From: an uncultured bacterium | GTDB taxonomy: Bacteria; Margulisbacteria; WOR-1; O2-12-FULL-45-9 | Reading direction: 5' to 3' | Assembly: GCA_964568455.1 (NCBI GenBank) | Contig: CAZMPJ010000008.1 | Location: 1,143-65,142, forward strand | Length of the DNA stretch: 64,000 nt | Shown here: piece by piece, positions 1-64,000 of the stretch | Position numbering within the stretch: the stretch's first letter is position 1 | How the letters are laid out: every line of letters begins with the position of its first letter | The notes under the pieces: generated by a model | Seen by the model: the letters and a program-made list of their open reading frames with translations, nothing else | The model's database searches: none | Told to the model about the DNA's origin: nothing | Position numbers and translations under genes: made by a program

Positions 1-4
1 GTTA

Positions 5-1057
5 GTGGCCAGGATTGTTTTTGATAAAGACTTAGGGATACGTTTTGTAAGATATTTTTCTGGTAAAGGGCACAAAGGTATTGCTAGAAAACTATTTGAC
101 GACGGGACAAACGAAAACATAAGAAAAGTTTCAGATTGGCAAGAGGTGGAGTGGAGGAGGGGAGGAAGGGGCTCGGTTTTAGGTGCGCTAGTAAGTACAG
201 AACAGAAAAAGCTGGGAGTAATAGTAGTTAGTAGCGATATGGAAGATGCTTTTACCGAAGAGCAGAATTTAATTTTACAAAGACTTTCCAAAAGTCTTGC
301 GCCTGCCTTAGAGAGGGTTTTAGGACATTTAGACCAGCTTAGATTAGATAGTAAATTTGGCAGCTTAACTTTTTATGGCGAACAATATAAAGATATTGCG
401 GTTTATAATAAGCAATATCTTTTTGAGCGCTTGGAAGCAGCTTTGGCTGCTCCTAAAAACCCTAAAAAACCAGTTTCTTCAATTTTTATTGACATAGATC
501 ATTTTAAAGATTTAAATGAAGTCTGGTCTCATGATGAAGTTGATTACGTACTGGCAGAAATATTTGCCAGAATGCGGCAGGCTATAAGGGATGGAGAAAT
601 TTATCGTTATGGTGGAGAAGAATTTGTTATAAGGCAGGATGGGGGTCGAAACGCAGCGATCAGTGTTGCCAAGCGTATTTTAGCTACCTGTCAGAAAGAT
701 ATCGTGGTTAGAATTCCTTATGCTACTTTGGAGGAGGCGAAAGCGCGAAGAGAAGACCTATATACGGTTATGAGTCAACCAGAACAGCACACCAAGGCCA
801 AGAAACACCCTAATCATGGCATTAAATCCGTTGAGCTGGTGACTGGACGAGATGGTAAACCATTTTTAATTGTTACAGTTAATAAAACATTTAGTCTTGG
901 TGTTGCTACTGCAACGCCTCAAGATACTCCAGAATCTTTGGTTAGGAGGTCTGACGCAATGGAATCTATGGCTAAACACGGAGGCCGTTTTAGAATAGTG
1001 GTTGCAGGAGAAGGAGAGTCTCCAACCACAATTCTTCCAGAACCACTAGAATCATAA
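5..1057 (+). CDS. GGDEF-domain diguanylate cyclase with an N-terminal sensor (GAF-like) region. The frame is open to the window edge, so the 5' end may be truncated.
   Basis: Contains FIDIDHFKDLN and the RYGGEEFVI (GGEEF) active-site motif, then SLGVATA...AMESMAKHGGRFRIV. There is no stop between nt 2 and the GTG at 5. Confidence 0.7.
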   Translation: MARIVFDKDLGIRFVRYFSGKGHKGIARKLFDDGTNENIRKVSDWQEVEWRRGGRGSVLGALVSTEQKKLGVIVVSSDMEDAFTEEQNLILQRLSKSLAPALERVLGHLDQLRLDSKFGSLTFYGEQYKDIAVYNKQYLFERLEAALAAPKNPKKPVSSIFIDIDHFKDLNEVWSHDEVDYVLAEIFARMRQAIRDGEIYRYGGEEFVIRQDGGRNAAISVAKRILATCQKDIVVRIPYATLEEAKARREDLYTVMSQPEQHTKAKKHPNHGIKSVELVTGRDGKPFLIVTVNKTFSLGVATATPQDTPESLVRRSDAMESMAKHGGRFRIVVAGEGESPTTILPEPLES

Positions 1058-1066
1058 AATTTTCCA

Positions 1067-1075
1067 TGCTATAAT
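1067..1075 (+). promoter_or_regulatory. Extended -10 (TGcTATAAT), 9 nt upstream of the aroC ATG
   Basis: The sequence is tgcTATAAT-tttcccact-ATG. There is no Shine-Dalgarno sequence between the box and the start. Confidence 0.45.
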
Positions 1076-1084
1076 TTTCCCACT

Positions 1085-2125
1085 ATGTTACGTTATTTAA
1101 CTGCCGGTGAATCACATGGTCCAGCTTTAGTCGCTATTCTTGAAGGCTGTCCAGCTAATTTAGCGCTTTCCTCAAAAGATATTGACCGTGATCTTGAAAG
1201 AAGACAACAGGGTTATGGTCGTGGGCCTAGGATGAAAACATTAGAAAAAGACCATGCGGAAATTTTGTCTGGTGTAAGATCAGATAAAACCATTGGTAGC
1301 CCAATTTCGCTTCGCATTTCTAACCAAAGCACAGAATTATTTGATAAATCAGTTACCGAGCCGCGTCCTGGCCACGCTGATTTAGTCGGTGCGCTAAAAT
1401 ATAATCAAAAAGATATCCGTCCTATTATTGAAAGGGCGTCTGCTCGGGAAACCGCGGCTAAAGTAGCTATTGGCGCTATTGCTAAAAAGCTTTTAGGTCA
1501 ATTTAAAATAAATATTTTTGGCAAAGTTGTTTCAATTGGTGCCAAGACTAAAGAAAAAGACTGGAAAAAACTAATTGATGATGTGGCTAAACAAGGAGAC
1601 ACCTTAGGCGGGATTATTGAGGTCCAAGTTACCGGGGTTCCTGTGGGTTTAGGCAGTCATGTGCACAGCGATAGGAGATTAGATGGTATTTTGGCTGGAG
1701 CCGTGATGGCCATTCCGGCAGTAAAGGGAGTTGAGATTGGTCTTGGCTTTGAAGTTGCCGATACTCCCGGCTCTAAAGTTCATGATGAGATATATTATAG
1801 TAAAGAAAAGAGCTATTTTCGCAAAACCAATAATGCTGGCGGGCTAGAAGGTGGCACGACTAATGGTGAACCCATTATTATTCGTGCGGCCATAAAACCA
1901 ATTGCCAGCTTGAAAAAACCGCTTAAATCAGTTGATATTGCTGCTAAAAAAGCAGTGGAAGCTTTAGTTGAAAGATCTGATATCAGTGCAGTTGAACCAG
2001 CAGTAGTGGTTGCGGAAGCGGTGGTAGCGCTTGAGTTGGCCAATGCTTTTGTGGCCAAGTTTGGCGGCGACTCAATTGAGGATACTTTAAGCGCTTATCA
2101 AGCCTATCTTGCTAGACTTCGTTGA
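1085..2125 (+). CDS. aroC: Chorismate synthase
   Basis: N-terminus MLRYLTAGESHGPALVAILEGCP and RPGHAD motifs, with typical length. Confidence 0.95.
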   Translation: MLRYLTAGESHGPALVAILEGCPANLALSSKDIDRDLERRQQGYGRGPRMKTLEKDHAEILSGVRSDKTIGSPISLRISNQSTELFDKSVTEPRPGHADLVGALKYNQKDIRPIIERASARETAAKVAIGAIAKKLLGQFKINIFGKVVSIGAKTKEKDWKKLIDDVAKQGDTLGGIIEVQVTGVPVGLGSHVHSDRRLDGILAGAVMAIPAVKGVEIGLGFEVADTPGSKVHDEIYYSKEKSYFRKTNNAGGLEGGTTNGEPIIIRAAIKPIASLKKPLKSVDIAAKKAVEALVERSDISAVEPAVVVAEAVVALELANAFVAKFGGDSIEDTLSAYQAYLARLR

Positions 2126-2150
2126 CTTGTCCTCTAATTTTTGCTATAAT
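2122..2150 (+). promoter_or_regulatory. Sigma-70-type promoter for the rpsP operon (TTGACT-N17-TGcTATAAT)
   Basis: TTGACT at 2122-2127, a 17-nt spacer, and TATAAT at 2145-2150. The leader carries AAGGAGG before the TTG start at 2184. Confidence 0.6.
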
Positions 2151-2183
2151 TTACGCTCTGTTTGACACAAGGAGGAGATTTTT

Positions 2184-2693
2184 TTGCCTTTAAAGATAAA
2201 ATTACAAAGAAAAGGAAGCAAAAACCGACCATTTTATAGGGTAGTGATTCAAAATTCTACTGAAAAATTAAACGGTGCAGTAGTTGATGTTCTTGGCCAA
2301 TATGATCCCTTAAAAGACCCATCCGTATTTACTGTTGATTCTGAAAAAACCAAAGACTGGATTAAAAAAGGTGCTACACCTACCCCAAGACTTAAAATTT
2401 TACTGGGGAAAGCTGGGATTACAGAGCCAGTTAACCTGGATAAGCTAGTAAAAAGAAAACCTCGGGCTGAACAAAAAGCAGAAGCTGCAGCTGAGGGAGA
2501 AAAACCGGCTGAAGCGAAAGCGGATAAACCGGCCGAAGCAAAAGCAGAAGAAAAACCAAAAGAAAAAGCAAAAGAAAAGCCAAAAGAAGAGCCTAAGGCT
2601 GAAAGTAAGGAAGCACCGAAGAAAGAAGCACCAAAAGAAGTAAAAAAAGAAGAACCTAAACCTGAGGCGCAAGCCAAGGAGACACAGAAATGA
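2184..2693 (+). CDS. rpsP: 30S ribosomal protein S16 with a roughly 85-aa Lys/Ala/Glu/Pro-rich C-terminal extension
   Basis: MPLKIKLQRKGSKNRPFYRVVIQNS is a canonical S16 N-terminus. The tail is EKPAEAKADKPAEAKAEEKPKEKAKEKPKEE... Confidence 0.95.
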   Translation: MPLKIKLQRKGSKNRPFYRVVIQNSTEKLNGAVVDVLGQYDPLKDPSVFTVDSEKTKDWIKKGATPTPRLKILLGKAGITEPVNLDKLVKRKPRAEQKAEAAAEGEKPAEAKADKPAEAKAEEKPKEKAKEKPKEEPKAESKEAPKKEAPKEVKKEEPKPEAQAKETQK

Positions 2694-2941
2694 AGGAACT
2701 AGTCGAATACATTGTAAAAGCACTTGTTGATCAGCCAGATAAAATTAGTGTTAAAGAAACCGCCGGAGATACAATCACCATTCTTGAAGTTCGTACTGCC
2801 CCAGAAGATGCCGGAAAAGTAATTGGCAGAGAAGGCCGCATTGTTAATTCTATCCGAGCAATTACTAAGGCTGCAGCTGCGAAACAAAGCAAAAAAGTAA
2901 CAGTGGAAATTATTACCGCTGACAAAGAACCAAGAAACTAA
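2690..2941 (+). CDS. KH-domain RNA-binding protein (YlqC family)
   Basis: Contains VIGREGRIVNSIR (a GxxG KH motif). It has an ATGA overlap with rpsP and conserved rpsP-KH synteny. Confidence 0.85.
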   Translation: MKELVEYIVKALVDQPDKISVKETAGDTITILEVRTAPEDAGKVIGREGRIVNSIRAITKAAAAKQSKKVTVEIITADKEPRN

Positions 2942-2957
2942 AAAAAAGGAGAAAACC

Positions 2958-3404
2958 ATGCAAAATAGACCACCGATCAAACACAAGTCCACTTCCGTAG
3001 AGCTAAAAAGGGTAGTTATGGTAAAAGCTATTGTTACCGAAGCTTTTAAAGCTAATTTAGTAAAAGAATTAGAAAGGGCTGTAGGAAACATTGACAAGCA
3101 AACTTCCCAGGTTGAAGAAAGGGCCAAGTCCTATCTAGATACGTTGAAGAAAAAGGGATTAAACCAAAAAGCTTCTGCTTTTAAACAGCAAATTAATGAC
3201 GAAAGAGCCAAGCAAGCAGCAGCTAAAACCGATCTTCTGATGAAGATTGAAGAAGCTAAAAAACTTCAAGAGAATACAGAGTTTGTCCAAGGTCCACTCG
3301 AAGGTCCGGTTGAAGTTGCAGTAGGCGACAATCTTTATAAAAAAGTTGGCGGTGCGGAAATCATAGTAAAAGACGGAGTTATTCAAGAAATCCGCGGCGT
3401 CTAA
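2958..3404 (+). CDS. YlqD-like protein, occupying the slot where rimM usually lies
   Basis: It has a coiled-coil middle and a C-terminal GDNLYKKVGGAEIIVKDGVIQEIR. From memory, this resembles Bacillus YlqD, which sits between ylqC and rimM/trmD. AGGAG precedes the ATG. Confidence 0.5.
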   Translation: MQNRPPIKHKSTSVELKRVVMVKAIVTEAFKANLVKELERAVGNIDKQTSQVEERAKSYLDTLKKKGLNQKASAFKQQINDERAKQAAAKTDLLMKIEEAKKLQENTEFVQGPLEGPVEVAVGDNLYKKVGGAEIIVKDGVIQEIRGV

Positions 3405-4618
3405 TGAAGATCGATGTCTTGACCCTGTTCCCTGAAATGTTTCAGGGATCTCTAAATGAAAGTTTACTTAAAAAGGCCCAAGCTAAGGGTCTTTTAAGTT
3501 TTAATACGGTCAATATCCGCGATTTTACCACTGATAAACACAAAACTGCTGATGATACGGCGTATGGTGGCGGAGCCGGTATGGTAATGAAGGTGGATCC
3601 GATTGCAAAAGGAATTTCAAACCTCAAATCTAAAATCTCAAAAACTATTCTATTGTGTCCAACAGGAAAACCACTGACTCAGAAGAAGGCTAATCAGTTA
3701 GCCAAAGAAAAACATTTAATCTTAGTCTGTGGTCATTATGAAGGAGTAGATGAACGGGTTCGTGATTATGTTGACGAAGAGATTTCCATTGGTGATTATG
3801 TCTTAACTGGTGGAGAAATTCCTGCCACGGTGTTAATTGACGCGGTTGCCCGACAGATTCCTGGTGTGGTTAAAGAACAAGAGTCAGTTGAAAAAGACTC
3901 TTTTTATAATGGTTTACTTGATTACCCTTGTTATACCCGACCAGAAGAGTTTGAAGGCAAAAAGGTGCCGGAAGTATTGCTTTCTGGCAATCATGCTGAA
4001 ATTGAAAAATGGCGCCAGGAAAAGGCTTTGGAAAAAACCAAGAAACAAAGACCGGATTTGCTAAATAAAGTTTATTTAGCCTTGGTTCACCATCCTATCT
4101 ATAACAAACGAAAAGATGTTGTAACCACTTCTATTACTGGCTTTGATTTGCATGATATTGCCCGCACAGCCATCACTTTTGGTATTAAAAAATATTACGT
4201 GGTCAATCCTTTGCCTGCCCAGCAGGCTTTTGCCAAGCGCATTATTGGTTTTTGGATGGATAAGGGCAGTATGGAATTTAACTGGACTAGGGCGGAAGCA
4301 TTTAAATTAATTTCAATTAAGAGTGACTTGGAAGAAGCGATTAAGGAGATTGAAAAAATTGAAGGGGTTAAGCCAAAGGTAGTAGCAACTTCGGCTAAAG
4401 CAAAAGGCTCTTTAGGTTTTGCAGAATTAAGAAAAGAGATCAAAAGCACAGATAAGCCTTATTTAATAGTATTAGGCACTGGTTGGGGATTGGCAGACGA
4501 GGCTTTTGAGTTGGTAGACGTGGTTTTAGAGCCAATTCTCGGGGTTAGCGACTATAATCATTTGCCAGTTCGCTCTGCAAATGCTATAATATTAGACCGT
4601 TTGCTTACCCCGAGCTGA
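3404..4618 (+). CDS. trmD: tRNA (guanine37-N1)-methyltransferase TrmD fused to a second, C-terminal SPOUT-like domain (Tm1570/Methyltrn_RNA_4-like)
   Basis: The N-terminal ~220 aa are canonical TrmD (MKIDVLTLFPEMF, YGGGAGMVMK, LVCGHYEGVDERV, SIGDYVLTGGE). The extra ~180 aa begin VYLALVHHPIYNKRKDVVTTSITGFDLHDIAR and contain LIVLGTGWGLADE. Confidence 0.9.
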   Translation: MKIDVLTLFPEMFQGSLNESLLKKAQAKGLLSFNTVNIRDFTTDKHKTADDTAYGGGAGMVMKVDPIAKGISNLKSKISKTILLCPTGKPLTQKKANQLAKEKHLILVCGHYEGVDERVRDYVDEEISIGDYVLTGGEIPATVLIDAVARQIPGVVKEQESVEKDSFYNGLLDYPCYTRPEEFEGKKVPEVLLSGNHAEIEKWRQEKALEKTKKQRPDLLNKVYLALVHHPIYNKRKDVVTTSITGFDLHDIARTAITFGIKKYYVVNPLPAQQAFAKRIIGFWMDKGSMEFNWTRAEAFKLISIKSDLEEAIKEIEKIEGVKPKVVATSAKAKGSLGFAELRKEIKSTDKPYLIVLGTGWGLADEAFELVDVVLEPILGVSDYNHLPVRSANAIILDRLLTPS

Positions 4619-4647
4619 GTCGAGGGGTTGGAAGATAGGAGATAGCG

Positions 4648-4998
4648 ATGCGTGTAATTGACGAATTAGAAAAGAAAGAACAAAAAGAAAATATTGCTAC
4701 TTTTAAAGTAGGAGACACTATCAAGGTCTTTTCCAAGATTGTTGAAGGTGGAAAAGAGCGAATCCAAGGCTTTGAAGGTATTGTCATAAAAAGACAAGGT
4801 GGCAGCAACCGTGCCACATTCACAGTCAGAAGAATTGTTCAAAGTGTTGGAGTTGAAAGAACTTTTCCTCTGCATTCACCTAAAATTGATAAGATCCATG
4901 TGTTGCGCAAAGGTAAAGTCAGACGCGCAAAACTTTATTACTTAAGAGATCGCATTGGCAGCAGAGCCACTCGTGTTGATGAAGACAAAAACGTTTAA
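4648..4998 (+). CDS. rplS: 50S ribosomal protein L19
   Basis: Contains FKVGDTIKV...[11 protein letters not shown]...[16 protein letters not shown] is upstream. Confidence 0.95.
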
Positions 4999-5515
4999 AT
5001 CAAACCTCCACTGGATTTTTGACTGGTCAGAGACCATTGTTGTTGCTTTTATCATGGCCTTAATCATTCGTGCCTTTTTCTTGCAAGTTTTTTGGATTCC
5101 CACTGGTTCTATGCTTCCCACTCTTGGTATTGGTGATCGTATTGTGGTTAATAAAGTTGCTTTCCATTTTAGAGAACCACGCCGCCAGGAAATTATTGTT
5201 TTTCGCCAGGTTGCATTTGACGGATCTCCTAAAAACGATCTGATAAAACGGCTAATGGGGCTTCCCGGAGAAACTTTAGAAGTTAAAGACGGGATAGTTT
5301 ATATTAATAATGAAAAAATCGAAGAGACTCATCCTATGAACCTGGATTTTTCTGATTTTGGTCCAGTAGTTGTTCCGGATGATGCTTATTTTGTCATGGG
5401 GGATAACCGCCCAGCTTCTGCAGATTCCCGTTATTGGGGATTTCTTCCAAAGCGCAATGTAATTGGCCCAACCTTCCTTAGAATCTGGCCTCTGGCACAG
5501 TTTGGGTTAATATAG
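4979..5515 (+). CDS. lepB: Signal peptidase I
   Basis: Has a TM segment, then [19 protein letters not shown] (catalytic Ser), KRLMGLPGE and [18 protein letters not shown] at 4979 is preferred; a TTG at 4955 is the alternative start. Confidence 0.9.
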
Positions 5516-6146
5516 GCAGATTTGTAGCTTGTCTAGCTCTCATTATTGCTTTTCTTACAACAGGTGATTGTAATTCTCTGCTAAGCGTGTAGACAAACCG
5601 CGTTAATTCTATATTTGGATCTGCAACAAAGTCATGAGGCCTAAGATAGCTAATAGTTGTGCCGCACAAAAAAGCAAAACTGAGATTGGTAAAGCAAAAA
5701 CGATCTGGATGATGCGGTTCCAAACTAAATATGCCTCTAATGGCCAGGTATTTTTCCCCGGTTATTGTCATGTCTTCAATAAAACAAACTTGATTCTGGC
5801 GGGCGAGTAAAAGATCGGGCAAATGTTTTTCTATGTATTCGCCTAATAAACGTGTCCGCTGAGTTTGGTCTTCAAGGTTTTGATAAAGCAAGCGATTGCC
5901 TTCTTGGTCAAATATATGGATCTTCGGCAGAGGAGAGCCGTTTGCAACATGTCGCCAGGCTGTTACAAACAAAGGTAAAGCTATTGCTGGTCCGCTTCTG
6001 CCGGATAAAATAATATCCGTAAACTTGCGCTCCTGCACAAAGCGTGCCAGGGCTAACCCAGCCTTTGCCAGTTTTATTTCCTTAAGACTAAAATACCCTT
6101 TTAAGGATTTGGGTTGAATACCTTTTAATAAGTTAACTCTAATCAT
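5478..6146 (-). CDS. Orphan protein with a possible phosphoribosyltransferase-like PRPP loop
   Basis: This is a 222-aa ORF. VCFIEDMTITGEKY resembles a type I PRTase loop (hydrophobic stretch, E/D-D, then TG). Otherwise it is unrecognised. Motif copy P1 precedes it. Confidence 0.55.
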   Translation of the reverse strand: MIRVNLLKGIQPKSLKGYFSLKEIKLAKAGLALARFVQERKFTDIILSGRSGPAIALPLFVTAWRHVANGSPLPKIHIFDQEGNRLLYQNLEDQTQRTRLLGEYIEKHLPDLLLARQNQVCFIEDMTITGEKYLAIRGIFSLEPHHPDRFCFTNLSFAFLCGTTISYLRPHDFVADPNIELTRFVYTLSRELQSPVVRKAIMRARQATNLPILTQTVPEARF

Positions 6147-6159
6147 ATAACCTCATTCT

Positions 6160-6189
6160 TATTTCTGAAAAAAATCGCTGTAATTTCAG
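6160..6189 (-). promoter_or_regulatory. Orphan-regulon promoter-like motif, copy P1
   Basis: On the minus strand it reads CTGAAA-ttacagcgatttttttca(18)-GAAATA. A 13-nt leader containing GAGG then precedes the ATG at 6146. Confidence 0.4.
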
Positions 6190-6232
6190 TGTTTTCCTTC
6201 CTAAATCTTGTTTGATTTAGTATACTTACCAT

Positions 6233-6793
6233 GTGAAATTAATCGCAGGCGTTGATGAAGCAGGTCGCGGTCCTTTAGCTGGACCGATCGTGGCTGCGGC
6301 AGTAATTTTGCCTGAAAAATTTAATCTTGAAGGCCTTAATGATTCAAAACTCTTATCTGAAAAGAAACGAGAAGAACTTTTTCCTCAAATTAAAAAAATT
6401 GCCCTGGCTATTGGCATTGCCAAGGTAAGTCATAAGCGAATAGATAAATTAAATATCCATAAAGCAAATTTATTAGTTATGAAGTTAGCTGTCCAAGCTT
6501 TAGAAATTGAACCAGACTTTCTTTTAATTGACGGGCCAAGACACAAGGTTGATCTTGCTATTGCCCAAAAATCGATTAAACAAGGCGATCGAAAATATGC
6601 TTGTATTGCCGCTGCTTCCATTATTGCGAAAGTTACTCGTGATCGTTTGATGAAACGCTATCATAAAAAGTATCCCCAGTATGGTTTTGCCCAACATAAA
6701 GGTTATGGTACTAAACTTCATTATCAAAATTTAGGCCAACACGGACCTTGCGCTATCCACCGCCACTCATTTTCTCTAGTTGCCTCAAGCTGA
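6233..6793 (+). CDS. rnhB: Ribonuclease HII
   Basis: Contains IAGVDEAGRGPLAGPIVAAAVIL and DSKLL motifs. The start is GTG. Confidence 0.95.
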   Translation: MKLIAGVDEAGRGPLAGPIVAAAVILPEKFNLEGLNDSKLLSEKKREELFPQIKKIALAIGIAKVSHKRIDKLNIHKANLLVMKLAVQALEIEPDFLLIDGPRHKVDLAIAQKSIKQGDRKYACIAAASIIAKVTRDRLMKRYHKKYPQYGFAQHKGYGTKLHYQNLGQHGPCAIHRHSFSLVASS

Positions 6794-6822
6794 CCAATCT
6801 GACCAGATTTGGTCAATTTTTT
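6791..6822 (+). terminator. Rho-independent terminator after rnhB
   Basis: The hairpin tgaccaatct-gacc-agatttggtca (one bulge) is followed by aTTTTTTg. The stem begins at the rnhB stop codon. Confidence 0.6.
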
Positions 6823-6886
6823 GCCTATCTTATGCTTGAATATGGTGGTAATAACATTGCTAATAACTTATTAGGAGGTTTAAGCA

Positions 6887-7393
6887 ATGAAAGATTTAAT
6901 ACCAAATGAATATATTCAAAGAAAAATAATGGTGATTAGGAATAAAAAAGTGATATTAGATAAAGATTTGGCCAAGCTTTATGAGGTTAAGACAAGAGAT
7001 TTAAATAAAGCAGTCACTAGAAACAAAGAGCGTTTTCCTGAAGATTTTATGTTTCGTTTGAATAAAACTGAATTCGAAAACTTGAAGTTCCATTTTGGAA
7101 CATCAAGTTGGGGTGGAACGAGAAAGAAGCCAAGGGCTTTTACGGAGCAAGGAGTTTCGATGCTTTCTTCTGTGCTGAAAAGTAAAAAAGCAATAAAAGT
7201 AAATATTCAAATTATGCGAGTTTTTACACAATTGAGAGAAGTATTATCTAATCATGAAGAAATTAAAAAGAAAATCGAAATAATGGAAAGAAAATATGAC
7301 AAACAGTTTTCGGTTGTTTTTGAGGCTATTAAAACATTAATTTATCCTACGGAAAAACCAAAGAAAATAGGATTTCTTAGGGAGAATGATTAA
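6887..7393 (+). CDS. ORF6N-domain (KilA-N-like) DNA-binding protein
   Basis: IRNKKVILDKDLAKLYEVKTRDLNKAVTRNKERFPEDFMFRL...AFTEQGVSMLSSVL is the typical ORF6N signature. Confidence 0.8.
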   Translation: MKDLIPNEYIQRKIMVIRNKKVILDKDLAKLYEVKTRDLNKAVTRNKERFPEDFMFRLNKTEFENLKFHFGTSSWGGTRKKPRAFTEQGVSMLSSVLKSKKAIKVNIQIMRVFTQLREVLSNHEEIKKKIEIMERKYDKQFSVVFEAIKTLIYPTEKPKKIGFLREND

Positions 7394-7770
7394 TGCGTTG
7401 TCATTTAATAATTATAGTGCTAGCGGTTTTCGTGCTCTCTGCCTGTTCATCTCCTCAAGAAGAAATAATTATTTCAGAAGAAAAAGAAGAAACAACAGAA
7501 ACAGTTCAGCCTTCAAGAGAAGCGGTTTATGTTTATAACCAGCAGCCAGAAACCAATTCTAAACAAATCACTTTAAAAATAAACAACGAAGCCCTTTTGA
7601 TGGCCGAAGGAAGTATGCGACTTTTAGGAGTGGTGGTAGGTGGCAGGAAGAAAGAAGTGCTACTAGAAGTAGCGGGGGTGGGGCGTTTTTTTGGTGAGGG
7701 AGACCGGATTCAGGGTTACCGATTAATCAAAATCAATCAATCCCAAATCATATTAGAAAAGGAGTTATAA
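7393..7770 (+). CDS. Small lipoprotein, possibly a PilP/GspC-like secretin partner
   Basis: Has a lipobox (VLSAC). It shares a TAATG overlap with the upstream gene and lies directly before the secretin. The functional call is weak. Confidence 0.5.
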   Translation: MRCHLIIIVLAVFVLSACSSPQEEIIISEEKEETTETVQPSREAVYVYNQQPETNSKQITLKINNEALLMAEGSMRLLGVVVGGRKKEVLLEVAGVGRFFGEGDRIQGYRLIKINQSQIILEKEL

Positions 7771-8916
7771 ATGAAAAAAGTTTTTTTGGCTGTGCTGCTG
7801 TTTTTCTGCTTGTTTACCCCTCTTGAAGCTGAAGAAATCATTAAAAAGATAGAGTTTGCTGATGCCGCGGTTTTAGATGTGGTGCAAATTTTAGCTAAAC
7901 GAGCCAGTATTGATTTAGTTATTTCCGGTGATGTTGGTTTAATCCAGTCTAAGCGTGCGACTATTAATTTGAAAGATATTACTGGCAGCCAGGCAATCGA
8001 ATATATTTTGCGTACCAATGATATTAATTATGAAATAAGAAAAGGAGCGATCTTAATATCTTTAGATCTTAACCAGGATAAAGGCAAGATAGAAACAGTT
8101 TATTTGAAATATTTAGCCGCAGATAAGGTTTGTGAATTAATTGAAAAGGTAATCCCCAGCATTAAAACTACGGTAGGTGGTAGTGCTAACGCAATTGTTT
8201 TAAAGGGGAAAATTCATCAAATTGAGGAAGCGAAAAATTTAATAGAATCTGTTGATCGACCTGTTCCGCAGATTTTAATCGAAAGCAAGGTTTTGGAAAT
8301 TTCAAAATCAGATTCCACCCGCTTTGGCGTTTCTTATGGTTCTTCCCCAGGTGTAATTCAATTTATCACTGACAAAAACACAAGAAAAACTGCGTTAGCC
8401 CATGATATAAGCACTACGGTGACTGGATTAATTTCTGATGGCAAAGCAAAAATAATTGCCAAGCCCAGGATTGCAACGCTGGATAACCACGAGGCGATTA
8501 TTAATATTGGCAGCCGTATACCTTACGCGGTTCCAGTAACCAATAGTTCTAATTCAATTACCTGGACAGTGGATTATATTGATGCTGGAGTAAAGCTTAA
8601 AATTACGCCCATGCTGGGAGAGGAGGGCTATATCACCACTGCTATTCAGCCTGAAGTTTCTTCGATATCAGAATGGAAAACCACGGCAGCTGGAGAATTC
8701 CCGGTTATTTCTACTCGTAATGCTCAGGCTACTTTAAGGGTGAAAGATGGGGAAACCATTGTAATTGGTGGCTTGCTGTCAGAAACTGATCGTAAAAATG
8801 TTTCTAAATTACCTATTTTAGGCTATTTACCCATAGTTGGTTTCTTGTTTCAAAACGTAACCATTGAAAAAGCAGAAACAGAAATTGTGTTTATGATCAC
8901 TCCGTATGTTATTTAG
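7771..8916 (+). CDS. Outer-membrane secretin (short, STN-type N-terminus)
   Basis: Has a signal peptide, an STN-like IEFADAAVLDVVQILAK...DLVISG, and a C-terminal secretin core: TLRVKDGETIVIGGL...VSKLPILGYLPIVGFLFQN...TEIVFMITP. Confidence 0.85.
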   Translation: MKKVFLAVLLFFCLFTPLEAEEIIKKIEFADAAVLDVVQILAKRASIDLVISGDVGLIQSKRATINLKDITGSQAIEYILRTNDINYEIRKGAILISLDLNQDKGKIETVYLKYLAADKVCELIEKVIPSIKTTVGGSANAIVLKGKIHQIEEAKNLIESVDRPVPQILIESKVLEISKSDSTRFGVSYGSSPGVIQFITDKNTRKTALAHDISTTVTGLISDGKAKIIAKPRIATLDNHEAIINIGSRIPYAVPVTNSSNSITWTVDYIDAGVKLKITPMLGEEGYITTAIQPEVSSISEWKTTAAGEFPVISTRNAQATLRVKDGETIVIGGLLSETDRKNVSKLPILGYLPIVGFLFQNVTIEKAETEIVFMITPYVI

Positions 8917-8918
8917 GA

Positions 8919-9596
8919 TTAATTAGAAACAATCTTAACTTTTCCCAGCATTCCCATCTGATCGTCTTTTAAGATTAAAACCCCGTCCAAGCCTCTGATT
9001 TTCTTGGCAAATTTTAAAGCCTGGTCAATATCTGAAGAGTCTTTTATTTGGTTGCCAATAGCAGTAGCTGCAGCATCAGCTAAAAAAGCATTTCTAGCAA
9101 TCACGGTTACTGCGTCAGCCTTGCCAAAGTTAAAAGCGTCTTCTCTGTTTCCGGATGAAGTGCAAACTGCGAAAGGTTTTTCTTGTGGTTCTATTTCTAA
9201 AGCAATTTTACCGGAAAAAGGTGAGCCATCTGCATAGATGATAACTTTTCTTTTTTGATTGGTTTTAATAAAAATATCTCCACCATTTTCAACAATCAAC
9301 TCATTACTATAAGGTAACAGGTCTTTGCCTACTGTTTCAGCCAAAGCGCCGCCAAAAGTAGCCATGGAGCTAACTTTTAACTTTTTTGAGATTTTATGCA
9401 TTTCTTTGACCATGGCAGAGGCCTTTTCTTTTTCCCCTTCAATTTCATCGCGGTGGTTAAGTAAAGATTCTAGGGCTTTTTCGTAAAAATTGCCTTCAGC
9501 CAGAATCAAAAGGTCGGTTTCCTTCTCAATTACTTCAAAGCGGACCAAATCTTCTGCTTTAACGCGATTATGTAAGACCTTGTCTTTATAATTCAT
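8919..9596 (-). CDS. UPF0280 family protein (ApbE-related)
   Basis: The pattern ETDLLILAEG...CTSSGN...FGKADAVTVIARNAFLADAAATAIGN matches my memory of UPF0280. Confidence 0.65.
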   Translation of the reverse strand: MNYKDKVLHNRVKAEDLVRFEVIEKETDLLILAEGNFYEKALESLLNHRDEIEGEKEKASAMVKEMHKISKKLKVSSMATFGGALAETVGKDLLPYSNELIVENGGDIFIKTNQKRKVIIYADGSPFSGKIALEIEPQEKPFAVCTSSGNREDAFNFGKADAVTVIARNAFLADAAATAIGNQIKDSSDIDQALKFAKKIRGLDGVLILKDDQMGMLGKVKIVSN

Positions 9597-9625
9597 ATAA
9601 GCATTATAACAGATTTACAAAATAT

Positions 9626-9655
9626 CTGAAATTTTTTGCTTAACTTATCGATAAT
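9626..9655 (+). promoter_or_regulatory. Orphan-regulon promoter-like motif, copy P2
   Basis: Reads CTGAAA-ttttttgcttaacttatc(18)-GATAAT, ending 8 nt before the ATG at 9664, with no SD. Confidence 0.45.
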
Positions 9656-9663
9656 TATTTGGT

Positions 9664-10467
9664 ATGAAAGTAACAACTAAACCAGTAAGAGTAATAGTTA
9701 GACAAACTAAAGCTGAAGTGGTGCAGTTTGGTGCCAGAAAATTTGCTGATGTCATGAAGGCCAAGCCTGACTTTGTTGGCGGAGTTGGCACTGGCAGTAC
9801 GCTGGAATCTTGCGGCCGCGAAATAGTAGCTTTAAAGCAAACAGAAGGCATTGATGTTTCCCGCGTCCATCTTTTTGGCTTAGATGAATACCTTGGTTGG
9901 CGTCCTATTGATTTTGAAAGATCATATACCTCTATTTTATGGAACCTCTATTGCCGAGGTATGGGGCTGCCGATTACAAATATGCACTTGCCTTATTGGA
10001 ATACTCAATATCCTCAAATGACCTGTGCCATACTTGAAAATGAAATTGACGAAGCTGGCGGCATTAACCTCCAATTATTAGGCTTAGGTGTTAATGGTCA
10101 TGTTGCTTTTAATGAGCCTGGGGTAGATCCGGCCTTAAAAACCCATGTTGAAGCACTTAGTCAAATAACCAGAACGAGAAATTCAGTCGGGTTTGATACT
10201 CTTGTTCCAGAGCGAGCTATGACACAAGGTATTGCCACTATAAGAAGAGCTACAGCGCTATTATTAATGGCTTATGGAGCAGAAAAAGCTGATGCTGCGC
10301 AGGCCATGTTATTTGCTCCACCCAGCCGGGATTGGCCAGCTTCTTTACTAATGCCTCATCCAGACTTAACAGCAGTATTTGACCTGGAAGCAGCAAGCTT
10401 GTTCCCCACGCCGTATAATCAAGAGGGTGATTACGAGGTAGATTGGCCATGCCAGCATACCGGTTAA
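9664..10467 (+). CDS. Glucosamine-6-phosphate deaminase / 6-phosphogluconolactonase superfamily protein
   Basis: Contains GVGTGSTLE, LFGLDEY and GLGVNGHVAFNEPG motifs. Confidence 0.75.
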   Translation: MKVTTKPVRVIVRQTKAEVVQFGARKFADVMKAKPDFVGGVGTGSTLESCGREIVALKQTEGIDVSRVHLFGLDEYLGWRPIDFERSYTSILWNLYCRGMGLPITNMHLPYWNTQYPQMTCAILENEIDEAGGINLQLLGLGVNGHVAFNEPGVDPALKTHVEALSQITRTRNSVGFDTLVPERAMTQGIATIRRATALLLMAYGAEKADAAQAMLFAPPSRDWPASLLMPHPDLTAVFDLEAASLFPTPYNQEGDYEVDWPCQHTG

Positions 10468-11840
10468 CCAATGTTGGCCAACATATTGCGCAGAGACTTT
10501 GGGATCCCCAATACATTAAAAAGCAAGGCACTGTAAAAGTGGTTAATTCAAATAGTGTTTTTATTATTTCGCCTAGGACATTTGCCGCGTCTACGCTAGC
10601 TTCCCAGTTAAAGATTCAATATACTAGTCCAGAATTTCTCGCAGCCATGGATATTATGAAGGAAGCATTATTTTCTGGAGCAATAAATGATGGAAGCGAA
10701 GAATTAAATTTAGGTCTTTTTAATCAAATGCTTGAAAGTGGATTGTTTGTTGAGGGGACAAGGTTAGGAGAAGAGCCTAATCCAATTGAGTCTATAAGAG
10801 TAATTAACTTTCAGGTAACTTTAAATTGCAACTTAAGCTGTCTTCATTGTAGCAGAGGCAATGCCTCAACAGAACATGAACCAATAGCAAGAGATGTTTT
10901 AGCTGATGCCTTGGAGCAGGCGTACTTAAGCAATGCAATGTGCTCCTTTGCTGTTAATGGTGGGGAGCCAACCTTATTTAAAGGGGATTTGTTTTGGTTA
11001 TTTAAGTTTGCAGCTACTTTAGGGGTTGTTACCCAATTTGTTACCAATGGATGGTGGGGGGATAAACAAGATTTTACTATTTGGGGGCACAAGTTTAAGA
11101 ATGCAGGCGAATTTACTGATAAATTAAGGGCTATTGCGCCGATGTTTGTTCATTTTAGCTTGGATGGGACAGAAGCAATTCATGATCATTTGCGTCAAAA
11201 ACCAGGTAGTTTTAATTCTGCCATTGCTGGGATCAAGGCTGCGCGAGAATCAGGGTTAATTGTAAATACTAATACAGTTAAGCATCCAGATTTAGAAAGC
11301 TTTGAGGACTTGATGAATTATTTAGAAGCTAATTGCGGGTTAAACCCTGATCCTCGTGAGATGAATTTATCTGCGATGGTAAGGACAGGTCAAGCAGCGA
11401 ATAATTTTCCAGTTACTGATCCGATTTATGAAGAAGAATATTTGGACGGGTGCAAAGGCTTTTATTCTCCCACAAATTTGGTTATTGGCTATGATGGCAA
11501 ATTGGGTAGTTGTGGGGTTGCTAGCACTTATGGTGAATTTGGTGATTTAAAAATCCAAACCATGACTGAAATTTTAAATGGCATTCAGGAAACAGCTGCT
11601 TATCAATTACATGTTGGTAAAGATTTGAAGCCGCATCTTCACCTTTTGCCAGAAGATATTTTCCCAATACGCTATAGTAATCCTTGTGAAATGTGGATTC
11701 CTTTGACCATGATTGTAACTAAAATTGACCAAGAAGAAAAAAGGCTTGGTAGGAAATTGTTTCCACAAGAAATCCGGGCTATTCAAGAATATGTGGGCTG
11801 GAGGACGATGTTGGGGAAGTCAGAGAACCCCTTTAGTTGA
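10443..11840 (+). CDS. Radical SAM enzyme with a ~125-aa N-terminal extension
   Basis: Has the CNLSCLHC (CX3CX2C) cluster motif and a GGEPTL SAM-binding motif. Its C-terminal half is Cys-containing. It overlaps the preceding gene by 25 nt. Confidence 0.8.
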   Translation: MAMPAYRLTNVGQHIAQRLWDPQYIKKQGTVKVVNSNSVFIISPRTFAASTLASQLKIQYTSPEFLAAMDIMKEALFSGAINDGSEELNLGLFNQMLESGLFVEGTRLGEEPNPIESIRVINFQVTLNCNLSCLHCSRGNASTEHEPIARDVLADALEQAYLSNAMCSFAVNGGEPTLFKGDLFWLFKFAATLGVVTQFVTNGWWGDKQDFTIWGHKFKNAGEFTDKLRAIAPMFVHFSLDGTEAIHDHLRQKPGSFNSAIAGIKAARESGLIVNTNTVKHPDLESFEDLMNYLEANCGLNPDPREMNLSAMVRTGQAANNFPVTDPIYEEEYLDGCKGFYSPTNLVIGYDGKLGSCGVASTYGEFGDLKIQTMTEILNGIQETAAYQLHVGKDLKPHLHLLPEDIFPIRYSNPCEMWIPLTMIVTKIDQEEKRLGRKLFPQEIRAIQEYVGWRTMLGKSENPFS

Positions 11841-12446
11841 GGGAATTCCTTTTTTTCTTGGATTAATTTTACAAGCCCGTCTTAGCGCTACACCAAAAGC
11901 TTTAAAAATTGCTTCAACTTTATGATGAGTGTTTTTACCTCTAACTAATTCTATATGCAGGGAAATGCCAGCTTTATAAACAAAAGCTTCAAAAAATTCC
12001 CGCAGCATTTCGCTGTCCAGTTCCAACTTTATCTTCTCTTTACCAATTTCAGCATAAATCAATTGTTTGGCAAAGCGAGCTTTAAAAGTAAAGTGGGGGC
12101 GGCCGGAGATATCCAGGGCAGCTTTGACATCAGCTAGTGATTCATCCATAGGAATAACCGCATGGCCGTAGCGTTCAATCTTTTCTTTTTTACCCAGAGC
12201 TTTTTTGAATGCTTCGCCCAATGCTAGTCCGGTATCTTCTACTAAATGGTGCAGATCAATTTCTAAATCGCCTTTAGCTTTTAAATTTAAATTAAATAGA
12301 CCGTGTTTGGCAAATAAATCAAACATGTGGCTAAGAAAAGGAATAGGATAATCAATATTTCTTTTCCCAGTACCGTCAATGTTTAATTCAATCTTAATAT
12401 TGGTTTCTTTGGTTTTGCGGATGACTTTGCTCTTGCGTTTTTTCAT
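11820..12446 (-). CDS. hisB: Imidazoleglycerol-phosphate dehydratase
   Basis: Contains [30 protein letters not shown] and [12 protein letters not shown]. Confidence 0.95.
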
Positions 12447-13477
12447 TTAAACAATACCTCTTGATCTTTATTTTTATCTTTTTTTGGCTTTAAACCAATA
12501 TGTTCATATGCAGCAGTAGTAGCTGTTCTTCCCCTTGGAGTTCTTTCAATAAAACCGATTTGCAGCAAATATGGTTCATAAACATCTTCCAAAGTCAGTG
12601 GATCTTCATGAATGGAAGCGGACAAAGTATCAACCCCCACTGGGCCGCCGGCAAATTTCTTAATAATTGCGGAAATAATTTTACGATCAACATTATCTAG
12701 ACCCAATTCGTCAATTTCTAGACTGGCTAAGGCATTACTAGCAGTTTCCTGATCAATATCGCCTTGGGCTTTAACTTGAGCAAAGTCGCGCACTCGTCTT
12801 AAAAGACGATTAGCAATCCTAGGGGTGCCTCTTGATCTTTTGGCAATCTCGGTTGCACCTTTTTCATCAATTTTAATCTTTAAAACCTGGGCTGCGTGAA
12901 TAATAATCTGCTTAATATCTTTAGCAGAATAAAATTCTAAACGGCTAAGCATACCAAAGCGGTCACGAAGTGGGGAGGAGATTTGTCCAGCTCGGGTAGT
13001 GGCGCCGATTAAAGTAAATTTTGGTAAATCTAATCGAATTGATCTGGCACTAGGGCCTTTGCCAATCACAATATCTAAGCCAAAGTCTTCCATGGCCGGG
13101 TAGAGCACCTCTTCTACTACGCGGTTTAAACGATGGATTTCGTCGATAAATAAAACATCGTTGGCTTTTAAATTAGTTAGGATTGCAGCTAAATCTCCTG
13201 GTCGCTCAATAGCAGGGCCAGAAGTAATTTTTAAATTTACGCTCATTTCATTGGCAATAATGCTGGCCAGTGTGGTCTTTCCCAGTCCTGGCGGACCATA
13301 AAACAACAAATGTTCCAGGTTTTCGCCTCTTCCTTTGGCTGCATCAATGTGGATTAAAAGATTATCAATGATTTTTTTCTGGCCGATAAAGTTTTTAAAG
13401 GTTTTTGGCCGTAGACCTTCAAATTCTTGGTCTTCTTTGTCTCGGCCTGATTTAATAATGCGTTCTTCAGCTGCCAC
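12443..13477 (-). CDS. ruvB: Holliday junction ATP-dependent DNA helicase RuvB
   Basis: Contains [32 protein letters not shown] and IGATTRAG. Confidence 0.97.
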
Positions 13478-15530
13478 TATAAACCCTCTTATAACCGTAA
13501 AAGCTTTTCATGACTTTTTTGACATAGTTCCTGGTTTCATATAATGGAATATCTTCTATGAATTCGTCCAAATCAAAGTCCTTATATTTTTTCTTCCATC
13601 TTTTCACTCTTACCGGTCCCCCGTTGTAACCAGCCAAGGCCAAATGTACGTTTCCATCAAATCTTTTGACTAATTGAGCCAAATAATAGGTACCCATCTC
13701 GATGTTAACACGGGGTTGGTACATTTTCCAGCGAGAGTACTTGATTCCAAGCTTCCGTGAAAGGATTCTGCCGGTGCTGGGTATAACCTGCATTAAACCA
13801 TGGGCCCAGGATCTAGACAGGGCTCTTGATTTAAAGCGGCTTTCTTCGCGAATTACCGCATAAACTAGATGCGGATCAACATCGTATTTTTTCGCAAACT
13901 TATTAACATATTGCCAATAGCCTCGAGGATAAGAAAAACGCCAAAGCCGAGGGTTAACATCTGCAAGATTGCCGCTTAAGTTTGCCTCATTGATTTTTTT
14001 ATCGGCATAATAAATGGGTTTAGCAAACTTCCCCTTCATTACATAGGCGTGGTATTTAGCAATATTAGCTTTTTCTTTTTTATCAGGAGGAAGAACTTTT
14101 ACTAGATATTCTGCTTCTTCCGCTGCCTGATCTGCCATTTTCAAAACCATTAACTCTTTATATTTTGCTTCATGGCTGGCGGTTAAGCCTGTATCCCCAT
14201 TAATTTCTATTTCAATATCAGCTACTTCCGGGATAGCAGAAGGCTTTATATTAATATTATATTTTTCCAATTCTTCCCGGGCGCGGTAGCCGTAATATGA
14301 ATGATCATGCCGGGCAATGGTAAGTTTAAAAGCTTCAATTGCTTTATCTTTGTTGCCTATTTTTTCTGCACTTTTGCCGGCCCAAAACATTAAGCGATCA
14401 GAATCTTGATGTGGTGGCAAATAAATAGCCCGACTAAAAACTTTATAAGCAGCTTGATAATCTTTTTGTTTATAAAAATTATTGCCGGCAAACCAGATAC
14501 AGCTTAAATAAAGATCAGAATTAGGATATTTATTAATCAACTTATCAAAAGCAACCACTGCTTCAGCTGTGTTGCCTAAAAGTTTATTATAATAGCCAAT
14601 GTAATAGAGAGAATCATCAGCAATATAATGATTAGGATAGCGATCAACTACTTTTTGCAAAAGAGGGATGGCGGCTTTTAGCTTATCTCTGTAGCTATAG
14701 GTACGAGCCAAATAATACATAGCCTCTGGTTTAGCGTCTTTGCCCTGGTTAATAGCCCGTTTAAAATATTTTTCCGCGGTTTTGGTTTTTCCTTTGCGCA
14801 AACAAACCCGGCCTAGCATTAAATTAGCTTCGTCGTAATAGGAGCTACGTTTGTAATATTTTGTAATGCGCGAAAAATATTCTTTAGCCTTGGTATAGTT
14901 GCGAACTTTGAAATATTTAATGCCTAAATTGTAAACTGAAGCAGCCGGTGCTTCGTAGTGGGCCAGGGCACTGGTTTTTGCCAGCTTATCTAATTGATCT
15001 AGGGCTTTTTCCGCAAAATAGCTATTGGCATGAATTAGATTTAAATTCCTAAAGACCCGGGAAGCTTCTTCATATTTTTTTAGCTTTTCTAAATATTGGC
15101 CCAGGCGATAGCGAGCTTCTGGTACAACTTCATTGTTTGGATATTGGGCGATTAACGCACGTAGAGTTTGGGTAGCAGTCTTATAATCGTCTTGCGCAGC
15201 CTGGCTTTTGGCCAAGCCAAACAAGGCTTTGGGCACTAAAACACTATCTTTAAAATGATCAGAGACTTCTTTGTAAACCTGGGCTGCTTCTGGGTAATGT
15301 TTTTTGTTAAAATAACATTCCGCAATATAAAAATAGGAATAATCCAGCAAAGGATAGGATGGATCTTTAATAGATGTTTTAAAATTTTCAATGGCAGCGT
15401 AATATTGTTTATCCTGCAAATAAGTGTAGCCCATGTTAAAAGAAGCGCGGGAATCAAGATTGATTTCTGCTAAGGCTGGAACCCAGAGCAAGGCCAATAT
15501 TAGTGCTGCTGCGAAAGCCTTTGTTTTCAT
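13467..15530 (-). CDS. Soluble lytic murein transglycosylase (TPR/superhelical N-domain plus SLT domain)
   Basis: Has a signal peptide, many TPR-like repeats, and a C-terminal [30 protein letters not shown]...[10 protein letters not shown]. Confidence 0.85.
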
Positions 15531-15581
15531 CGGAGAATGTCATTATAACATTTGCTATGTTACAATACAATTTAGCGACTT

Positions 15582-16319
15582 ATGAAGAAAAGATTAGACC
15601 AAATTTTAGTTGAACGAGAGCTTTATCCTTCTCAACCCAAAGCCCAGGCGGCAATTATGGCGGGAGTGGTTTTTGTGGAAGGGCAAAAGATAGATAAAGC
15701 TGGAACTTTGTTTCCCGAAGCTGTTGAAATTAAAATAAAAAGTGCTCCCCATCCTTATGTTGGTCGTGGCGGGTTAAAACTAGAAAAAGCGCTTAAAGAA
15801 TTTGCAGTAAAAGTTAAAGATAAAGTTTGCCTGGATGTTGGTGCTTCAACTGGCGGGTTTACTGATTGCCTTTTGCAAAATGGAGCTAAATTAGTTTACG
15901 CGGTTGATGTTGGTTATGGCCAACTTGACTGGAAACTAAGAAAAGATCCAAGAGTCAAAGTGTTTGAGAGGGTTAATGCTCGCAATCTCAAACCTAAGGA
16001 TTTGGGATTAGAAAAGTCTGAAATCAATCTTTGCGTCATTGACGTATCTTTTATTTCCTTGACTAAGATTTTGCCGGCAGTTTATGCTCTTTTAACTGAT
16101 AAAGCAGAAGTAATAGCTTTGATCAAACCTCAATTTGAAGCCAAGCGTGAGCAGGTGGAAAAGGGTGGAATAGTTAGAGATCCAGCAGTTCATCAAGAAG
16201 TTGTTGAGAAAGTTGAGGCAGAAGCCGAAACTATAGGTTTTGAAATTAAAGGAATAGTAACTTCTCCTATTACTGGTGCAGATGGGAATGTGGAGTTTTT
16301 GATCCATTTAACGAAATAA
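15582..16319 (+). CDS. tlyA: TlyA-family rRNA 2'-O-methyltransferase
   Basis: Has an S4-like N-terminus (KKRLDQILVERELYPS), RGGLKLEKAL, and the SAM motif LDVGASTGGFTDCLLQNGA. Confidence 0.9.
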   Translation: MKKRLDQILVERELYPSQPKAQAAIMAGVVFVEGQKIDKAGTLFPEAVEIKIKSAPHPYVGRGGLKLEKALKEFAVKVKDKVCLDVGASTGGFTDCLLQNGAKLVYAVDVGYGQLDWKLRKDPRVKVFERVNARNLKPKDLGLEKSEINLCVIDVSFISLTKILPAVYALLTDKAEVIALIKPQFEAKREQVEKGGIVRDPAVHQEVVEKVEAEAETIGFEIKGIVTSPITGADGNVEFLIHLTK

Positions 16320-16328
16320 CCAAAAACC

Positions 16329-16406
16329 AATGACGAATGACGAGTGAATACCCAATTGATCAATTTATAAATTAATTCGTCATTGATAAATTTGTCATTC
16401 GTCATT
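16329..16406. repeat. Inverted heptamer-repeat element in the tlyA / 16418 intergenic region
   Basis: AATGACGAATGAC (16329-16341) is the perfect reverse complement of GTCATTCGTCATT (16394-16406). The arms are built from 7-nt units (GAATGAC / GTCATTC), and an extra ATTCGTCATT copy lies at 16375-16384. Confidence 0.75.
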
Positions 16407-16417
16407 ATAATGCTCTT

Positions 16418-16954
16418 ATGTCAACCTCAATTATTTTTGCTACTGTTGCCGGTATGGTAATTGGTTCTTTAGTTTTCTATCTAATTATCAGCTATCGCAA
16501 TTGGAAAACTAACATAAAATCTGCTCCGCAAGATCTGTTTGACCGCAAAGCCACCGAAGATTTATTAACCCGCAGTGGTTTTAAGATTTTAAGCGTAAAT
16601 TTAAAACAACCAGTTATCACTAATATAGATGGTAAAGAGCATTATGGTCATGTGGTCGCAGATTATTTAGTTAAAAAGGGTAAAGTTAAATATATTGTGA
16701 TTGTTAAAAAGGGCGAAGCAGAGTTTGATGCGAACGATCCTTTGTTTAGAAGAAGGTTAATTGAATGCTGCCGGGTTTTTAATACACCGGAGGTTTTGCT
16801 GGTTGATCCCAATGATGGGGAAATCCACGTTGTTGGTTTTCGTTATCCGCACGAATGGAGTCTTGATTTCTTTTTTAGGTTTTTATTGGCTGGGTTTATT
16901 GTTTTAGGTCTAATTGGTATAATCTGGTTGTTAGCGTCTATTGGTTTGTTATAG
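16418..16954 (+). CDS. Membrane protein with TM segments at both ends and a soluble middle domain. A PD-(D/E)XK-like nuclease fold is speculative.
   Basis: The N-terminal TM is IIFATVAGMVIGSLVFYLII and the C-terminal TM is LLAGFIVLGLIGIIWLLASIGLL. The core contains HVVADYLVKKGKVKYIVIVKKGE. TATAAT (16406-16411) lies 6 nt before the ATG. Confidence 0.5.
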   Translation: MSTSIIFATVAGMVIGSLVFYLIISYRNWKTNIKSAPQDLFDRKATEDLLTRSGFKILSVNLKQPVITNIDGKEHYGHVVADYLVKKGKVKYIVIVKKGEAEFDANDPLFRRRLIECCRVFNTPEVLLVDPNDGEIHVVGFRYPHEWSLDFFFRFLLAGFIVLGLIGIIWLLASIGLL

Positions 16955-16963
16955 GAGGGAAGC

Positions 16964-17725
16964 ATGAAAACGGTTGGAATAATTTATAAAAAAGAAGACA
17001 GTATTATTGCTGGCACAGCTAAGCAAATAACTAAAGAATTAAAAAAAGCTGGCTATAAAGTTGATTTAAATAAGGCTGATTTTGTAATTACGCTAGGCGG
17101 AGACGGAACTATTCTTCGTGCTAGCCGCATGTTGGCGGAGAAAAAACTGCCCATTCTTGGAATCCATATGGGGGGCTTGGGCTTTTTAACTGAAATAGAT
17201 TTAGAACAGCTTGTGGGTGCTTTGCAAAGGATTAAAAAGAGAAAATATAAAATTGATGAAAGGACCATGATTGAAGCGCAGGTAAACGGTAAAAAATTAT
17301 TAGCTTTAAACGACATTGTTATTAGTAAAAGCGGAATTGCTCGAGTGATTAGACTAGAAGTTGAAGGAATTACAGAATATCTGGCTGACGGCTTAATTTT
17401 TGCTACTGCTACTGGCTCAACTGCCTATAATTTATCAGCTGGTGGTCCATTGCTTGATCCGCATTCGCCTACTATTGTTTTATCTGCTATTTGTCCTCAC
17501 AAGATCAGTATTAGACCGATTGTGTTGGAAAAAGGCGTTTCAGTCACCCTTACTAGAGGGGACAAAGTTATTGTGACTGCTGATGGGCAAAATATGCTGC
17601 CTTTAAAAGTAGGGCAAAAGGTAAAAATCGAAAAATCAAAGCTTAAAACCAAGTTTATCCGTTTGGATGGTTATGACTTTTTTGGGCGAGTAAAACAGGC
17701 GTTTGGGTTTGGTGTCAGGGTTTAA
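16964..17725 (+). CDS. nadK: NAD kinase
   Basis: Contains the GGDGTILRASR motif, then IATATGSTAYNLSAGGP. Confidence 0.9.
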   Translation: MKTVGIIYKKEDSIIAGTAKQITKELKKAGYKVDLNKADFVITLGGDGTILRASRMLAEKKLPILGIHMGGLGFLTEIDLEQLVGALQRIKKRKYKIDERTMIEAQVNGKKLLALNDIVISKSGIARVIRLEVEGITEYLADGLIFATATGSTAYNLSAGGPLLDPHSPTIVLSAICPHKISIRPIVLEKGVSVTLTRGDKVIVTADGQNMLPLKVGQKVKIEKSKLKTKFIRLDGYDFFGRVKQAFGFGVRV

Positions 17726-17931
17726 TTTAAAAACTTACCGCTGTTAAGGTTGGCTATCTTATTTAAATCTTCTACTAGCACGTAATTTTTGGCATCAGAA
17801 TAATTTGGTGCGGCAGTAATTGGGAAAATGGTGTAGAGCGTAACTTTGCGCATTTTAGTACGCACTAATTTTTCTAAGTAATTCTTTAGAGTCGCTTTTT
17901 CTAATTTTTTTAGGGTCTCTTGGGTATTCAT
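17722..17931 (-). CDS. Small orphan protein (69 aa)
   Basis: The ORF is preceded by motif copy P3 and a GAGGGGA SD-like leader. I recognise no family. Confidence 0.45.
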   Translation of the reverse strand: MNTQETLKKLEKATLKNYLEKLVRTKMRKVTLYTIFPITAAPNYSDAKNYVLVEDLNKIANLNSGKFLN

Positions 17932-17951
17932 GATACTCTCCCCTCTATATA

Positions 17952-17981
17952 TATATCGACATATTTGGGGTGAAATTTCAG
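17952..17981 (-). promoter_or_regulatory. Orphan-regulon promoter-like motif, copy P3
   Basis: On the minus strand it reads CTGAAA-tttcaccccaaatatgtc(18)-GATATA. A 20-nt leader (tatatagaggggagagtatc) then precedes the ATG at 17931. Confidence 0.45.
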
Positions 17982-17987
17982 TTTTTA

Positions 17988-17996
17988 TGTTATAAT
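17988..17996 (+). promoter_or_regulatory. Extended -10 (TGtTATAAT), 9 nt upstream of the proA ATG
   Basis: The sequence is tgtTATAAT-atttccgac-ATG(18006), with no SD. Confidence 0.45.
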
Positions 17997-18005
17997 ATTT
18001 CCGAC

Positions 18006-19235
18006 ATGAACACTTCAGAAGTTACTCAAAAAGGCAAATTAGCTAAAGAAGCTGCGACAAAGTTGGCAATTACGTCAACCAAAGTTAAAAACGAAGCTTT
18101 AGCTCGCATGGCTGAGGCTTTAAGCAAAAATGCTAAGGTCATTATTGACGCAAATTCAATCGATCTTGAAGCAGGCGAGAAAAAGGGCTTATCCAAAACC
18201 TTGCTTGATCGCTTGAGTTTAGATGGTCCAAGAATTCAAGGGATGATCGAAGGTTTAAATGTTGTAAAATCCCTGCCTGATCCAATTGGCCAAGTAATAT
18301 CTTCTTGGAAAAGGGCAAACGGGTTAAAAATTAAAAAAGTTAGAGTTCCGCTGGGTGTAATTGGCATTATTTATGAAGCCAGACCTAATGTTACGGTTGA
18401 TTCTGCTGCACTTTGTCTTAAAGCAGGTAATGCTACTATTCTTCGCGGTGGTTCTGACGCAATAAATTCTAATAAACAGATTGCGCATCTAATTTCCGAA
18501 GCAGCTTATAGTGCTGGAATTCCAAAAGGTGCTATTCAATTAATTGAAGATACTAATCGCAGTACCGCCGAAGAGCTTATGGCTGCCAGAGACTATGTTG
18601 ATATTTTGATTCCTCGCGGAGGCAAAGGGTTAATTCAAACAGTGGTGCAGAAAGCCAAAGTGCCAACCATTGAAACAGGTGAGGGCAATTGCCACGCTTA
18701 TGTTGAAAAAACTGCTGATCTTAAAATGGCTGAGCAAATTATAATTAATGCTAAATGCCAACGACCATCAGTTTGTAATGCCATTGAAACGCTTTTAATT
18801 GATAAAGAAGTGGCAACAAAGCTTTCCCAATCTTTATTTTCCAAGCTAAAAGAAAAAGGGGTTGAGATTCGAGGCGGCATTGACCAGCCAGCTAGTGAAG
18901 AAGATTATAAAACTGAATTTTTGTCGCTAACTTTAGCAGTAAAAGTTATTTCTGGCATTGACGAAGCCATTGCTCATATTAATAAATACGGAACCAAGCA
19001 CTCTGAAACAATAATTACTAAAGATAAAAAGGCTGCGCAAAAATTTCAAGCTGAAGTTGATGCTGCTGTGGTTTATGTTAACGCCTCAACCAGGTTTACT
19101 GATGGGTTTGAGTTTGGTTTTGGTGCTGAAATTGGAATTTCCACGCAGAAATTACATGCTAGAGGGCCAATGGGCTTGTCAGAATTAACTTCGTATAAAT
19201 ATCTTATTGATGGTAAGGGACAGGTTAGGGGATAG
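18006..19235 (+). CDS. proA: Gamma-glutamyl phosphate reductase
   Basis: Contains VPLGVIGIIYEARPNVT, ILRGGS and CNAIETLLI. ATG at 18006 is preferred over the GTG at 17970, which overlaps the promoter region. Confidence 0.95.
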   Translation: MNTSEVTQKGKLAKEAATKLAITSTKVKNEALARMAEALSKNAKVIIDANSIDLEAGEKKGLSKTLLDRLSLDGPRIQGMIEGLNVVKSLPDPIGQVISSWKRANGLKIKKVRVPLGVIGIIYEARPNVTVDSAALCLKAGNATILRGGSDAINSNKQIAHLISEAAYSAGIPKGAIQLIEDTNRSTAEELMAARDYVDILIPRGGKGLIQTVVQKAKVPTIETGEGNCHAYVEKTADLKMAEQIIINAKCQRPSVCNAIETLLIDKEVATKLSQSLFSKLKEKGVEIRGGIDQPASEEDYKTEFLSLTLAVKVISGIDEAIAHINKYGTKHSETIITKDKKAAQKFQAEVDAAVVYVNASTRFTDGFEFGFGAEIGISTQKLHARGPMGLSELTSYKYLIDGKGQVRG

Positions 19236-19965
19236 GGACATCTGCGATTAAGATTCCGGCCTGTGATTGTAAGTGAAAAACATTAGCAATTTCTCCTGCT
19301 TGAGTATAGCTGGCGTAAAAAGAATAACCATCTTGATATGTTCCGGATAAAAACATTGTGCTATTAATTCCTAAGCAGGCCTGTGGCAAAAATCCTCCTG
19401 CAGCAGGTGGGAAAACCTCTTCCATCATAAAATCGTATACCCTAGAAGGATTAATAACAAGATCTATATCTGTGCGAGGGAGGTTAAAGGTGCGAAGAGT
19501 TCTTCCTGCGCCGATGTCTGCACAAATCTGCACTTTTATTTCAAGGCCTTTGAGGTGAAAATCAGGAGTTAATGCTTCAGGAATAGTTGTTGGGGTGCTT
19601 CGTGCTTCTCCGATTCCAGTCCATAGGGGTCCATCCGGTCCGGCAACAGTGTATCTGCTGCTGCTGGTTAATGGATCGATGTCTCCAAAGCCGATAAAAA
19701 CCCCGCAGTCTTCAGCTGTTCTTTGAAATAATTCATCAGACCCGGGTAAAAGATCATGGGAAGCTTCACAGAAAAAAACAGCTTCTATTCCATGATCTCT
19801 TTTTAATGCTGCAATGTTGCTTATTTCTAAGACTATGCTTCTTTGAGGCAGAGTTTCTTTTCTTTCATCAGCAGTCAAAACTTGCATTGCCGCAACTCGC
19901 AGTTTGTTGGTTGGGCTAACTACAGTTGGAGTCCTGGCAAAAGTTATTGGAAGTATTCCTGGCAT
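19225..19965 (-). CDS. Orphan protein, possibly carbon-nitrogen hydrolase (nitrilase superfamily)-like
   Basis: LRVAAMQ, FFCEAS (candidate Glu), HLKGLEIKVQICADIG (candidate Lys and Cys) follow the order and spacing of the E-K-C triad. The assignment is weak. Motif P4 lies 5 nt before the ATG. Confidence 0.5.
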   Translation of the reverse strand: MPGILPITFARTPTVVSPTNKLRVAAMQVLTADERKETLPQRSIVLEISNIAALKRDHGIEAVFFCEASHDLLPGSDELFQRTAEDCGVFIGFGDIDPLTSSSRYTVAGPDGPLWTGIGEARSTPTTIPEALTPDFHLKGLEIKVQICADIGAGRTLRTFNLPRTDIDLVINPSRVYDFMMEEVFPPAAGGFLPQACLGINSTMFLSGTYQDGYSFYASYTQAGEIANVFHLQSQAGILIADVPIP

Positions 19966-19970
19966 GTCTT

Positions 19971-20000
19971 TTTATCGGTATATTTGGTGGATAATTTCAG
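19971..20000 (-). promoter_or_regulatory. Orphan-regulon promoter-like motif, copy P4
   Basis: On the minus strand it reads CTGAAA-ttatccaccaaatatacc(18)-GATAAA, ending 5 nt before the ATG at 19965. Confidence 0.45.
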
Positions 20001-20036
20001 TTTACTTAGGTAAGGGGCAGGTTAGGCGACCATAGG

Positions 20037-20615
20037 CTAAACTAAATTCTCGATAGAATGGATTCCGTCTTCGGATATAGAGTCAACCGCAATTGCCAAA
20101 TCAGTAATGCTTATTCCTTTTTCCCCGCAAAAGAGTAATAGCTTTTTGAAAAGTTCGGTTTTGAGGCCAATAGGTGCCAGAGTTTGAGGAAGTTCCGTTC
20201 TCTGGAAAAGAGGCAAGACGTTTCTTAAGGCATGTCTTTTTGTTCTAACTGCACTCAAAAGGTTTTCCATTTCTACGATTTCTTCTAGGGATTGATCTAT
20301 CCTGATTCCTTGCAGATGGAGCCCGATGAGGGATTCGAGATGAAGAGAAGCATCAAGTTCTCTCCCATTATTTTGATCTGACCAAGCAAACATTCTCCTT
20401 AAAACTACATTTAAGCTTCGCCTTCTTCCCCAGCCTAAATTCTGCAAAGCGGCTGAGACTTGAGGGGAGGCGCTTCTGAAGATGGGTTTTTTGTTTAACC
20501 ATAATCTGATTTTGTGGCGACTTGCCAGTATGCTTGTTGTCTGTTTTAGCAGCCCCCCATTTTTAAGATTTGCCGAAAAAGCGGATAATGATTCTGTTGC
20601 GCCAGGTGTTTTCAT
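20037..20615 (-). CDS. Orphan protein (192 aa)
   Basis: A long ORF with AGGAGA 8 nt upstream of the ATG. It lies downstream of 20650-27 in the same orientation. I recognise no family. Confidence 0.6.
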   Translation of the reverse strand: MKTPGATESLSAFSANLKNGGLLKQTTSILASRHKIRLWLNKKPIFRSASPQVSAALQNLGWGRRRSLNVVLRRMFAWSDQNNGRELDASLHLESLIGLHLQGIRIDQSLEEIVEMENLLSAVRTKRHALRNVLPLFQRTELPQTLAPIGLKTELFKKLLLFCGEKGISITDLAIAVDSISEDGIHSIENLV

Positions 20616-20649
20616 GTTTTTTTATCTCCTGCTAATTTTTGTAGATGTG

Positions 20650-21327
20650 CTAACTCAATATATCTTCAAGCTTTTGCATAAGATCTGAGACTTGAACTAC
20701 GTCTTCTACAACGGTTGGTTCTATATCGCCATCCTGCCAAAAACCAATAGCTCCTTCAAGATCAGCAATATCATAACCATCATCAATAATATCGAGCATG
20801 AGTTGGACTTTATTTTGATTTACAGCAAGCAATGGCTGGTTGCCAAGCATTACTGTTTCTCTAATGTGGCCCAATGTGTCTCGAATTGCTTTAAATCTAA
20901 TAAAAGCATCTAGAAACTGATGAAAAATTTCTTGATCGTTGCGGCTTCTTTTGTCTAAAGCAACTAGTTCAGATAATTCTAAGGTTACTCCTTGAAGTCT
21001 GGCTGGATATTTTGCTGCCCCTCCTGAGTCCTCATGTGAAAAACAGAAATTAGAAACTGCTTCCAAAAGATCGTAGCCTGTTTCAGTTGTTAAACCGATT
21101 GCTGATAAGGCGACAGTGATTTCAGAATCAAGAGCGCGGAAAAGGTTTTTTCCTCGATCAAACTTGATGTGAAGCTTAAATCCTTCGCCAAGCCTCTTGG
21201 CGATTGCGCGTAGCGAGTTAGCCTGGTTATTAGCTAAGGCGTTTATCGTGTTACCTAGTTGGGCTCTAAGAGCTGTGGCTGCTTGCCGATCTCTTGGTGT
21301 TATTCCTATTCGTGTTCGTGATGCCAT
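20650..21327 (-). CDS. Orphan protein (225 aa from ATG 21327)
   Basis: A long ORF with AGGAGG 8 nt upstream of the ATG at 21327, making the TTG at 21360 less likely. I recognise no family. Confidence 0.6.
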   Translation of the reverse strand: MASRTRIGITPRDRQAATALRAQLGNTINALANNQANSLRAIAKRLGEGFKLHIKFDRGKNLFRALDSEITVALSAIGLTTETGYDLLEAVSNFCFSHEDSGGAAKYPARLQGVTLELSELVALDKRSRNDQEIFHQFLDAFIRFKAIRDTLGHIRETVMLGNQPLLAVNQNKVQLMLDIIDDGYDIADLEGAIGFWQDGDIEPTVVEDVVQVSDLMQKLEDILS

Positions 21328-21363
21328 TTTATGGTTCCTCCTATATATAAATAATGACAACTA

Positions 21364-21393
21364 TTCTTCGGTACCTTTATCAAAAAATTTCAC
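21364..21393 (-). promoter_or_regulatory. Orphan-regulon promoter-like motif, copy P5 (weak -10 half)
   Basis: On the minus strand it reads aaaaaaaGTGAAA-ttttttgataaaggtacc(18)-GAAGAA. The leader carries TATATATAGGAGG. Confidence 0.3.
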
Positions 21394-21417
21394 TTTTTTT
21401 TGTGATATACTAAGCCC

Positions 21418-21993
21418 ATGAAGCGTCTAGGCATCCTTGGTGGCACGTTTAACCCTATCCACAATGGCCATTTGGCTATGGCGGAGAAGGCTTTGAAGGA
21501 ATTTAAATTAGATGAAATCATTTTTATCCCTACCAACATTCCACCGCATAAGGATTTAGCTGAATTAATTGATAAAGAAGACCGATTTAAGATGGTTAAA
21601 TTGGCAATTGAAGGCAAAGAAAGATTTTCAATTTCACGCATTGAACTTGATCGAGAAGGAACATCGTATGCAATTGATACTTTTAAAGAGTTAAATAAAA
21701 AAGGGGATAAACTCTACTATATTATAGGGATGGATTCTTTGAATGAGATGATGGAATGGAAAGATCCGCTTTCATTATTTAGTTATTGCGAATTTATTGT
21801 GGCCAAGAGGCCAGGAGAGAATGAGGATTCACCGCTATTGAAGTCGCATGCAAACAAAATTCATGTTATGAACTTAAATGAAAATGTTTCAGCTACTAAT
21901 ATTAGGCATATGATTGTAGAAGGGGAGCAAGTTTCTGAATTAATTTCTAAGGAAGTGCTAGAATACATTCAGGACAAAGGCTTATACCAATGA
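21418..21993 (+). CDS. nadD: Nicotinate-nucleotide adenylyltransferase
   Basis: Contains LGILGGTFNPIHNGHL and a SATNIR motif. TATACT lies 6 nt before the ATG. Confidence 0.92.
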   Translation: MKRLGILGGTFNPIHNGHLAMAEKALKEFKLDEIIFIPTNIPPHKDLAELIDKEDRFKMVKLAIEGKERFSISRIELDREGTSYAIDTFKELNKKGDKLYYIIGMDSLNEMMEWKDPLSLFSYCEFIVAKRPGENEDSPLLKSHANKIHVMNLNENVSATNIRHMIVEGEQVSELISKEVLEYIQDKGLYQ

Positions 21994-23249
21994 AAATACC
22001 AAATTCTAAGAAAACGATACTTAAAAATGGCTTAACCATTCTAACCGAAGAAATTCCGAGCATGCGATCAGTGGCTATGGGCATACTGGTTGGTGCTGGA
22101 TCTGGTAACGAAAGTGAGAGTGAAGCTGGCTTATCGCATTTAATTGAACATATGGTGTTTAAGGGTACTAAAAAACGCTCTGCCTATGAAATTGCCCATG
22201 AACTGGATGCCGTGGGTGGCAAAATGAATGCTTATACTGGCAAAGACGTAACCATGTATTATGCCGTGACGCTGGATAAACATTTAGACGTTGCTATAGA
22301 TGTATTGGCTGATCTTTTATTAAACGCGCGGTTTGACGAAAAATTAATGCAAGCGGAAAAATCAGTTATTTTAGAAGAAATTAAAATGTATGAAGATACA
22401 CCGGACGAGTTAATCCATGATTATTTTGCTGGTAAAATTTTACACGGTCATCCGATTGGCCGGCCAACCATTGGAACGGTTGCAAGCGTTAAGGGTTTTG
22501 GCCGCAAAGATATTTTAGACTATCAAAAAAAATGGTATAACCCGCACAATACAATTATTTCTTTGGCTGGTGCCATTCCCAAAGATGCTTTAAAAAGGCT
22601 AAAGAGCTATTTTGAAAAATGGGAAGGCGAGGGTTTAATGCAGGCACCAGAATCAGTAGAAATTATGGGTAGTATGCATTTGCAAAAAAAGAAAACCGAA
22701 CAAGTCCATTTGTGTTTAGGCACCAAAGGAGTTTCTCAGGTAGATGAGGATCGCTACGCTTACTCGCTTTTAGATACTATTTTGGGTGGCAGCATGAGCT
22801 CTAGGTTGTTTCAGGAAATCAGAGAAAAGAGGGGGTTGGCATATTCAGTTTATTCAACCGCTGCACCATTTAAGCACTTTGGCATTGCTTATGTTTATGC
22901 TGGCTGCAGCAAAGAAAATTTAGAGGAAGTAATTAATTTAATCTTAAAGCAGTTTAGCTTGTTTAAAAAAGAGGGAGTTAGCAAAGAAGAGCTGGATCGC
23001 GCCCGGGAAAATTTAAAAGGTTCTTTAGTGCTAGGTCTTGAATCAACTTCCGCGCGCATGAGCTGGATGGCCAAGACCGAGTTTTTCTTGGATAACGTAA
23101 AAACTATTGATGATATCTTTGCGCAGGTAGATAAAGTGACTCAAGACGATATTATGCAGCTAGCCAATCGTTATTTTAAAGATAAATACCTGACCTTAGC
23201 TGTGATTGGGGATCTAGATAAGCTGCCGATTAAAGAATTAAACTGTTAA
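21990..23249 (+). CDS. M16-family (insulinase/pitrilysin-like) zinc peptidase
   Basis: Has the HLIEHMVFKGT (HxxEH) motif. It shares an ATGA overlap with nadD. Confidence 0.9.
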   Translation: MKIPNSKKTILKNGLTILTEEIPSMRSVAMGILVGAGSGNESESEAGLSHLIEHMVFKGTKKRSAYEIAHELDAVGGKMNAYTGKDVTMYYAVTLDKHLDVAIDVLADLLLNARFDEKLMQAEKSVILEEIKMYEDTPDELIHDYFAGKILHGHPIGRPTIGTVASVKGFGRKDILDYQKKWYNPHNTIISLAGAIPKDALKRLKSYFEKWEGEGLMQAPESVEIMGSMHLQKKKTEQVHLCLGTKGVSQVDEDRYAYSLLDTILGGSMSSRLFQEIREKRGLAYSVYSTAAPFKHFGIAYVYAGCSKENLEEVINLILKQFSLFKKEGVSKEELDRARENLKGSLVLGLESTSARMSWMAKTEFFLDNVKTIDDIFAQVDKVTQDDIMQLANRYFKDKYLTLAVIGDLDKLPIKELNC

Positions 23250-23250
23250 C

Positions 23251-23777
23251 AGCCCTCACCCTAGTTAATTCTTATTTATTTACTTTTAGTACAATTTACC
23301 CTCTCCCAGAGGGAGAGGGGGTGAGCCGGCAACAGATGAGTTATAATTACCATTATGAAAGAAATAAAGAAAACTTTTGCTAGAAGACTTAGAAAAGAAC
23401 AAACTAAAACAGAGAAAATAGTTTGGGAACTTCTTCGTAATCGTAAGTTTAAGAAATATAAATTCAGAAGACAGCATGTAATAGAAGGCTTTGTTTTAGA
23501 TTTTTACTCTCATGAACTTAAATTAGGCATTGAAGTAGACGGAGGCATTCATTTAAGAAGAAAAGACTATGATGAACTAAGACAAGAAGTGATTGAATCT
23601 AAAGGAATATATATAATAAGGATTACTAATAAAGAAATAAAAGAAAACAAGAGATCAATGCTAAAGAAATTAGAGAAAATACTCAATTAACCCTTCAATT
23701 ATCCAACCACTCCCTCTCCCTCTGGGAGAGGGCCGCTTTTCTACACTACTAAATTATACTGTTTCTGGGTGAGGGCT
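23251..23777. mobile_element. 527-bp cassette with perfect terminal and nested inverted repeats, carrying a DUF559 endonuclease-like gene
   Basis: The outer inverted repeat is AGCCCTCACCC (23251-23261) against GGGTGAGGGCT (23767-23777), an 11/11 match. The inner 21-bp hairpins are ccctctcccAGAgggagaggg (23299-23319) and ccctctcccTCTgggagaggg (23712-23732), exact reverse complements. The cassette fills the whole gap between two convergent stop codons. Confidence 0.5.
23355..23690 (+). CDS. DUF559 (Vsr/PD-(D/E)XK-like) endonuclease-domain protein
   Basis: ARRLRKEQTKTEKIVWELLRNRKFKKYKFRRQHVIEGFVLDFYSHELKLGIEVDGGIH is the DUF559 signature. Confidence 0.85.
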   Translation: MKEIKKTFARRLRKEQTKTEKIVWELLRNRKFKKYKFRRQHVIEGFVLDFYSHELKLGIEVDGGIHLRRKDYDELRQEVIESKGIYIIRITNKEIKENKRSMLKKLEKILN

Positions 23778-25943
23778 TTAGTCCTCCAGCCAATGAGTTA
23801 GTTCTGTTTCAAGATCAGATCTAAAAATATCACCATCAAAGCTTGGATTTTGATCTTCTAGTTCCATGGTTAATTGACTCAAAAAGGTTCTGGCAAGATG
23901 GCCCCCCTCTATACCACAAAAAGCCATGATTACTTGGATAGTGATCTTAGCTGTGCTTTCAAGAGAGAGGGAATATTTTTTTAACTGTTCTGCAAGTGCT
24001 ACTATTAAAGTGCCTAGTGGAATTTCAGGGTCTAAAGCTGCAATTATGGTTTTGGCAATGGAATCTTCGCTTTCTAAACCCAGTTCCTTTGCAACTTTGT
24101 CTAAATAAGCCTGATATTTTTCGGTTTGGTTTTCATACAAGTTTGTGCCTACTTCATATATAAAACTAATTGCCTCATCTTTATCTTTTTCAAATAAAAT
24201 ATTGGCGACCTTAATGACTATTCTTGCGCAAGAGGTGGGTGTGAACTTTTTATGCAAAAGCAACGCCAATATAAAATCTAATTGTGCTTGTCTAGGAGTT
24301 ATTGCTTGTGTGTCTTCTGGTGCTGCCGCAGCTCTTCTTTCCATTGTTTTTAGCATATGAGAAACAAAGGCTGGTGCTGGGGTTTTATCCTCAGCAACCG
24401 CAGCTGTTTTTTGAGCAGGGGCATCAATGCCCTTGAATAAATGTTTTAATACTGTTCCAAAAATACGCCCTTTTTCTTTAGTGATCTGGCGTTCAATTAA
24501 CCACAATAGAAGAGCTCTTTGTTTGTCTTGGATTAATGGGAGCGTAGCTAAAACTGAAATAATAAATTTAACAAAGTCAGGGGTTTTATAAATATATGTT
24601 TGATCGACATCAAAAAGATCTTTGGTTAGTTCCCCGATAATTACGGCCCAATTTTTTGGTTCTTCTGGGAGATGACTAATAAGTAGCATGCCTAAATCAG
24701 CTCCAACTTCTTCGGGATCATTTTGTCCAAGGGCAGTAAAGTAAGTGGTTAATAATAAAGCTTTAAATTTTGCTGGAATAGTTTTGTCTGCCAAGGCAGC
24801 TTTAAGATCAGTTGGCCTTTCTTTAATACCATAGACAAGCATGGCAAATAAAAATTTAGCATCACGATTGTTTGAGCGTTTTAGCATATCTTCAAATTTA
24901 ACTTCATCGTATTCTGTTTCAAATTTTGGTAATCCCAAAAGTTTTCTTAATGAGTTGCGTTTAATTATCATATTAGCTGTTCTGGGAGTTAATTTTTTAT
25001 CTCTTATCCAAACTTCTTTTTCTTGGATTTCTTGAGGAATAAAAGCTCTTAATTGTTCAAGCTCATCTGTGTCTGCTTCAGCTAAAATTTCTTGCACTAT
25101 AGTTTTATATCCTTCATGTTCGGGTAGGCTAATCTTAAAAGCAGCCCGCAGGCCTGCTCTGGAAAATATTTTTTCAGCAATATTTGGGGATAAACCAGAC
25201 TTATAACGTTTGCGACAAGGCAAAAAGCTTTCTAGTTCAAGAGTCTGGTGTTTTTGGGTCTCTAAATTTTCTGGGCTAACCGTTAAAGCGCTTAAAAAAG
25301 CAGCTTGTTTTTCTTTTTCTTGGTAAAGCTCTGTGGCAACAGAGTCATAAATCATTTGTGCTTCTTGTAAGTCTTGCGTAAAGGCTCTGGCTGCGGCTAC
25401 GGTAACCTGGCCGGCCTGAAAAAGAGAGAAGTTTAATTCTGGCTGCTTAACAATATCAATGATAAAAGATGAGACCAGGGCTAGTATAGTATAAGGACTA
25501 GCGTCAGCCATAAGGTCTTGGGCCGTTTCACCGACAAAATGGCCAAAAGTAAAAGTTTGCTGTTGATAAAAATTATTAAATATCTGGCCGGCGATTAAAC
25601 CAATGGGGAAATTTAAGCGTAAATACATAGCGATAAAAGTTGTTTTATCTTCGGCACCGAACTCGTTTCCCTGCAACATGGGGATTATGTTTTCTGGTTG
25701 ATTGTAAACATCATGCCATAAAAATTCTTTAACCGGATGTAGTTCTGGGTTGTCGGCGCGATGCAGTGCTTCGCCTAAAGCCATGGGATAGTTTGTTTCT
25801 GTATGATCTGCAACCTGTTGATTAGTTGGCAGGGTAGCTAGTCCCAACTTTTTTCTTAAGCCATTATTCAAAAGCACTCTGCGATCAAAGCGACGGGTTG
25901 GCATATAAATTTTAGTTGAAGTTGTTATATGATTTGTTACCAT
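23778..25943 (-). CDS. Orphan protein (721 aa), paralogue of the upstream 530-aa gene
   Basis: A long ORF that overlaps the upstream gene by 7 nt. It shares VWIRDKKLTPRTANMIIKRNSLRKLLGLPKFE with VWIRERYSW...KRASLRALLNSPALD, and both carry recurring [KR]xx[LI]Rxx[LF]..LP motifs. Confidence 0.7.
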   Translation of the reverse strand: MVTNHITTSTKIYMPTRRFDRRVLLNNGLRKKLGLATLPTNQQVADHTETNYPMALGEALHRADNPELHPVKEFLWHDVYNQPENIIPMLQGNEFGAEDKTTFIAMYLRLNFPIGLIAGQIFNNFYQQQTFTFGHFVGETAQDLMADASPYTILALVSSFIIDIVKQPELNFSLFQAGQVTVAAARAFTQDLQEAQMIYDSVATELYQEKEKQAAFLSALTVSPENLETQKHQTLELESFLPCRKRYKSGLSPNIAEKIFSRAGLRAAFKISLPEHEGYKTIVQEILAEADTDELEQLRAFIPQEIQEKEVWIRDKKLTPRTANMIIKRNSLRKLLGLPKFETEYDEVKFEDMLKRSNNRDAKFLFAMLVYGIKERPTDLKAALADKTIPAKFKALLLTTYFTALGQNDPEEVGADLGMLLISHLPEEPKNWAVIIGELTKDLFDVDQTYIYKTPDFVKFIISVLATLPLIQDKQRALLLWLIERQITKEKGRIFGTVLKHLFKGIDAPAQKTAAVAEDKTPAPAFVSHMLKTMERRAAAAPEDTQAITPRQAQLDFILALLLHKKFTPTSCARIVIKVANILFEKDKDEAISFIYEVGTNLYENQTEKYQAYLDKVAKELGLESEDSIAKTIIAALDPEIPLGTLIVALAEQLKKYSLSLESTAKITIQVIMAFCGIEGGHLARTFLSQLTMELEDQNPSFDGDIFRSDLETELTHWLED

Positions 25944-27529
25944 CTGTCTCTCCCAAGTTCTAGAAGTTCTTCTGGTAGTGAGTTTAATCTTATACCTTTT
26001 TGTTTAGCGAAAATTTCAAGGCAAGACTGGACCTTGCCGGAGTGAAAATAACCGCTATAGTCAGCTAGACAGCCGGAGAGAAAATTAGTTAACTTGTCAG
26101 TTTCCATGAGCAAACTAAAGGTAGAAACCAAAACAATTTCCGCTTTTTCTTCACCCATATAAAAAAGCGGCCAGGTATAGTTATAAACTTGGTTTTTTTC
26201 GCTAAAAACAAGATGAGCCATCCAAGAAATGATTTTGCCTTGTAAATACAGGTCATTTGGGGCTACATCTTGCAAAATATTCAAAACATCTCTTGCTGCC
26301 GCATCAAAGCTATAGCCTTCTTGTCTAAAATGGGCAACGATTACATAAGCAGCCAAATAATAGCCCATAAATTTGTAAGCGGATTTTTTGCTACGGTCCA
26401 CTTGCTGTATGAGAGTTTGTGTGGCGGATCTTGGGTTGTCATAAAACCCTGCTTCTTCCAATTCTTTTATTTTTTTTCTCATCTGGTTGTTAGCTGGAAG
26501 CGTTTCAATTATTTCTTTTAAAGCAATGGTCGTTGTTCCTAGATCAAGTGCAGGACTATTAAGCAAGGCCCTGAGCGAAGCCCTTTTTAAAACTTGCTTG
26601 GCGATTTCAGGGCGTTCTTTTTCGTGTTCTCTCCATGAATACCTTTCTCTTATCCAAACTTTTTTACCCATAATTTCTTCAGAATATTGGGCTGGGTCAA
26701 TACCTGCGACAGCAACTATTTCTCCCAGAGTAAGAGGATAATTCCAGGCTTGGGAAACCATTCTTCTTTGCCAAGAGAGCGGCAGGCCTTCGTTGAAAGG
26801 TAAAGGAGCAAAGCCTAATGCGGTTCTAATGTTTGCTCTTCGTAATAGTTGTTTTATAAATGGTGAAGTTAGTTTTTTAGCATATTTGCGATATTCACCA
26901 GCTCTTGTTGAAATTGATCCTTGAAGTGGATTTTGTGTTTCGGTTATAGAAGGAACTTTAAGGGCTATTGCTAGAGTAAAAACTCTTTTATAACAAGCCA
27001 TTAGGAAATCTTGGGGAACTTCTAAAAAGGGGCTTTCTCTTAAAGCCTCAATGTTATCTGGATTTTCTAAAATCCCATACCAGCTGACAAAATAATTAGC
27101 TACCAAGGCTTCATAAGTTTCAATGCCTCGGGTAGAAAGTGCTTGATCAAGAACTTTTCCTAAAATCTGTTCTGTGCAAGGTTTTTCTAGGGGGGGCAGA
27201 TCCAAAGTTTCTCTTAATTCCTGCCTTTTTAATAATTCCCACACGTTTTTAGCACCAATAAAGCCATCTCTTATGAGGATTCCTTCATTAAGAGAAATGT
27301 CTTTGTCTAGTAATGTTTTTGTTATGTTGGCCGCTAGATCTTCATTGGTTTTTTCAACATTGTAAATGATATTAGACCAATCAGTATATCGTGTGCGAAC
27401 CAAAGCTTTTCTGGTTGGCAAGCCAATTTTGTTTCTAAAGGTTTGGCGACTAAAAACCCCTTGGACTGTTCTTTTGCCTAAAACAGTTTCTCTAATTTTT
27501 ATTTTACTGGTTGCTGTTAATGCAGACAT
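25937..27529 (-). CDS. Orphan protein (530 aa), paralogue of the downstream 721-aa gene
   Basis: A long ORF with motif P6 lying 7 nt before the ATG. It has four copies of the Rxx[LI]Rxx[LI]..LP motif. Confidence 0.7.
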   Translation of the reverse strand: MSALTATSKIKIRETVLGKRTVQGVFSRQTFRNKIGLPTRKALVRTRYTDWSNIIYNVEKTNEDLAANITKTLLDKDISLNEGILIRDGFIGAKNVWELLKRQELRETLDLPPLEKPCTEQILGKVLDQALSTRGIETYEALVANYFVSWYGILENPDNIEALRESPFLEVPQDFLMACYKRVFTLAIALKVPSITETQNPLQGSISTRAGEYRKYAKKLTSPFIKQLLRRANIRTALGFAPLPFNEGLPLSWQRRMVSQAWNYPLTLGEIVAVAGIDPAQYSEEIMGKKVWIRERYSWREHEKERPEIAKQVLKRASLRALLNSPALDLGTTTIALKEIIETLPANNQMRKKIKELEEAGFYDNPRSATQTLIQQVDRSKKSAYKFMGYYLAAYVIVAHFRQEGYSFDAAARDVLNILQDVAPNDLYLQGKIISWMAHLVFSEKNQVYNYTWPLFYMGEEKAEIVLVSTFSLLMETDKLTNFLSGCLADYSGYFHSGKVQSCLEIFAKQKGIRLNSLPEELLELGRDRW

Positions 27530-27536
27530 ACAAGAA

Positions 27537-27566
27537 TATATCGTAATATTTAGTAGTTAATTTCAC
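27537..27566 (-). promoter_or_regulatory. Orphan-regulon promoter-like motif, copy P6
   Basis: On the minus strand it reads aaataaaGTGAAA-ttaactactaaatattac(18)-GATATA, ending 7 nt before the ATG at 27529. Confidence 0.45.
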
Positions 27567-27578
27567 TTTATTTATTGT

Positions 27579-27604
27579 GGTGATTAGGAGATGATTGCGG
27601 TGAT
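27579..27604. repeat. GGTGATT / GATTGCGGTGAT short-repeat cluster
   Basis: The sequence is ggtgattaggagatGATTGCGGTGAT. The 12-mer GATTGCGGTGAT recurs at 30330-30341 and, inverted, at 30371-30382. Confidence 0.6.
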
Positions 27605-27625
27605 GAAGACAGTATTTTAAGCTCG

Positions 27626-27634
27626 TGGTATAAT
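27626..27634 (+). promoter_or_regulatory. Extended -10 (TGgTATAAT), 7 nt upstream of the dut ATG
   Basis: The sequence is tggTATAAT-ataaacc-ATG(27642), with no SD. Confidence 0.5.
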
Positions 27635-27641
27635 ATAAACC

Positions 27642-28085
27642 ATGCTAAAAGTAAAAATTAAGAAATTGGCCCATGGAGAAGGGGTTCCAACCCCAAAATA
27701 CATGAGTGATCATGCTGCAGGCATGGATCTTTATGCTGCGGTGGATAAAGATACGGTTATTCCTCCTTCTGGCTGGAAGCTGGTTCCAACAGGACTGGCC
27801 ATGGCTCTTCCGGAAGGCTATGAGGCTCAAGTGCGACCGCGATCTGGCTTAGCTTTAAAACAAGGTGTTTCGGTTTTAAACACACCAGGTACGGTGGATG
27901 CGGATTATCGAGGTGAAGTTGGCGTGATTTTAATGAATCACAGTCAAAAAGATTTAGTGGTCAAGCGCGGTGACCGTATCGCACAGATGATTATTAATAA
28001 GATTGAACATGTTGCAATTGAGGAAGTAGACGAGCTTCCATCAACCGACCGAGGCGCAGGTGGCTTTGGTCATACAGGAGTATAA
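27642..28085 (+). CDS. dut: dUTP diphosphatase
   Basis: Contains AAGMDLYA, RPRSGLALK, GTVDADYRGEV and RGAGGFGHTG motifs. Confidence 0.95.
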   Translation: MLKVKIKKLAHGEGVPTPKYMSDHAAGMDLYAAVDKDTVIPPSGWKLVPTGLAMALPEGYEAQVRPRSGLALKQGVSVLNTPGTVDADYRGEVGVILMNHSQKDLVVKRGDRIAQMIINKIEHVAIEEVDELPSTDRGAGGFGHTGV

Positions 28086-28088
28086 AAA

Positions 28089-28751
28089 ATGACAAAAATA
28101 AAAGTTTTAGTTAACGGTGCAAAAGGGAAAATGGGCAGTGAGACTGTAAAAGCAGTTCAAAAAGAAGCTGATCTTGAATTAGTTGGCCAAATTGATCTTG
28201 GCGACGATTTAGCAGCGGCAATTAAAAAAGATAAAGTCCAAGTAGTGGTTGATTTTACTCAACCCGATGTTGCTATGAAAAATGTTAAGACCATTTTAGA
28301 AAATGGGGCGCATGCTGTTATTGGAACTACTGGTTTAACTGATAAAAACTTAAAAGAAATTGAAAAGCTTTGTTCTGCTAATAAAGTTAATTGTCTGGTT
28401 GCGCCTAATTTTGCGATTGGCGCGGTCTTAATGATGAAATTTTCAGCTGAAGCTGTAAAATATATGCCTAAGGCAGAAATTATTGAACTTCATCACGACA
28501 AAAAACTGGATAAACCTTCTGGCACAGCGATTAAAACTGCCAAACTAATGAGAAAAGAAGTACCTATCCATTCAGTCAGATTGCCAGGACTGGTGGCGCA
28601 CCAAGCAGTTATTTTTGGTGGCCTAGGGCAAACTTTGACTATTAGACATGATTCTCTTAATAGAGAGTCTTTTATGCCCGGAGTTGTCATGGCCATCCGC
28701 AAGATCAAAGATCAAAAAGGATTGATCTATGGCCTCGAAAAAATACTTTAA
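28089..28751 (+). CDS. dapB: 4-hydroxy-tetrahydrodipicolinate reductase (short form)
   Basis: Contains VNGAKGKMG, VIGTTG, APNFAIGAVL and ELHHDKKLDKPSGTA. Confidence 0.9.
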   Translation: MTKIKVLVNGAKGKMGSETVKAVQKEADLELVGQIDLGDDLAAAIKKDKVQVVVDFTQPDVAMKNVKTILENGAHAVIGTTGLTDKNLKEIEKLCSANKVNCLVAPNFAIGAVLMMKFSAEAVKYMPKAEIIELHHDKKLDKPSGTAIKTAKLMRKEVPIHSVRLPGLVAHQAVIFGGLGQTLTIRHDSLNRESFMPGVVMAIRKIKDQKGLIYGLEKIL

Positions 28752-29196
28752 ACTAATCGCTGACAATCGAAAAGCCCGGCACGATTATATTATCCTCGAT
28801 ACCTACAAAGTTGGTTTAATTTTAAAAGGGGCAGAGGTTAAGTCCATTCGCCAGGGAAAAGTTAATCTAAAAGAAAGCTTTGGCCGAATTGAAAATGAAG
28901 AAATTTTTATCTTTGGCATGCATATTAGCCCTTATCAGAAATCGACTGAAAACCCAACCCGGCCCAGAAAAGTATTATTAAAAAAACGCGAACAAGTGAA
29001 ATTAATTGGAAAAGTTGCCGAAAAAGGATTGACACTAGTACCACTTAAGCTATACTTTGATGGTAACTGGGCGAAAATAGAATTGGCACTAGCCAAAGCA
29101 AAGAAAAAATACGAAAAACGTGAAACAATTAGACGTAAAGAAGCTCAAAGAGAAATTGAAAAAGCTTTTAAAGGAAAAGGCTATGATGATAGGTAA
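28729..29196 (+). CDS. smpB: SsrA-binding protein SmpB
   Basis: Contains IADNRKARHDYIILDTYKVGLILKGAEVKSIR and LLKKRE...LVPLKLYF. Confidence 0.93.
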   Translation: MASKKYFKLIADNRKARHDYIILDTYKVGLILKGAEVKSIRQGKVNLKESFGRIENEEIFIFGMHISPYQKSTENPTRPRKVLLKKREQVKLIGKVAEKGLTLVPLKLYFDGNWAKIELALAKAKKKYEKRETIRRKEAQREIEKAFKGKGYDDR

Positions 29197-29386
29197 AACA
29201 AATAATAATAAGCACTATACGGGGGCACAGCTAAGACAAGCTGCGGCTAAAGAGTTGTATAGTGAAATGGAAAACTTAAAAAAGCGGCCATTAAATAAGG
29301 TTGAAAAAACTAAAATGGATAAATTGGCTTTATTATTAACTAAACAAGTTTTAGACGAGATGGAAGGAAGAACTTTAAATGATTAG
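29183..29386 (+). CDS. Small hypothetical protein (67 aa from ATG 29183)
   Basis: This ORF lies between smpB and ssrA, and its ATG overlaps the smpB 3' end. I recognise no family, and coding status is uncertain. Confidence 0.35.
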   Translation: MMIGKTNNNKHYTGAQLRQAAAKELYSEMENLKKRPLNKVEKTKMDKLALLLTKQVLDEMEGRTLND

Positions 29387-29837
29387 AGTTCCTGGACATA
29401 AGCCGCATATTCCGCCGCCACAAGCGTCTCAAAAGGACGTAGGCAAAGAAGTTCGAAAAGCGGGGGATCAGGCAGGCAAAGGGGCTAGACCAGATATTGG
29501 TCGTGGCCCACAAATGGATGCCCGAGGAATAGCAGTACGTTTAGCAGCTCTTGCTACCGAAGCTAAGCAAAAAGAGATTGCAGCAGAAGAGTTTGAGCGG
29601 ATTTTAGAGCAAGTGATTCAATTAACCGGGCTTAAAGAACCGCAAGCGGCCATGGAAGAAGCCAACAAAAAGTTACAAAAAGAAATTGAGCTGGAAATGG
29701 AAAAAATTAAAGCTAATAAAGAGCTAATGGATGAAGCACAGGATTGGCAAAAATTTGGCGATCTGCTATCACAGATGAATCAAGAACAAGTTGAATCGTT
29801 TATAGGCTTACTTAAAACTGGCATTTCGGAATTATAA
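29379..29837 (+). CDS. Hypothetical protein (152 aa) with a disordered basic N-terminus and a coiled-coil C-terminus
   Basis: The ORF overlaps the previous one by 8 nt. I recognise no family. Confidence 0.45.
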   Translation: MIRVPGHKPHIPPPQASQKDVGKEVRKAGDQAGKGARPDIGRGPQMDARGIAVRLAALATEAKQKEIAAEEFERILEQVIQLTGLKEPQAAMEEANKKLQKEIELEMEKIKANKELMDEAQDWQKFGDLLSQMNQEQVESFIGLLKTGISEL

Positions 29838-29849
29838 ATAATTATTCCT

Positions 29850-29877
29850 TCATTCGTCATTCGACATTGGTCATTGA
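29850..29877. repeat. Four tandem heptamers directly upstream of the tmRNA
   Basis: The units are TCATTCG-TCATTCG-ACATTGG-TCATTGA, ending 6 nt before the tmRNA 5' end. Confidence 0.7.
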
Positions 29878-29883
29878 AAATAT

Positions 29884-30309
29884 GGGGCTGTAAGGGCTTT
29901 GACGGGAAGTATTCGACCTTAAGTTGCGAGTCGAAGACGCTAGTCAATCTTCGTTAATTATTACTAGCAAACGTCATAAATGCAGACGAAAAACAAGCAG
30001 CTAGAGTAGGCGGGAGAAGCGTACAGGATCTGATGGATCTTTGTTCCGCTCCAGCTGAAATGGCATTAGCTGTTTAATTAATTAAACGGCTCGTCTCCCA
30101 ATCTTTACCGAAGGGGTTGGGGTCAGACGTTATTTTTCGGTTACACAATCAGCTTTTTCTGTTTGGCTGGTTGCTAAGCTAAAATATCAGATAGCGCAGG
30201 TGCTTTCCTTGCTTCGGGATAAACCTGGGTGAAATTTTAAAAGAAGCTACACTCGTAGAGATTTAAGCGCCGGCCTTTTCGGACAGGGGTTCGACTCCCC
30301 TCGGCTCCA
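29884..30309 (+). ncRNA. ssrA: Transfer-messenger RNA (one-piece tmRNA)
   Basis: The 5' GGGGCUG pairs with the 3' CGGCUCC-A to form an acceptor stem containing the G3:U wobble. A T-arm GGGGTTCGACTCCCC is present. The internal tag frame starts at GCA AAC (29967) and ends ...GCA TTA GCT GTT TAA (stop at 30075-30077). smpB lies 0.7 kb upstream. CCA is not encoded. Confidence 0.9.
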
Positions 30310-30320
30310 TTGTTTTATAT

Positions 30321-30382
30321 GATTACGGTGATTGCGGTGATTAAAATAATATCATCGTAATCCCATTCCCATCACCGCAATC
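30321..30382. repeat. Nonamer tandem repeats forming a long imperfect hairpin after the tmRNA
   Basis: The left arm is GATTACGGT-GATTGCGGT-GATTa. The right arm is ATCATCGTAATC...ATCACCGCAATC. GATTGCGGTGAT (30330-30341) is the exact complement of 30371-30382. Confidence 0.7.
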
Positions 30383-30392
30383 TTAACAAAGG

Positions 30393-30638
30393 TTACCCAA
30401 TTAGTTTGTTATAAATCCAAGCCAGTAAACATCCACCAATTCCGGCGTCAAGCAGCGCCCAGATAGTTCCGATGATGATCCCTGACGGAGTAGTATTGTA
30501 TCCAATATAAAGAGAAGCTAATCCTTTTACCAATGGGGTTCCCCAATTAACAAAGCCGCTCATAATACCCATGCTCAAAACACAAGCACCCCAAAGGATA
30601 GCGCAAGCATAACCAAACTTTACTACATCGAGTTTCAT
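30393..30638 (-). CDS. Small integral membrane protein (81 aa, 2-3 TM)
   Basis: It is hydrophobic and Gly-rich (ILWGACVLSMGIMSGF, IIIGTIWALLDAGIGGCLLAWIY). The family is not assigned. Confidence 0.5.
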   Translation of the reverse strand: MKLDVVKFGYACAILWGACVLSMGIMSGFVNWGTPLVKGLASLYIGYNTTPSGIIIGTIWALLDAGIGGCLLAWIYNKLIG

Positions 30639-30703
30639 TGTTTCACCCCCTTTTGGGGAATAGTATAGACCTATTAGGCTATTACCACAAATTTATTATA
30701 GCA

Positions 30704-30712
30704 TGTTATAAT
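30704..30712 (+). promoter_or_regulatory. Extended -10 (TGtTATAAT), 6 nt upstream of the def ATG
   Basis: The sequence is tgtTATAAT-aaaccc-ATG(30719). Confidence 0.5.
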
Positions 30713-30718
30713 AAACCC

Positions 30719-31219
30719 ATGACTAAGCTGCCTAAGAACATTGTACGCTTTCCAAACCCGATTTTGCGTAAAAAAGCTAAGCCAGTTAAAAGAATTACGC
30801 CTGAGATTTTAAAAATTATCAAAAACATGGAGTCAGCCATGCGTCAGGCACCGGGAATTGGCTTAGCCGCTCCGCAAATTGGCGAATCCCTGCGCATTAT
30901 TATTGCTGATATTGGCGAAGGTTTGCACATTTTGATTAATCCAAAAATTACGGAAAAAAATGGCAGCCAAAGTTTTGTAGAAGGTTGCCTATCTTTGCCT
31001 GGAGTGGAAGGTCTGGTTGAAAGAGCGTCTAAAGTTACAGTTAAAGCCATGAATAAAAACGGAGAAAACATTAAGCTTGCAGTTGAAGGATTGCTAGCTA
31101 CGGTTTTTCAACATGAAATTGATCATTTAGAAGGCTGTGTGTTTATTGATCGGGTAAAAGATCCGAGTCAAATCAAGCACATGCCTTTATCCAAAGAGAA
31201 AAAGGAAGAATTAATTTAA
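30719..31219 (+). CDS. def: Peptide deformylase
   Basis: Contains GIGLAAPQIG, EGCLSLPG and QHEIDHLEG motifs. Start at M28 of the tracked ORF; the upstream TTG-initiated extension is not conserved-looking. Confidence 0.93.
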   Translation: MTKLPKNIVRFPNPILRKKAKPVKRITPEILKIIKNMESAMRQAPGIGLAAPQIGESLRIIIADIGEGLHILINPKITEKNGSQSFVEGCLSLPGVEGLVERASKVTVKAMNKNGENIKLAVEGLLATVFQHEIDHLEGCVFIDRVKDPSQIKHMPLSKEKKEELI

Positions 31220-31220
31220 A

Positions 31221-32165
31221 ATGAAAATAATTTTTATGGGCACTCCAGAGCCAGCCGCTAAGATTTTAAAAACCTTAATTGAATCAAATCATGAAATCGC
31301 TTGTGTTATTACTCAGCCGGATCGTCCTAAGGGTCGTGGTAAGAAAATTGTTTTTTCCGCGGTAAAAGAAATAGCTTTGCAAAATGATTTAGCCATCGAA
31401 CAACCAGAGAAAGTAAAAAACAATCCTGTTTTAGCGTCGTTAATTAAATCTTTGAGCCCGGATATTATTGTGGTAGTGGCTTATGGCCAAATTCTGCCCA
31501 AAGAAATTATTGAAATTCCAAAATATAAGACAATTAATCTGCATGCGTCCTTACTGCCAAAGTATCGGGGAGCCGCGCCGGTGCAATGGGCGCTGCTTAA
31601 CGGAGAAAAAGAAACTGGTATTACGATTATGCGGATAAACGAACAGTTGGATGCCGGAGATATTATTAATCAAGCAAAGGTTAAGATTGAATTAGATGAT
31701 AATACAGAAACAATGCTTGCAAAACTTTTTGAAAAAGGGAAAGACTTATTGCTTTTAACCTTAAGACAGATAGAAGAAGCTAAAGTACACTATTTAAAAC
31801 AAGACAACAGTCAAGCGACGCTAGCGCCGTCAATTACCAAAGAGTCGGCCGAGATTGATTGGAAAAAATCAGCTCAAGATATCCATAATCGAGTGCGAGC
31901 CATGGTTCCCTGGCCCGTGGTGCATACTTTTTGTCAAGAGAAACTACTAAAGATATGGAAAACAGCGTTAACAAAAGATTGTGAAACAATTCACAAAGTC
32001 CCGGGAGAGATTTTAGAAATAGTTAAGCAAAAAGGCTTTGTGATAGCCACTGGAAAAGGGGCTTTGCTCGTGTTAGAGGTTCAGCTAGAAGGTAAAAAAC
32101 GCATGTCTGCGCATGATTTTATCGTCGGTAAAAGGTTAATTATCGGCGACAAAATACCCTCTTGA
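31221..32165 (+). CDS. fmt: Methionyl-tRNA formyltransferase
   Basis: Contains KIIFMGTPE, TQPDRPKGRG, NLHASLLPKYRGAAP and a C-terminal domain. Confidence 0.95.
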   Translation: MKIIFMGTPEPAAKILKTLIESNHEIACVITQPDRPKGRGKKIVFSAVKEIALQNDLAIEQPEKVKNNPVLASLIKSLSPDIIVVVAYGQILPKEIIEIPKYKTINLHASLLPKYRGAAPVQWALLNGEKETGITIMRINEQLDAGDIINQAKVKIELDDNTETMLAKLFEKGKDLLLLTLRQIEEAKVHYLKQDNSQATLAPSITKESAEIDWKKSAQDIHNRVRAMVPWPVVHTFCQEKLLKIWKTALTKDCETIHKVPGEILEIVKQKGFVIATGKGALLVLEVQLEGKKRMSAHDFIVGKRLIIGDKIPS

Positions 32166-32190
32166 CACCCCAGATATGGTGTGGTAAATT
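32162..32190 (+). promoter_or_regulatory. Sigma-70 promoter of the nrdR-nrdD-nrdD operon (TTGACA-N17-TGgTAAATT)
   Basis: TTGACA at 32162-32167, a 17-nt spacer, and TAAATT at 32185-32190 preceded by TGg. Confidence 0.55.
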
Positions 32191-32213
32191 CATACTCACC
32201 CTAGATATGTAGA
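32165..32213 (+). promoter_or_regulatory. Two tandem NrdR boxes
   Basis: The boxes are aCACCCCAGATATGGTGt (32165-32182) and tCACCCTAGATATGTAGa (32196-32213). They share CACCCyAGATATG and are offset by exactly 31 bp. Box 1 overlaps the -35/spacer and box 2 lies between the -10 and the ATG. Confidence 0.6.
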
Positions 32214-32218
32214 AAACT

Positions 32219-32677
32219 ATGAAATGTCCATTTTGTGAAAATATTGAAGATAAGGTGCTTGAATCCCGCGAAACCGAGGAAGGGAAGGCGGTTAGGCGAA
32301 GAAGAGAATGTTCTGCCTGCCGCGGCCGTTTTACCTCTTATGAAAGAGTAGAAGAACGCCCAACCCTGGTAATTAAACGGGATGGAAGGCGTGAAGGCTT
32401 TAACCGCGATAAAATGCAGTCTGGAATTTTGCGCGCCTGTGAAAAAAGACCAGTTTCAGCTGACAGCATTGACAAGATGGTGGACGAAATTGAAAGAGAG
32501 ATTCACCGCGAGGTAGGCAGAGAGGTTCCCACCGCCCAAATCGGGGAAATGGTTATGGATCGCTTGCAAAAAATCGATAAAATTGCCTATATCCGTTTTG
32601 CCTCAGTCTATCGCAAGTTTGAAGATTTATCCGAGTTCTTAAAAGAGATTAAAGAGATCTCTATAAATTCAAAATAA
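32219..32677 (+). CDS. nrdR: Transcriptional repressor NrdR
   Basis: Has MKCPFC...CSACRGRFTSYE (zinc ribbon) plus an ATP-cone (KRDGRREGFNRDKM...). Confidence 0.95.
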   Translation: MKCPFCENIEDKVLESRETEEGKAVRRRRECSACRGRFTSYERVEERPTLVIKRDGRREGFNRDKMQSGILRACEKRPVSADSIDKMVDEIEREIHREVGREVPTAQIGEMVMDRLQKIDKIAYIRFASVYRKFEDLSEFLKEIKEISINSK

Positions 32678-32696
32678 AAAAAGGGGGAGAGTTAGT

Positions 32697-34793
32697 ATGA
32701 ATCCAGAAGTATTACAAAAGCCGCAACAGGATGCCACTGATCTATCATTATTTGTAAGGACCTCGGGCGAAGATATCGAAGGATTTAACCGGGAAAAAAT
32801 AGTAGCCGCATTAATCCGGGAAACCGAGATTGATGAAACTGTTGCCAATATTATTGGCGTAGAGGTTGAAGAACAAGTTAAGCAATTGAAACTTAAAACC
32901 ATTACTGCTCCACTAATTCGAGAATTAGTTGACGTAAAACTTTTAGAGCATGGCCTGGAAGATGCTAGACGAAAGCATACTCGGCTTGGTTCTCCTCTAT
33001 ATGATGTAAAGGAAATTATTCTAAATCAAAATAAAGAGAATGCTAATGTGCCTCACGGGCCAGAAGCTACTAACCTAACTTTGGCCGAAGGGATTAAAAA
33101 AGAATTTGCTTTGCTGCATGTATTTACTCAAGATATTTCAGACGCGCATATGAGAGGCGATATTCACTTACATGATTTAGGTTTTATTGATCGCCCTTAT
33201 TGCAGTGGTCAATCAGTTGAATATGTAAAGAAATTTGGTCTTGACCTGCCCAATGCGCTGTCTATTGCTAAACCAGCCAAACACGCGGAAGTATTATTAG
33301 CTCAAATGGTAAAATTCTCTGCTGCGCTTCAAGGGGTGTTTGCCGGGGCAATTGGCTGGGATGCGGTCAACTTATTTTTTGCTCCTTTTTTAGAAGGGCT
33401 TTCTGATGAAGAAGTTTACCAAATTGCCCAAATGATGATTTATGAATACAGCCAACAAGCAGTGGCCAGAGGCGGCCAAGCTATTTTCTCAGACATCAAT
33501 CTTTACTGGGAAGTTCCAAAGCATTTTGAAAATGTGCCAGCTATGGGGCCAGGAGGAAAATATACTGGTAAAACCTATGCTGATTACAGCAAAGATGCTC
33601 AGCGCTTTGTCTGGGCGTTGTTTGATGTTTATATGAAAGGGGATGGAGCAGGCCGTCCATTCTTTTTTCCCAAACCTTTGGTGCACATGACTGAAAAATT
33701 CTTTAAAACTCCTGGCCACGAAGAGTTTCTCATGCATATCTCAAAGGTTGCCACGGAAATGGGTAATACTTATTTTGTTTTTGACCGGGGAGAAACTGCC
33801 AAAATTTCTGAGTGCTGCCGCTTGTCCTTTAAATTGGATGACTCAGATCTTAACGATGCAAACGAACCTTGGAGAATGCGTTATTCTGCTTTGCAAAACG
33901 TTACTATTAACCTGCCGCGTGTTGCCTATAAGGCAGAAGGGTCAGATGAAAAATTATTTAAACTATTGAGTGAACATTTAGAGCTCTGCGCGCAAGCCCA
34001 TCTGCAAAAGAAGAAGTTTATTGAAGAGATATTAGCTAAGGGACCCAATGGACCGCTTTCTATGCTATCTATGAAAAGAGACGGCAACTCTTATCTTAGA
34101 ATGTGGCGGGTAAGTTACTTAGTCGGTATTTTAGGCTTAAACGAAGTTGTCCAAGCCCATATCGGCAAAGAATTGCATCAAGGAAAAGATGCGCTGAAAC
34201 TAGGCTTGAAAATTATTTCGTTTATGAAGCTCAAATGCGAAGAGCTTTCAAAAAAGCACGGGGTGCATTTCGTCTTAGAACAAACTCCGGCAGAATCAAC
34301 TGCTTATCGTTTTGCCAAGCTTGATTTAGAACATTTTCCAGAACAAGCTGCTAAAGTAGTAAAAGGACATGATCTAACCGGAGAAATCTATTATACCAAT
34401 TCAACCTATTTTAATGTTTCAGAAAAAATGAATGCGATTGATAAAGTAAGACAAGAAGGACTTTTTCATCCTTTGATTGATGCTGGCGCCTTAACCCATG
34501 TGTGGCTGGGCGAATCAAAACCAGACCCAGCTTCGATTGCTAATTTTGTAATCAAGACCTTTAAACACACAGATAATGCCCAAATTGCATTCTCGCCGGA
34601 ATTTACCTCATGTAATGATTGCGGCAAAATTACTCGGGGATTGCAAGAAAAATGTCAGCATTGTTCTTCAGAAAACATTGAAGGCATCACCCGAATTACC
34701 GGATATTTTTCTAAGGTCCCAGGCTGGAACAAAGGTAAGATTGGAGAGCTAAGAGACCGCCACCGCAGCAAAGAGGATTTTAGTAATGGTTAA
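32697..34793 (+). CDS. nrdD: Anaerobic (class III) ribonucleoside-triphosphate reductase, copy 1
   Basis: Has an N-terminal ATP-cone, an ISECCRLSF thiyl-Cys region, a C-terminal CNDCG...CQHCSS Zn site and the glycyl-radical motif TRITGYFS. Confidence 0.92.
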   Translation: MNPEVLQKPQQDATDLSLFVRTSGEDIEGFNREKIVAALIRETEIDETVANIIGVEVEEQVKQLKLKTITAPLIRELVDVKLLEHGLEDARRKHTRLGSPLYDVKEIILNQNKENANVPHGPEATNLTLAEGIKKEFALLHVFTQDISDAHMRGDIHLHDLGFIDRPYCSGQSVEYVKKFGLDLPNALSIAKPAKHAEVLLAQMVKFSAALQGVFAGAIGWDAVNLFFAPFLEGLSDEEVYQIAQMMIYEYSQQAVARGGQAIFSDINLYWEVPKHFENVPAMGPGGKYTGKTYADYSKDAQRFVWALFDVYMKGDGAGRPFFFPKPLVHMTEKFFKTPGHEEFLMHISKVATEMGNTYFVFDRGETAKISECCRLSFKLDDSDLNDANEPWRMRYSALQNVTINLPRVAYKAEGSDEKLFKLLSEHLELCAQAHLQKKKFIEEILAKGPNGPLSMLSMKRDGNSYLRMWRVSYLVGILGLNEVVQAHIGKELHQGKDALKLGLKIISFMKLKCEELSKKHGVHFVLEQTPAESTAYRFAKLDLEHFPEQAAKVVKGHDLTGEIYYTNSTYFNVSEKMNAIDKVRQEGLFHPLIDAGALTHVWLGESKPDPASIANFVIKTFKHTDNAQIAFSPEFTSCNDCGKITRGLQEKCQHCSSENIEGITRITGYFSKVPGWNKGKIGELRDRHRSKEDFSNG

Positions 34794-36888
34794 TGAAACA
34801 TTATTAAAAGATAAAATTAGCCAATTAACCGTTGAAGAAGAGTCAACTGATCTTTCAGTTTTTGTCCGCACTTCGACCGATGATATTGTGGCTTGGAGCA
34901 GGGATAAGATCATATCTGCCTTGATCAAAGAAACTGGTTTAAACCATGAAATTGCCTCTATCATTGCGATTGAAGTGGAAAAACAAATTAAAGCCATGTC
35001 AATTGAAACGATTACCGCTCCACTGGTCCGAGAGCTGGTAGACGTAAAACTTTTAGAATATGGCTTAGAAGATGCGCGGCGCAAGCATACCCGACTAGGG
35101 GTGCCGGTTTATGACGTAAAAAAGATTATTTTCCATAAAAACAAAGAAAATGCCAATTCCCCACACTCTCCTGAAGCTACCAACTTAACTTTAGCGGAAA
35201 ACATTAAAAAAGAATTCGCCTTACTCGATGTTTTTTCGCTGCCAGTGGCAGACGCACACATGCGCGGAGAAATCCATTTGCATGACTTAGGCTTTGTTGA
35301 TCGACCTTACTGCAGCGGACAATCAATTGAATACCTTAAAAAATTTGGTCTTGATTTGCCGGATTCAAAAGGAACAGCTAAGCCAGCCCAGGATGTAGAA
35401 GAGCTGATTTCTCATATCGTTAAATTTTCCACGGCCTTGCATGGCCATTTTGCCGGAGCGATTGGTTGGGACGCGGTTAATCTATTTATTGCTCCTTATC
35501 TGGAAGGTTATGGCTATGGTCACATTAAAAGGTTTGCCCGCCACTTAATTGAAGAATTTGCCAGTGTTGCGGTTAGCCGCGGCGGCCAAGGCTTGTTTTC
35601 AGACTTAAATATCTATTGGGAAGTTCCAAAACACTTTGAAAGTGTGCCTGCCATTGGTCGTGGTGGCATGTATACTGGTAAAGTTTACGCGGATTATTTA
35701 AAAGAAGCCCAGACTTTTGCTACCGCCATGTTTGAAGTTTATAAAGAAGGGGATGGCGCAGGCCGTCCGTTCTTTTTTCCAAAACCATTAGTACACATGA
35801 CCGAAAAATTCTTTAATACTCCTGGCCACGAAGGATTTTTAAATTTAATCTCTGATGTTGCCGCAGAAATGGGCAATACTTATTTTGTTTTTGACCGGGG
35901 AGAAACTGCTAAGATTTCAGAGTGTTGCAGGCTTTCTTTTAAATTAGATTATTCTGATTTGCAAGACGCTAAAGAGCCTTGGAGGATGCGCTATTCTGCC
36001 ATCCAAAATGTAACCGTTAATTTGCCGCGCATGGCTTATTTAGCTGAAAAAGATGACCAAAAACTTTTTAAGGCAATTGAAAAAGCGCTAGAAAAAGCAA
36101 TTTTGGCTCATCGCGAAAAAAGAAAGTTTATAGAAGCACTTTTGGCCGAAGGAAACGAAGGGCCTCTGTCTCTTTTGGCAACCAATCGGGACGGTGAAAG
36201 TTATCTTAGACTGCGCCGGGTAACCCATTTAGTGGGAATTTTAGGATTAAACGAACTAGTGCAATATCATATCGGAAAAGAGTTGCACGAAGACTCTCAA
36301 GCGCTGCGTTTCGGTTTAAAAGTGATTTCATTTATGAAACTAAAGTGCGAAGAGCTTTCTGAAAAACATGATTTACATTTTGTTTTAGAGCAAACCCCGG
36401 CTGAATCTACTGCTTACCGTTTTGCGAAATTGGATATGGAACATTTTACAGAGCAGGCCAGCAAAGTGGTTAAAGGAAACCGGGATGGCGGTGAGCTTTA
36501 TTATACTAACTCAACCTATTTTAATGTTTCAGAAAAAATGAATGCGATTGATAGAGTAAGGCAAGAAGGGCTTTTTCATCCTTTGATTGATGCGGGCGCC
36601 TTAACCCATGTGTGGATGGGAGAGTCAAAGCCTAATGCCGAATCGATTGCTAACTTTGTAATTAAGACTTTTAAGAACACGGAGAATGTCCAGATTGCTT
36701 TTTCCCCGGAATTTACCGCTTGCTATGATTGCGGAAAAACCGCTCGAGGCCTTAAAGAAAGATGTCCTAGCTGCACGTCAGAGAATATTGAGGGCATTAC
36801 CCGAATTACCGGGTATTTTTCTAAAGTCCCAGGTTGGAACAAAGGTAAAATTGCCGAATTAAGAGATCGCCATCGAGTAAAAATTTAA
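34786..36888 (+). CDS. nrdD: Anaerobic (class III) ribonucleoside-triphosphate reductase, copy 2 (tandem paralogue)
   Basis: It is collinear with copy 1 over its full length and keeps ISECCRLSF, CYDCG...CPSCTS and TRITGYFS. It overlaps copy 1 by 8 nt. Confidence 0.92.
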   Translation: MVNETLLKDKISQLTVEEESTDLSVFVRTSTDDIVAWSRDKIISALIKETGLNHEIASIIAIEVEKQIKAMSIETITAPLVRELVDVKLLEYGLEDARRKHTRLGVPVYDVKKIIFHKNKENANSPHSPEATNLTLAENIKKEFALLDVFSLPVADAHMRGEIHLHDLGFVDRPYCSGQSIEYLKKFGLDLPDSKGTAKPAQDVEELISHIVKFSTALHGHFAGAIGWDAVNLFIAPYLEGYGYGHIKRFARHLIEEFASVAVSRGGQGLFSDLNIYWEVPKHFESVPAIGRGGMYTGKVYADYLKEAQTFATAMFEVYKEGDGAGRPFFFPKPLVHMTEKFFNTPGHEGFLNLISDVAAEMGNTYFVFDRGETAKISECCRLSFKLDYSDLQDAKEPWRMRYSAIQNVTVNLPRMAYLAEKDDQKLFKAIEKALEKAILAHREKRKFIEALLAEGNEGPLSLLATNRDGESYLRLRRVTHLVGILGLNELVQYHIGKELHEDSQALRFGLKVISFMKLKCEELSEKHDLHFVLEQTPAESTAYRFAKLDMEHFTEQASKVVKGNRDGGELYYTNSTYFNVSEKMNAIDRVRQEGLFHPLIDAGALTHVWMGESKPNAESIANFVIKTFKNTENVQIAFSPEFTACYDCGKTARGLKERCPSCTSENIEGITRITGYFSKVPGWNKGKIAELRDRHRVKI

Positions 36889-36903
36889 AAGGAGGATCCT
36901 AAG

Positions 36904-37194
36904 ATGGAAGTAAAAGTATTTGGAAAACCAGGCTGCGAGTATTGCAAAACTACGGTAAAAAAGTTTGAGACCTTTTTAAAAAGATGGGATATTAAAGCAG
37001 AAGAAGTTAGTTTAACTTTTTTTGATATGGAAGAAGTGGATGGGTTGGCCGAGGGGGCTTTTTACGGCGTCACCAAAATTCCTTCAACTATTATAGAAGA
37101 AGAAGGGGCTGTTCTTAATATGTGGCATGGCAAAGTTCCTCTTTCTGAAGAATTTAAAGGGCATTTTACTAAGTTTTCTTTGCAAAAGAACTAA
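36904..37194 (+). CDS. Glutaredoxin/NrdH-like small redoxin
   Basis: MEVKVFGKPGCEYCKTT has a CxxC in a thioredoxin-fold context. AGGAGG is upstream, and it lies directly after nrdD. Confidence 0.7.
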   Translation: MEVKVFGKPGCEYCKTTVKKFETFLKRWDIKAEEVSLTFFDMEEVDGLAEGAFYGVTKIPSTIIEEEGAVLNMWHGKVPLSEEFKGHFTKFSLQKN

Positions 37195-38660
37195 TTTTTA
37201 GGCATAACCAGGATAGCGTTACTAATATGGCGGCTGCCCCCAGTTACGGTTTTGCCATTGATAACCATAGTGGTTGAGCTTCCACCATCAAGATTCATAG
37301 CATTATAAGCGCCTAAGTTTTTCATGAGTTCAGCCAGCTCTTCTAATGTTACTCCTATAACTGGGTAGGCTTGTCTTCTTCTATATTTTGGATTTTTAAC
37401 TGTTACCAGCAAAAGTTTTTTGTCTTTGGTGATGCCAATGGCGGTGCGGGCGGCTCTTCTCTTAGCCACGTCAGCTTGAAATTTTTCTTCATGCTTTGAA
37501 ATATAGATATAACCGTTTTTTATTAAGCGCGGCCCCCCGGAGATTAACTGAGCGATATTTTTTGGGGAGGTAGAATAAGGGATAACGTTTAATTGCAGCT
37601 GCGCGCCATCCCATTTTTTTACTTGTTCAGTTAAAACTTCAACCGCTGGCCCGGTCAAAGAAACCACATAGCCATCTTTTGGAATACGGCTGTTAGAGAG
37701 ATTGATTTCTTCTACTCTTCTTTTTGCAACTACTAACTCAATTCCTCGGGTATTGGTGCCAGTGATCTCTCCCCACCAAGGGGTGTAAAGAATAGTATCG
37801 TTGGCCCGCCGGATCTGGTTAATCCCACTGATTTTATAGCGCGGGCCATTTTGTATTTTTAAATAAGCCCGCAAAAAAACATTATCAATGTAAGGGTTGT
37901 TATCCGTGTCCAAGAAGAAAGCGGTGCGGTCATGGATGGGGTAGGAAACAATTTCACCATCAATGATTAGAGCGCCCAGCGGCCTGCCGGTGTAAGCAAA
38001 AAAGGTTCCGTTAACTGCAGCCAGAGCCTTGTGTCTTTTTGCCATATCGCTGACGCTTTCAAGGTAAAAGTGACCTTGGCTAGGATCTTTTTTGCGCCAA
38101 GGGGTTAAAAAATCAACAATTGAGCCAATTATATTTGCTTGTCCTTTGCCTGCCAGAGCGGGTTCAATTTTCACCTTTTTTAAATCTATTTTTAAGATGC
38201 TGGCTTCAATTCTGCCCTTAGGAAGCCCTTTTTTAAGTTGTAAATGTTCAACTCCGCGAGCCAATAGGCCGGAAGAGGTTATATTTAAAAATTCACGATC
38301 AAAATCAACTACCAGGCGGGGAGGATCGTTTAAATAAAAAACATTGTATTTTACCTGTTCGCTCAAAGGAATGGTGATTTTTAAGCTGCCATCATCTTGC
38401 TTTTCAACAGACAAATATTTAACCACCATATCATTAATGTCAAAATAATTGCCAATATCAGGACCAGCCTCAATTCCGCGCAGAAAAATGGCAATCTCTT
38501 CTTTGGATTCAATGGTGTCGTAAGTAAAGCTTCCGTCAAAATCAAAAACTATCCTGATTTTATCTGGGTAATGGCTAAAGCGAATGCGATATAGTATTGA
38601 GGCCTGAGCGCAACCAATTAGAATAATTAATAATAAAAGTGTTACAAAATATTTTTTCAT
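37191..38660 (-). CDS. AMIN-domain protein with a C-terminal phosphodiester glycosidase (NAGPA/DUF2233) domain
   Basis: Has a signal peptide and the AMIN signature YRIRFSHYPDKIRIVFDFDG. The C-terminus reads AARTAIGITKDKKLLLVTV...NAMNLDGGSSTTM. Confidence 0.75.
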   Translation of the reverse strand: MKKYFVTLLLLIILIGCAQASILYRIRFSHYPDKIRIVFDFDGSFTYDTIESKEEIAIFLRGIEAGPDIGNYFDINDMVVKYLSVEKQDDGSLKITIPLSEQVKYNVFYLNDPPRLVVDFDREFLNITSSGLLARGVEHLQLKKGLPKGRIEASILKIDLKKVKIEPALAGKGQANIIGSIVDFLTPWRKKDPSQGHFYLESVSDMAKRHKALAAVNGTFFAYTGRPLGALIIDGEIVSYPIHDRTAFFLDTDNNPYIDNVFLRAYLKIQNGPRYKISGINQIRRANDTILYTPWWGEITGTNTRGIELVVAKRRVEEINLSNSRIPKDGYVVSLTGPAVEVLTEQVKKWDGAQLQLNVIPYSTSPKNIAQLISGGPRLIKNGYIYISKHEEKFQADVAKRRAARTAIGITKDKKLLLVTVKNPKYRRRQAYPVIGVTLEELAELMKNLGAYNAMNLDGGSSTTMVINGKTVTGGSRHISNAILVMPKN

Positions 38661-40193
38661 TTAAGTGAGCAACTTATCTTCTTGAGTAAAATGGTCATAT
38701 TCTAATTTCTTTTGATCCCACTTAGGCAGACTTAAGCCAAGACCAATTAACAGTGTGGCAGAGAGCCATATTCCTCCTAGTAAAATCAAAGCTAAAACAT
38801 CGTAACCGCCATAAGGTTTATTGAATTCGTTAATAAAGTTTGAAACTAAAATGATAGTTAAAATACCCGGAGTAACAATCTTTATGGCAAAATCCCATAA
38901 ACGATTTACACCCCAGTCTGACACAGCATTGATATGGGTTCTAAGTACACGTGCCTTTAATACCCAACCCACAACCAGACATTCTAAGATTCCAGCAATT
39001 ACTAATCCATATTGATTAATATAATGGTCAACAATGTCCAGCCAATAAAGTCCGGCGCCAGAAGCAAAGATTAAACTGCCTAAGAAGCCGGTTAAGCACA
39101 GTAGCGAAACAACTCGCTGACGGCTAAAATCAAACTTGTCAGTAATTGCCCGGCTAAAAGCTTCAATTAAAGAAATGCCGGAAGAAATCCCGGCAATAAC
39201 TAGAGCGCCAAAAAAGATTACGCCAAAAGCTTCACGAAAAAATGGGAGCAAGGAGATTGCTTGGGGATAGGCGACAAAAGCCAGGCTGGGTCCAGATTTT
39301 ATTACTTGATTAATGGGGAGCCCACTTTTTATAGCCATATAACCTAAGACGCTAAAAACAGCAAAGCCGGTAATAAAAGAGTAAGCGCAATTTAAAACAC
39401 TGGTAATAAGAGCGTTTTTGACAATGTCAGTTCTTTTGGGTAAATAGCTGGCATAGGCGATCATAACGCCAAAGGACAGAGTTAAAGTAAAAAATATCTG
39501 GCCAAAAGCTGCCATCCAAACTTGCCAGTTGGCAATTTTGCTGAAATCCGGTTTTAAATACCATTTAATACCTTCCATTGCTCCTGGAAGGGTAAGTCCC
39601 CAGCCAACTAAAATTAGAGTCATAACAAAAAGTAAAGGCATAAAAATTAAACAAGCTTTTTCAATGCCTCGGTTAACTTCGCGAAAGCAAATAAACCAGG
39701 TAGTCAGCCAAACAAAAGCTAAAGACAGTAAAAGATGAATAGGAAGACCGTTAAGCTGAAATACCCCAGAGGATAAATGTAAGAAATCTTTTAAAAAGAA
39801 GGCTTGGGCGTCTGCGCCCCAGGCCAGATTAAAACTGTAAAAAATATAATTTACACACCAGCCAATAACTACTGAATAAAAGAGCATAATGCCAAAAGTG
39901 GCAAAGGTAGGCATCCACCAGCCCAGCCATTCAAATTTGCGGCTGATTTTAGCAAAAGCCAGAGATGATGCGCCATGTTTTTTATGGCCCAGACCGAATT
40001 CTAAGATCATCAGCGGGATGCCAGCTACTAGTAAAGCTACAAAATAGGGGATTAAGAATGCGCCGCCGCCGTTTTCATAGGTTATATAAGAAAAACGCCA
40101 GATGTTTCCCAGGCCAATAGCAGAGCCGACTGCGGCAAAGATAAATCCAAGCTGGGAACCCCAAGTGATGCGCGGTTTTTTGTGCTCAGTCAT
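38661..40193 (-). CDS. Sodium-dependent transporter, NSS/SNF family
   Basis: Contains WGSQLGFIFAAVGSAIGLGNIWRFSY and about 12 TM segments. Confidence 0.9.
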   Translation of the reverse strand: MTEHKKPRITWGSQLGFIFAAVGSAIGLGNIWRFSYITYENGGGAFLIPYFVALLVAGIPLMILEFGLGHKKHGASSLAFAKISRKFEWLGWWMPTFATFGIMLFYSVVIGWCVNYIFYSFNLAWGADAQAFFLKDFLHLSSGVFQLNGLPIHLLLSLAFVWLTTWFICFREVNRGIEKACLIFMPLLFVMTLILVGWGLTLPGAMEGIKWYLKPDFSKIANWQVWMAAFGQIFFTLTLSFGVMIAYASYLPKRTDIVKNALITSVLNCAYSFITGFAVFSVLGYMAIKSGLPINQVIKSGPSLAFVAYPQAISLLPFFREAFGVIFFGALVIAGISSGISLIEAFSRAITDKFDFSRQRVVSLLCLTGFLGSLIFASGAGLYWLDIVDHYINQYGLVIAGILECLVVGWVLKARVLRTHINAVSDWGVNRLWDFAIKIVTPGILTIILVSNFINEFNKPYGGYDVLALILLGGIWLSATLLIGLGLSLPKWDQKKLEYDHFTQEDKLLT

Positions 40194-41020
40194 GGCGAAA
40201 TTTTAGCATATACGTTATTAATAATCCATTCAGGGGTCGAAGCTCCTGCGGTTATACCAACTTTTTGTTTATTCTTTAGCCAATCTGTATTTAGCTCTTC
40301 TACGGTTTGGATTTGATGGGTTTCTGTGCCGGTTTTTTGGCACAGCTCGGTTAATCTTTTAGTATTAGCGCTCATCTTATCGCCAATGACTAAAATTAAA
40401 TCCACTTTTTTAGCTAGTTCCACTGCTGAGGTTTGTCGTTTTGTGGTTGCCCCGCAAATAGTGTTTTCTGCTTTAACATCTTTGGCCAATCTTTTAATTT
40501 CAGCCACAATCTTTTCAAAGTTTTCTTCGGTTTGGGTAGTTTGAGCCAAGATTCCAACTTTTGCTTTGATATCTTTGATATCTTCAATATTCTCGATAAC
40601 CTTAGCCATGCCTCCGCTCCAGCCAACCAACCCAATCACTTCTTTGTGGCCGCGATCCCCAACAATTATTACCATTCGCCCTTCGTCGCTAAACTGCTTA
40701 GCAATTCGCTGAGCTTTTTTTACCCAAGGGCAGGTGGTATCAATTATCTTTAGATTTAATTCCTTAGCTTTTTTGTAAACTTCAGGACCAACTCCATGAG
40801 CAGAGATAATTAAAATTCCTTTGGCATCTTTGGGAATTTCAGATAGGTCTTTGACGGTTATTACCCCGAGCTTTTTGAATTTTCCAACTACTTGGGTATT
40901 ATGCACCAAGTTCCCAAGCATATAGACTGAATTACCTTTTTGTGATTCTTCCAGCGCAATCTTATAAGCCCGGCTAACCCCTTCGCAAAACCCCGTATGT
41001 TGGGCGATTAAGATATCCAT
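40190..41020 (-). CDS. ispH: 4-hydroxy-3-methylbut-2-enyl diphosphate reductase
   Basis: Contains GFCEGVSRA, HNTQVV, DTTCPWV and SANTKRL motifs. TATAAT (plus-strand 41027-41032) lies 6 nt before the ATG. Confidence 0.93.
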   Translation of the reverse strand: MDILIAQHTGFCEGVSRAYKIALEESQKGNSVYMLGNLVHNTQVVGKFKKLGVITVKDLSEIPKDAKGILIISAHGVGPEVYKKAKELNLKIIDTTCPWVKKAQRIAKQFSDEGRMVIIVGDRGHKEVIGLVGWSGGMAKVIENIEDIKDIKAKVGILAQTTQTEENFEKIVAEIKRLAKDVKAENTICGATTKRQTSAVELAKKVDLILVIGDKMSANTKRLTELCQKTGTETHQIQTVEELNTDWLKNKQKVGITAGASTPEWIINNVYAKISP

Positions 41021-41050
41021 AAAGGCATTATAAATGAATTTTAAGAAAAA

Positions 41051-41080
41051 GTGAAATTTCTGGCCAAAAGTGTCTATATA
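41051..41080 (+). promoter_or_regulatory. Orphan-regulon promoter-like motif, copy P7
   Basis: Reads aagaaaaaGTGAAA-tttctggccaaaagtgtc(18)-TATATA. A 37-nt leader with AAGGAG precedes the ATG at 41118. Confidence 0.45.
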
Positions 41081-41117
41081 TAGTAGGAAGAACAGCTAGG
41101 AAAAGGAGAAACTAAAT

Positions 41118-41624
41118 ATGAGTTACGGACAAATAGGTGGGGTAGGTAATACATCAGGATTAGTGTGGCAATTTTTGAAGTCAGATGGCGGCACCTCAAA
41201 AGAAATTAAATATACTACTCTTACATATACTCATCCTATGGGGACATTAACAATTGCTTTCCCCAAGGGAACACATGTTCCGCAAGAGATAAGAGACATG
41301 GTCTGGAACTGTTCCGACGAGGCAAAAAGAGGAATCCCACAGAATAGGCCTTGGCGGGTTATGATTAGAATATCTGTTCAAAAAGATAAATCAGGAGAAA
41401 TTGTTGAATGGCAGATATTTTCTTCTTGCGCTTATACCTCTTCTGATGGCCAAGAAAAAAGAATTACGGGTAAGGATATGATACAAAAGTGGACTGGTGA
41501 GGCAATTGGCTCGGCGACTTCAAAGAAATACATAGCAAGGCTTCAAGAGGGTGTTAAAGGTGGAGTGTTATGTCACATCGTCCTCCGTGAGTCATTGCGT
41601 TGGCCTGATTTCAAGAAAAAGTGA
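41118..41624 (+). CDS. Orphan protein (168 aa)
   Basis: An ORF with a good SD. I recognise no family. Its last codons and stop (aag aaa aag TGA) are part of motif copy P8. Confidence 0.6.
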   Translation: MSYGQIGGVGNTSGLVWQFLKSDGGTSKEIKYTTLTYTHPMGTLTIAFPKGTHVPQEIRDMVWNCSDEAKRGIPQNRPWRVMIRISVQKDKSGEIVEWQIFSSCAYTSSDGQEKRITGKDMIQKWTGEAIGSATSKKYIARLQEGVKGGVLCHIVLRESLRWPDFKKK

Positions 41625-41650
41625 AATTTTCACTAAAAAGTGTCGATATA
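41621..41650 (+). promoter_or_regulatory. Orphan-regulon promoter-like motif, copy P8
   Basis: Reads aagaaaaaGTGAAA-ttttcactaaaaagtgtc(18)-GATATA. The surrounding ~45 bp are a near-duplicate of copy P7. Confidence 0.45.
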
Positions 41651-41689
41651 TATATAGGACCTCATACCTAGAGAAAAATCGAACATAAG

Positions 41690-41717
41690 CGGACCTGCCT
41701 GTTGGTCCGTTTTTGTT
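41690..41717 (+). terminator. Hairpin plus T-tract, either an intrinsic terminator or an attenuator
   Basis: The sequence is CGGACC-tgcctgtt-GGTCCG-TTTTTGTT. It lies downstream of both the 41118 ORF stop and motif P8, and 17 nt before the ATG at 41734. Confidence 0.5.
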
Positions 41718-41733
41718 ATTCAGGAAAAAATAT

Positions 41734-42570
41734 ATGCAAACAAAAAGCTTTTTAACTTATGCCAGAACAGTTGGACCCGAAGTAAGGATGTCACAGGCAA
41801 AGCAAATTTTTGCCAGGGTACCGTTAGCTAAGCGAAGAGGGGCAATGGAGACATTGTTCCAAGAAGGAAACCGCTTTGCTCGGCAATTAGTGCAGCACGG
41901 AGATGACAGTGTTTTAGCTGATTTTTCTCAAGCTGAAAGAGTTAGGCTTTGGCAAGATATACTACTTAATGCAGATCTTATACAACAAGGCAATGATCAT
42001 GCAATCTATTTTTGCCGCAGATTTTTTCCAACCCCAACTAAAGCAGCTGATTTTTTAGAAGCGGTTTTAACAGCTGATTCTTTAAAAGCCCATAAAGTGG
42101 AGTATTTAGCTCACTTAATGTCATGTTTGCGCTGGGATGAAATTCCAACTCACCTAAAAGAACACGAAATCTTTAAAGCCTTAGTTGCTGACGAACTGCA
42201 GCAAGGCGTTATTTCTCTTATTTCTAACAGAAATGGAGAAATGAGTAATATTGGTGACACTTATATTTGCAGCCGGGCAGAGCGATATTTTGTTACATCA
42301 CAGGCCAAACAGCTTGTTTTAGTTAATAACAACATTGTTTTTAAGCGTAATCATGGCAGGTTAGACCTGGCTGTTTGTATTCGTGATTTTGTTTCTGCTT
42401 CAGGCTATGTTTTCTTTGCTGGAATGTTTTATTTAGTAGTAGGAGAACAAAATCGACTAGCTATTAACAGTCATCCTAGAGAAGCAATGATTCAAGAAAG
42501 TATTTTTTGGCAACCAACCAGAGCCTGGAATCAAACTAGAATCGAATTCCCTGCTCCTTCATCCTACTGA
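41734..42570 (+). CDS. Orphan protein (278 aa from ATG 41734)
   Basis: A long ORF. The TTG at 41713 lies inside the terminator T-tract, so ATG 41734 is preferred. I recognise no family. Confidence 0.6.
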   Translation: MQTKSFLTYARTVGPEVRMSQAKQIFARVPLAKRRGAMETLFQEGNRFARQLVQHGDDSVLADFSQAERVRLWQDILLNADLIQQGNDHAIYFCRRFFPTPTKAADFLEAVLTADSLKAHKVEYLAHLMSCLRWDEIPTHLKEHEIFKALVADELQQGVISLISNRNGEMSNIGDTYICSRAERYFVTSQAKQLVLVNNNIVFKRNHGRLDLAVCIRDFVSASGYVFFAGMFYLVVGEQNRLAINSHPREAMIQESIFWQPTRAWNQTRIEFPAPSSY

Positions 42571-43702
42571 TAGCCTCTTTAATCCGTTTTTCCGGAATAG
42601 TGATAGCAAAGCGGACATAACCTTCACCTGATGGGCCATAGCCATTACCGGGTACAACTAAAATCCCGCATTTTTCTAGCAAAGTTTCAGTAAAAGAAGA
42701 AGAGGTTTTTCCTTTTGGCACTGGTACCCAGACATAAAAAGTAGCTTTGGGTTTGGGAAAATTCCAACCTAAAGAAACTAGGCCATCATACAAAGCATTG
42801 CGACGTTTTTCAAAAACTTTATTATGCTCATTAACACATTTTTGTGATTTAGTTAAAGCTTCAATGCCGGCAAACTGCACCGCTTTAAAAGCACCACTGT
42901 CTAGATTGGATTTAATAGTGGCCAAGGCTCCAACTGCTTCGGCGCTGCCCACGGCCATACCGATTCTCCAGCCAGTCATGTTATAAGTTTTTGAGAGCGA
43001 ATGAAATTCAATACAGACTTCTTTGGCGCCAGGAACTTCTAGCACGCTATGGGGGCTGTATCCATCGTAGCCCATTTCAGAGTAGGCCAGGTCTGAAACT
43101 AAAAGTAAATCATGCTCTTGGCAAAAATCAACGCATTTTTTAAAGAAAGCAAGATCAGCTACTGCACCGGTTGGATTATTAGGGTAATTAATGAACAAGA
43201 TTTTTGCTTCTTCCACCACATCTTTGGAAATATTTTCTAAATCAGGCAAAAAATTGTTTTCTGCGGTTAAAGGCAGAAAGTAAGGTTCTCCGCCAGCCAG
43301 CATGGTGCCGATTTTATAAACTGGATAGGCTGGATCTGGGACTAAAGCAATGTCTCCTTCATCAATAAAAGCTAAAAATAGATGGCTAATGCCTTCTTTA
43401 GAACCAATTAAAGTGCAAACTTCTTTGGTTGGATCAAGATCAACATTAAACCTTTTTTTGTACCAATCTGCTACTGCTTTTCTAAAGTCTGGCTCACCTT
43501 TTGAGGTAGGATATTGTCCTGATTCTGGTTTTTCTAGCACATCATGCATTTTTTTGAAAATATGTTTTGGCGTAGGTAAATCTGGATCGCCAATACCAAA
43601 ATCAATTACATCTATACCTTTTTTAACCAGTTCTTCTTTTTTCTCTTCAATTTTAACAAAGAGATAGGGTGGAATTTTATCTAAGCGTTTAGATTTTCTC
43701 AT
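42536..43702 (-). CDS. dapL: LL-diaminopimelate aminotransferase-type class I aminotransferase
   Basis: Contains RLDKIPPYLFVKI, NYPNNPTG and SLSKTYNMTGWRIG (PLP Lys). It is coupled by ATGA overlap to dapF upstream. Confidence 0.8.
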   Translation of the reverse strand: MRKSKRLDKIPPYLFVKIEEKKEELVKKGIDVIDFGIGDPDLPTPKHIFKKMHDVLEKPESGQYPTSKGEPDFRKAVADWYKKRFNVDLDPTKEVCTLIGSKEGISHLFLAFIDEGDIALVPDPAYPVYKIGTMLAGGEPYFLPLTAENNFLPDLENISKDVVEEAKILFINYPNNPTGAVADLAFFKKCVDFCQEHDLLLVSDLAYSEMGYDGYSPHSVLEVPGAKEVCIEFHSLSKTYNMTGWRIGMAVGSAEAVGALATIKSNLDSGAFKAVQFAGIEALTKSQKCVNEHNKVFEKRRNALYDGLVSLGWNFPKPKATFYVWVPVPKGKTSSSFTETLLEKCGILVVPGNGYGPSGEGYVRFAITIPEKRIKEAISRMKEQGIRF

Positions 43703-44499
43703 GCTGTGTAATCTCCTTCAAAAACTTTTATGGCAGGCCCGCGCATTAAGACATGACTGTCGTCAGTTAACTCAATATCCAGGTTTCCGCCGGGTAAATG
43801 AACCACTGCGCGTTTGCCGACTTTACCGGCTTTATTAGCTGCTACCACACTAGCGCAAGCTCCAGTGCCGCAAGCTAAGGTTTCTCCTGCTCCTCTTTCC
43901 CAAACTTCTACTTCGATTTCTTTATCATTTAATATTTGCACAAATTCAACGTTGGTGCGATTAGGAAAATTAGGATGATTTTCAATTTCCGGCCCAATTT
44001 CAACTACATTAACTTTTGTTAGATCATCCACAAAAATAACCGCATGCGGATTCCCCATTGAGATATTATTAATAGTATATTCCTTGTTGTTAATTGTTAA
44101 TTGTTCATTGTTAATTATTTTTGGTATCCCCATGTCGACTTCGATACCAATTACTTGTTTTTCTGGTCCAAGAATCACGGCCGGAAGCATTACGCCGGCT
44201 AAAGTTTCAACTGAAAGTACTTCTTCTTTTAATTGATCTGTTTCATAAACATGTTTAGCAAAGCATCTGATGCCATTGCCGCACATTTCTGGTTCTGATC
44301 CATCAGGATTAAGAATTTGCATGCGATAATGCGCTTTTTTTGATGGCCAAACAATCAACAACCCATCTGCGCCAATGCCAAAATGGCGATCGCAAACATC
44401 TTGAGCCAATTTCTTTAAGTCAACCTGCTCAAGATTATCTTTGCGGCTGTCAATCAGCACAAAATCATTGCCTAAACCGTGATATTTGTAAAATTTCAT
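43699..44499 (-). CDS. dapF: Diaminopimelate epimerase
   Basis: Contains MKFYKYHGLGNDFVLID, MCGNGIRC and ACGTGACA (the two catalytic Cys). The start is at 44499, not the 44721 of the raw ORF. Confidence 0.92.
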   Translation of the reverse strand: MKFYKYHGLGNDFVLIDSRKDNLEQVDLKKLAQDVCDRHFGIGADGLLIVWPSKKAHYRMQILNPDGSEPEMCGNGIRCFAKHVYETDQLKEEVLSVETLAGVMLPAVILGPEKQVIGIEVDMGIPKIINNEQLTINNKEYTINNISMGNPHAVIFVDDLTKVNVVEIGPEIENHPNFPNRTNVEFVQILNDKEIEVEVWERGAGETLACGTGACASVVAANKAGKVGKRAVVHLPGGNLDIELTDDSHVLMRGPAIKVFEGDYTA

Positions 44500-44524
44500 G
44501 ATACTTAAGATTTTAGCATAATTA

Positions 44525-44554
44525 GTGAAATTTTTCAGGAGAATGGACGATATT
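44525..44554 (+). promoter_or_regulatory. Orphan-regulon promoter-like motif, copy P9
   Basis: Reads GTGAAA-tttttcaggagaatggac(18)-GATATT, ending 5 nt before the ATG at 44560. Confidence 0.45.
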
Positions 44555-44559
44555 TGAGT

Positions 44560-47262
44560 ATGGGTATGACTAATCGAAAGATAATGGACATAGCTCCTTT
44601 GCGTAAGATCTTTCCTGCTCGGGCACATGATCTTATAAATCAAGTACAAGGATTGCATACAAACCTGGATTTGCCCGGCCTTTGCAGGGTAGTTAGTGAC
44701 TTGCAAAAAATAAGACATCATCCAGCGGTTTTAATTCCTTTATATGAAATTATCTGTTCTGTGGCAAATCAAACAAGGCAATATACGCACGCAACAGAAT
44801 TTGCCTTACGCATAATGAGCTTAGGCAAAGGCGATGTGCTTACATCTGCCACTGCGCTTTTAGAGCGAGCTAGTTTGCAGTATGGGGAATTAGGTGGTGA
44901 CGATCAATTAGAAATAACAAGACATTTTCATAAATATTTAAGGGGTGCGGGAAATTTTGCTAAATTGCAGGATCTTTCGGTAGACCTGCAGGCTAGTTGG
45001 GCAATTATATTTACTCTCATTTTTCCTAAACAATACTTGTCAGAGCAAATAATTCTAATTGAAAATACTTTTGTTGGAAGTGATAGCAGAAAAAGAAAAG
45101 CAGGAGCCGCAATAACCTATATCAGCTTAGCACGCAGAATTTTTTCTATTGAAAGAAAACCTATAAAAATAGCAAAACTCCGCTCAATGGCTGAATATGT
45201 TTTTGCAAATGAACCAGAAGCCGTAATTGATCCAGAGAGATGTTCTGAAGAATATTTTGATGATCTTATAGCAAGCTTGGCCCGCTTTGATTTATTTGAT
45301 TTGGTTGACCAGGCTATGCAAATACGTGACCCCGAACCTAATTTAGCCATACATTTATATGTTGGTTTATTAAAAATACTACAACAGGATCTAAAAGTTG
45401 CTTATGTGGAAGATTTAAAGCTTGAAGGTCAAATTCGGTCAGCCAGCATGTCTGATGTATTAAGGGCGGAATTTAGTTTGTTATCTACAAGGATAGCAAG
45501 AGATTATATGGAAAGCATAAAACGCCCCCACGCAGAGTTTGAGCTGGGTTTTGAGCCGTCGAATTATTTTGAAAGAGCTTTTTTGGCTCCACTATCTGAT
45601 TGCCCTCAATTAGTGGCTGGAATAGTTGCTTTACGTCGAAGTGTATTAGTAGAATTTGGTAAAGCAGTATCAAGGCCAAACTATTTTGTTACTGAGGCAA
45701 GCGCAAAAAACGTTTTGGGGGTTAAGCTTTTACGGGCAAATATAGTGCAGCTGCCTGGCTCAACCAAGCTTGAAGTGTATGTTTTTAATGAACAAGAAAC
45801 TGCTTGTGCAAAAGCCTATTTTATTTTAAAGCTTAATGTGAAAGGTGAGGTATGTGGAATTGAGCCTCAACTCTATCTTGAAGGGGTAAAGCCCAGAGAC
45901 CGCCAAAACATAATACTTTTTTGGGAATATATAACCTTGGCGTTGTTAGCAGGAAGCCGCTTATATGAAGATACTGATGGTGAGGTGGAAGAAAGCGATC
46001 TTGATCTTCTAGCAGGCGAAATTTATGAGTTTTCAAAAAAAATTGCCTTAAAAGAAAACTTTGCTGCTTTTCAAACTATTGAAGAGGGTTTTGTTGAAGA
46101 AGAAAAATATCGCGAAAAAGAAGTTGATCTTAATAACTGCTATCGCTTGGCCAGAATGATTTTTGAATCTTTTATAGAACAAGTAACTCCAGCAACTTAT
46201 GCGCTATCTGAGCAAGACTTTTTAGCTGATATTTTTACTTCAATTACTTTTATAGACCCCAAAGATTTAGAAAAGGTTTCTGATGATGTAACTATAAGAC
46301 AAATTTTAGCTGATCATGAAAATGTTGAAGCAGCCAAGTTCCCTTTTATAGTTGTTTTAAAAGATAAGGCCGGGTCAGATATTATAATTCAAGTTAAAAG
46401 TGCTGATGAAATAAATGTATTAGGCTCAAGAGGCGAAAGGATTAATGCCTTATTGCAAAAATATATTCTGGAGCTCGTTTTTGGTGCTAGCGCTAAACGG
46501 TTGGCAAGAACAAAAACTGGAGCTGGTCAAGGAGCGATAATTTTTGATGAAACAGAAGAGGCTGCTGGGCCAGAGCAGGTCTTAAGAAATGTTTATCAAA
46601 GAGAATTTTTAAAATTAGTTGATCAGAAAGGTATTTTTGCTTTTCCTTGGCTTTATACTGAATCTGCCGGCAGAGATGATGTTTTATTTTATCCATTTGA
46701 AAACCAGGATGTTGCAGCCAAAAGAAACTTATTTGAAGAAAGAGATGGTAGAGAAATATTTGTTCAGATAGAGCCTTTTGGTTCGATCAGAGTATTACCA
46801 GTTTCAAGAAGAAAAGGAAAAGGCGGCGGTTGGATTTTTAGGCCAAAAGACAGAACAACTCTTCGCGAACGACAAAAGGAATTATTAGCAGATAGCAGCC
46901 CTTTTCCAGCATTTTATCGGCTTTATATTAAAACTACTTTCTCGAATGAAGAGGGCAATGAATCTGTTCAGATTATTACTCCTTATGCTTTGCGGGAAGA
47001 TGAAGATGAAATATGGTCAGATGATGTTTTGGGTAGGTTGGAAGCTGAAATCGCACAAGGGGAACATAAGGCTGACCCAATAAAATTATTAAAAGGAACT
47101 TCTGGTGAGCGCAGAAGGAAGCTTGAAGCCAGAATTCAATCCGGCGAGCTCACAATAGTAGAACAGACAACAGAGATTTTTGAAATAAACACTACTTATC
47201 ATCGGCCTAAAATGGTTAGTTTAGCGGAGTTGTTGGAGCAAGGTTGTGAGTTGGAGAGATAA
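44560..47262 (+). CDS. Large orphan protein (~900 aa), paralogue of 57489-60068
   Basis: A long ORF, collinear with the 859-aa protein. Examples: FDLFDLVDQAMQIRDPEP vs FDQLDYADQAMVIRQPET, and C-terminal INTTYHRPKMVSLAELLEQGCELE vs LNTTFKRPTMERLSDLLEQGYTLE. Confidence 0.7.
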   Translation: MGMTNRKIMDIAPLRKIFPARAHDLINQVQGLHTNLDLPGLCRVVSDLQKIRHHPAVLIPLYEIICSVANQTRQYTHATEFALRIMSLGKGDVLTSATALLERASLQYGELGGDDQLEITRHFHKYLRGAGNFAKLQDLSVDLQASWAIIFTLIFPKQYLSEQIILIENTFVGSDSRKRKAGAAITYISLARRIFSIERKPIKIAKLRSMAEYVFANEPEAVIDPERCSEEYFDDLIASLARFDLFDLVDQAMQIRDPEPNLAIHLYVGLLKILQQDLKVAYVEDLKLEGQIRSASMSDVLRAEFSLLSTRIARDYMESIKRPHAEFELGFEPSNYFERAFLAPLSDCPQLVAGIVALRRSVLVEFGKAVSRPNYFVTEASAKNVLGVKLLRANIVQLPGSTKLEVYVFNEQETACAKAYFILKLNVKGEVCGIEPQLYLEGVKPRDRQNIILFWEYITLALLAGSRLYEDTDGEVEESDLDLLAGEIYEFSKKIALKENFAAFQTIEEGFVEEEKYREKEVDLNNCYRLARMIFESFIEQVTPATYALSEQDFLADIFTSITFIDPKDLEKVSDDVTIRQILADHENVEAAKFPFIVVLKDKAGSDIIIQVKSADEINVLGSRGERINALLQKYILELVFGASAKRLARTKTGAGQGAIIFDETEEAAGPEQVLRNVYQREFLKLVDQKGIFAFPWLYTESAGRDDVLFYPFENQDVAAKRNLFEERDGREIFVQIEPFGSIRVLPVSRRKGKGGGWIFRPKDRTTLRERQKELLADSSPFPAFYRLYIKTTFSNEEGNESVQIITPYALREDEDEIWSDDVLGRLEAEIAQGEHKADPIKLLKGTSGERRRKLEARIQSGELTIVEQTTEIFEINTTYHRPKMVSLAELLEQGCELER

Positions 47263-47265
47263 GGC

Positions 47266-48183
47266 ATGCCCCTAATTAAACCTTTTGCGCAACTGCCACT
47301 GATGAAGATCAGAAATGTTAAAGTTGATCTTCCTTTAAGTCGAAGAGTTAGTGTTGTCCGCTCAACTGGCATCCCAGCTAAAACTGATCCAGCTCATTTT
47401 GTGCAAACCATGCTGGACTGGGAAGCAAGAATGGGTACAACACATGCGGTGTTAGCAGGCATGATGCTTATGACTGGCACAGCTGAAGTTGATGATGTAA
47501 TTGATGGATTTGAAACCTTTCACCGCATTTATGACAAAGTAGCTCCTTTTATGCAAAACTGCACGCTGACGGAACTAGAACGATTTACAACTTTCTTAAA
47601 AGGTAAATTAAATTTTGCTCCTTTTTATCCTGACTTTTACCTTGGTTTAAAAAGTTTTGAAGCTAATTTAGATGGAGCGGATAAGATAGTGGGGGATTGT
47701 GTTGTTTGCGCGGCAATATATGATTTGCTTTATTCCCAGGCTGGAGGGATAGCTGGGGCAGGCTTTAGAGTTATTGATTTGCATACAAGAGCTTATTTGC
47801 CAGATTTAAATTATAATTTTGAAATTGGCAGCGACGAGCAACCACAAGAGTATTTACGCTTTAAACCAGTTCAATCTACTACACCTTATCTTTTTAGTAG
47901 TATGTTTTCTTTTTTAACCGTAGCTTCTTTGTTGTCAATTATTATGTTTGTTAGAGTGGAGACAGGAGGAAAAGCAAATTACAAGTTACTTTCTGCAGAT
48001 AAGCTTGCTTTTCTCATGAATTGGCTTGAGTGCGCTGAAGCCATAAACCCATATCATATTTGCATTTATTTTAACAAAGAAAATGTTTATGAAGCGACGG
48101 GGAAAAAAGGCGAAGCGGCTTTGCAGGGAACAGTTGTTGATGAGTTGATGGGCTTTGTTGGTCAGCAGATTATAGTGGCTTAG
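47266..48183 (+). CDS. Orphan protein (305 aa) with one predicted TM segment
   Basis: It starts 3 nt after the 900-aa gene's stop. It has a hydrophobic stretch, LFSSMFSFLTVASLLSIIMFV. I recognise no family. Confidence 0.6.
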   Translation: MPLIKPFAQLPLMKIRNVKVDLPLSRRVSVVRSTGIPAKTDPAHFVQTMLDWEARMGTTHAVLAGMMLMTGTAEVDDVIDGFETFHRIYDKVAPFMQNCTLTELERFTTFLKGKLNFAPFYPDFYLGLKSFEANLDGADKIVGDCVVCAAIYDLLYSQAGGIAGAGFRVIDLHTRAYLPDLNYNFEIGSDEQPQEYLRFKPVQSTTPYLFSSMFSFLTVASLLSIIMFVRVETGGKANYKLLSADKLAFLMNWLECAEAINPYHICIYFNKENVYEATGKKGEAALQGTVVDELMGFVGQQIIVA

Positions 48184-48536
48184 CCAAAATAACTTGCACT
48201 AGTCTTTTCAGATTCAAAAACCGTTACTTTTGCCAGCTCTTTAATGTCTTTTTTAAGTTTTTCGTAAATTAGTTTAGCAATAATTTCACAAGAAGGGTTT
48301 TTGTCTTTGAATTCCGGCAGACCATTTAAATTTTGATGATCAAATTTGTCTATAACCTTTTTTAGTTTTGCTTTTACTTCTTTAAAATCAACCATGATCC
48401 CGATCTTATTCAGTTTATCTCCCTTTAAATAAACCTGGACCTTCCAGGTGTGACCATGCAGGTTTTCGCAAGGGCCGCTATAACCCCGCAGCGCATGAGC
48501 TGAGCTGAAAGTATCTTCTATCATAAGTTCAAACAT
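48180..48536 (-). CDS. queD: 6-carboxy-5,6,7,8-tetrahydropterin synthase
   Basis: FSSAHALRGYSGPCENLHGHTWKV is the typical PTPS/QueD motif; length is 118 aa. Confidence 0.9.
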   Translation of the reverse strand: MFELMIEDTFSSAHALRGYSGPCENLHGHTWKVQVYLKGDKLNKIGIMVDFKEVKAKLKKVIDKFDHQNLNGLPEFKDKNPSCEIIAKLIYEKLKKDIKELAKVTVFESEKTSASYFG

Positions 48537-48545
48537 AATTTAATT

Positions 48546-49394
48546 TTACCCTAATTTAACCTGTTTTGCACCAACGATGGATTTTCCCAGCAGCCTGCTC
48601 CCCACATCCTGAAAATGGATGGCTGATCCAGTAACCAGAAAACTTCCTTTAGCAGGACTATCCGTGGTTTTAATGGTGCCGGCTTTTTTTAACATATTTT
48701 TTGCTTGAGTCACCGCTTCAACAGCTGGATCAATTAAGCTTACACTTGGTCCAACAATCTCTTTTATCACTTTAGCTAAGTGAGGGTAGTGGGTGCAACC
48801 GAGGATTAAAGTATCAATTCCAGCGGAAATTAAAGGTTTTAAGTATTCTTTAGCCACTTTTCTGGTTTCATCTGTTTCAACCATGCCATCTTCAATTAGC
48901 GGAACAAATAATGGACAGGCAACTGCCTGGACTTGAGCTTCGTTACCAATTTTATTTTGAAAAGCGCCAGAATTAACTGTGCCAGCAGTGGCAATTACGC
49001 CGATTTGTTTATTTTTAGTTACAGAAAGTGCGGCGCGTGAGCCAGCATCAATCAAATTAATTAGTTCAACCGCATATTCATCTTTTACTACTGGATAAGC
49101 AATGGCTGACGAGGTGCCGCAGGCCATGATAATTAATTTTGCGCCTTGGTTAATCAAAAAAGGAATAATTTCCTGGTTAATTTTAATAATTTCTTGAGGA
49201 GACCTGCCGCCATAAGGAACTCGAGCAGTATCTGCCAAATAAATATAATCTTCATTGGGTAATTGCTTTAAAACTTGAGCCAAAACAGTTAAACCACCCA
49301 CTCCAGAATCAAAAATTCCAATTGGAGAAGAAGGAGTGGCTTTTTTTGCTTTTTGTATTCCACTAACTTTAGTGCCCACTTTTTCAATTCCCAA
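48546..49394 (-). CDS. murI: Glutamate racemase
   Basis: Contains IGIFDSGVGGLTV, ACGTSS and LGCTHYP motifs. Confidence 0.93.
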   Translation of the reverse strand: MGIEKVGTKVSGIQKAKKATPSSPIGIFDSGVGGLTVLAQVLKQLPNEDYIYLADTARVPYGGRSPQEIIKINQEIIPFLINQGAKLIIMACGTSSAIAYPVVKDEYAVELINLIDAGSRAALSVTKNKQIGVIATAGTVNSGAFQNKIGNEAQVQAVACPLFVPLIEDGMVETDETRKVAKEYLKPLISAGIDTLILGCTHYPHLAKVIKEIVGPSVSLIDPAVEAVTQAKNMLKKAGTIKTTDSPAKGSFLVTGSAIHFQDVGSRLLGKSIVGAKQVKLG

Positions 49395-49413
49395 TTTTCT
49401 TATATAACCTACT

Positions 49414-50479
49414 TCAGAAATAGCTTTTTACCCCCCAGGCAATAGCATTAGCTGTTTTATTTTGAAAAGCAGAAGACCTAGCTAGCTTTTCTTCCTCACT
49501 GTTACTGATAAACAAAGGTTCAATCAAGATTGCCGGCATTTTAGCATGATGAATAGTATAAAACATTGCTCGTCTAAGTCCCCGATCCTTTCTTTTTAAT
49601 CCTCTTACCAGGCTGCGGTGGATGGTTAAACCTAGTCTTCTACTTTTTCTATTATAGTAATAGGTTTCCGTGCCGCGGACCCTTTGGTTATAAAATACAT
49701 TATAGTGGATTGAGATAAATATCAGCCTGGACCTTGTTGGCAAACTTAACAATGTCTCTTAAACTGTTAGTTCTATCATCATTCCTAGTTAAATAAACTG
49801 TTGCCCCTGCAGCTTGCAAGTAATTTGCTACTTTGCGGGCTAAGGGCAGGGTTAAATTCTTTTCCGGGATTTTATGCAGAGAAAAACCGCCCGGATCCCT
49901 TCCGCCATGACCAGGGTCAATCACGATGGTTTTGCCACGCAAAGACTTGTCTTTACTTTTATAGTTAGGCAAATATTTATAAGGCTTAAACGCATCGGTT
50001 TTTTGCTTAAGCATTTTTGTTTCCCAGGCGGCTTGCAGTTCTTTGCTAGGATTTTCTCGGTCATAGAGTTCAACTGAAGTTTTTCCTCGGCCAAAGATGT
50101 TAACTACTTCATAAACCGAATCCTTTTTTAAGCTAATGATGATTTTTGCGGTCTTGCCTGATTGTTTAGCGGCAATACCCTTAATTCGTTTATGACTCCA
50201 GAGTTTTGGTTTTAACCCTGGAGTTATTTTAGTGTTGGGAAATTCAATAATAAGCTGATCTTCAAGCAAGAGCCCTTGTCCCTCAAGGTTGCCAGAACCA
50301 TTAATATTGATGTAGTCAATGTTTAGGTTGCGAACTGCTTCTATTTTAGTTATTTCTGATAAATTAGATGCGGCAGCAGCAGAAATCCAAAATCCAAATA
50401 TCAAAATCCAAATAAATCTAGAAAAAACCAAATCGAAAAAATAATTTATTGATTTGGATTTAAACGATTTATTTGTCAT
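49414..50479 (-). pseudogene. N-acetylmuramoyl-L-alanine amidase (AMIN plus Amidase_3) interrupted by a frameshift
   Basis: Frame A (50479-49700) reads ...IVIDPGHGGRDPG...ANKVQADIYLNPL*. Frame B (49752-49414) continues ...IFISIHYN...GTETYYY...PAILIEPLFISN. The conserved AD(L)FISIH motif is split at about 49715-49723. Confidence 0.7.
50383..50417. repeat. Tandem heptamers (AAATCCA)n inside the amidase 5' coding region
   Basis: The units are AAATCCA-AAATCCA-AATATCA-AAATCCA-AATAAAT. On the coding strand they encode the IWILIFGFWI hydrophobic stretch. Confidence 0.65.
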
Positions 50480-51798
50480 TTGGATTTTGTCATTAGACGG
50501 ATCAATGCTTCTTTTTCATTCAATTCTGGCTTATCCAAGACTTTTTCCAGTAAAAACGCAAGAACTTTTCCCACTTTAGGTCCTGGAGCAATATTTAATA
50601 CTTCCATCACATCTTTGCCATCTACTTTTAAATCTTTAACATGCAAAGCATTTTCGTCGGCAATAATCTTATCAATCCTTTTTTGCAGTTCTCTTAAATA
50701 GCTTGAATCAATTTTCCTGCCCATGGCTTTATTATCAGCAACTCGGATAGCAAAAATATCAGCTATGTTTTCTATTCCACCAATGCGAAGTAAAAATCTT
50801 CTTACCGCAGCATCAGTCCACTCAGAAAGATAGTTAAACATATGATTAGTAATTAAATTGCTGACTTTTTTTGTGTCATTATTACTAAACTTTAAACGTT
50901 TTAAGATTTTTTCCGCGGTTCTAGCGCCTTCTTTGTCGTGATTGTAGAAAGTAAAATCTTTTTTGCAGCTGGGTTTTTCAATATCATGCAAAAGGCAAGC
51001 CAGCCTTACCATTGGTTTGTCTTTGGGTGCGGCGTCACAAGAATAAAGGTTGTGATAATAGACATCATATTTATGAAATTCCCGAGGCTGCTCAACTCCA
51101 AAGCAAACCAAGAGTTCTGGCATAATTAATTTTAATAAGCCGGATTCCCGCATTAGTTCAAAAGCAATAGATGGCGTGTCAGCTTGCAGAATTTTTACTA
51201 ATTCATCATGAATGCGTTCGGGAGCCACTTTTTGGGTCACTTTTAAAGTTTTGTTTATAGCCTTAAAAGTTTCAGGCTCAACTTTAAAGTTTAATTTTGC
51301 AGCAAAGCGGCAAGCCCGCACACTGCGCAGCCCGTCTTCTGAAAAACGTTCTTTTGCTTTGCCAATGGCTTGGATTGATTTGTTTTTTAAATCTTCCTGG
51401 CCTTTGTAATCATCAATTAATTCTTTGCTTTTTGGGTCATAGGCCAGGGCATTGATAGTAAAGTCCCGGCGTGACAGATCTTCGTGGATATCATCAGTAA
51501 ATTTAACGTTAGAAGGATGGCGACCATCCACATATTTTTCATCAGAACGAAAAGTGGTTACTTCGTACTGCCCATCATCCAAAAGTATGGTCACCGTCCC
51601 ATATTCAAGTCCAGTAGGAACCACTTTATTAAATAATTTACATACTTGGTCAGGCTTAGCTGAAGTGGTAATATCCCATTCTAAGGGAGTAATGCCCAGC
51701 AAGCTGTCACGAATACAGCCGCCCACTAAATAGGCCTTATGGCCCTCTTTTTGCAGAGTTTCAATTATTTGTTTAGCGCCTTGAGTAAGCTTAAACAT
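50476..51798 (-). CDS. cca: CCA-adding tRNA nucleotidyltransferase with an HD domain
   Basis: Contains AYLVGGCIRDSLLG, the DxD-type motif DITT, RDFTINALA and HD-domain residues (LLHDIEK). Confidence 0.88.
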   Translation of the reverse strand: MFKLTQGAKQIIETLQKEGHKAYLVGGCIRDSLLGITPLEWDITTSAKPDQVCKLFNKVVPTGLEYGTVTILLDDGQYEVTTFRSDEKYVDGRHPSNVKFTDDIHEDLSRRDFTINALAYDPKSKELIDDYKGQEDLKNKSIQAIGKAKERFSEDGLRSVRACRFAAKLNFKVEPETFKAINKTLKVTQKVAPERIHDELVKILQADTPSIAFELMRESGLLKLIMPELLVCFGVEQPREFHKYDVYYHNLYSCDAAPKDKPMVRLACLLHDIEKPSCKKDFTFYNHDKEGARTAEKILKRLKFSNNDTKKVSNLITNHMFNYLSEWTDAAVRRFLLRIGGIENIADIFAIRVADNKAMGRKIDSSYLRELQKRIDKIIADENALHVKDLKVDGKDVMEVLNIAPGPKVGKVLAFLLEKVLDKPELNEKEALIRLMTKSK

Positions 51799-51824
51799 AA
51801 TGTTTAATTCTACACTATATTAAG

Positions 51825-51853
51825 TTGACTTGTAAAAGGGCCGAGAGTATAAT
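51825..51853 (+). promoter_or_regulatory. Sigma-70 promoter (TTGACT-N17-TATAAT), 9 nt upstream of the GTG at 51863
   Basis: TTGACT at 51825-51830 and TATAAT at 51848-51853. Confidence 0.55.
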
Positions 51854-51862
51854 TGCCTCATC

Positions 51863-53443
51863 GTGAAGAAATCCTCTTTTGAGAGAGGCTTGGTTATAGT
51901 ATTGGTTGCGGCAATCATTGTCGGTGCAATACTATTTTTTACTCAAATTCTTTCTGCAGATGCTTTTACCAAAGAAGAAGCCCAACATGGCCTTTATGGG
52001 CTTTGGATTTATAAAGATATCAACGCTTTAGATGCTAAGGCGTTTTTATATGATACCTCAAGACAACTGGTTTGGCCGTTCTTGCATTCTTGGATTTTGG
52101 GCATTGTTTTTTTTACTTTTGGGCCAAGTACGGTAGTGGCGCGTCTCTTAAGCTTAGCTATGTTTTTGGGGATAGCGGTTTTTATGTACCTGCTTTCTGC
52201 CCACTTTTCTCATAAGATTGGGCAAAAACCAGGGGTAACTGCCGCGCTTTTGGCGCTTTCTTCTCCCCTTTTGATTAGGTTTGGAACGGCTAATATGCTG
52301 GAGGCCTTAGGCGCATTGCTTTTTCTGGCTGCGACTTATGTTTATATGCTTTGTGAAGAGCAAAAAATCACCCTTGAATATGTGTTACTCGCCTTTTTGA
52401 TTGGTTTATCGCTTTACGTCAATTATATTTTTGCTTATTTAATGGTAGCTTCTTTTATGGTGGCGACCGTAGTAAAATTAGTGCCGATTATGATTGGTGC
52501 GATTAAATTGATGAAAAAAGGAGAAAAATCCGCTATTGGTTTTATCTGGTGGGCTTATCGCAAATTAATTGTGCTTTTTGTTGTATTAACTTTGCTGGGA
52601 GTTTGGTTTTCTTTTAATTTCTCCAGAAAAATACTGATTTTGGCCAATACTTTGTTTAGATATTCTTCTGGCGAAAAACTGGTGGGTATTATTCCTAATC
52701 TTTTATATTATCCTAAAGTAATTATTGATCAAGTAACTTTTTCGCCTTGGCTGGGGATTTTGGCCTTGGTTTCTTTGTTTTTGCCTTTTATTGTCCGTCG
52801 CTATGCTAGTTTAAATAAATTGTTTATTTTTGTCTGGACTAGTTTGGTTTTATTGGTTTTTACTATCCCTACCAAATCAGCCCAGTTCCTATATATTATT
52901 GTGCCTTTTATTCTGATAATCTTTAGCGCTACGATTTTTTACTTCAAAGACAAAATTAAACAAAAGAACCCAAAATTAGCCACAGCTTTTTTTACTATTT
53001 TAATTTTACCGGCTTTGTTTTCTTTGCCTAATTTATTTGCAGTCTGGTTTCCGGCTAACTCTGCTTCTAATATGCAGGATGTGCTGCAATATTTTAGCAA
53101 TACTGTGCCAGCTCAAGCAACCATGGTAATACCTTTAAACCTGCAACATTTAAACCCAGAAGTGGTTGAGTTTCATATGGACGGAAGGGCCGGAGCAGTG
53201 ATTACCAATATGGATGAAATTAGTTCAAATGGTAATTATCTGCTTACCATTGAGCTTGATCCAGACAGCAAATATCATCAGGACCTGATTGACGATTCGC
53301 TTTTTAGCTGGAATATTACTTTGCGGGATAAATTAATGCGAGGACAAATCAAACTTTATTCCACCCGCCGCTTTGATGATGTTGGGGTAACTGCCAGGAT
53401 TTTTGAGGAGACCTCAAGTAATCTGTTCAATGGTCTGAATTAA
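51863..53443 (+). CDS. Polytopic membrane protein, probably a GT-C-fold glycosyltransferase (ArnT/PMT-like)
   Basis: It has about 11-13 TM segments followed by a ~120-aa soluble C-terminal domain, an architecture typical of GT-C enzymes. No motif-level proof. Confidence 0.45.
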   Translation: MKKSSFERGLVIVLVAAIIVGAILFFTQILSADAFTKEEAQHGLYGLWIYKDINALDAKAFLYDTSRQLVWPFLHSWILGIVFFTFGPSTVVARLLSLAMFLGIAVFMYLLSAHFSHKIGQKPGVTAALLALSSPLLIRFGTANMLEALGALLFLAATYVYMLCEEQKITLEYVLLAFLIGLSLYVNYIFAYLMVASFMVATVVKLVPIMIGAIKLMKKGEKSAIGFIWWAYRKLIVLFVVLTLLGVWFSFNFSRKILILANTLFRYSSGEKLVGIIPNLLYYPKVIIDQVTFSPWLGILALVSLFLPFIVRRYASLNKLFIFVWTSLVLLVFTIPTKSAQFLYIIVPFILIIFSATIFYFKDKIKQKNPKLATAFFTILILPALFSLPNLFAVWFPANSASNMQDVLQYFSNTVPAQATMVIPLNLQHLNPEVVEFHMDGRAGAVITNMDEISSNGNYLLTIELDPDSKYHQDLIDDSLFSWNITLRDKLMRGQIKLYSTRRFDDVGVTARIFEETSSNLFNGLN

Positions 53444-55114
53444 TTTTAGCAACAGAGGAATTGTTTTTTCGTCTGCTACTTTTCCATAAAACGCGTCTAA
53501 ATGACTGGCTCCGTCTATTAGAAACCCTTGTACTTGGCTAGGGCTTTGGGGTAGCTCAATTTCTTCCACAGAAGTGTCTGCCTTAATATGATGAACGGCG
53601 CAATGATCATGTTGATATTCTGGAAACCTAGAAAAGTCTAAATCAGTGCCATGGGCATAACCTTTGTCTACAAAAGTCAGATTGTATGGGGCGGCCAATG
53701 GATCTTTTGAAAAATAGAGATGGGAAATTGGAATATCGGGCGGAATTTCGTCTAGGTGAGCAGAATAATTAAAACGGCTTTGGTCCATGCGTTTTATGCC
53801 TTGGCCAGAAAAAATTGCACGTAGCATTTGAAAACCAACGCCTAATGGAAAAGAATCAACGCCTTCTTCAATAAGCAAAGAGACAAAAGCCTTTACCTTT
53901 TTAAAGTTATCCGGGTTTATCAATGACTTTAAAGGAAAAAGCTCAAAAGGAATCATCTTGATCAACCACTTTTTCTTAAACTTATCAATAGGAACAGATT
54001 CTTCGCCCAGTATTGGCAAAAGCAAATTTAATGAGAGCAACATTGGGAAAATGTAGTGCTGGCTCTTGTCAAATATGCGGGATGAAGCAATGGATATCAG
54101 TCCTTTTACGGTTTTAAGCATTTCTAGATGAGTTCTTGCTTCGGCGATAATAATTTCTGCTTCCCGATCAGTGCCCATATAGGAATTCATCGCTTCTTCT
54201 ATTTGAGGTCGAGTCATACCTTTTGAATCAATTCCGATTTGTGCTAGCAGTCGGCGTAATTTATATGCTTGGCGCACCAATAAAAATTCTGCTACCATTC
54301 CGCCCATGCTGTGGGCGATGATAATCACTGGTTTATTTGGGGTAGGTCGGTGACAGATAAAATCTAAGCCAGCTGGAAGATCGTTGCTAACCAAGGTATC
54401 AAAGAAACACTGAGGATCAAAATTCCCTTTATTACTCCCCAACCCTCTGAAATCAAATTTATAAACCCAACTACCAATATCAGCCAACAAAAGAGCTAAA
54501 GAAAATTGATCGTTGTTAAGATCAAAAAATTTACCCTTGCAGCCAATGCCAGGAACCAAGAGGATAGATGGGCTGTCATCATTAGTTTTAACTGTTCTTT
54601 GATTAATTAAACGGTTTAACTGTAAAAGAGTGTCATCACGGGTGATTAAAGAATAGGGCCTTTCTAAATATTGTCCTCTTTCTGGTGCCCGGGGTGTGTT
54701 TGTTAGGGCACCGGCAACTTGGGAAAAAAGTACGGAGCTTCTCAGTACTCCATGGCGAGTGGCTTGTTTAATAAAATTTTCTCTTAGAGAAGAATCGATG
54801 TCTAATTCTAACATTAGTTCTGGTATGCGATGCTTGTTAATATAAACTCTTTTGCCGAAATTGTTAAATAAACCGCTTTTATATCCTTCGATAACCGTAT
54901 TTTGGATATCTTCAAGTCTTGGTTCTTCACCAGTTACATCAAGAATAATATGTTGCAGGGTAGGAGCCACTATATAAGCAGCCTGTGTTTCCACTTGTTC
55001 TGGATTCATAACAAAAGCTTTAGGATAGCGTCCTGCCATTGCTTTTAATTTTCCTTGCATGGCTGTGCTGGCCAGTCTGTAGCCTAAGTTTAATCCTCGA
55101 GTAACTATTCCCAT
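53414..55114 (-). CDS. Alpha/beta-hydrolase-fold protein with a ~190-aa unrecognised N-terminal region
   Basis: Contains ILLVPGIGCKG (oxyanion region), the nucleophile elbow IIIAHSMGGMV (GxSxG) and a late GASHLD (candidate His). Motif P10 lies 6 nt before the ATG. Confidence 0.6.
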   Translation of the reverse strand: MGIVTRGLNLGYRLASTAMQGKLKAMAGRYPKAFVMNPEQVETQAAYIVAPTLQHIILDVTGEEPRLEDIQNTVIEGYKSGLFNNFGKRVYINKHRIPELMLELDIDSSLRENFIKQATRHGVLRSSVLFSQVAGALTNTPRAPERGQYLERPYSLITRDDTLLQLNRLINQRTVKTNDDSPSILLVPGIGCKGKFFDLNNDQFSLALLLADIGSWVYKFDFRGLGSNKGNFDPQCFFDTLVSNDLPAGLDFICHRPTPNKPVIIIAHSMGGMVAEFLLVRQAYKLRRLLAQIGIDSKGMTRPQIEEAMNSYMGTDREAEIIIAEARTHLEMLKTVKGLISIASSRIFDKSQHYIFPMLLSLNLLLPILGEESVPIDKFKKKWLIKMIPFELFPLKSLINPDNFKKVKAFVSLLIEEGVDSFPLGVGFQMLRAIFSGQGIKRMDQSRFNYSAHLDEIPPDIPISHLYFSKDPLAAPYNLTFVDKGYAHGTDLDFSRFPEYQHDHCAVHHIKADTSVEEIELPQSPSQVQGFLIDGASHLDAFYGKVADEKTIPLLLKLIQTIEQIT

Positions 55115-55120
55115 TTGTTA

Positions 55121-55150
55121 TCTATCGTTGTTTGTTTTAATAAATTTCAC
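55121..55150 (-). promoter_or_regulatory. Orphan-regulon promoter-like motif, copy P10
   Basis: On the minus strand it reads GTGAAA-tttattaaaacaaacaac(18)-GATAGA, ending 6 nt before the ATG at 55114. Confidence 0.45.
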
Positions 55151-55164
55151 CTAATTTTATTGTG

Positions 55165-55173
55165 TGCTATAAT
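55165..55173 (+). promoter_or_regulatory. Extended -10 (TGcTATAAT), 7 nt upstream of the kinase-like gene's ATG
   Basis: The sequence is tgcTATAAT-atcagcc-ATG(55181). The hexamer 17 nt upstream (55145-55150, TTTCAC) is the complement of P10's GTGAAA. Confidence 0.5.
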
Positions 55174-55180
55174 ATCAGCC

Positions 55181-56185
55181 ATGGAGCGCTTCTTAAAAAG
55201 CCGCTATCGCATTGGTGAAAAACTTTCTGAAAACCCTTTTAGTGTTACTTATAAGGGTTCTTTTCTTGCTACGGATAAACCCTTAGTAATTAAAATTTAC
55301 AAACGTGGGACTTTAAGTTCGGCTTTAATCCGCAGCATGAAACAAAAGGTAAAAGAGCTTTCACATGTTAATTACCACGGTATTGCCAAGTTGATTGATG
55401 GCGATTACGGTTGGCAAGGCTTCTATTATGTAAGAGAGTTTGTGCCAGGTACCAGTTTAAAAGAAGTTATGGAACAACTTGATCAGGATAAAGCAGTTGT
55501 GATTGCCGAAGAAGTTTGTAAAGCCTTAGAGTATGCCCATGCCCGAGGTATTGTCCATGGGGCGATTAGTCCCAATAATATTTTTGTGGATAAAAAAGGC
55601 GTGGTAAAGATTGCTGATTTTGTGATTGAAGGAGAAATTAAAGAAGCCTTTCAACAAAAGGCAGAAAGCGTTTTAAGGGATAGCCGTTATATGTCACCGG
55701 AAGAACTTTTGGGTTATCCCGCTGGAAAAGCTTCGGACATTTATGGTTTAGGTTTGGTTTTATATGAAATGTTGCAGAATAGAAAAGAAGTTAGCTTTAG
55801 CAAAATACAAAAAATCAAACAGCCCTCAGTCTTAAATAGCGAGCTTTTGGCTTCGCTACCCAGATATTTGCAGGAAATTATTAATAAAGCTATGCAAAAA
55901 GACCCCTTGTTGCGCTTTTTAACGGCTAAAGAATTTAGGCAAAGCTTAGAACATAAAAATGTGGTTACTAATCCCAAAGTCCATAAGGATTATATTGATA
56001 TCTTTGAAAACACGGTTACCAGTTACGGTGCAAAGGATATCAGCATTGAAAGTGAAGCAATTGAAGACGTGGGGCAAGTTAAACTGCGCTGGAGCAAAGA
56101 AAAGCATCGGCATTGGATTTTGCTTTTGATTTTGGCTTTAGCCGTGCTTTCTGGCATAGTTTACGCTTTTATGGTGGTTAGATAA
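55181..56185 (+). CDS. PrkC/PknB-like Ser/Thr kinase-fold protein with a C-terminal TM anchor; predicted pseudokinase
   Basis: The kinase fold is recognisable (VIKIYK, YVREFVPG, YMSPEEL, DIYGLGLVLYEML). However, the catalytic loop is VHGAISPNN rather than HRDxKxxN, DFG is DFV, and the Gly loop is degenerate (GEKLSENPFSV). Confidence 0.75.
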   Translation: MERFLKSRYRIGEKLSENPFSVTYKGSFLATDKPLVIKIYKRGTLSSALIRSMKQKVKELSHVNYHGIAKLIDGDYGWQGFYYVREFVPGTSLKEVMEQLDQDKAVVIAEEVCKALEYAHARGIVHGAISPNNIFVDKKGVVKIADFVIEGEIKEAFQQKAESVLRDSRYMSPEELLGYPAGKASDIYGLGLVLYEMLQNRKEVSFSKIQKIKQPSVLNSELLASLPRYLQEIINKAMQKDPLLRFLTAKEFRQSLEHKNVVTNPKVHKDYIDIFENTVTSYGAKDISIESEAIEDVGQVKLRWSKEKHRHWILLLILALAVLSGIVYAFMVVR

Positions 56186-56820
56186 TGCTGATTGGTTTTT
56201 TTAAATATTATTTTATTTATTTAATTTTAATTTCTTCTGCTTTTTGTTTCTTATTGTTAAAGGCAAAGCTTAAACGGCCTTTTCGCTTATTTGCGGTTTT
56301 ATTAATAATCCTTTTTCTTCCTGGTTTAATTGGTTATTTAATAGTAACCAACTATTCTCCCTGGCAAGAAGTAGAAACCCCTAATTTAATTGGAATGGAA
56401 ATTGCCCAAGCAGAAATTACCCTGGGATCGCTCAATTTAAAAAGTGTGGCTGGCGGCACGATTTATGATCCAGAAGTTGACCAAGGCCTGGTTGCGTCGC
56501 AGCGGCCAGACCCAGGTGTTAAGGTTAAAGCCGGCCGTTTAGTGACTATTTTTGTTAGTTCTGGAAAAAGAAAGGTTATTGTTCCAAACCTTTTAGGAAG
56601 AAGGCTGGAACAGATTGAGGCAGTACTTAGGGCAAAAAATTTAAGCTTGGGTCAAATGAATCATCAGGTTACAGAAGGGGCCAGCCCTGGTATAATTTTA
56701 GAACAAAGCCCACTGCCCGGTGAAGAAGTGGAAATTATGACCATGATTGATATTACCATTGTTACTTCGCCAGAGGCGGAGGGAGCAGAGACAAAAGAGG
56801 GAGGGTTCTGGTTTTGGTAA
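56185..56820 (+). CDS. Membrane-anchored protein with two PASTA domains
   Basis: Two N-terminal TM segments are followed by two PASTA repeats (PNLIGMEIAQAEITLGSLNL... and PNLLGRRLEQIEAVLRAKNLSLG...). It shares a TAATG overlap with the kinase-like gene. Confidence 0.8.
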   Translation: MLIGFFKYYFIYLILISSAFCFLLLKAKLKRPFRLFAVLLIILFLPGLIGYLIVTNYSPWQEVETPNLIGMEIAQAEITLGSLNLKSVAGGTIYDPEVDQGLVASQRPDPGVKVKAGRLVTIFVSSGKRKVIVPNLLGRRLEQIEAVLRAKNLSLGQMNHQVTEGASPGIILEQSPLPGEEVEIMTMIDITIVTSPEAEGAETKEGGFWFW

Positions 56821-57449
56821 AAATTAAAATAGCACCGTCAATCTTGTCAGCTGACTTTAGTAATTTAGAAAAAGAAATTAAAAAAGTTGAAAAAGCTGGC
56901 GCCGATTATATTCACATTGATGTAATGGACGGCCATTTTGTACCTAATATTACCATGGGGCCGTTGGTGGTTAAGGCGGTTAAAAAATGCAGCAAACTTC
57001 CTCTTGACGTACACTTAATGATTGAAAACCCGGATAAATATATTGAATCTTTTGCTAAAGCCGGAGCAGATATTATTACCATTCAAGTTGAGGCTTCTAC
57101 TGATATTACCAGAGACATTGAGTTAATTAAAAAGCATGGAGCTAAACCCGGACTTGTGGTTAACCCGGAAACTGCGATTGATAAAGTTTTTCCTTATCTA
57201 GATAAAATTGATATGGTTTTGGTTATGTCAGTTCACCCGGGATTTGCAGGGCAAAAGTTTATGGCAGAGGTTTTACCCAAGATTAAGCAGCTTAGAGAGA
57301 AAACTGATATTGAGATAGAGATTGATGGTGGAATTAGCTTAGAAACCGCGCCTTTGGCAATCCAAGCTGGCGCCAATGTTCTAGTGGCCGGATCAGCCAT
57401 CTTCTACAGCAAGGATTATAAGCAGGTTATCAAGCAGTTAAAAGCCTAA
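56814..57449 (+). CDS. rpe: Ribulose-phosphate 3-epimerase
   Basis: Contains IAPSILSADF, HIDVMDGHFVPN, VHPGFAGQKF and DGGI motifs. The start is TTG. Confidence 0.95.
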   Translation: MVKIKIAPSILSADFSNLEKEIKKVEKAGADYIHIDVMDGHFVPNITMGPLVVKAVKKCSKLPLDVHLMIENPDKYIESFAKAGADIITIQVEASTDITRDIELIKKHGAKPGLVVNPETAIDKVFPYLDKIDMVLVMSVHPGFAGQKFMAEVLPKIKQLREKTDIEIEIDGGISLETAPLAIQAGANVLVAGSAIFYSKDYKQVIKQLKA

Positions 57450-57453
57450 TTAT

Positions 57454-57483
57454 CTGAAATTTTCCAAATTTTATCCCGATATT
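57454..57483 (+). promoter_or_regulatory. Orphan-regulon promoter-like motif, copy P11
   Basis: Reads CTGAAA-ttttccaaattttatccc(18)-GATATT, ending 5 nt before the ATG at 57489. Confidence 0.45.
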
Positions 57484-57488
57484 AAGGC

Positions 57489-60068
57489 ATGAAAGTAATG
57501 CCTATTTTTATTGCAAATGCCCGGGCAAATTTTGCTAATGCCTGTGGCAGAAGCGATTTTTCTACTGCCTTGAAGAATATTAGGTTGATAGAGCGAGGCG
57601 CAAGACATCTTCAGCCAAATGAAGTTGCCAGACATTTTAGGGATTTTACTAAACTTTGTTTGGATCATGGTAATAAAGGAAGGTATGCTTTCCAGTTTGC
57701 TGTTAAAGCTTATCGTCGGGCAGCTCTGCCAGAAATAAGGGTTGAGGCAGTAGAAATGTTGCTGGCTTTGGCTGATAGCTGTGCTCAACATAAAGAGATT
57801 GCTGAGGAACTTGGGCCACAATTTGATCATTTAATTGGCAGCTCTCTTAAACAAACGATTCACACTATGACAAGTGAAGAAGCGGAAGAGTGGTTTAGAG
57901 TTGTTGATACCTTAGACCGTAACACTTATCATGTTGAGCAAAAATTACTGATTGAGGTTTTTTTGCCAACCATGGCAGCAGGCCAACCAAGAGCTGAAAT
58001 TGCTTCTCGCCATCTTGAAACGTCAATGTGGGCAGAGCGTTTTTATAATGTAGAGGCTGACCACGAAAAAATAGCTGCTAGTGCAAAAATATTTGTTGAA
58101 GAAGGGCAAGCTGTTATTGAGGCTTATTCAAGTGAAGCTTTTTTTATGATGATCGCTACGCTTAATTATTTTGATCAACTGGATTATGCAGACCAAGCCA
58201 TGGTTATACGACAACCAGAAACAACGGATCCAGTGCAATACTTGGTTGAATTGGCCAGAGGCAGACGCGATGACCTTGAAGCGGCTTTCCAATCATTAAA
58301 AGGCAGTAGTAGTAGATACGAAACACTTTCACAGCAAATAATCAGAGAAATCAGTGCTGTCCAGATCAAAATTGCTGGCGAATATCTTGATCAACGCTTA
58401 AAAGATCAACCAGCTATGTCCCAAACACCGTCTTGGCGCGCTCGTTTGTTATATCAACCGCTAAATTCAGATCAAGCTCTAAGCGAAAAACTTTTTGATT
58501 ATTTAAGAGCGCTGCTTAAACTGCATGCCGAGCCAGTACGTAAGCTAGCGCCTTTTTGGGTTTATTTAGAATTGCTGATCAAGGAGAAGCTGACTGCTGC
58601 TTATATTGTTTATTTTCCTTCTAGACATGAATTTGTTGTTTATTTTGATGATAAGGGTGACAACCGCTGGATAAAGGTGGTCTTTCCAACAGATGGAAAA
58701 GGCAAAGAAGAAGTATTTGTAGCAACCCCTGGAAATGAAGCGCAAGTTGGCACCATAATGCAAGCGGCCAAGCTTTTGGCTAGTTCAGAAGCTGAGATAT
58801 CTGCGCAGGTTAAGGGTAAATTAACTACTTTGGTAGAAAAAGTAAGCAAGGAGTTAGTCTGTGCCGCGCGTAGATTGTTTGAGAAGGAAAACAGTAATCT
58901 TTATAAGACTTTTGCTATTGTTTTAGCTGATGACCAGCGACTGCAAGACCGAGTGGTTGAAATGCACAATCGCTTGCATCTGGCGCGAAACATTTTTACA
59001 GCCTACCTTAAACAAATAGAGGAAGAAACTTATGAGTTACAATCAGATGATCTTTTAGCTCAATTAATCAAATCAATTGCTTTTTATCCTTTTGAAAAAT
59101 TGGCTCAAATGAAAAACCAAGGCCAGCTTGGCGGATTGCTGCCACAAAAAGATGGGAAATACCCTTTTGTTGTAGGCCTTAAGCCGGAAGCTAATGAAGC
59201 AAAAGAAATATTATTAGTTGTTCATTCTCCTCAAAAAATTGTAGTTCCTGGTCATGGACAATTAAGTGGCGTGGAAGCTGAATTTGTTTATGATTTAATT
59301 TATGAGGCAGCTGTAAAATTATCAATTAAAACAGCTGCGGAAAGTTTACAGCAAACGGGGTACCTGTTTAAAAGAGATATCGAGGCAGCAAAAGGGTTAG
59401 CCAAACTAAAAAGAATTAATGCTCATTATTTTAAAACTGAAATGGCTAAAAGGGGGCTTTTGGCTTTTGATTGGTTTACTTATGAGCCAATAGGAGATGA
59501 CGGCCTTTATCATCCTATCCCAGATCAGGGCGAAGAAGTTAAAAGAGCTTTGTTTGCTGAAGGGAACTTGGATGAAATTTATGCTAAAACAGAAATAGAA
59601 GGATTAGCCATGCTTCTGCCTGTGCGAAAGAAAAAAGTAGAAGGGAAAATCATCTTAGCTCCTTGGGAGCGTCAGCTTTTGCGTGAAGAGCAACAAAGGA
59701 TACTTGGGGACACTCGTGTTTTGCCTGTTTATTATGGTCTTTATATTTTGACTTATTTTTCTGATGGTAAGGCCCATGCTTTTAGGTATTTGATTAAGGC
59801 AACTGAGGCAGAAATTTTAAAAGATGATTTAATTGCTGATGTTGAGAAACGGTTGGCAGACGGATTTTTCCATGATCCAGAAATTTTCTTAAAAGGGACT
59901 TCTAGACAAGATCGCGCTTTGCTTGAAGCAGAATTAGCTAGTGAGCAATTAACTATTTTGGAGCAGGAAGTACAGGTTTATAGGCTAAACACAACATTTA
60001 AGCGTCCTACAATGGAGAGGTTAAGTGATCTTTTGGAGCAGGGCTATACTTTAGAGCCACAAGGATAA
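57489..60068 (+). CDS. Large orphan protein (859 aa), paralogue of 44560-47262
   Basis: A long ORF, collinear with the ~900-aa protein (see that entry). I recognise no family. Confidence 0.7.
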   Translation: MKVMPIFIANARANFANACGRSDFSTALKNIRLIERGARHLQPNEVARHFRDFTKLCLDHGNKGRYAFQFAVKAYRRAALPEIRVEAVEMLLALADSCAQHKEIAEELGPQFDHLIGSSLKQTIHTMTSEEAEEWFRVVDTLDRNTYHVEQKLLIEVFLPTMAAGQPRAEIASRHLETSMWAERFYNVEADHEKIAASAKIFVEEGQAVIEAYSSEAFFMMIATLNYFDQLDYADQAMVIRQPETTDPVQYLVELARGRRDDLEAAFQSLKGSSSRYETLSQQIIREISAVQIKIAGEYLDQRLKDQPAMSQTPSWRARLLYQPLNSDQALSEKLFDYLRALLKLHAEPVRKLAPFWVYLELLIKEKLTAAYIVYFPSRHEFVVYFDDKGDNRWIKVVFPTDGKGKEEVFVATPGNEAQVGTIMQAAKLLASSEAEISAQVKGKLTTLVEKVSKELVCAARRLFEKENSNLYKTFAIVLADDQRLQDRVVEMHNRLHLARNIFTAYLKQIEEETYELQSDDLLAQLIKSIAFYPFEKLAQMKNQGQLGGLLPQKDGKYPFVVGLKPEANEAKEILLVVHSPQKIVVPGHGQLSGVEAEFVYDLIYEAAVKLSIKTAAESLQQTGYLFKRDIEAAKGLAKLKRINAHYFKTEMAKRGLLAFDWFTYEPIGDDGLYHPIPDQGEEVKRALFAEGNLDEIYAKTEIEGLAMLLPVRKKKVEGKIILAPWERQLLREEQQRILGDTRVLPVYYGLYILTYFSDGKAHAFRYLIKATEAEILKDDLIADVEKRLADGFFHDPEIFLKGTSRQDRALLEAELASEQLTILEQEVQVYRLNTTFKRPTMERLSDLLEQGYTLEPQG

Positions 60069-60073
60069 TAATT

Positions 60074-61069
60074 ATGAGTGTTCACTTTGTAGAAACACCA
60101 AAAGCTGGAGTGGTTAAACCACCCAAGCGTAAAACAGTTAAGCAAAAAAAGTGGGAAATCAAGCAAGTATTGGATTTCGCTGATTTTTTGATCTTGCGTT
60201 GTTATTTTGACAAAGCGGAAAAACTTTTAAAAAAGATTTTAAAAAAATATCCCCAATCTGCTTCACTTTGGTCAAAATTAGGCTTGGTTTATTTAAAGCA
60301 ATATAAAGGTGCAGAGGCTAAAACAGCTTTTGAAAAAGCCAAGTATTATAACCCCAATCAGGTAGAAGCACTTTATCATTTGGGAAATATGAATGAAAGC
60401 CTAATACAAGTTGACCAAGCCTGCCGATTGACCCAAGACCCTTATTATCTTGGCTTATGCAATTGTTATTTTAAAGAATTACCTACTGCGTTTGAGGCTT
60501 TTGTTAAAGGCTATGAAATAAACTTAGGAACCGATCATCCAGGCTTAATGCAATTTGCACTTGAAACAGTACAACTCTATTTAACCACAGCTAATGTGGC
60601 CAGCGAGTTAAATTTTAAAGAGGCTTTTGCTGGAGTTATAGAGCAGATGAATAAAATGATTAGTTTTGCCAATAAGCATTTTAGAGGAAAGAGTAAAATA
60701 AAATTGATTGCCAAACATACCTCTTCTAAAAAGGCCTTTGCTAGGTTACTTTTAGCTGCTAAATCAATTTGTGAAGAAGCCATACGAGATAACTGTCGCA
60801 ACGAATCTGCCCATTATAATTTGGGCATGATTTATTTTGTGCAAGAAAAATATGAGCAAGCAAGAAAATGTTTTGAGCGAACAGTGGAGCGGAATCCTAG
60901 ACATGCTTTTGCCCATTTGCAGTTAGGCTTTTTAAGTCTTATCGAAGAAAAAACAGAAGAGGCAGAAAAGCATTTTAGACAAGCCCATAAATTGTTTAAA
61001 GAAGGTGGGATGGAGAAAATGTTTCTTGAAAAATACGAGATTTTAAAGGATGGGATTAAAGAAGAATAG
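60074..61069 (+). CDS. TPR-repeat protein
   Basis: It has several 34-aa TPR-like units (e.g. WSKLGLVYLKQYKGAEAKTAFEKAKYYNPNQVEALYHLG and HYNLGMIYFVQEKYEQARKCFERTVERNPRHAFAHLQLG). It starts 5 nt after the 859-aa gene. Confidence 0.65.
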   Translation: MSVHFVETPKAGVVKPPKRKTVKQKKWEIKQVLDFADFLILRCYFDKAEKLLKKILKKYPQSASLWSKLGLVYLKQYKGAEAKTAFEKAKYYNPNQVEALYHLGNMNESLIQVDQACRLTQDPYYLGLCNCYFKELPTAFEAFVKGYEINLGTDHPGLMQFALETVQLYLTTANVASELNFKEAFAGVIEQMNKMISFANKHFRGKSKIKLIAKHTSSKKAFARLLLAAKSICEEAIRDNCRNESAHYNLGMIYFVQEKYEQARKCFERTVERNPRHAFAHLQLGFLSLIEEKTEEAEKHFRQAHKLFKEGGMEKMFLEKYEILKDGIKEE

Positions 61070-61087
61070 AGTCTTACTGCTTAATTA

Positions 61088-61096
61088 TGCTACAAT
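61088..61096 (+). promoter_or_regulatory. Extended -10 (TGcTACAAT), 9 nt upstream of the ribD ATG
   Basis: The sequence is tgcTACAAT-aatattctc-ATG(61106). Confidence 0.45.
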
Positions 61097-61105
61097 AATA
61101 TTCTC

Positions 61106-62203
61106 ATGTGGTCTAAAGACGATATAAAATTTATGCAGGAAGCTCATGCTTTGGCAATATCTGCTGAAGGGAAAACCACGCCTGATCCTATGGTAGGCGC
61201 GGTTTTGGTTAAAGCAGACCGCATTATTTCAGTCGGTTACCACGGTGAAATTACTACTCCTCATGCTGAATCCTGGGCCATACAAAAAGCAGGTAAAGAC
61301 GCCCAAGGCGCAAAACTTTATGTTAATCTAGAGCCTTGCTCTCACTTTGGTCATAACCCACCTTGCGCTGATCTAATCATTGCCTCTGGCATTAAAGAAG
61401 TAGTTGCTTCAATGAAAGATCCTAACCCTTTAGTTAGAGGAAAAGGCTTTGCTAAGCTGCGAAAACATGGGGTAAAAGTAAAAATCGGGCTTTTAGAAGA
61501 AGAAGCCAAAAAATTAAATGAAGTATTTATGAAATTTTTTACCAAGAAGCTGCCTTTTGTGGTTTTAAAAGAAGCCATGACCATTGATGGTAAAATTGCT
61601 ACTAAAACCGGCAACAGCCGCTGGGTTTCTTCTAAACAAACCAGGAAATTTGCTCATGAGTTGCGCAATATTTACGACGCTATTCTTTGCGGGATAAACA
61701 CGGTTTTAATTGATGATCCTAAATTAACTGCCAGATTAGTAAAAAGGGCGAAAAACCCTATTCGCATAGTTTTAGACGCGCATGCTAGAACTCCCTTGAA
61801 TGCTAATGTATTAAAAGTGAAAAGCGCGCCAACTATTATAGTGGTGGGGCCCAAAGCTCCACGGAAAAAAGTAAGGGCCTTGCAAAAAGCCGGCGCAGAA
61901 ATAATTTATGTTCCTGCGCCTAAAGGCAGAATTGAAATAAAAACCTTAATGAAAAAACTGGCTAAGATGAAAATTACCAGTGTTTTGATTGAGGGGGGTG
62001 GGGAGGTAGCCGCCTCAGCTTTGACTGCTAAAATAGTTGATAAGGCCTACTTTTTTATTGCACCAAAGATATTTGGGGGGCGAGAAGCTAAAACTGGGGT
62101 GGAAGGCGAGGGTGTTCGTTTTCCTTCACAAGCAATTAATCTTAAAAAAGTTGAAGTTTCAAACTGCGGTCCAGATGTTTTGATTTCCGGATATTTTGAT
62201 TAA
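61106..62203 (+). CDS. ribD: Bifunctional riboflavin biosynthesis deaminase/reductase
   Basis: Has the deaminase HAESWA...PCSHFGHNPPC zinc motif, then the reductase domain (TIDGKIAT, LIEGGG). Confidence 0.93.
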   Translation: MWSKDDIKFMQEAHALAISAEGKTTPDPMVGAVLVKADRIISVGYHGEITTPHAESWAIQKAGKDAQGAKLYVNLEPCSHFGHNPPCADLIIASGIKEVVASMKDPNPLVRGKGFAKLRKHGVKVKIGLLEEEAKKLNEVFMKFFTKKLPFVVLKEAMTIDGKIATKTGNSRWVSSKQTRKFAHELRNIYDAILCGINTVLIDDPKLTARLVKRAKNPIRIVLDAHARTPLNANVLKVKSAPTIIVVGPKAPRKKVRALQKAGAEIIYVPAPKGRIEIKTLMKKLAKMKITSVLIEGGGEVAASALTAKIVDKAYFFIAPKIFGGREAKTGVEGEGVRFPSQAINLKKVEVSNCGPDVLISGYFD

Positions 62204-63585
62204 AAATACAGATCTCTTTCGCCGTTTTCAATTCTAACTAAGCGACTTTTTATTTCTTCTTTAATTTTTGGATCAGGAATTTCTGCTAAAGTCTTCGTTA
62301 TTGCCGCCATGCCGGTTTTTTTGTCTTCCGGGCTAGCATAATCTTCTAAATATTCTTTTAAAGTCATAATAGCGTTAGGTGTGCAGTAGTTATGGATAAA
62401 ACCTGGGATGGCAAACTCCATAAAATGCTCACCAGTTCTGCCCAGTCGATAACAAGCAGTGCAAAAAGAAGGGAGATAGTTGTTTCCCATTAATTCATGC
62501 ATAACTTCAGCCAAAGAGCGAGTGTCTCCCAGCTCAAATTGCTGGCGGTGTTCTTCTTGATCTGGTCCTGTTTCTGTATAGCCACCTAACTCGGTTCTGG
62601 AGCCAGCATCAATTTGAGAACAGCCTAGATCAATTACTTCACGCCGCAGCTCAGGTGTTTCTCGAGCAGTTAAAATCATGCCAGTGTAGGGGACAGAGAG
62701 TCGGATAACCGCCACTAATTTTTTAAAATCCTCATCATTGACAATATAATCAGCTGGCAGATTTACATTTTGGGCCCGTTGTACTCTAGGGAAAGAAATA
62801 GTGTGTGGCCCAACTTTAAATTTTTCTTCCAGATGAATTGTATGAGACAAGAGTCCCATGACCTCAAACTTCCAGTCGTAAAGTCCAAATAAGGCGCCAA
62901 TGCCAATATCATCTAATCCAGCTTCTTGAGCCCGGTCTAAGCCATAAAGCCGCCATAAATAGTCGGATTTTTTCCCAGACGGATGATGTTTCTTATAAGT
63001 TTCTTGATGATAAGTTTCTTGAAAAATCTGATAGGTTCCAATGCCAGCTTTTTTAAGCTTTTTATATCCTTCCACATCCAAAGGCGCGGCATTAATGTTA
63101 ACTCGTCTAATTTCTCCGCCTCGTCCTTCTTTGGTGGCGTAGGCCGTTTGAACACATTTAGCAATAAAGTCAGCATTATATTTGGGATGCTCGCCAAAAA
63201 CCAGGATTAGCCTTTTTTGGCCGGCGGATTCCAGTTTTTTTATCTCTTTGGCTAGCTCATCGTTAGACAATGTCCTGCGTTTAGCTTCTTGGTTAGAATT
63301 TCTAAAAGCACAATAAGAACAATTATTCGTGCAGAGATTGCCAATATAAAGCGGAGCAAACAGTACAATGCGATTGCCATAAATAGCTTGTTTTAGTTTT
63401 TTAGCTCCAGCAAAAATCTCGTCCCAAAGTTCAGGCTCCTTAACATTTAAAAGCACAGCGCACTCTTCTAACGATAAACGATTTTTATTAAGCGATTTTT
63501 GAATAATTTCGCGCACCTGATTTTTATCAGGTTGTGTTTCCTTCAATAGTTTTTCTATTTTCTGTTCGTCTATGAATGATTTCAT
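62200..63585 (-). CDS. hydG: [FeFe]-hydrogenase maturase HydG (radical SAM tyrosine lyase)
   Basis: The N-terminal radical SAM motif is CTNNCSYC. The C-terminal CTAC-(22 aa)-C matches the HydG-specific CX2CX22C motif, which is absent from ThiH. Length is 461 aa. Confidence 0.85.
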   Translation of the reverse strand: MKSFIDEQKIEKLLKETQPDKNQVREIIQKSLNKNRLSLEECAVLLNVKEPELWDEIFAGAKKLKQAIYGNRIVLFAPLYIGNLCTNNCSYCAFRNSNQEAKRRTLSNDELAKEIKKLESAGQKRLILVFGEHPKYNADFIAKCVQTAYATKEGRGGEIRRVNINAAPLDVEGYKKLKKAGIGTYQIFQETYHQETYKKHHPSGKKSDYLWRLYGLDRAQEAGLDDIGIGALFGLYDWKFEVMGLLSHTIHLEEKFKVGPHTISFPRVQRAQNVNLPADYIVNDEDFKKLVAVIRLSVPYTGMILTARETPELRREVIDLGCSQIDAGSRTELGGYTETGPDQEEHRQQFELGDTRSLAEVMHELMGNNYLPSFCTACYRLGRTGEHFMEFAIPGFIHNYCTPNAIMTLKEYLEDYASPEDKKTGMAAITKTLAEIPDPKIKEEIKSRLVRIENGERDLYF

Positions 63586-64000
63586 GTAGTAATCCCCAAA
63601 TCAGTTGGCGCTCTGCCTAAATCGCGTAAAATATTTAAGGTTTCGTCTATTTGCCCTTGCAAAGCCTCCTTGGAATGGGCGCGGTTAGGGTAAATTAAAT
63701 AATGTTGCGAATATTTTTCCGGTGTAACGTTAAGCATTACTGAATTAGCTCCTGAAATTAAGCCTTCTTGCCGAGCATTCTGATATAAAGTTTCAAATCC
63801 AGTGGTAACAACTATCTTAGCCTCTTTTTGACCGGCAATTCTAGCTACAGCCAAGGTTTTTAGCACAGTTTTAATGTCAGGTGCAGGATTTTTACCTAAA
63901 GGGGTGTTGGGGTGGGGCAGGAAAGGACCAAAAGTGTACATTTCAGTATTTAATTCTTTGGTTAACAGGATATCATTCAATATATCTTCATTGGTTTGAC
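63582..64000 (-). CDS. hydE: Radical SAM maturase, HydE/BioB-like; C-terminal part only, with the ORF open to the window edge
   Basis: Contains FGPFLPHPNTPLG, a BioB/HydE-like C-terminal barrel. It is coupled by ATGA overlap to hydG. No stop occurs between 63980 and 64000. Confidence 0.6.
   Translation of the reverse strand, partial: QTNEDILNDILLTKELNTEMYTFGPFLPHPNTPLGKNPAPDIKTVLKTLAVARIAGQKEAKIVVTTGFETLYQNARQEGLISGANSVMLNVTPEKYSQHYLIYPNRAHSKEALQGQIDETLNILRDLGRAPTDLGITT

Follow-up and report, generated by a model that had tools for sequence, protein, structure and literature searches.

A second promoter-like signal of fixed geometry in a marine Margulisbacteria member and its relatives, with an alternative sigma factor as the probable reader

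The window and its motif-headed genes

Coding sequence fills 95% of the window, a 64-kb stretch of DNA from an uncultured marine member of the Margulisbacteria, and leaves 3,252 non-coding bases (5%). Approximately 10 of its 35–37 transcription units are headed by a second promoter class, named here class B and written sTGAAATT(t)-N16-(C)GATAww, at a density of approximately one site per 6–12 kb (Table 1). The class-B genes are inserted singly or in pairs, on the opposite strand, within a conserved housekeeping gene order, whose proB-proA-nadD-M16-dut stretch holds insertion hot spots. Two sites adjoin housekeeping promoters: the 17952..17981 site is the back-to-back neighbour of TGTTATAAT (17988–17996), the promoter of proA, and the 55121 site forms a divergent pair with TGCTATAAT (55165–55173), the leaderless pkn promoter.

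Class B heads lineage-specific, fast-evolving, lysine-poor proteins without known domains, together with TPR proteins; a GGDEF gene and a conserved RNA of approximately 60 nt ended by a terminator are also among its targets. An earlier note on this DNA held that the motif serves mainly genes that cannot be assigned, and the present searches bear this out, as most class-B targets have no match in Pfam, NCBIfam, or PADLOC, and motif-driven units are associated with first genes lacking a domain (Fisher p = 2.6e-4). For instance, the 69-aa ORF has no Pfam match, the 246-aa orphan has none in Pfam, NCBIfam, PADLOC, or PDB, and the 530-aa protein matched only itself among 5.8 billion proteins. The lysine content of class-B proteins is 5.7% versus 10.3% (p = 1e-4). 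The ~900-aa and 859-aa proteins are paralogues, with 28% identity over 761 aa.

Table 1. Class-B sites of the window, the unsupported copy, and the candidate small RNA
Feature	Position	Strand	Sequence and score	Start region	Genes behind the site
Putative class-B promoter	9626..9655	+	CTGAAATT-N16-CGATAAT, exact match	8 nt to ATG at 9664, no Shine-Dalgarno	NagB-like gene (9664-10467; Pfam Glucosamine_iso), then radical-SAM gene (10443-11840; Pfam Radical_SAM)
Putative class-B promoter	17952..17981	-	CTGAAATTT-N-CGATATATATATAG, exact match	Shine-Dalgarno	69-aa ORF (17722-17931, minus)
Putative class-B promoter	19971..20000	-	exact match	5 nt to ATG, leaderless geometry	246-aa orphan (19225-19965, minus)
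Putative class-B promoter, variant -10	21364..21393	-	GTGAAATTTTTTGA...CGAAGAAT, -10 region CGAAGAA; 21.3 bits	Shine-Dalgarno-led	operon of 225-aa orphan (20650-21327) and 192-aa orphan (20037-20615)
Putative class-B promoter	27537..27566	-	exact match	7 nt to ATG, leaderless geometry	530-aa orphan (25937-27529), then 721-aa orphan (23778-25943)
Putative class-B promoter, variant -10	41051..41080	+	-10 CTATATA; 26.6 bits	Shine-Dalgarno-led	168-aa orphan (41118-41624)
Putative class-B promoter	41621..41650	+	exact match		short terminator-ended RNA
Candidate small RNA, ~60 nt	41656..41717	+	CAUACCU near 5' end; terminator hairpin, loop GCCUGUU, then U-run		upstream of 278-aa orphan (41734-42570)
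Putative class-B promoter	44525..44554	+	exact match	5 nt to ATG at 44560, no Shine-Dalgarno	~900-aa orphan (44560-47262), then 305-aa orphan (47266-48183)
Putative class-B promoter	55121..55150	-	exact match	6 nt to ATG, no Shine-Dalgarno	566-aa alpha/beta-hydrolase-domain protein (53414-55114)
Putative class-B promoter	57454..57483	+	exact match	5 nt to ATG, no Shine-Dalgarno	859-aa orphan (57489-60068), then 331-aa TPR protein (60074-61069)
Unsupported eleventh copy	6160..6189	-	CTGAAATT...AGAAATA		222-aa orphan (5478-6146)

Spacing, placement, and spread of the signal

An exact search for STGAAA-N18-GATA on both strands returned eight matches (9626+, 17954-, 19973-, 27539-, 41621+, 44525+, 55123-, and 57454+), at the places where eight copies had been listed before, versus 0.34 ± 0.62 expected from 100 dinucleotide shuffles, none of which (0/100) came up to eight. 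When the spacing was varied from 12 to 24, the window gave eight matches at N18 and zero to one at any other spacing; similarly, 11 related loci gave 16 matches at N18 versus 0–4 at other spacings. A recount of the 11 listed copies agrees with the earlier description, the TGAAATT extension being present in all of them and a C preceding GATA in eight.

The copies were scored with a matrix trained solely on the eight exact window sites, with a 14-bit cut-off in one scan. All eight exact sites are intergenic and face a nearby start codon, and a coding false positive reached 16.9 bits. The matrix also supports the 41051+ and 21364- copies, while the 6160- copy, at 11.5 bits and below 14 bits in a second scan, lies at noise level and is not supported; thus, 10 of the 11 sites stand. 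The observation itself is real and, as a set of eleven fixed-geometry copies, partly confirmed.

In this organism, class B is used beside a housekeeping class, which consists of an extended -10 TGnTAtAAT or of TTGACw-N17-TAtAAT. The former precedes aroC, proA, dut, def, ribD, and pkn; TTGACT-N17-TATAAT precedes rpsP and the gene at 51863, and TTGACA-N17-TAAATT precedes nrdR, all as described earlier. The primary sigma therefore looks ordinary, given these canonical TTGACw-N17-TAtAAT promoters. The leaderless geometry reported for six copies (9626, 19971, 27537, 44525, 55121, and 57454) is present, with GATAxx ending 5–8 nt before the ATG and no Shine-Dalgarno sequence. However, it does not serve as a hallmark of the motif set, since the TGnTATAAT promoters at aroC, dut, def, proA, ribD, and pkn have a like placement and housekeeping promoters lie 6–11 nt from the ATG. 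Leaderless starts thus appear to be general in the organism.

The promoter-like signal reaches beyond this genome into related lineages. Approximately 185–200 kb of DNA from other Margulisbacteria and WOR-1/Saganbacteria was compared, and the motif recurs in both with the same spacing. In 185 kb of other Margulisbacteria, 17 intergenic, gene-facing sites scored 16 bits or more with the window-trained matrix; the top score over 936 kb from other phyla was 15.0 bits, and class B was absent there. Orthologous sites at locus L013 keep both elements with diverged spacers (proteins 52–67% identical): the counterpart of 57454+ (protein 63% identical) also keeps the 5-nt distance, and that of 55121- keeps GTGAAATT and has CGAATAAT. 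Likewise, the sister species L102 keeps both elements of 21364-, including the variant CGAAGAAT, with a different spacer, and carries an orthologue of the 721-aa protein with 77% identity. In the WOR-1 locus L105, from a Saganbacteria-related MAG, class-B-like sites precede three genes without Pfam matches. The C of CGATA is replaced by T in L104 and by G in L105 and at the 142-aa gene of L018/L103, and the first base of the -10 element is G in all of approximately 27 sites from several lineages.

Candidate readers of the signal

Class B is a genuine alternative promoter class, and its reader is probably an alternative sigma factor. The earlier proposal that the motif is a two-part promoter, separate from the housekeeping class, is upheld by the fixed spacing, the start-facing placement, and the use of TGnTAtAAT elsewhere in the window, and the fuller reading, in which the ten copies of sTGAAATT(t)-N16-(C)GATAww are recognized by a factor of the sigma-70 family, is favored with moderate confidence. 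RNA polymerase carrying such a factor in place of the primary sigma would read class B, with contacts of sigma region 4 to GAAATTT (about -34 to -28) and of region 2/3 to (C)GATA (about -13 to -9). The predicted start lies 6–8 nt past the -10 element, so that in six window units it would be the A of the ATG and the mRNA leaderless, while the remaining units would yield a transcript with a Shine-Dalgarno leader or the small RNA itself. Under a particular condition or at a particular stage, this factor may turn on all the accessory genes together; the export-linked programme considered earlier is speculative. Neither the window nor the related loci examined showed a sigma-factor gene, and no anti-sigma or flagellar gene could be located.

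Among known specificities, that of the sigma-28/FliA/SigD/WhiG clade would be the nearest in spacing and -10 core. The late genes of Chlamydia are run by a factor of this clade. In Rubrobacter, pili and c-di-GMP enzymes are among the non-flagellar functions under a FliA-clade sigma, and WhiG of Streptomyces is another member running a non-flagellar programme (PMC8325347). Some Margulisbacteria carry flagellins and FlgV, which is co-conserved with sigma-28. The sigma-28 consensus is TAAAGTTT-N11-GCCGATAA (PMC2859248), and the elements of the P. aeruginosa fliC promoter lie at -36..-30 and -15..-8 (PMC12784957), so that AAA and CGATAA are 17 nt apart and 7 nt separate the -10 element from +1; both distances fit class B. 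The likeness to sigma-28 claimed earlier holds in geometry (GAAA-N17-CGATA versus TAAA-N17-CGATAA): both promoter types are bipartite, their -35 has an AAA core and then a run of T, AAA and CGATA lie exactly 17 nt apart, the -10 core is CGATA(A/T), and the start follows the -10 element after approximately 6–8 nt. It does not hold at single bases, as the first -35 base of class B is G, preceded by sT, where sigma-28 needs T; at the E. coli aer promoter, a T to C change at this base abolished sigma-28-dependent activity (PMC2859248). Moreover, the extended -10 GC of GCCGATAA is absent or not conserved in class B, and the C of CGATA varies among its lineages. Unlike those of sigma-28, the class-B targets are orphan and TPR proteins and a small RNA, without flagellar, chemotaxis, or pilus genes, and class-B sites stand far more densely than those of known FliA regulons, approximately 10 of 35–37 window units being a high share for such a regulon.

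Recognition by an ECF (group 4) sigma instead of a FliA-type factor is conceivable, though unlikely. Bacillus sigma-W/X/M-type ECF promoters read TGAAAC-N16-CGTA, and the class-B layout TGAAAT-N16-CGATA comes near the sigma-W type, sharing TGAAA and five of six -35 positions, an identical spacing of 16 nt after the hexamer, and, in the window's sites, a -10 opening with CG; ECF factors also outnumber all other kinds of alternative sigma and often govern envelope or accessory functions. However, the hallmark AAC of the ECF -35 is AAT in every class-B site, and the -10 reads CGA/GGA/TGA-TA, not CGT, with GATA for GT(A/C). No autoregulated sigma/anti-sigma operon with its own copy of the motif was seen in approximately 270 kb of the phylum, and one site per 6–12 kb implies a genome-wide total of at least 100 promoters, a large number for an ECF regulon. 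It is similarly doubtful that class B consists of primary-sigma promoters with a near-consensus -35, an 18-nt spacer, and a weak -10 (GATAwt), perhaps needing an activator and forming one continuum with the housekeeping class, in which accessory genes have weaker, -35-dependent promoters. sTGAAA agrees with TTGACA at four of six positions and GATAAT with TATAAT at five of six, a generic sigma-70 scan listed 9626–9655 as CTGAAA-18-GATAAT with 9 of 12 matches, A stands at -11 in all class-B sites, and GATAxx 5–8 nt from the ATG suits a hexamer at -12..-7. Primary sigma-70 promoters give leaderless mRNAs in Actinobacteria and Deinococcus-Thermus, where a -10-like hexamer likewise stands 5–8 nt before the ATG without a Shine-Dalgarno sequence, a placement shared by the TGnTATAAT promoters of the present organism. 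Against this, the -10 of class B opens with an invariant G where the primary sigma strongly prefers T, its -35 is distinct and conserved over eight to nine bases (sTGAAATTT), longer than the sigma-70 hexamer, its spacer is exactly 18 nt and not 17 ± 1, and its gene set differs, in a genome where canonical promoters exist at rpsP, 51863, and nrdR.

The upstream element, often TGAAATTTCA (a 10-bp palindrome), could also be the operator of a dimeric transcription factor co-regulating the accessory genes, with GATAww alone as the promoter proper. TGAAATTTC(A/G) is found at several sites (e.g., 17981-, 41051+, 41621+, L001, L018, and L099), but the palindrome is incomplete in most, its second half being absent at 9626, 19971, 27537, and 55121, and the element sits at the -35 position at a distance from GATA fixed to the base, as if one protein reads both, making an operator quite improbable. 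Least probable is that the motif marks the end of a mobile gene cassette, as a recombination site or a carried repeat, and is no transcription signal. The insertion hot spots of motif-headed genes would suit a cassette, yet the repeat search gave only promoter-sized similarity of 30–45 nt, with neither longer repeats in the flanks nor a second cassette end; no integrase or transposase adjoins the window's sites, and the motif also heads a phylum-conserved RNA and keeps a fixed 5–8 nt to start codons.

A short terminator-ended RNA

The 41621+ site had been taken to serve the 278-aa gene directly; instead, it heads a unit of approximately 60 nt, placed before that gene and ending in an intrinsic terminator. 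The 41051+ site shares 82% identity over 45 nt with the promoter of this RNA (41608–41652; repeat family D8). The candidate RNA belongs to no Rfam family; in L018, L099, and L103, the same promoter is followed by an orthologue of it. A covariance model gave E values of 1e-9 to 1e-13 for the four sequences used to build it, and a search with the model found no copy beyond these four. Compensatory changes are present in four of the eight pairs of the hairpin.

Recurrence of the class-B motif in the window and in related loci

The promoter-like motif called class B here has the form sTGAAATT-N16-(C)GATAww, which equals STGAAA-N18-GATA at the GATA core. It recurs across Margulisbacteria and WOR-1 and marks inserted accessory genes and a candidate small RNA, which is a new observation. 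In the window, STGAAA-N18-GATA was matched eight times against an expectation of 0.34 +/- 0.62, and none of 100 dinucleotide-preserving shuffles reached eight. Coding sequence makes up 95% of the window, leaving 3,252 non-coding bases; all eight exact matches are intergenic, each fewer than 90 nt from the start codon that it faces. When spacers of N12-N24 were scanned, N18 gave the eight matches and each other spacing zero or one, and the GAAA-N17-CGATA spacing, held at 8/8 window sites, is the sole count peak in the window and 11 related loci. An independent repeat search found the class-B sites again as the short repeat families D8 and D12. Every site has a -35 of the form (C/G)TGAAATT(T); the -10 is CGATA(A/T) in eight window sites, with the variants CGAAGA and CTATAT and no conservation of the two preceding bases.

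A weight matrix trained on the eight exact window sites and no others gave 26.6 bits to site 41051+ and 21.3 bits to 21364-, after which its top match is coding sequence within smpB. An earlier note on this DNA, made from the sequence alone, had counted eleven copies; ten are upheld, because the matrix supports these two beside the exact eight, and the eleventh (6160-) is at noise level. It was also confirmed that at six sites GATAxx ends 5-8 nt ahead of the ATG with no Shine-Dalgarno sequence. The observation was thus largely correct, and its interpretation as an alternative-sigma regulon is a reasonable, unproven lead. The motif-like sequence within smpB (GTGAAATTAATTGG...CCGAAAAAG, up to 20 bits) is found at the same place in seven related loci; it is probably kept as coding sequence, and a promoter inside smpB that serves the tmRNA and the genes after it is possible.

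The contig, ~78 kb long, recurs in marine metagenome assemblies (JGI, ENA, Logan), whose naming suggests the Cariaco Basin and an oxygen-minimum zone as source samples. The best-ranked named homologues of its M16 peptidase all belong to Candidatus Margulisiibacteriota, Margulisbacteria, Saganbacteria or WOR-1, and the nearest kin of its CCA-adding enzyme in the genome scan were Ca. Saganbacteria (71%) and Ca. Margulisiibacteriota (63%). The contig L013 comes from a relative and is syntenic, with identities of 67% for the CCA enzyme, 63% for the 859-aa protein and 52% for the 566-aa protein. Ahead of its 859-aa orthologue, GTGAAATTTT...CCCGATATT and the 5-nt gap to the ATG are kept and the spacer is changed, GTGAAATT...CGAATAAT is kept upstream of its 566-aa orthologue, and an extra class-B site stands ahead of its TPR gene. 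The sister species L102 (M16 94% identical) retains the unusual -10 of site 21364, CGAAGAAT, with an altered spacer.

Eight more loci were taken around M16 orthologues of ~66-69% identity; their GC spans 39-52%, and one of them (L105) is from a candidate division WOR-1 MAG. The order proB-proA-nadD-M16-dut-dapB-smpB is common to these loci, and the lineage-specific genes inserted in the proB-smpB order, mostly on the opposite strand, bear the class-B motif. It precedes a 308-aa orphan in L016; a 142-aa orphan in L018 and L103; a 908-aa TPR protein in L099; 209-, 165- and 200-aa orphans and a TPR protein in L104; and 428-, 224- and 262-aa orphans in L105. Across 185 kb of related loci the window-trained matrix gave 17 intergenic matches scoring 16 bits or more. 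Its maximum was 15.0 bits in the negative control, 936 kb of sequence drawn from an M16-profile metagenome scan (~40% identical genes, other phyla only). The parts invariant across lineages are sTGAAAT and GATA(A/T); the base ahead of GATA changes to T in L104 and to G both in L105 and upstream of the 142-aa gene of L018 and L103. The class-B-like promoter of the 262-aa gene has ten consecutive G in its spacer, bringing the spacing to 19 rather than 18; slipped-strand phase variation might account for this, or an artefact of assembly.

In the window, 246-, 192- and 225-aa orphans are inserted at the proA-nadD junction, and a DUF559 gene with the 721- and 530-aa genes at the M16-dut junction. 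Other lineages (compared loci L016, L018, L099, L100, L101, L103, L104, L105) hold different orphans at the same junctions, which are therefore insertion hot spots. The DUF559 gene (Vsr-like endonuclease; GC 27% vs 39% for the window) is probably a recent insertion, since it is missing at the same junction in L102. In L099, a stretch adjoining the inserted 908-aa TPR gene is like the 3' end of L018 proB and may be a remnant duplicated on insertion.

Genes and a candidate small RNA behind class-B sites

Most first genes behind class-B sites have no match in Pfam, NCBIfam or PADLOC. Those without a domain match encode the 69-, 246-, 225-, 530-, 168-, 278-, ~900- and 859-aa proteins, and the partner genes of 192, 721 and 305 aa also lack one. 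Among ~35 transcription units, the first gene has no domain in 8/10 class-B units vs 3/25 others (Fisher p = 2.6e-4), which bears out the claim that class B mainly serves unassignable genes. The NagB-like/radical-SAM pair, named earlier as the only recognisable exception, is indeed one, but it is joined by the alpha/beta-hydrolase domain of the 566-aa protein and the TPR protein after the 859-aa gene.

Proteins of class-B units are poor in lysine (median 5.7% vs 10.3% in other window proteins; Mann-Whitney p = 1e-4) and slightly higher in arginine, with GC and GC3 equal to the rest. They diverge faster than their neighbors; the 721-aa protein is 77% identical to its counterpart in L102, vs 94% for M16. 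Paralogy links the ~900-aa protein to the 859-aa one, and for their family an exhaustive HMMER profile search gave just 39 clusters among 1.84 billion representative proteins. Among 5.8 billion proteins, the 859-aa protein found itself and one 63% relative, no more, and the 530-aa protein itself alone; collection scans of GTDB genomes and metagenome contigs did not contain the 859-aa family. Pfam gave no match on 30 members of the 859/900-aa family bar one NOV_C, a PDB profile search gave an N-terminal TPR-like stretch only, and AlphaFold2 modeled the 859-aa protein from three sequences at a pLDDT of 46.8, the confident part being the helical N-terminal ~140 residues. PDB sequence searches with the 246-, 222- and 721-aa proteins found no match. 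Ten orphans had no NCBIfam or PADLOC match, and there is therefore no sign of a defense system among them. The 530- and 721-aa orphans show weak kinship (24% identity over 185 aa, E 4e-7), and stretches fitting [RK]xxLRxxLGLP recur within each of them.

The window opens within a 708-aa GGDEF gene, whose class-B promoter (ATGAAATTT...CGATATATATAG, then a Shine-Dalgarno sequence) was found in locus L001, ~1.1 kb left of the window, and ties c-di-GMP synthesis to the class-B set.

Site 41621 had been assigned directly to the 278-aa gene; a unit of ~60 nt with a hairpin and U-run stands between them, and that assignment falls. This candidate small RNA has orthologues in L018, L099 and L103 with the class-B motif upstream as in the window, and in these relatives it occupies the proB-proA interval, pointing away from proA. 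Its 5' part is single-stranded with CAUACCU, ACCUUAAUyCACC being found in three lineages, and it ends in a terminator hairpin with a conserved loop, GCCUGUU, compensatory stem changes and, in the window, the U-run. It matched no Rfam family, and its covariance model found no copies past the four that built it.

Coordinates of the features discussed, in the window and in compared loci (L handles, mostly other Margulisbacteria)
Feature	Sequence	Position	Strand	Remark
Class-B sites	window	9626, 41051, 41621, 44525, 57454	+	first base
Class-B sites	window	17952, 19971, 21364, 27537, 55121	-	lowest coordinate
Candidate small RNA, ~60 nt	window	41656-41717	+	downstream of class-B site 41621, upstream of 278-aa orphan
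Small RNA orthologue	L018	6072-6130	-	
Small RNA orthologue	L099	7845-7916	-	
Small RNA orthologue	L103	8014-8072	-	
Class-B promoter of 708-aa GGDEF gene	L001	89-118	+	~1.1 kb left of window
708-aa GGDEF gene, 3' part	window	5-1057		
TGnTAtAAT sites	window	1067-1075, 17988-17996, 27626-27634, 30704-30712, 55165-55173, 61088-61096		among others
TGnTAtAAT sites	window	9603-9611, 15542-15550	-	
Motif-like sequence in smpB	window	28996-29025	+	also in L014, L016, L099, L100, L101, L103, L104
Orphans at proA-nadD junction	window	19225-21327		246, 192, 225 aa
Insertion at M16-dut junction	window	23355-27529		DUF559, 721 and 530 aa
DUF559 gene	window	23355-23690	+	
530- and 721-aa orphans	window	23778-27529	-	
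262-aa gene	L105	16926-17714	-	ten-G run in spacer
proB-like stretch	L099	7768-7850	-	
TrmD fusion	window	3404-4618	+	404 aa
tmRNA gene	window	29884-30312	+	3' of smpB
NrdD genes	window	32697-34793, 34786-36888	+	tandem, behind nrdR
Amidase_3 gene	window	49414-50479	-	ORFs 49700-50479 and 49414-49752

Housekeeping promoters and the possible reader of class B

The housekeeping units of the window use other signals, as the earlier note had stated. An extended -10 of the form TGnTAtAAT precedes aroC and pkn (TGCTATAAT, shared with rplS), proA, def, the SLT gene and the AbpE-like gene (TGTTATAAT), dut (TGGTATAAT) and ribD (TGCTACAAT), while rpsP and the gene at 51863 have TTGACT-N17-TATAAT and nrdR has TTGACA-N17-TAAATT. 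At about ten housekeeping promoters the -10 ends 6-11 nt from the ATG with no Shine-Dalgarno sequence; such sequences are present at operon-internal genes. Judged from sequence, this layout suggests that leaderless mRNAs are common in this Margulisbacterium, and their generality in the organism is new. The earlier note had read leaderless mRNAs from six class-B copies; the layout is shared by the organism's TGnTAtAAT housekeeping promoters and is therefore no mark of the motif.

Class B is rather likely to be an alternative-sigma promoter class. It looks sigma-specific because of its base-exact spacing, the placement of its -35 and -10 relative to leaderless starts, the conservation of orthologous sites with spacer drift, and the existence of a separate housekeeping class. 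The nearest known specificity appears to be that of sigma-28, whose consensus is TAAAGTTT-n11-GCCGATAA (PMC2859248); the yardsticks used were a -35 of TAAA(GTTT) and TAAA-N15-GCCGATAA, that is, 17 nt from AAA to CGATAA. The closeness to sigma-28 proposed earlier stands in part. The P. aeruginosa fliC promoter, with elements at -36..-30 and -15..-8 (PMC12784957), and class B alike have 17 nt between AAA and CGATAA, the -10 lies ~7 nt from the start in the former and 6-9 nt in the latter, and class B has the AAA and T-run of the sigma-28 -35. However, the first -35 base, T for sigma-28, is G at every class-B site, and in E. coli aer a change of T to C at this base brought activity down to background (PMC2859248). 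In addition, the GC of the extended -10 is missing, the C of CGATA varies between lineages, and the density of sites is high against a FliA-type regulon.

In the ~270 kb examined, the window and related loci together, the ~27 units behind class-B sites include no flagellar or chemotaxis genes, and neither the window nor any annotated related locus showed a sigma-factor domain. Flagellins and FlgV occur in some Margulisbacteria according to the literature, and a FliA-clade sigma in Rubrobacter serves a non-flagellar programme of pili and c-di-GMP enzymes (PMC8325347). Overall, a FliA-clade sigma is a tentative and somewhat doubtful candidate for the reader of class B.

The main rivals are another kind of alternative factor and the primary sigma itself. 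ECF promoters are known by a -35 with AAC and a -10 with CGT in a TGAAAC-N16-CGTA geometry, which class B resembles in outline; its -35, however, has AAT at all sites, its -10 is (C/T/G)GATA, and no autoregulated sigma/anti-sigma operon was seen in the sequence examined. If class B were instead a -35-dependent variant read by the primary sigma, the first -10 base would be expected as T but is G at all sites, the -35 fits TTGACA at 4/6 positions, and the spacer is locked at 18 vs 17 +/- 1; canonical promoters are also present in the window. Two further readings are unlikely: an operator bound by a dimeric regulator, and the end of a mobile cassette, the latter rejected because the repeats reach promoter size only.

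Possible role of the class-B set and other genes of the window

Margulisbacteria are an uncultured sister lineage of Cyanobacteria, and the literature search found no described promoter or regulon and no account of sigma factors or leaderless mRNAs for them. The analysis offers two explicit promoter models usable for MAG scans, TGnTAtAAT and sTGAAATT-N16-CGATAw, predicts leaderless translation to be widespread in the phylum, and adds a candidate small RNA. Dozens of homology-refractory orphans of the dark proteome would fall into one co-regulated set, which would point to a lifestyle or host-interaction programme. The motif may also be a test case for drift of a sigma-28-like specificity (T to G in the -35, extended -10 lost) and its re-use beyond motility.

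It was hypothesized, as an unlikely but specific reading, that in Margulisbacteria and WOR-1/Saganbacteria a dedicated sigma gates the accessory genome as one programme, its products being exported effectors or surface factors. Such a factor would have sigma-28-like geometry with a specificity of its own. The programme would comprise fast-evolving, lysine-poor, lineage-specific proteins, many with TPR modules and polar, basic N-termini, whose genes would enter as single cassettes at hot spots of conserved gene order, and would take in a c-di-GMP synthase together with the conserved small RNA, the proteins serving interaction with a host or partner cell. Low lysine, polar basic N-termini, TPR partners, rapid divergence and hot-spot insertion would all suit a programme of this kind, although this is speculation. 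Such a programme would agree with the symbiotic habit of Termititenax, a known member of Margulisbacteria, and with Campylobacter, where sigma-28 is coupled to secretion of non-flagellar proteins. It would likewise agree with the symbiosis of Ruthmannia, an intracellular Marinamargulisbacterium of Trichoplax (PMC6784892).

Several other genes were noted in the window. The TrmD gene is a fusion of tRNA_m1G_MT with a second RNA methyltransferase domain, Methyltrn_RNA_4. Two tandem genes behind nrdR encode NrdD (anaerobic ribonucleotide reductase), with a DNA identity of 69-81% over most of their length. The Amidase_3 gene (AmiC-like, AMIN domain) is split into two overlapping ORFs, while L013 has a single 340-aa gene; the window's copy is frameshifted, a pseudogene or misassembled. 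The tmRNA gene has an unusually long predicted tag, ADEKQAARVGGRSVQDLMDLCSAPAEMALAV, and the interval between it and smpB holds a 152-aa no-domain gene; in other Margulisbacteria loci a no-domain gene of 155-163 aa follows smpB.

Follow-up and report, generated by a model that had tools for sequence, protein, structure and literature searches.

Among described protein modules, the closest to the one reported here are the alpha-solenoids (HEAT, ARM, TPR and Sel1), ribbon-helix-helix (RHH) proteins including single-chain tandem forms, and SAP/HeH domains; LysM was compared as well. In RHH domains a strand pairs with that of another copy, and the resulting ribbon reads the DNA. The SAP profile comprises two helices round a conserved Gly-containing loop in about 35 aa, and the hallmarks of LysM are a beta-alpha-alpha-beta order with conserved GDT..IA and N.L...GQ.L motifs. 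In gene organization the nearest counterparts are lineage-specific tandem families in hotspots, e.g. defence islands. Margulisbacteria and Saganbacteria, both uncultured, are lineages sister to Cyanobacteria (PMC6349859). A large share of their proteome is unannotated, and the present analysis of a 64,000-nt stretch of DNA (the window) turns two "hypothetical proteins", A and B, into members of a delimited family that has a clear repeat unit, a specific HMM and a fixed genomic address. What is new here is an uncharacterised family rather than a demonstrated mechanism.

The A/B locus resembles each of several known systems in part. Much of both proteins is predicted as stacked helix hairpins and their sole Foldseek neighbours are solenoids, a likeness that makes a scaffold role plausible from the models, but solenoid families lack the hallmark of the A/B family, a small and basic unit of mixed alpha/beta type. 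With RHH proteins this unit shares, in our reading, a short alternating strand ending in Arg, two helices and a basic character, and the distance between paired units (about 70-85 residues) would suit an intramolecular pseudo-dimer; unlike RHH, it carries one more strand-helix element, and its loops can reach about 30 residues. Likeness to SAP/HeH is superficial: ELRxxLGLP-loop-hxLxxhLxxA of the unit recalls ELRxxLxxRGL...LIxRL of SAP and both are basic, whereas the spacing differs and the preceding strand and helix of the unit have no SAP counterpart. As in hotspot families, the A/B genes are tandem and fast-diverging, show gain and loss of modules and accompany variable cargo between conserved housekeeping genes, but they lack a defence-model match or signs of mobility and occupy one locus across species.

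Gene pair and translational coupling

Gene A (530 aa; 25937..27529, minus strand) encodes an N-terminal module (units a1 and b1), a central module (a2 and b2) and a helical C-terminal domain. Gene B (721 aa; 23778..25943, minus strand) encodes a collapsed N-terminal unit a1, helical domain 1, a central module (a2 and b2) and helical domains 2-4. Both are long uninterrupted ORFs in DNA of 39% GC, and they overlap by 7 nt (ATGGTAA), as the original prediction had stated. At the junction (25941..25954, minus strand) an SD-like GGGAGAG (25948-25954) is followed by a 4-nt spacer and by the ATG of B, which overlaps the TGG-TAA of A. A and B are genuine paralogues and, judging by the overlap and the SD-like site, are predicted to be co-transcribed and translationally coupled. 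The family genes of a related locus, L090, also have mutual stop/start overlaps or tiny gaps, and the same is seen between P0005 and the downstream kinase gene of another, L091. Some pipelines call B as a protein of 708 aa; the 721-aa version is the preferred and probable start, because GGGAGAG lies 4 nt upstream of its ATG and the residues ahead of M14 (TTSTKIYMP) match the conserved N-terminus of the family in alignment. A TM-like segment is absent from both proteins (maximum 19-residue Kyte-Doolittle mean 1.25-1.76) and their N-termini are basic and hydrophilic, in agreement with the earlier statement that neither has a signal peptide or TM segment; this supports the prediction that A and B are soluble.

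The earlier description of the two genes as tandem paralogues with a common central block was borne out by comparison with shuffles, in which A201-400 vs B231-420 reached z = 16, A1-200 vs B231-420 z = 7.0 and A201-400 vs B1-130 z = 5.9. No similarity was seen between the C-terminal parts (A401-530 vs B421-721).

A basic repeat unit

The recurring element is a positively charged unit, about 40-65 aa long, that had not been described before. In it a hWIR[ED] strand is followed by an L[ST]xxxAxxhL helix, an RxxLRxxLGLP helix, a variable loop and an hxLxxhLxxA element. It occurs four times in A, three times in B and 24 times in nine family proteins, and the units are paired (a/b) in a larger module, about 150-180 aa long, which is duplicated in turn. 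The unit cores of A, all on the minus strand, are a1 (residues 5-44; 27398..27517; KIKIRE...SRQTFRNKIGLP), b1 (residues 78-119; 27173..27298; ILIRD...KRQELRETLDLPPL), a2 (residues 206-247; 26789..26914; ...LTSPFIKQLLRRANIRTALGFAPLP) and b2 (residues 292-333; 26531..26656; VWIRER...KRASLRALLNSPAL). Those of B, on the same strand, are a1 (residues 6-43; 25815..25928; KIYMP...NNGLRKKLGLATLP), a2 (residues 239-279; 25107..25229; LSPNIAEKIFSRAGLRAAFKISLP) and b2 (residues 305-345; 24909..25031; EVWIRDKKLTPRTANMIIKRNSLRKLLGLP), and the b2 units of the two genes share a 16-nt exact DNA match. The cores are strongly basic, with a mean net charge of +4 per 40 aa, in a surrounding sequence that is acidic or neutral. 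Three arginines are highly conserved; they could be purely structural. Most family members have a pI of about 9. As a whole protein B is acidic, and its pI of 5.5 counts against a polyanion-binding view.

Recurrence of the unit was assessed by HMM cross-validation with four train/test splits (unit type vs unit type and protein vs protein) and 4000 shuffled proteins. In all four splits the held-out motif copies were the best-scoring positions outside the training copies; most were equalled by 0-0.2% of the shuffled proteins, and the weakest few by 1.5% and, in one split, 22%. Profile self-alignment with hhalign matched A 204-406 to 4-185 (probability 97%, E 3e-11) and B 310-609 to 11-213 (96.5%, E 7e-10). 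The unit HMM, which scores A at E 5e-63 and B at E 6e-53, found only the nine family ORFs among 14,978 ORFs (2.74 Mb), the next best having E 0.78. Held-out HMMs, shuffles and self-hits thus uphold the repeat on which the original prediction turned. The recurrence of its motif of about 15 aa, R-x-x-L-R-x-x-L-G-L-P, is real, but in the 24 copies and the AlphaFold2 models this motif corresponds to just the second helix within a strand-helix-helix(-strand-helix) unit.

The two AlphaFold2 models are moderate (mean pLDDT 67 and 58.5, pTM 0.42, MSA of 6 sequences), and the unit fold and strand pairing are therefore uncertain. A strand-helix-helix-strand-helix order was predicted in five of the seven units (A a1, a2 and b2; B a2 and b2), with pLDDT of about 55-86. 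A Foldseek search with the models, which had been proposed as a check, gave nothing below E 1e-3 and TM scores of at most 0.19 (query-normalised) and 0.32 (target-normalised); the best matches were generic alpha-solenoids, i.e. importins, condensin HEAT subunits, designed helical repeats and Sel1/TPR proteins.

Family members and genomic location

HMMER recovered four relatives when 1.84 billion proteins were scanned exhaustively; with neighbouring genes added, the family ORFs number nine (A, B, P0003-P0006, L090 g1 and g3, and L091 g423). A matches L091 g423 at E 4e-84, and B matches P0003 at E 4e-83. The term "orphan" originally given to A and B is therefore too strong, since the HMMER scan and the unit HMM delimit a small family. 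Each member combines one to four basic units with all-alpha, solenoid-like domains, and A and B have at least one unit copy, helical-domain motifs such as ALFFWxVER or AxELYxxxxKQxxFL, and a tandem position at the junction of the M16-peptidase and dUTPase genes. The family is very small and has so far been found only in a few Margulisbacteria/Saganbacteria-like metagenomic lineages, the genome with A and B being marine; pattern and locus searches did not detect it in 185,579 GTDB species representatives.

Where context is available, the family always forms 2-3 tandem copies at one M16-peptidase/dUTPase junction. The gene order is dUTPase, A-orthologue, B-orthologue in L091 and three paralogues, g4, M16 in L090, so that homologues stand in tandem but not always as pairs. 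In the window, a lineage-specific 4.39-kb segment (23250..27641), made up of a DUF559 cassette, B and A, splits the widely conserved M16-peptidase/dUTPase adjacency. As M16 adjoins dUTPase in other Margulisiibacteriota, Firmicutes and Sericytochromatia, the segment is probably a derived insertion.

Between genomes the family is 25-36% identical vs 58-80% for the housekeeping neighbours, and by this comparison it diverges far faster than they do. Identity to P0003 is 35% for A1-165 (aligned with residues 1-168) and 28% for B56-706 (aligned with residues 126-807).

Searches against known domains and mobile elements

No above-threshold match was found in Pfam, NCBIfam, PADLOC, PHROGs, PDB (by sequence or Foldseek), phages, plasmids or GTDB genomes, and the original remark that no known domain has this signature stands for curated domains. 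Pfam gave nothing above threshold in 11 full-length family members; among the 24 isolated units no Pfam family recurred even at E <= 10, SAP, LysM, HEAT and TPR being absent. Mapping to HEAT or SAP had been named as an outcome that would speak against the prediction, and hmmscan placed neither A nor B in these families. SAP (PF02037) did not match A or B at E <= 1 or any unit at E <= 10, a single unit having a sub-threshold FANC_SAP match (E 0.037). For HEAT/TPR/ARM the only profile match was TPR_Edg1 in B (E 0.051; 12.9 bits vs a cut-off of 27), with nothing in the 9 other members; the best Foldseek match had E 2.5e-3, with TM of at most 0.17 (query-normalised) for B, and, the models being moderate, the helical parts may yet be related to these repeats in fold. 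An RHH profile built from 11 sequences recovered Arc, CopG, ParG, omega, Mnt, RelB, NikR, ParD, FitA, MetJ and CcdA in the PDB; aligned with the unit profile by hhalign it gave a probability of 0.14%, and no Pfam RHH family (Arc/MetJ/CopG superfamily) matched at E <= 10. LysM (PF01476) matched none of the 24 units at E <= 10, and the conserved LysM residues are missing from the alignment, only the predicted order of secondary structure being alike. HTH matches were non-recurrent and sub-threshold (HTH_20, E 0.2, in A outside the units; HTH_ParB, E 0.013, in one of 24 units), and profile searches of the PDB were empty.

In six members scanned (A, B, P0003, P0005, g423 and g3_556) no PADLOC-DB v2 model matched at E <= 0.01; P0003 had sub-threshold matches to pAgo_I (E 0.028) and Csx21 (E 0.053). 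A and B had no PHROGs match, tblastn gave none for A and B in phages or for P0003 in plasmids, and pattern scans of IMG/VR found none.

Proposed origin and function

The best explanation, which we put forward tentatively, is that A and B are co-transcribed paralogues of a tiny family and form a soluble heteromeric scaffold that binds a polyanion through its basic units. Both may descend, by tandem duplication, from an entire P0003-like gene, with complementary trimming afterwards in which A would have shed the long C-terminus as well as helical domain 1, and B the stretch between units a1 and b1, in a way that resembles recombination between repeat units. The two proteins would be made in similar amounts and act jointly as a soluble heteromer, as the gene overlap suggests. 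The alpha-domains would serve as scaffold, and the arginine-rich units would bind a polyanionic partner, most likely nucleic acid or, alternatively, an acidic or phosphorylated protein. The basic unit cores and the three conserved arginines point to a putative nucleic-acid- or protein-binding module; Foldseek and PDB searches gave no structural homologue for a binding function. With this explanation the family gains a plausible birth history, duplication and trimming, and testable predictions, namely a hetero-complex and polyanion binding. A bolder version, of which we are very doubtful, takes the unit as a new fold for binding nucleic acid, arrayed two to four times on a solenoid. The A-B heteromer of marine Saganbacteria-like bacteria would then be a machine peculiar to their clade that serves chromatin, RNA or the sensing of invaders, and unit number would be tuned by inter-repeat recombination. 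If the unit were a new binding fold, it would be one more building block among modular recognition domains.

Rapid divergence and a variable neighbourhood would suit a genetic-conflict system (phage defence or similar) equally well. A and B would then sit in a variable hotspot under arms-race evolution, their units sensing or binding invader nucleic acid or protein and their neighbours acting as effectors. Besides the low identity relative to the neighbours and the very patchy distribution, such a role agrees with the varying content of the junction: the DUF559 cassette of the window (Vsr-like endonuclease fold), g4 of L090 with weak nuclease-like matches and, in L091, a Ser/Thr kinase matching PD-T4-6 kinase models and a 907-aa protein with cNMP-binding and MBL-like regions. 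The matches to kinase and cNMP domains are, however, generic, and the associated genes, which are different in each of the three contexts, offer no conserved effector partner. PADLOC models match none of the six members scanned, no relatives turned up in the searches of phages, plasmids and viral contigs, and the family seems to have been passed on vertically at one locus, not moved horizontally; we regard a conflict role as unlikely. The L091 neighbourhood could also be read as Ser/Thr-kinase/cyclic-nucleotide signalling, with A and B as regulators, substrates or scaffolds and the units as protein-protein docking sites, for there a stand-alone Pkinase gene of 299 aa overlaps at its start with the stop of the B-orthologue, and the protein encoded next has two cNMP-binding domains. 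This arrangement is seen in one of three contexts, no kinase adjoins A-B in the window, whose only kinase-like ORF (55094-56182) is 25% identical and not an orthologue, and a helix N-cap is the simpler reading of the conserved [ST]-P in the unit; a signalling role has a slim chance.

A and B could instead have diverged strongly within known families, as HEAT/TPR/ARM solenoids with a degenerate SAP/HeH, RHH, HTH or LysM-like unit and no fold-level novelty, but this seems distinctly unlikely. The solenoid matches in Foldseek, the weak TPR_Edg1 match and the recall of RHH and SAP by the unit speak for it, but every Foldseek match is above E 1e-3 with low TM scores, and the Pfam, RHH and PDB profile results given above are against it. 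Were the unit a diverged known fold, the locus would still show cleanly how a tandem family diversifies rapidly in situ within a conserved housekeeping string. The reading of the similarity and motif recurrence as a chance or compositional artefact, or of the ORFs as not real genes, is refuted. Comparison of units within one protein is weak (A1-200 vs A201-400, z = 2.2), and the window population's own sequences show no variation, so that selection is not measurable there; against this stand the cross-protein z values, the recovery of held-out copies, the hhalign self-hits, orthologues at E 1e-83 and a unit HMM that is fully specific.

Promoter-like motif upstream of A

A bipartite promoter-like motif, AAAGTGAAATT-N7-AAA-N5-CGATATA (27537..27569, minus strand), ends 7 nt ahead of the ATG of A, which implies a leaderless or nearly leaderless A mRNA. 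The motif is genome-wide; TGAAATT-N7-AAA-N5-CGATA has 10 occurrences in the window with at most 2 mismatches vs 0.73 expected, and 10 were reached in none of 100 shuffles. The copy at 27537-27565 (minus strand), which the original prediction had placed 7 nt from this ATG (P6), is real, and it is kept in the orthologous intergenic region of L091.

Organization and start sites of the tandem genes

Genes A (25937-27529, minus strand, 530 aa) and B (23778-25943, minus strand, 721 aa) are co-located, stand behind a common promoter-like motif and are coupled by the 7-nt overlap (ATGGTAA) that was originally predicted, in a window whose GC content is 36-42% throughout. No transmembrane segment was found in either protein, again in line with the prediction, and an Rfam search of the region gave no match. 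The sequence GGGAGAG lies upstream of the ATG of B with a spacing of 4 nt. Some pipelines call a 708-aa version of B from Met14; the 721-aa start is preferred because the N-terminus conserved in the family aligns to residues 6-15 (ITTSTKIYMP) and Met14 lacks a Shine-Dalgarno (SD) sequence.

A and B are paralogs built from a paired basic repeat unit

The proposal that A and B are tandem paralogs was borne out by BLASTP (E 4e-8 over 185 residues) and by comparison against shuffled sequences, with z = 16 for A201-400 vs. B231-420, 7.0 for A1-200 vs. B231-420 and 5.9 for A201-400 vs. B1-130. In the same comparison the C-terminal parts (A401-530 and B421-721) were unrelated, and no further paralog is present within the window. 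The seven motif copies in A and B can be aligned over about 40 residues. HMMs built from one protein, or from one unit type, were then tested on the rest, and in every split the held-out motif copies gave the highest scores outside the training copies. Among 4000 shuffled proteins, 0-0.2% equalled most of these scores; for the weakest few the figure was 1.5% and, in one split, 22%. Profile self-alignment, used in place of HHrepID, supported repeats in both proteins, matching A 204-406 with 4-185 (probability 97%, E 3e-11) and B 310-609 with 11-213 (probability 96.5%, E 7e-10). The predicted recurrence of the motif is thus upheld by both approaches, but the motif of about 15 aa is not the whole repeat: it forms the second helix within a larger unit, and the units are paired as a/b inside a module, itself duplicated, of about 150-180 aa.

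The unit core has the consensus l...i.iR...L....A..vL.R.eLR..LGLppl, followed by a variable loop and hxLxxhLxxA. These arginine-conserved cores, in which two arginines are near-invariant, are strongly basic, averaging +4 per 40 aa, and the surrounding sequence is acidic or neutral; the pI is about 9 in most family members and 5.5 in B. A and B also share a 16-nt exact DNA match, TCTCTTATCCAAACTT, encoding VWIR (25000-25036 vs. 26646-26682), in an aligned region over which the proteins are only 24% identical. The match could be due to local gene conversion, to constraint at the codon level or to chance.

A small family with an extremely narrow distribution

An exhaustive phmmer scan of 1.84 billion representative proteins with B as query uncovered four relatives, P0003 (824 aa, E 4e-83), P0004, P0005 and P0006, all carrying the unit, and the relatives' contigs yielded three additional members (g423, g1 and g3_556). 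The genes are therefore not orphans, as had been supposed, but belong to a small family of nine ORFs, in which an iterated HMM search identified 24 units (four each in A, P0003 and P0004, three in B). The unit HMM proved fully specific on 2.74 Mb of fetched loci (14,978 ORFs): it retrieved the nine family ORFs only (E <= 8e-17), with the best non-family ORF at E 0.78.

Family members also stand next to one another in the relatives' contigs L091 and L090. The gene order in L091 is dUTPase (minus strand), g423, P0005, a Ser/Thr kinase, g336 and a 907-aa cNMP-binding/MBL-like protein, where g423 is the ortholog of A (33% identity, E 4e-84) and P0005 that of B (25% identity); in L090 it is g1 (at least 472 aa), P0003, g3_556, g4_236 and an M16 peptidase (minus strand). 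L091 is the contig of the closest relative, and its ortholog gene calls look N-terminally short (L091:8473-8660 and L091:9836-10000). The open frame upstream of the called start of P0005 encodes another unit, TITVREKVLTRQALQGLLQRRSLRQMLGLAP, and the A ortholog probably starts at MKITASTNVPLALRTKLLAYNLP, right after the conserved promoter motif. Further along (L091:11854-16669), the B ortholog is overlap-coupled to the kinase, a stand-alone protein of 299 aa, after which come an unannotated 336-aa protein and the 907-aa protein, which has two cNMP-binding domains and a weak metallo-beta-lactamase (Apyc1-like) region.

Against 5.8 billion proteins, word-indexed searches with A, B and a 6-sequence profile returned the query proteins and P0003 only. 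No match was obtained in a GTDB genome scan with A or with the pattern [EQG][RN]AL[FL][LF]W[LQ][VI]E in all GTDB representatives, tblastn with every family member as query found none of them at 160 GTDB loci surrounding M16 or DapB homologs, and no relatives were found in viral contigs, phage records or plasmids.

The absence of a known domain, also predicted, was confirmed: no scanned family member had an above-threshold match in Pfam, NCBIfam, PADLOC or PHROGs, no Pfam family recurred among the 24 isolated units, even at E <= 10, and the PDB gave no match by sequence or by three profiles. AlphaFold2 models based on a 6-row MSA were moderate (pLDDT 67 for B and 58.5 for A), with fairly confident helical domains and a strand-helix-helix-strand-helix arrangement predicted in five of seven units (a1, a2 and b2 of A; a2 and b2 of B). 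Foldseek searches of the full-length models against the PDB, and of B also against BFVD, returned only insignificant alpha-solenoid matches (TM <= 0.19 normalised by query). A and B represent a new protein family and a repeat unit without detectable kin. A ribbon-helix-helix (RHH) identity was rejected, a PDB-validated RHH profile aligning to the unit with an hhalign probability of 0.14%.

A promoter-like motif upstream of A

The motif copy P6, noted earlier upstream of A, is real. TGAAATT-N7-AAA-N5-CGATA occurs in 10 copies in the window (<=2 mismatches) against 0.73 expected, a number reached by 0 of 100 shuffles, and six copies have the extended form AAAsTGAAATT...CGATATA. The copy of A (27537/27539-27565, minus strand) is conserved at the orthologous site in the related genome (L091); others lie, for example, at 17954-17980, 19973-19999 and 21366-21392 (minus strand) and at 41052-41078 and 41622-41648 (plus strand). 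The copy before A reads as a sigma-70-like -35/-10 pair and, since it ends 7 nt before the ATG, the mRNA of A would be leaderless or nearly so. An ATG within 5-9 nt of the copies at 19973 and 27539 suggests leaderless mRNAs, and GGAG-type SD sequences follow other copies. The bipartite motif, (AAAs)TGAAATT-N7-AAA-N5-CGATA(TATA), is promoter-like and genome-wide.

Origin of the locus

The N-terminal module of P0003 is A-like (35% identity to A1-165) and its remainder B-like (28% over 726 columns). A has neither helical domain 1 nor the long C-terminus, the segment separating units a1 and b1 is missing from B, and unit number differs among orthologs. The likely history is that a complete ancestor was duplicated in tandem and the copies were then trimmed in complementary ways, probably through recombination between units.

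The source organism is Margulisiibacteriota/Saganbacteria-like (for the phylum, see PMC6349859), its DapB being 70-78% identical to those of WOR-1/Saganbacteria MAGs and its M16 peptidase 66% identical to that of a Margulisiibacteriota MAG. In the other Margulisiibacteriota-type MAGs fetched via M16 (L010-L012; the gap in L010 is 45 nt), as in Firmicutes and a Sericytochromatia MAG, M16 directly adjoins dUTPase, and hence the 4.39-kb segment between them in the window (23250-27641) is derived. An AT-rich direct repeat, TAGTTAATT..TTTATTTA (23262-23282 / 27554-27574, 17/21 matching), lies at the ends of this segment and could be a relic of an insertion or of a duplicated dUTPase upstream region, or could be due to chance. 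Between the window and L091, identity is 58-80% for housekeeping neighbors vs. 25-36% for the A/B family. The population from which the window comes is essentially clonal, remarkably so: across a 4.5-kb region (23200-27700), eight of nine contigs from different marine metagenome samples are 100% identical and the ninth shows one mismatch.

Possible function

The original prediction is confirmed and sharpened as an observation, and its interpretation as a repeated binding module is supported in part. We tentatively suggest, at somewhat less than even chances, that A and B would assemble as a soluble heteromer in which the alpha-domains would serve as a scaffold, with binding of a polyanion, most likely nucleic acid, falling to the paired basic units. 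A role in a conflict or defence system, which the fast evolution of the family and its variable neighbors support, appears unlikely; no conserved partner accompanies the genes. It is slightly more doubtful still that A and B are diverged versions of known folds, and a kinase-linked signalling scaffold is improbable, this association being seen in one context only. That the repeat or the similarity is an artefact is refuted, and we give this explanation next to no credence.

The DUF559 cassette and other features of the window

A DUF559 gene (Vsr-like endonuclease fold; 23355-23690, plus strand) lies in a structured cassette (23251-23777). It is flanked by GC-rich hairpins, CCCTCTCCCAGAGGGAGAGGG (23299-23319) and CCCTCTCCCTCTGGGAGAGGG (23712-23732), which together form a 25-nt inverted repeat with 96% complementarity, and both lie inside an exact 11-nt inverted repeat, AGCCCTCACCC / GGGTGAGGGCT (23251-23261 / 23767-23777). 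The DUF559 protein is unrelated to g4_236 of L090. The hairpin has no Rfam match and only two copies in the window; its pattern occurs at more than 120 places in GTDB genomes of many phyla. The hairpin-DUF559-hairpin layout is also found in a betaproteobacterial MAG (L184), which suggests that the cassette is mobile or recurrently assembled.

Elsewhere in the window (32667-36885; L001 645-4833), a tandem pair of genes, each of about 700 aa and of the family of NrdD, the anaerobic ribonucleotide reductase, adjoins NrdR. One copy has no Pfam match on record in L001 but an NRDD match in its L002 counterpart.

Follow-up and report, generated by a model that had tools for sequence, protein, structure and literature searches.

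Genes of the rpe-ribD interval

The window, a 64,000-nucleotide stretch of DNA from an uncultured bacterium, contains two forward-strand genes in the slot between rpe and ribD. The first, the large gene (57489-60068), is an open reading frame of 859 amino acids, or 856 if the ATG at 57498 is the start. Its TAA stop codon (60066-60068) is separated by a 5-nt gap from the ATG of a second open reading frame (60074-61069), which encodes a TPR protein of 331 amino acids. A Shine-Dalgarno-like AAGGA for this TPR gene (60061-60065, forward strand), 8 nt upstream of its ATG, is part of the final codons of the large ORF. A previous sequence-only reading had described 57454-61069 as such a two-gene unit wedged between rpe and ribD, a layout that agrees with the list of open reading frames. 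Pfam results precomputed on identical public contigs identified both flanks, with Ribul_P_3_epim for rpe, the ribulose-phosphate 3-epimerase gene upstream (56844-57449, forward strand), and dCMP_cyt_deam_1 and RibD_C for ribD downstream (61106-62203, forward strand). In most relatives ribD directly follows rpe, and the two are adjacent in L011, L012, L013, L078 and L086. The rpe gene closes a conserved stk-PASTA-rpe cluster and its product shares 72-73% identity with those of Saganbacteria MAGs, which also provide the best matches for stk, ribD and hydG. The near neighbours of the TPR gene are rpe, ribD and hydG/hydE-like genes.

A paralogous locus at 44526-48183 on the forward strand shares this architecture, as the sequence-only reading had noted. 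A copy of the same promoter-like motif (44526-44554) is followed after 5 nt by the ATG at 44560, the gene for a paralogue of about 900 amino acids (44560-47262) and a closely spaced ORF of 305 amino acids (47266-48183), so that at both window paralogues a downstream ORF begins 3-5 nt past the stop. Using BLASTP we found 28% identity over 761 amino acids between the two large proteins (E=5e-65), making them true paralogues. Both genes fall within one stretch of about 17 kb that is rich in envelope genes, and they occupy two fixed positions in the core genome, dapF/queD and rpe/ribD, with synteny of the large gene conserved down to 27% identity. We rejected a mobile, phage or plasmid origin, since the GC and GC3 of the large gene are typical of the window, no flanking repeats or transposon-like borders were found around the rpe-ribD insert, and searches of PHROGs, IMG/VR, a phage collection and PLSDB returned no relatives of the large protein.

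The promoter motif and the start of the large gene

Inspection of the sequence confirmed that a copy of the promoter-like motif TGAAAT-N16-CGATAT(T), TGAAATTTTCCAAATTTTATCCCGATAT(T), at 57455-57483 on the forward strand ends 5 nt (AAGGC) before the ATG at 57489. As a sigma-70-type promoter, the motif would pair a -35 element (c)TGAAA with a -10 element GATATT across an 18-nt spacer. The exact pattern has three matches in the window against 0.25 expected. Allowing up to one mismatch, TGAAAT-N16-CGATAW has 11 against 1.12 expected, a number that none of 100 shuffles reached, giving a roughly ten-fold enrichment across the window. We therefore rejected the motif as a mark specific to the module and regard it as a genome-wide promoter signal; each large paralogue would be driven by its own copy of the general sigma-70-type promoter of the lineage, TGAAAT-N16-CGATAT. 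The motif is kept at the same place upstream of the orthologues in L001, L090 and L092, where the spacing to the ATG is conserved at 5-7 nt, and is weaker in L088 and L091.

As the -10 element ends only 5-7 nt before the ATG, the mRNA of the large gene probably begins at or beside the start codon, that is, it would be leaderless. The sequence-only reading had labelled the gene in this way. The motif spacing fits a leaderless mRNA; the start codon at 57489 is itself one that we infer, and the label therefore carries the same qualification. Public gene calls (P0001) place the start at the second ATG, 57498, giving 856 amino acids; this ATG has AAGG 10 nt upstream and is the one that public gene callers prefer. 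Leaderless genes have been described in Deinococcus and Mycobacterium (PMC4007540, PMC3898074). The large gene resembles these in having a -10-like hexamer that ends 5-7 nt before the start codon, with no usable Shine-Dalgarno sequence between the two, and the window contains several further genes built in this way. Unlike in those organisms, the -35-like TGAAAT and its fixed 16-nt spacer to CGATAW form a lineage-specific consensus. A hairpin over both ATGs (57485-57503, -8 kcal/mol) was considered as a regulatory element and set aside, being conserved neither in L001 nor in the paralogue. The locus provides a clean example of the promoter consensus of this lineage together with probable leaderless expression, which should help the annotation of gene starts in Saganbacteria and Margulisbacteria MAGs.

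The large protein and its predicted structure

The large protein belongs to a very rare family, of 39 clusters among 1.84 billion representatives, whose named members are each a 'hypothetical protein' of candidate division WOR-1, of Ca. Margulisbacteria or of an unclassified 'bacterium'. Judged from these sequences, the family occurs nowhere outside Saganbacteria (WOR-1) and Margulisbacteria; both are uncultivated, are sister to Cyanobacteria and are known from metagenomes only (PMC6349859). The large protein matched no family in Pfam, NCBIfam or PADLOC at E<=1 and nothing in PHROGs at E<=0.1, and its best phmmer hit to PDB sequences had an E-value of 0.76. A word-indexed homologue search returned the 859-residue protein itself and one relative at 63% identity, and a second with a 30-sequence profile added no further homologues. 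Scanning the GTDB species representatives with family patterns gave no match, and a metagenome scan with a narrow alignment recovered a single locus, from a lineage already known to carry the family. In a scan of all 30 family members one alone had an added domain, NOV_C, and none reached any Pfam TPR model. Conservation is highest at residues 640-856. Invariant polar residues are scarce, and nothing resembling a catalytic motif was seen. The large protein is acidic (pI 5.8), with no signal peptide or transmembrane segment visible in either sequence or model. By 'new' we mean here an uncharacterised family without a match, not a demonstrated new mechanism.

AlphaFold2 modelling gave a confident fold for the large protein (pLDDT 87.7, pTM 0.70). 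Residues 1-345 were modelled as an all-helical, TPR-like solenoid of about 345 residues and residues 346-859, about 515 in all, as an alpha/beta region in which 439-506 form a long helical hairpin and 619-633 a disordered loop. The large gene would thus encode a cytoplasmic protein of about 860 amino acids combining an N-terminal TPR-like alpha-solenoid with a C-terminal alpha/beta region. The family profile also matches consensus TPR sequences. Foldseek searches with the full-length model were dominated by helical-repeat matches, confined to the N-terminal part, and residues 345-859 were therefore modelled alone (pLDDT 80.9, pTM 0.70). The N-terminal part is a continuous helical-repeat solenoid whose best matches are solenoids of the TPR, PCI and alpha-SNAP type, among them the PCI-domain proteins (eIF3a, Rpn), LGN/Pins and alpha-SNAP/Sec17, at Foldseek probabilities of 0.9-1.0. 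The likeness is limited by E-values of 6e-3 or worse and query-normalised TM-scores of at most 0.21, and the 515-residue C-terminal region has no counterpart in these scaffolds.

For the C-terminal region, Foldseek gave no significant match in the PDB or BFVD, and a Pfam scan of C-terminal pieces of the protein found nothing at E<=10. As modelled, these roughly 515 residues resemble no characterised family or solved structure. We rejected weak Foldseek likenesses to WGR, Pur-alpha, RqcH and the Pol IV little finger, whose probabilities were at most 0.33 and for which Pfam gave no domain at E<=10, and likewise the idea that the C-terminal domains arose by duplication within the protein (hhalign probabilities of at most 1.6%). 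A large, confidently foldable family whose two ancient paralogues hold fixed places in the core genome, and which the search of 1.84 billion representatives met in no other life, makes a concrete target for lineage-specific cell biology.

The TPR protein and the conservation of the gene pair

By Pfam gathering scores the 331-residue protein is a TPR repeat protein, matching TPR_2 (70.3 bits, cut-off 27, E=5e-20), TPR_1 (62.3 bits, cut-off 27.8, E=2.5e-17) and TPR_17 (55.6 bits, cut-off 24.4), with other models also above cut-off. The repeats form two blocks, at about residues 36-120 and 230-310, and the lysine-rich N-terminus contains KPPKRKTVKQKK (pI of the protein 9.24), so that its description as a TPR protein with a basic N-terminus was correct. 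Matches in the PDB were generic (consensus TPR, SPINDLY/OGT, Cdc27, PEX5, PilF, MamA), as were the weak PADLOC matches (E 1e-4 to 2e-3). The sequence-only reading had raised the possibility of a class II secretion chaperone, which the scores do not bear out: the NCBIfam model TIGR02552 requires 104.8 bits and the protein scored 28.3, SctY and CdsG gave 28.1 (cut-off 70) and 21.3 (cut-off 170), and no T3SS chaperone appeared among the top 60 PDB matches. As with SycD, LcrH and IpgC, the TPR protein is encoded directly downstream of a large protein and is predicted to be co-expressed with it. Class II T3SS chaperones are about 160 amino acids long; unlike them, the partner here has 331 with two separated TPR blocks, and the pairing is not conserved at orthologous loci.

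In the window the two genes are tightly coupled, as had been claimed: the gap is 5 nt, the Shine-Dalgarno sequence falls within the large ORF, and over the 470 nt that precede 60074 every stretch differs from the promoter motif at four or more positions. We compared the partners across 12 genomic contexts and found the partner gene absent or different in the 11 other loci. Orthologues of the 859-residue protein in L097/L098 (41% identity) and L093/L094 (27% identity) are directly followed by ribD, with gaps of 12 and 7 nt. In L090 and L092 the orthologue of the paralogue at 44560-47262 stands without a downstream partner; the 305-residue gene is missing from that place, and in L092 a homologue of its product is encoded, unlinked, about 5 kb away. 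An orthologue of the TPR protein was found in L001 only, the closest relative, at 31% identity against 63% for the large protein, which puts the rate of evolution of the TPR protein at roughly double that of its neighbour, and its basic N-terminus is not conserved there. In L001 the TPR gene is also preceded by a gap of 46 nt carrying an exact promoter motif of its own. Independent transcription, which this arrangement predicts in the closest relative, is what the sequence-only reading had named as evidence against its own proposal.

Given the absent or different partners at 11 loci and the separate promoter motif in L001, the proposal of a conserved scaffold with interchangeable adaptors is not supported. 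The pair is not conserved; the large gene alone is kept. On the comparison of these loci we lean towards reading the large gene as the conserved unit and the TPR pairing as a recent local arrangement rather than a conserved two-part system. The TPR gene would be a fast-evolving, lineage-specific neighbour that has its own promoter in the nearest relative. In the window genome the L001-type spacer is missing, and from this we infer that the TPR gene is now co-transcribed with the large gene by read-through and is translated from the Shine-Dalgarno sequence that overlaps the 3' end of the large ORF. The failure of the comparative test is a useful guard against over-reading local gene pairs.

How the two genes relate, and what the large protein does, can be read in several other ways. 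That they form a module of a conserved large subunit with exchangeable adaptors, in the manner of a secretion substrate with its chaperone or of a defence or sensor module, would agree with the closely spaced ORF at both window paralogues, the retention of the TPR gene beside the L001 orthologue and the sub-threshold LcrH_SycD match within a repeat class that includes class II T3SS chaperones. We nevertheless consider this quite unlikely, given the orthologues without a specific partner in L090, L092, L093/L094 and L097/L098, the unlinked 305-residue homologue and the separate L001 promoter motif, an LcrH_SycD score far below cut-off and a large protein with no visible signal peptide or transmembrane segment. 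The large proteins have no PADLOC match either, which counts against a defence role. The large family could alternatively be a nucleic-acid-binding or defence-type sensor, a TPR-like sensor with a nuclease effector fused or in trans. A distant member, P0022, does carry a C-terminal NOV_C domain of the PD-(D/E)xK type (E=4e-16), P0027 is extended at its C-terminus by 200 residues in which a D...EMK-like motif was spotted by eye, and the rejected Foldseek matches of the C-terminal region include WGR, Pur-alpha, the Pol IV little finger and RqcH. All of those matches, however, have E>0.3, and unlike STAND/Avs-type TPR sensors the window protein has no P-loop NTPase (NACHT/NB-ARC) or other effector domain in Pfam or NCBIfam. 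Its core-genome position and synteny over deep divergence are not those of a variable defence island, and no relatives on mobile elements were found in viral contigs, plasmids or phages; we regard such a sensor as highly improbable.

The position of the large gene near stk, a PASTA gene and rpe recalls the PknB/PASTA kinase and FHA modules of Gram-positive bacteria, and in the WOR-1 lineage a gene for a tandem-FHA protein runs 4 nt into the orthologue, to which it is predicted to be translationally coupled. The envelope-rich stretch holds dapF, murI, stk and the PASTA gene, together with genes for a PMT_2 glycosyltransferase and for an amidase of the Amidase_3 type, which has an AMIN domain in L001 and L092. 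The large protein might therefore be a cytoplasmic scaffold or substrate of a PknB-type Ser/Thr kinase pathway in cell-wall synthesis and division, with FHA and TPR proteins as lineage-specific adaptors. In the related L011, L012 and L013 the ancestral stk-PASTA-rpe-ribD cluster exists without the family, so that the closeness of the genes may be chance, set by where the family gene happened to insert. Elsewhere the family turns up in unrelated surroundings: flanked by nfnA-like and gltD-like genes in L096, with ClpB/LemA as neighbours in L099, and upstream of a PAS/GAF kinase in L091. We judge this pathway role unlikely. The ORF of 359 amino acids that precedes the large gene in L001 has a kinase-like catalytic-loop motif, but the match falls short of significance (E=2.2) and BLAST detects no likeness to the window kinase; as a kinase it is at most a candidate. 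Our best guess, held with low confidence, is that the acidic large protein is a protein-interaction scaffold rather than an enzyme, the default reading of a TPR-like domain joined to an uncharacterised region; the C-terminal region may instead be enzymatic or nucleic-acid-binding. A bolder version, to which we give a low probability, makes it a lineage-specific building block of the Margulisbacteria/Saganbacteria, sibling to Cyanobacteria, with an unseen C-terminal fold, acting as an essential cytoplasmic hub that recruits lineage-specific FHA/TPR adaptors, for example as a step after the PknB/PASTA kinase in the control of the envelope or of division.

With similarly low confidence, the basic TPR protein (pI 9.2) would be a dispensable accessory that may bind the large protein. 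It is possible too that the two genes are functionally unrelated, rpe/ribD being a permissive spot for lineage-specific genes and the 5-nt coupling an accident of genome compaction. The cargo of the slot indeed differs among Saganbacteria, with an ADP-ribosylglycohydrolase-like gene and a 515-residue gene in L008, five genes in L001, an FHA gene and the large gene in L097, and a 497-residue reverse-strand gene and the large gene in L093; the faster divergence of the TPR protein points the same way. We think such independence very unlikely, as the TPR gene keeps its place right after the large gene in both lineages that have it. These are the two closest lineages, the window genome and L001, and this retention allows for a real functional link.

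The gene pair between rpe and ribD

The 859-aa large orphan ORF (57489-60068, + strand) is followed by an ORF for a 331-aa TPR protein (60074-61069, + strand), and the pair is flanked by rpe and ribD, where the sequence-only reading had placed it. The TAA stop of the large ORF lies at 60066-60068, 5 nt before the TPR ORF, and AAGGA at 60061-60065 makes this a tight Shine-Dalgarno junction. The partner proved to be a genuine TPR protein, with the basic N-terminus ascribed to it and a pI of 9.24. In GC and GC3 neither gene stands out from the rest of the window. In public gene calls the large gene starts at the second ATG, 57498, giving 856 aa (P0001). The large gene had been described as a second copy, and its product is indeed a paralogue of the 902-aa protein encoded at 44560-47262 (28% identity over 761 aligned residues, E=5e-65). 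The sequences upstream of the ATGs at 57489 (cTGAAATTTTCCAAATTTTATCCCGATATTaaggcATG) and 44560 (gTGAAATTTTTCAGGAGAATGGACGATATTtgagtATG) bear out the shared spacing: both carry TGAAAT-N16-CGATAT(T), then 5 nt, then ATG.

A promoter-like motif and probable leaderless starts

With at most one mismatch, TGAAAT-N16-CGATAW has 11 copies in the window, where 1.12 would be expected, and none of 100 shuffles reached 11. Exact copies lie just 5' of ORF starts, on the matching strand, at 9627, 41622, 44526 and 57455 (+ strand) and at 17980, 19999 and 27565 (- strand). The promoter-like consensus covers 9627-9654, 41052-41079, 41622-41649, 44526-44553 and 57455-57482 on the + strand and 17953-17980, 19972-19999 and 27538-27565 on the - strand. 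It may be read as a sigma-70-type promoter, with a -35 element xTGAAA, an 18-nt spacer and a -10 element GATAWW, and it resembles ECF/sigma-W-type promoters (TGAAAC-N16-CGTA) equally well. Judged from sequence, the motif would be a general promoter-like signal used genome-wide.

At least four copies place the end of the -10 element 5-8 nt ahead of an ATG (9664, 19965, 27529, 57489), so leaderless starts are probably common here and do not mark a module; such genes may be common in the Saganbacteria-like genome of the window. Some of the remaining copies are followed by a leader of at least 20 nt with a GGAG-type Shine-Dalgarno site. Motif and spacing are retained upstream of the orthologues in the nearest relative (L001) and in loci L090 and L092, less well in L088, and in L091 a 23-nt leader separates motif and gene. 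In a WOR-1 lineage (L089, L097) the large gene instead shares 4 nt with an FHA gene upstream of it, showing that leaderless expression is not universal in the family.

A hairpin at 57485-57503 (AGGCAUgaaaguaAUGCCU; -8 kcal/mol, z=-2.5), followed by a U-run, spans both candidate start codons. Only transcripts that read through from rpe would allow it to form, and it is not conserved in L001 (-3.1 kcal/mol).

Fold and distribution of the large protein

The large protein is outside every described family. Neither the 859-aa nor the 902-aa protein has a match in Pfam, NCBIfam, PADLOC, PHROGs or PDB sequences, and across 30 members the only Pfam match is an extra C-terminal NOV_C (PF13020; PD-(D/E)xK nuclease-type) domain in the distant member P0022 (residues 984-1070, E=4e-16). 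Another member, P0027, is extended at its C-terminus by ~200 aa containing a D...EMK-like motif, which none of the models picks up.

AlphaFold2, given a 30-sequence alignment, returned a confident model (pLDDT 87.7, pTM 0.70), in which an all-helical solenoid (residues 1-345) is followed by a small beta-sheet (356-400), a long helical hairpin (439-506) and two more alpha/beta units separated by a disordered loop (619-633). The N-terminal part is TPR-like: Foldseek matched it to TPR/PCI/alpha-SNAP-type solenoids with probabilities up to 1.0 and E-values of 6e-3 or worse, and the family profile matches designed consensus TPR proteins. Modelled separately, residues 345-859 (pLDDT 80.9, pTM 0.70) had no significant structural match in the PDB (best E=0.36) or BFVD (best E=0.026, probability 0.38), nor did profile searches match this part. 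The protein is new in kind as a family and not as a mechanism, in the limited sense that no described family includes it and that its C-terminal half matches no structure in these two databases. Within the family, conservation is highest over the last 220 residues. Few positions are invariant, and most of these are structural (Leu, Gly, Pro); the polar ones are D521, Q735, D741, T755, Q826 and T836, which gives no sign of a known catalytic motif. No internal duplication was detectable. By eye, neither the sequence nor the model shows an obvious signal peptide or membrane segment.

When 1.84 billion representative proteins were searched exhaustively with a HMMER profile, only 39 family clusters turned up, 28 of them at E<1e-30, with full-length members of 840-1143 aa. 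Named members, all 'hypothetical protein', are from candidate division WOR-1 (OGC30706.1), from Ca. Margulisbacteria (MBU0687825.1) and from an unclassified 'bacterium'. The window's rpe is 72-73% identical to that of Candidatus Saganbacteria (WOR-1) MAGs, which also give the best matches of stk, ribD and hydG. No relatives were found in IMG/VR, phage genomes or plasmids, and no repeats flank the rpe/ribD insert. The large gene is resident in the chromosome of this clade, the Saganbacteria/Margulisbacteria being sister lineages of Cyanobacteria (PMC6349859).

Neighbours in relatives and the proposed module

The module claim was compared with 12 loci, each with exactly one family member by the family HMM. 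Orthologues of the window's 859-aa protein lie in the rpe|ribD slot. In L001 (63% identity) rpe is followed by a 359-aa gene and the large gene, then by a TPR gene of 387 aa, two genes of 630 and 647 aa, and ribD. In L097, L098, L089 and L100 (41%) an FHA gene stands between rpe and the large gene, ribD follows 12 nt on and there is no TPR gene; in L093 and L094 (27%) a 497-aa gene on the other strand stands between rpe and the large gene, and ribD lies 7 nt on. Elsewhere ribD directly follows rpe (L011, L012, L013 and two Marinamargulisbacteria, L078 and L086), or an ADP-ribosylglycohydrolase-like gene occupies the slot together with a 515-aa reverse-strand gene (L008, 10683-13191). The junction is thus a variable Saganbacteria slot, empty in most relatives and holding 2-5 genes, the orphan family among them, in the window's clade.

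Orthologues of the first paralogue in L090 (56%) and L092 (37%) lie between dapF and a queD-like PTPS gene in convergent orientation, and no partner follows them. The homologue of the window's 305-aa 'partner' is broken up in L092 into neighbouring ORFs of 112 and 132 aa (4293-5067), ~5 kb upstream of the 884-aa orthologue and not adjoining it. Distant members have a MopE/SNase-like gene 58 nt downstream (L088), clpB and lemA on either side (L099), a PAS/GAF histidine kinase gene next (L091), or nfnA-like and gltD-like genes on either side (L096).

The TPR gene has an orthologue only in L001 among the loci compared; the TPR proteins are 31% identical, the large proteins 63%, and the L001 N-terminus is not basic. 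The deciding difference lies upstream of the TPR gene: the 46-nt gap 5' of the L001 gene carries its own exact motif copy (TGAAATTTCCTACACAAATCGACGATAA; 12590-12617), and none was found within 470 nt upstream of the window gene. Another exact copy in L001 (8886-8913) coincides with the first bases of the 359-aa ORF as called, whose annotated start is probably too far upstream; the island genes there are probably separate transcription units. Most simply, the TPR gene would once have been a transcription unit of its own, and loss of the spacer in the window lineage would have fused it to the large gene's unit.

We lean slightly towards a picture in which the transcript would begin at 57489 or right beside it, be leaderless and continue into the TPR gene. 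The large acidic protein would serve as a scaffold for interactions, with the basic TPR protein a dispensable accessory; the scaffold function itself is doubtful. The sequence-only reading favoured a conserved large subunit with interchangeable adaptors. For all the tight junction in the window, such an obligate module is distinctly unlikely and a 'modular system' unsupported, as the partner is not conserved across the loci compared. That the two genes are unrelated neighbours is very unlikely.

An envelope scaffold linked to PknB/FHA is unlikely. The FHA coupling in the WOR-1 lineage is a lead and a possible link to phospho-signalling; since the junction tolerates lineage-specific cargo, guilt-by-association with the adjacent stk-PASTA genes is weakened. 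A nucleic-acid or defence sensor, to which the nuclease-type domain of one distant member might point, is the least probable alternative. Conserved hypothetical proteins are common in candidate phyla; the large protein makes a good target for structural genomics and cell biology in these sister lineages of Cyanobacteria (PMC6349859).

Several further observations were made. The tandem-FHA gene (L097, 8369-9004; L089, 9282-9977) directly follows stk-PASTA-rpe in the WOR-1 RIFOXYB2_FULL_48_7 lineage. The 630-aa and 647-aa orphan genes after the L001 TPR gene (13778-17613) have no counterpart in the window; their products lack Pfam matches above threshold and are weak paralogues (27% identity over 131 aa, E=1e-10). 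In L096 (7092-12179), P0020 (896 aa) separates NfnA-like (DHODB Fe-S binding) and GltD/NfnB-like genes, and this looks like insertion into an operon because the pair is normally adjacent. The window also encodes a tmRNA (29884-30312; Rfam RF00023, 150 bits) with the tag peptide ADEKQAARVGGRSVQDLMDLCSAPAEMALAV.
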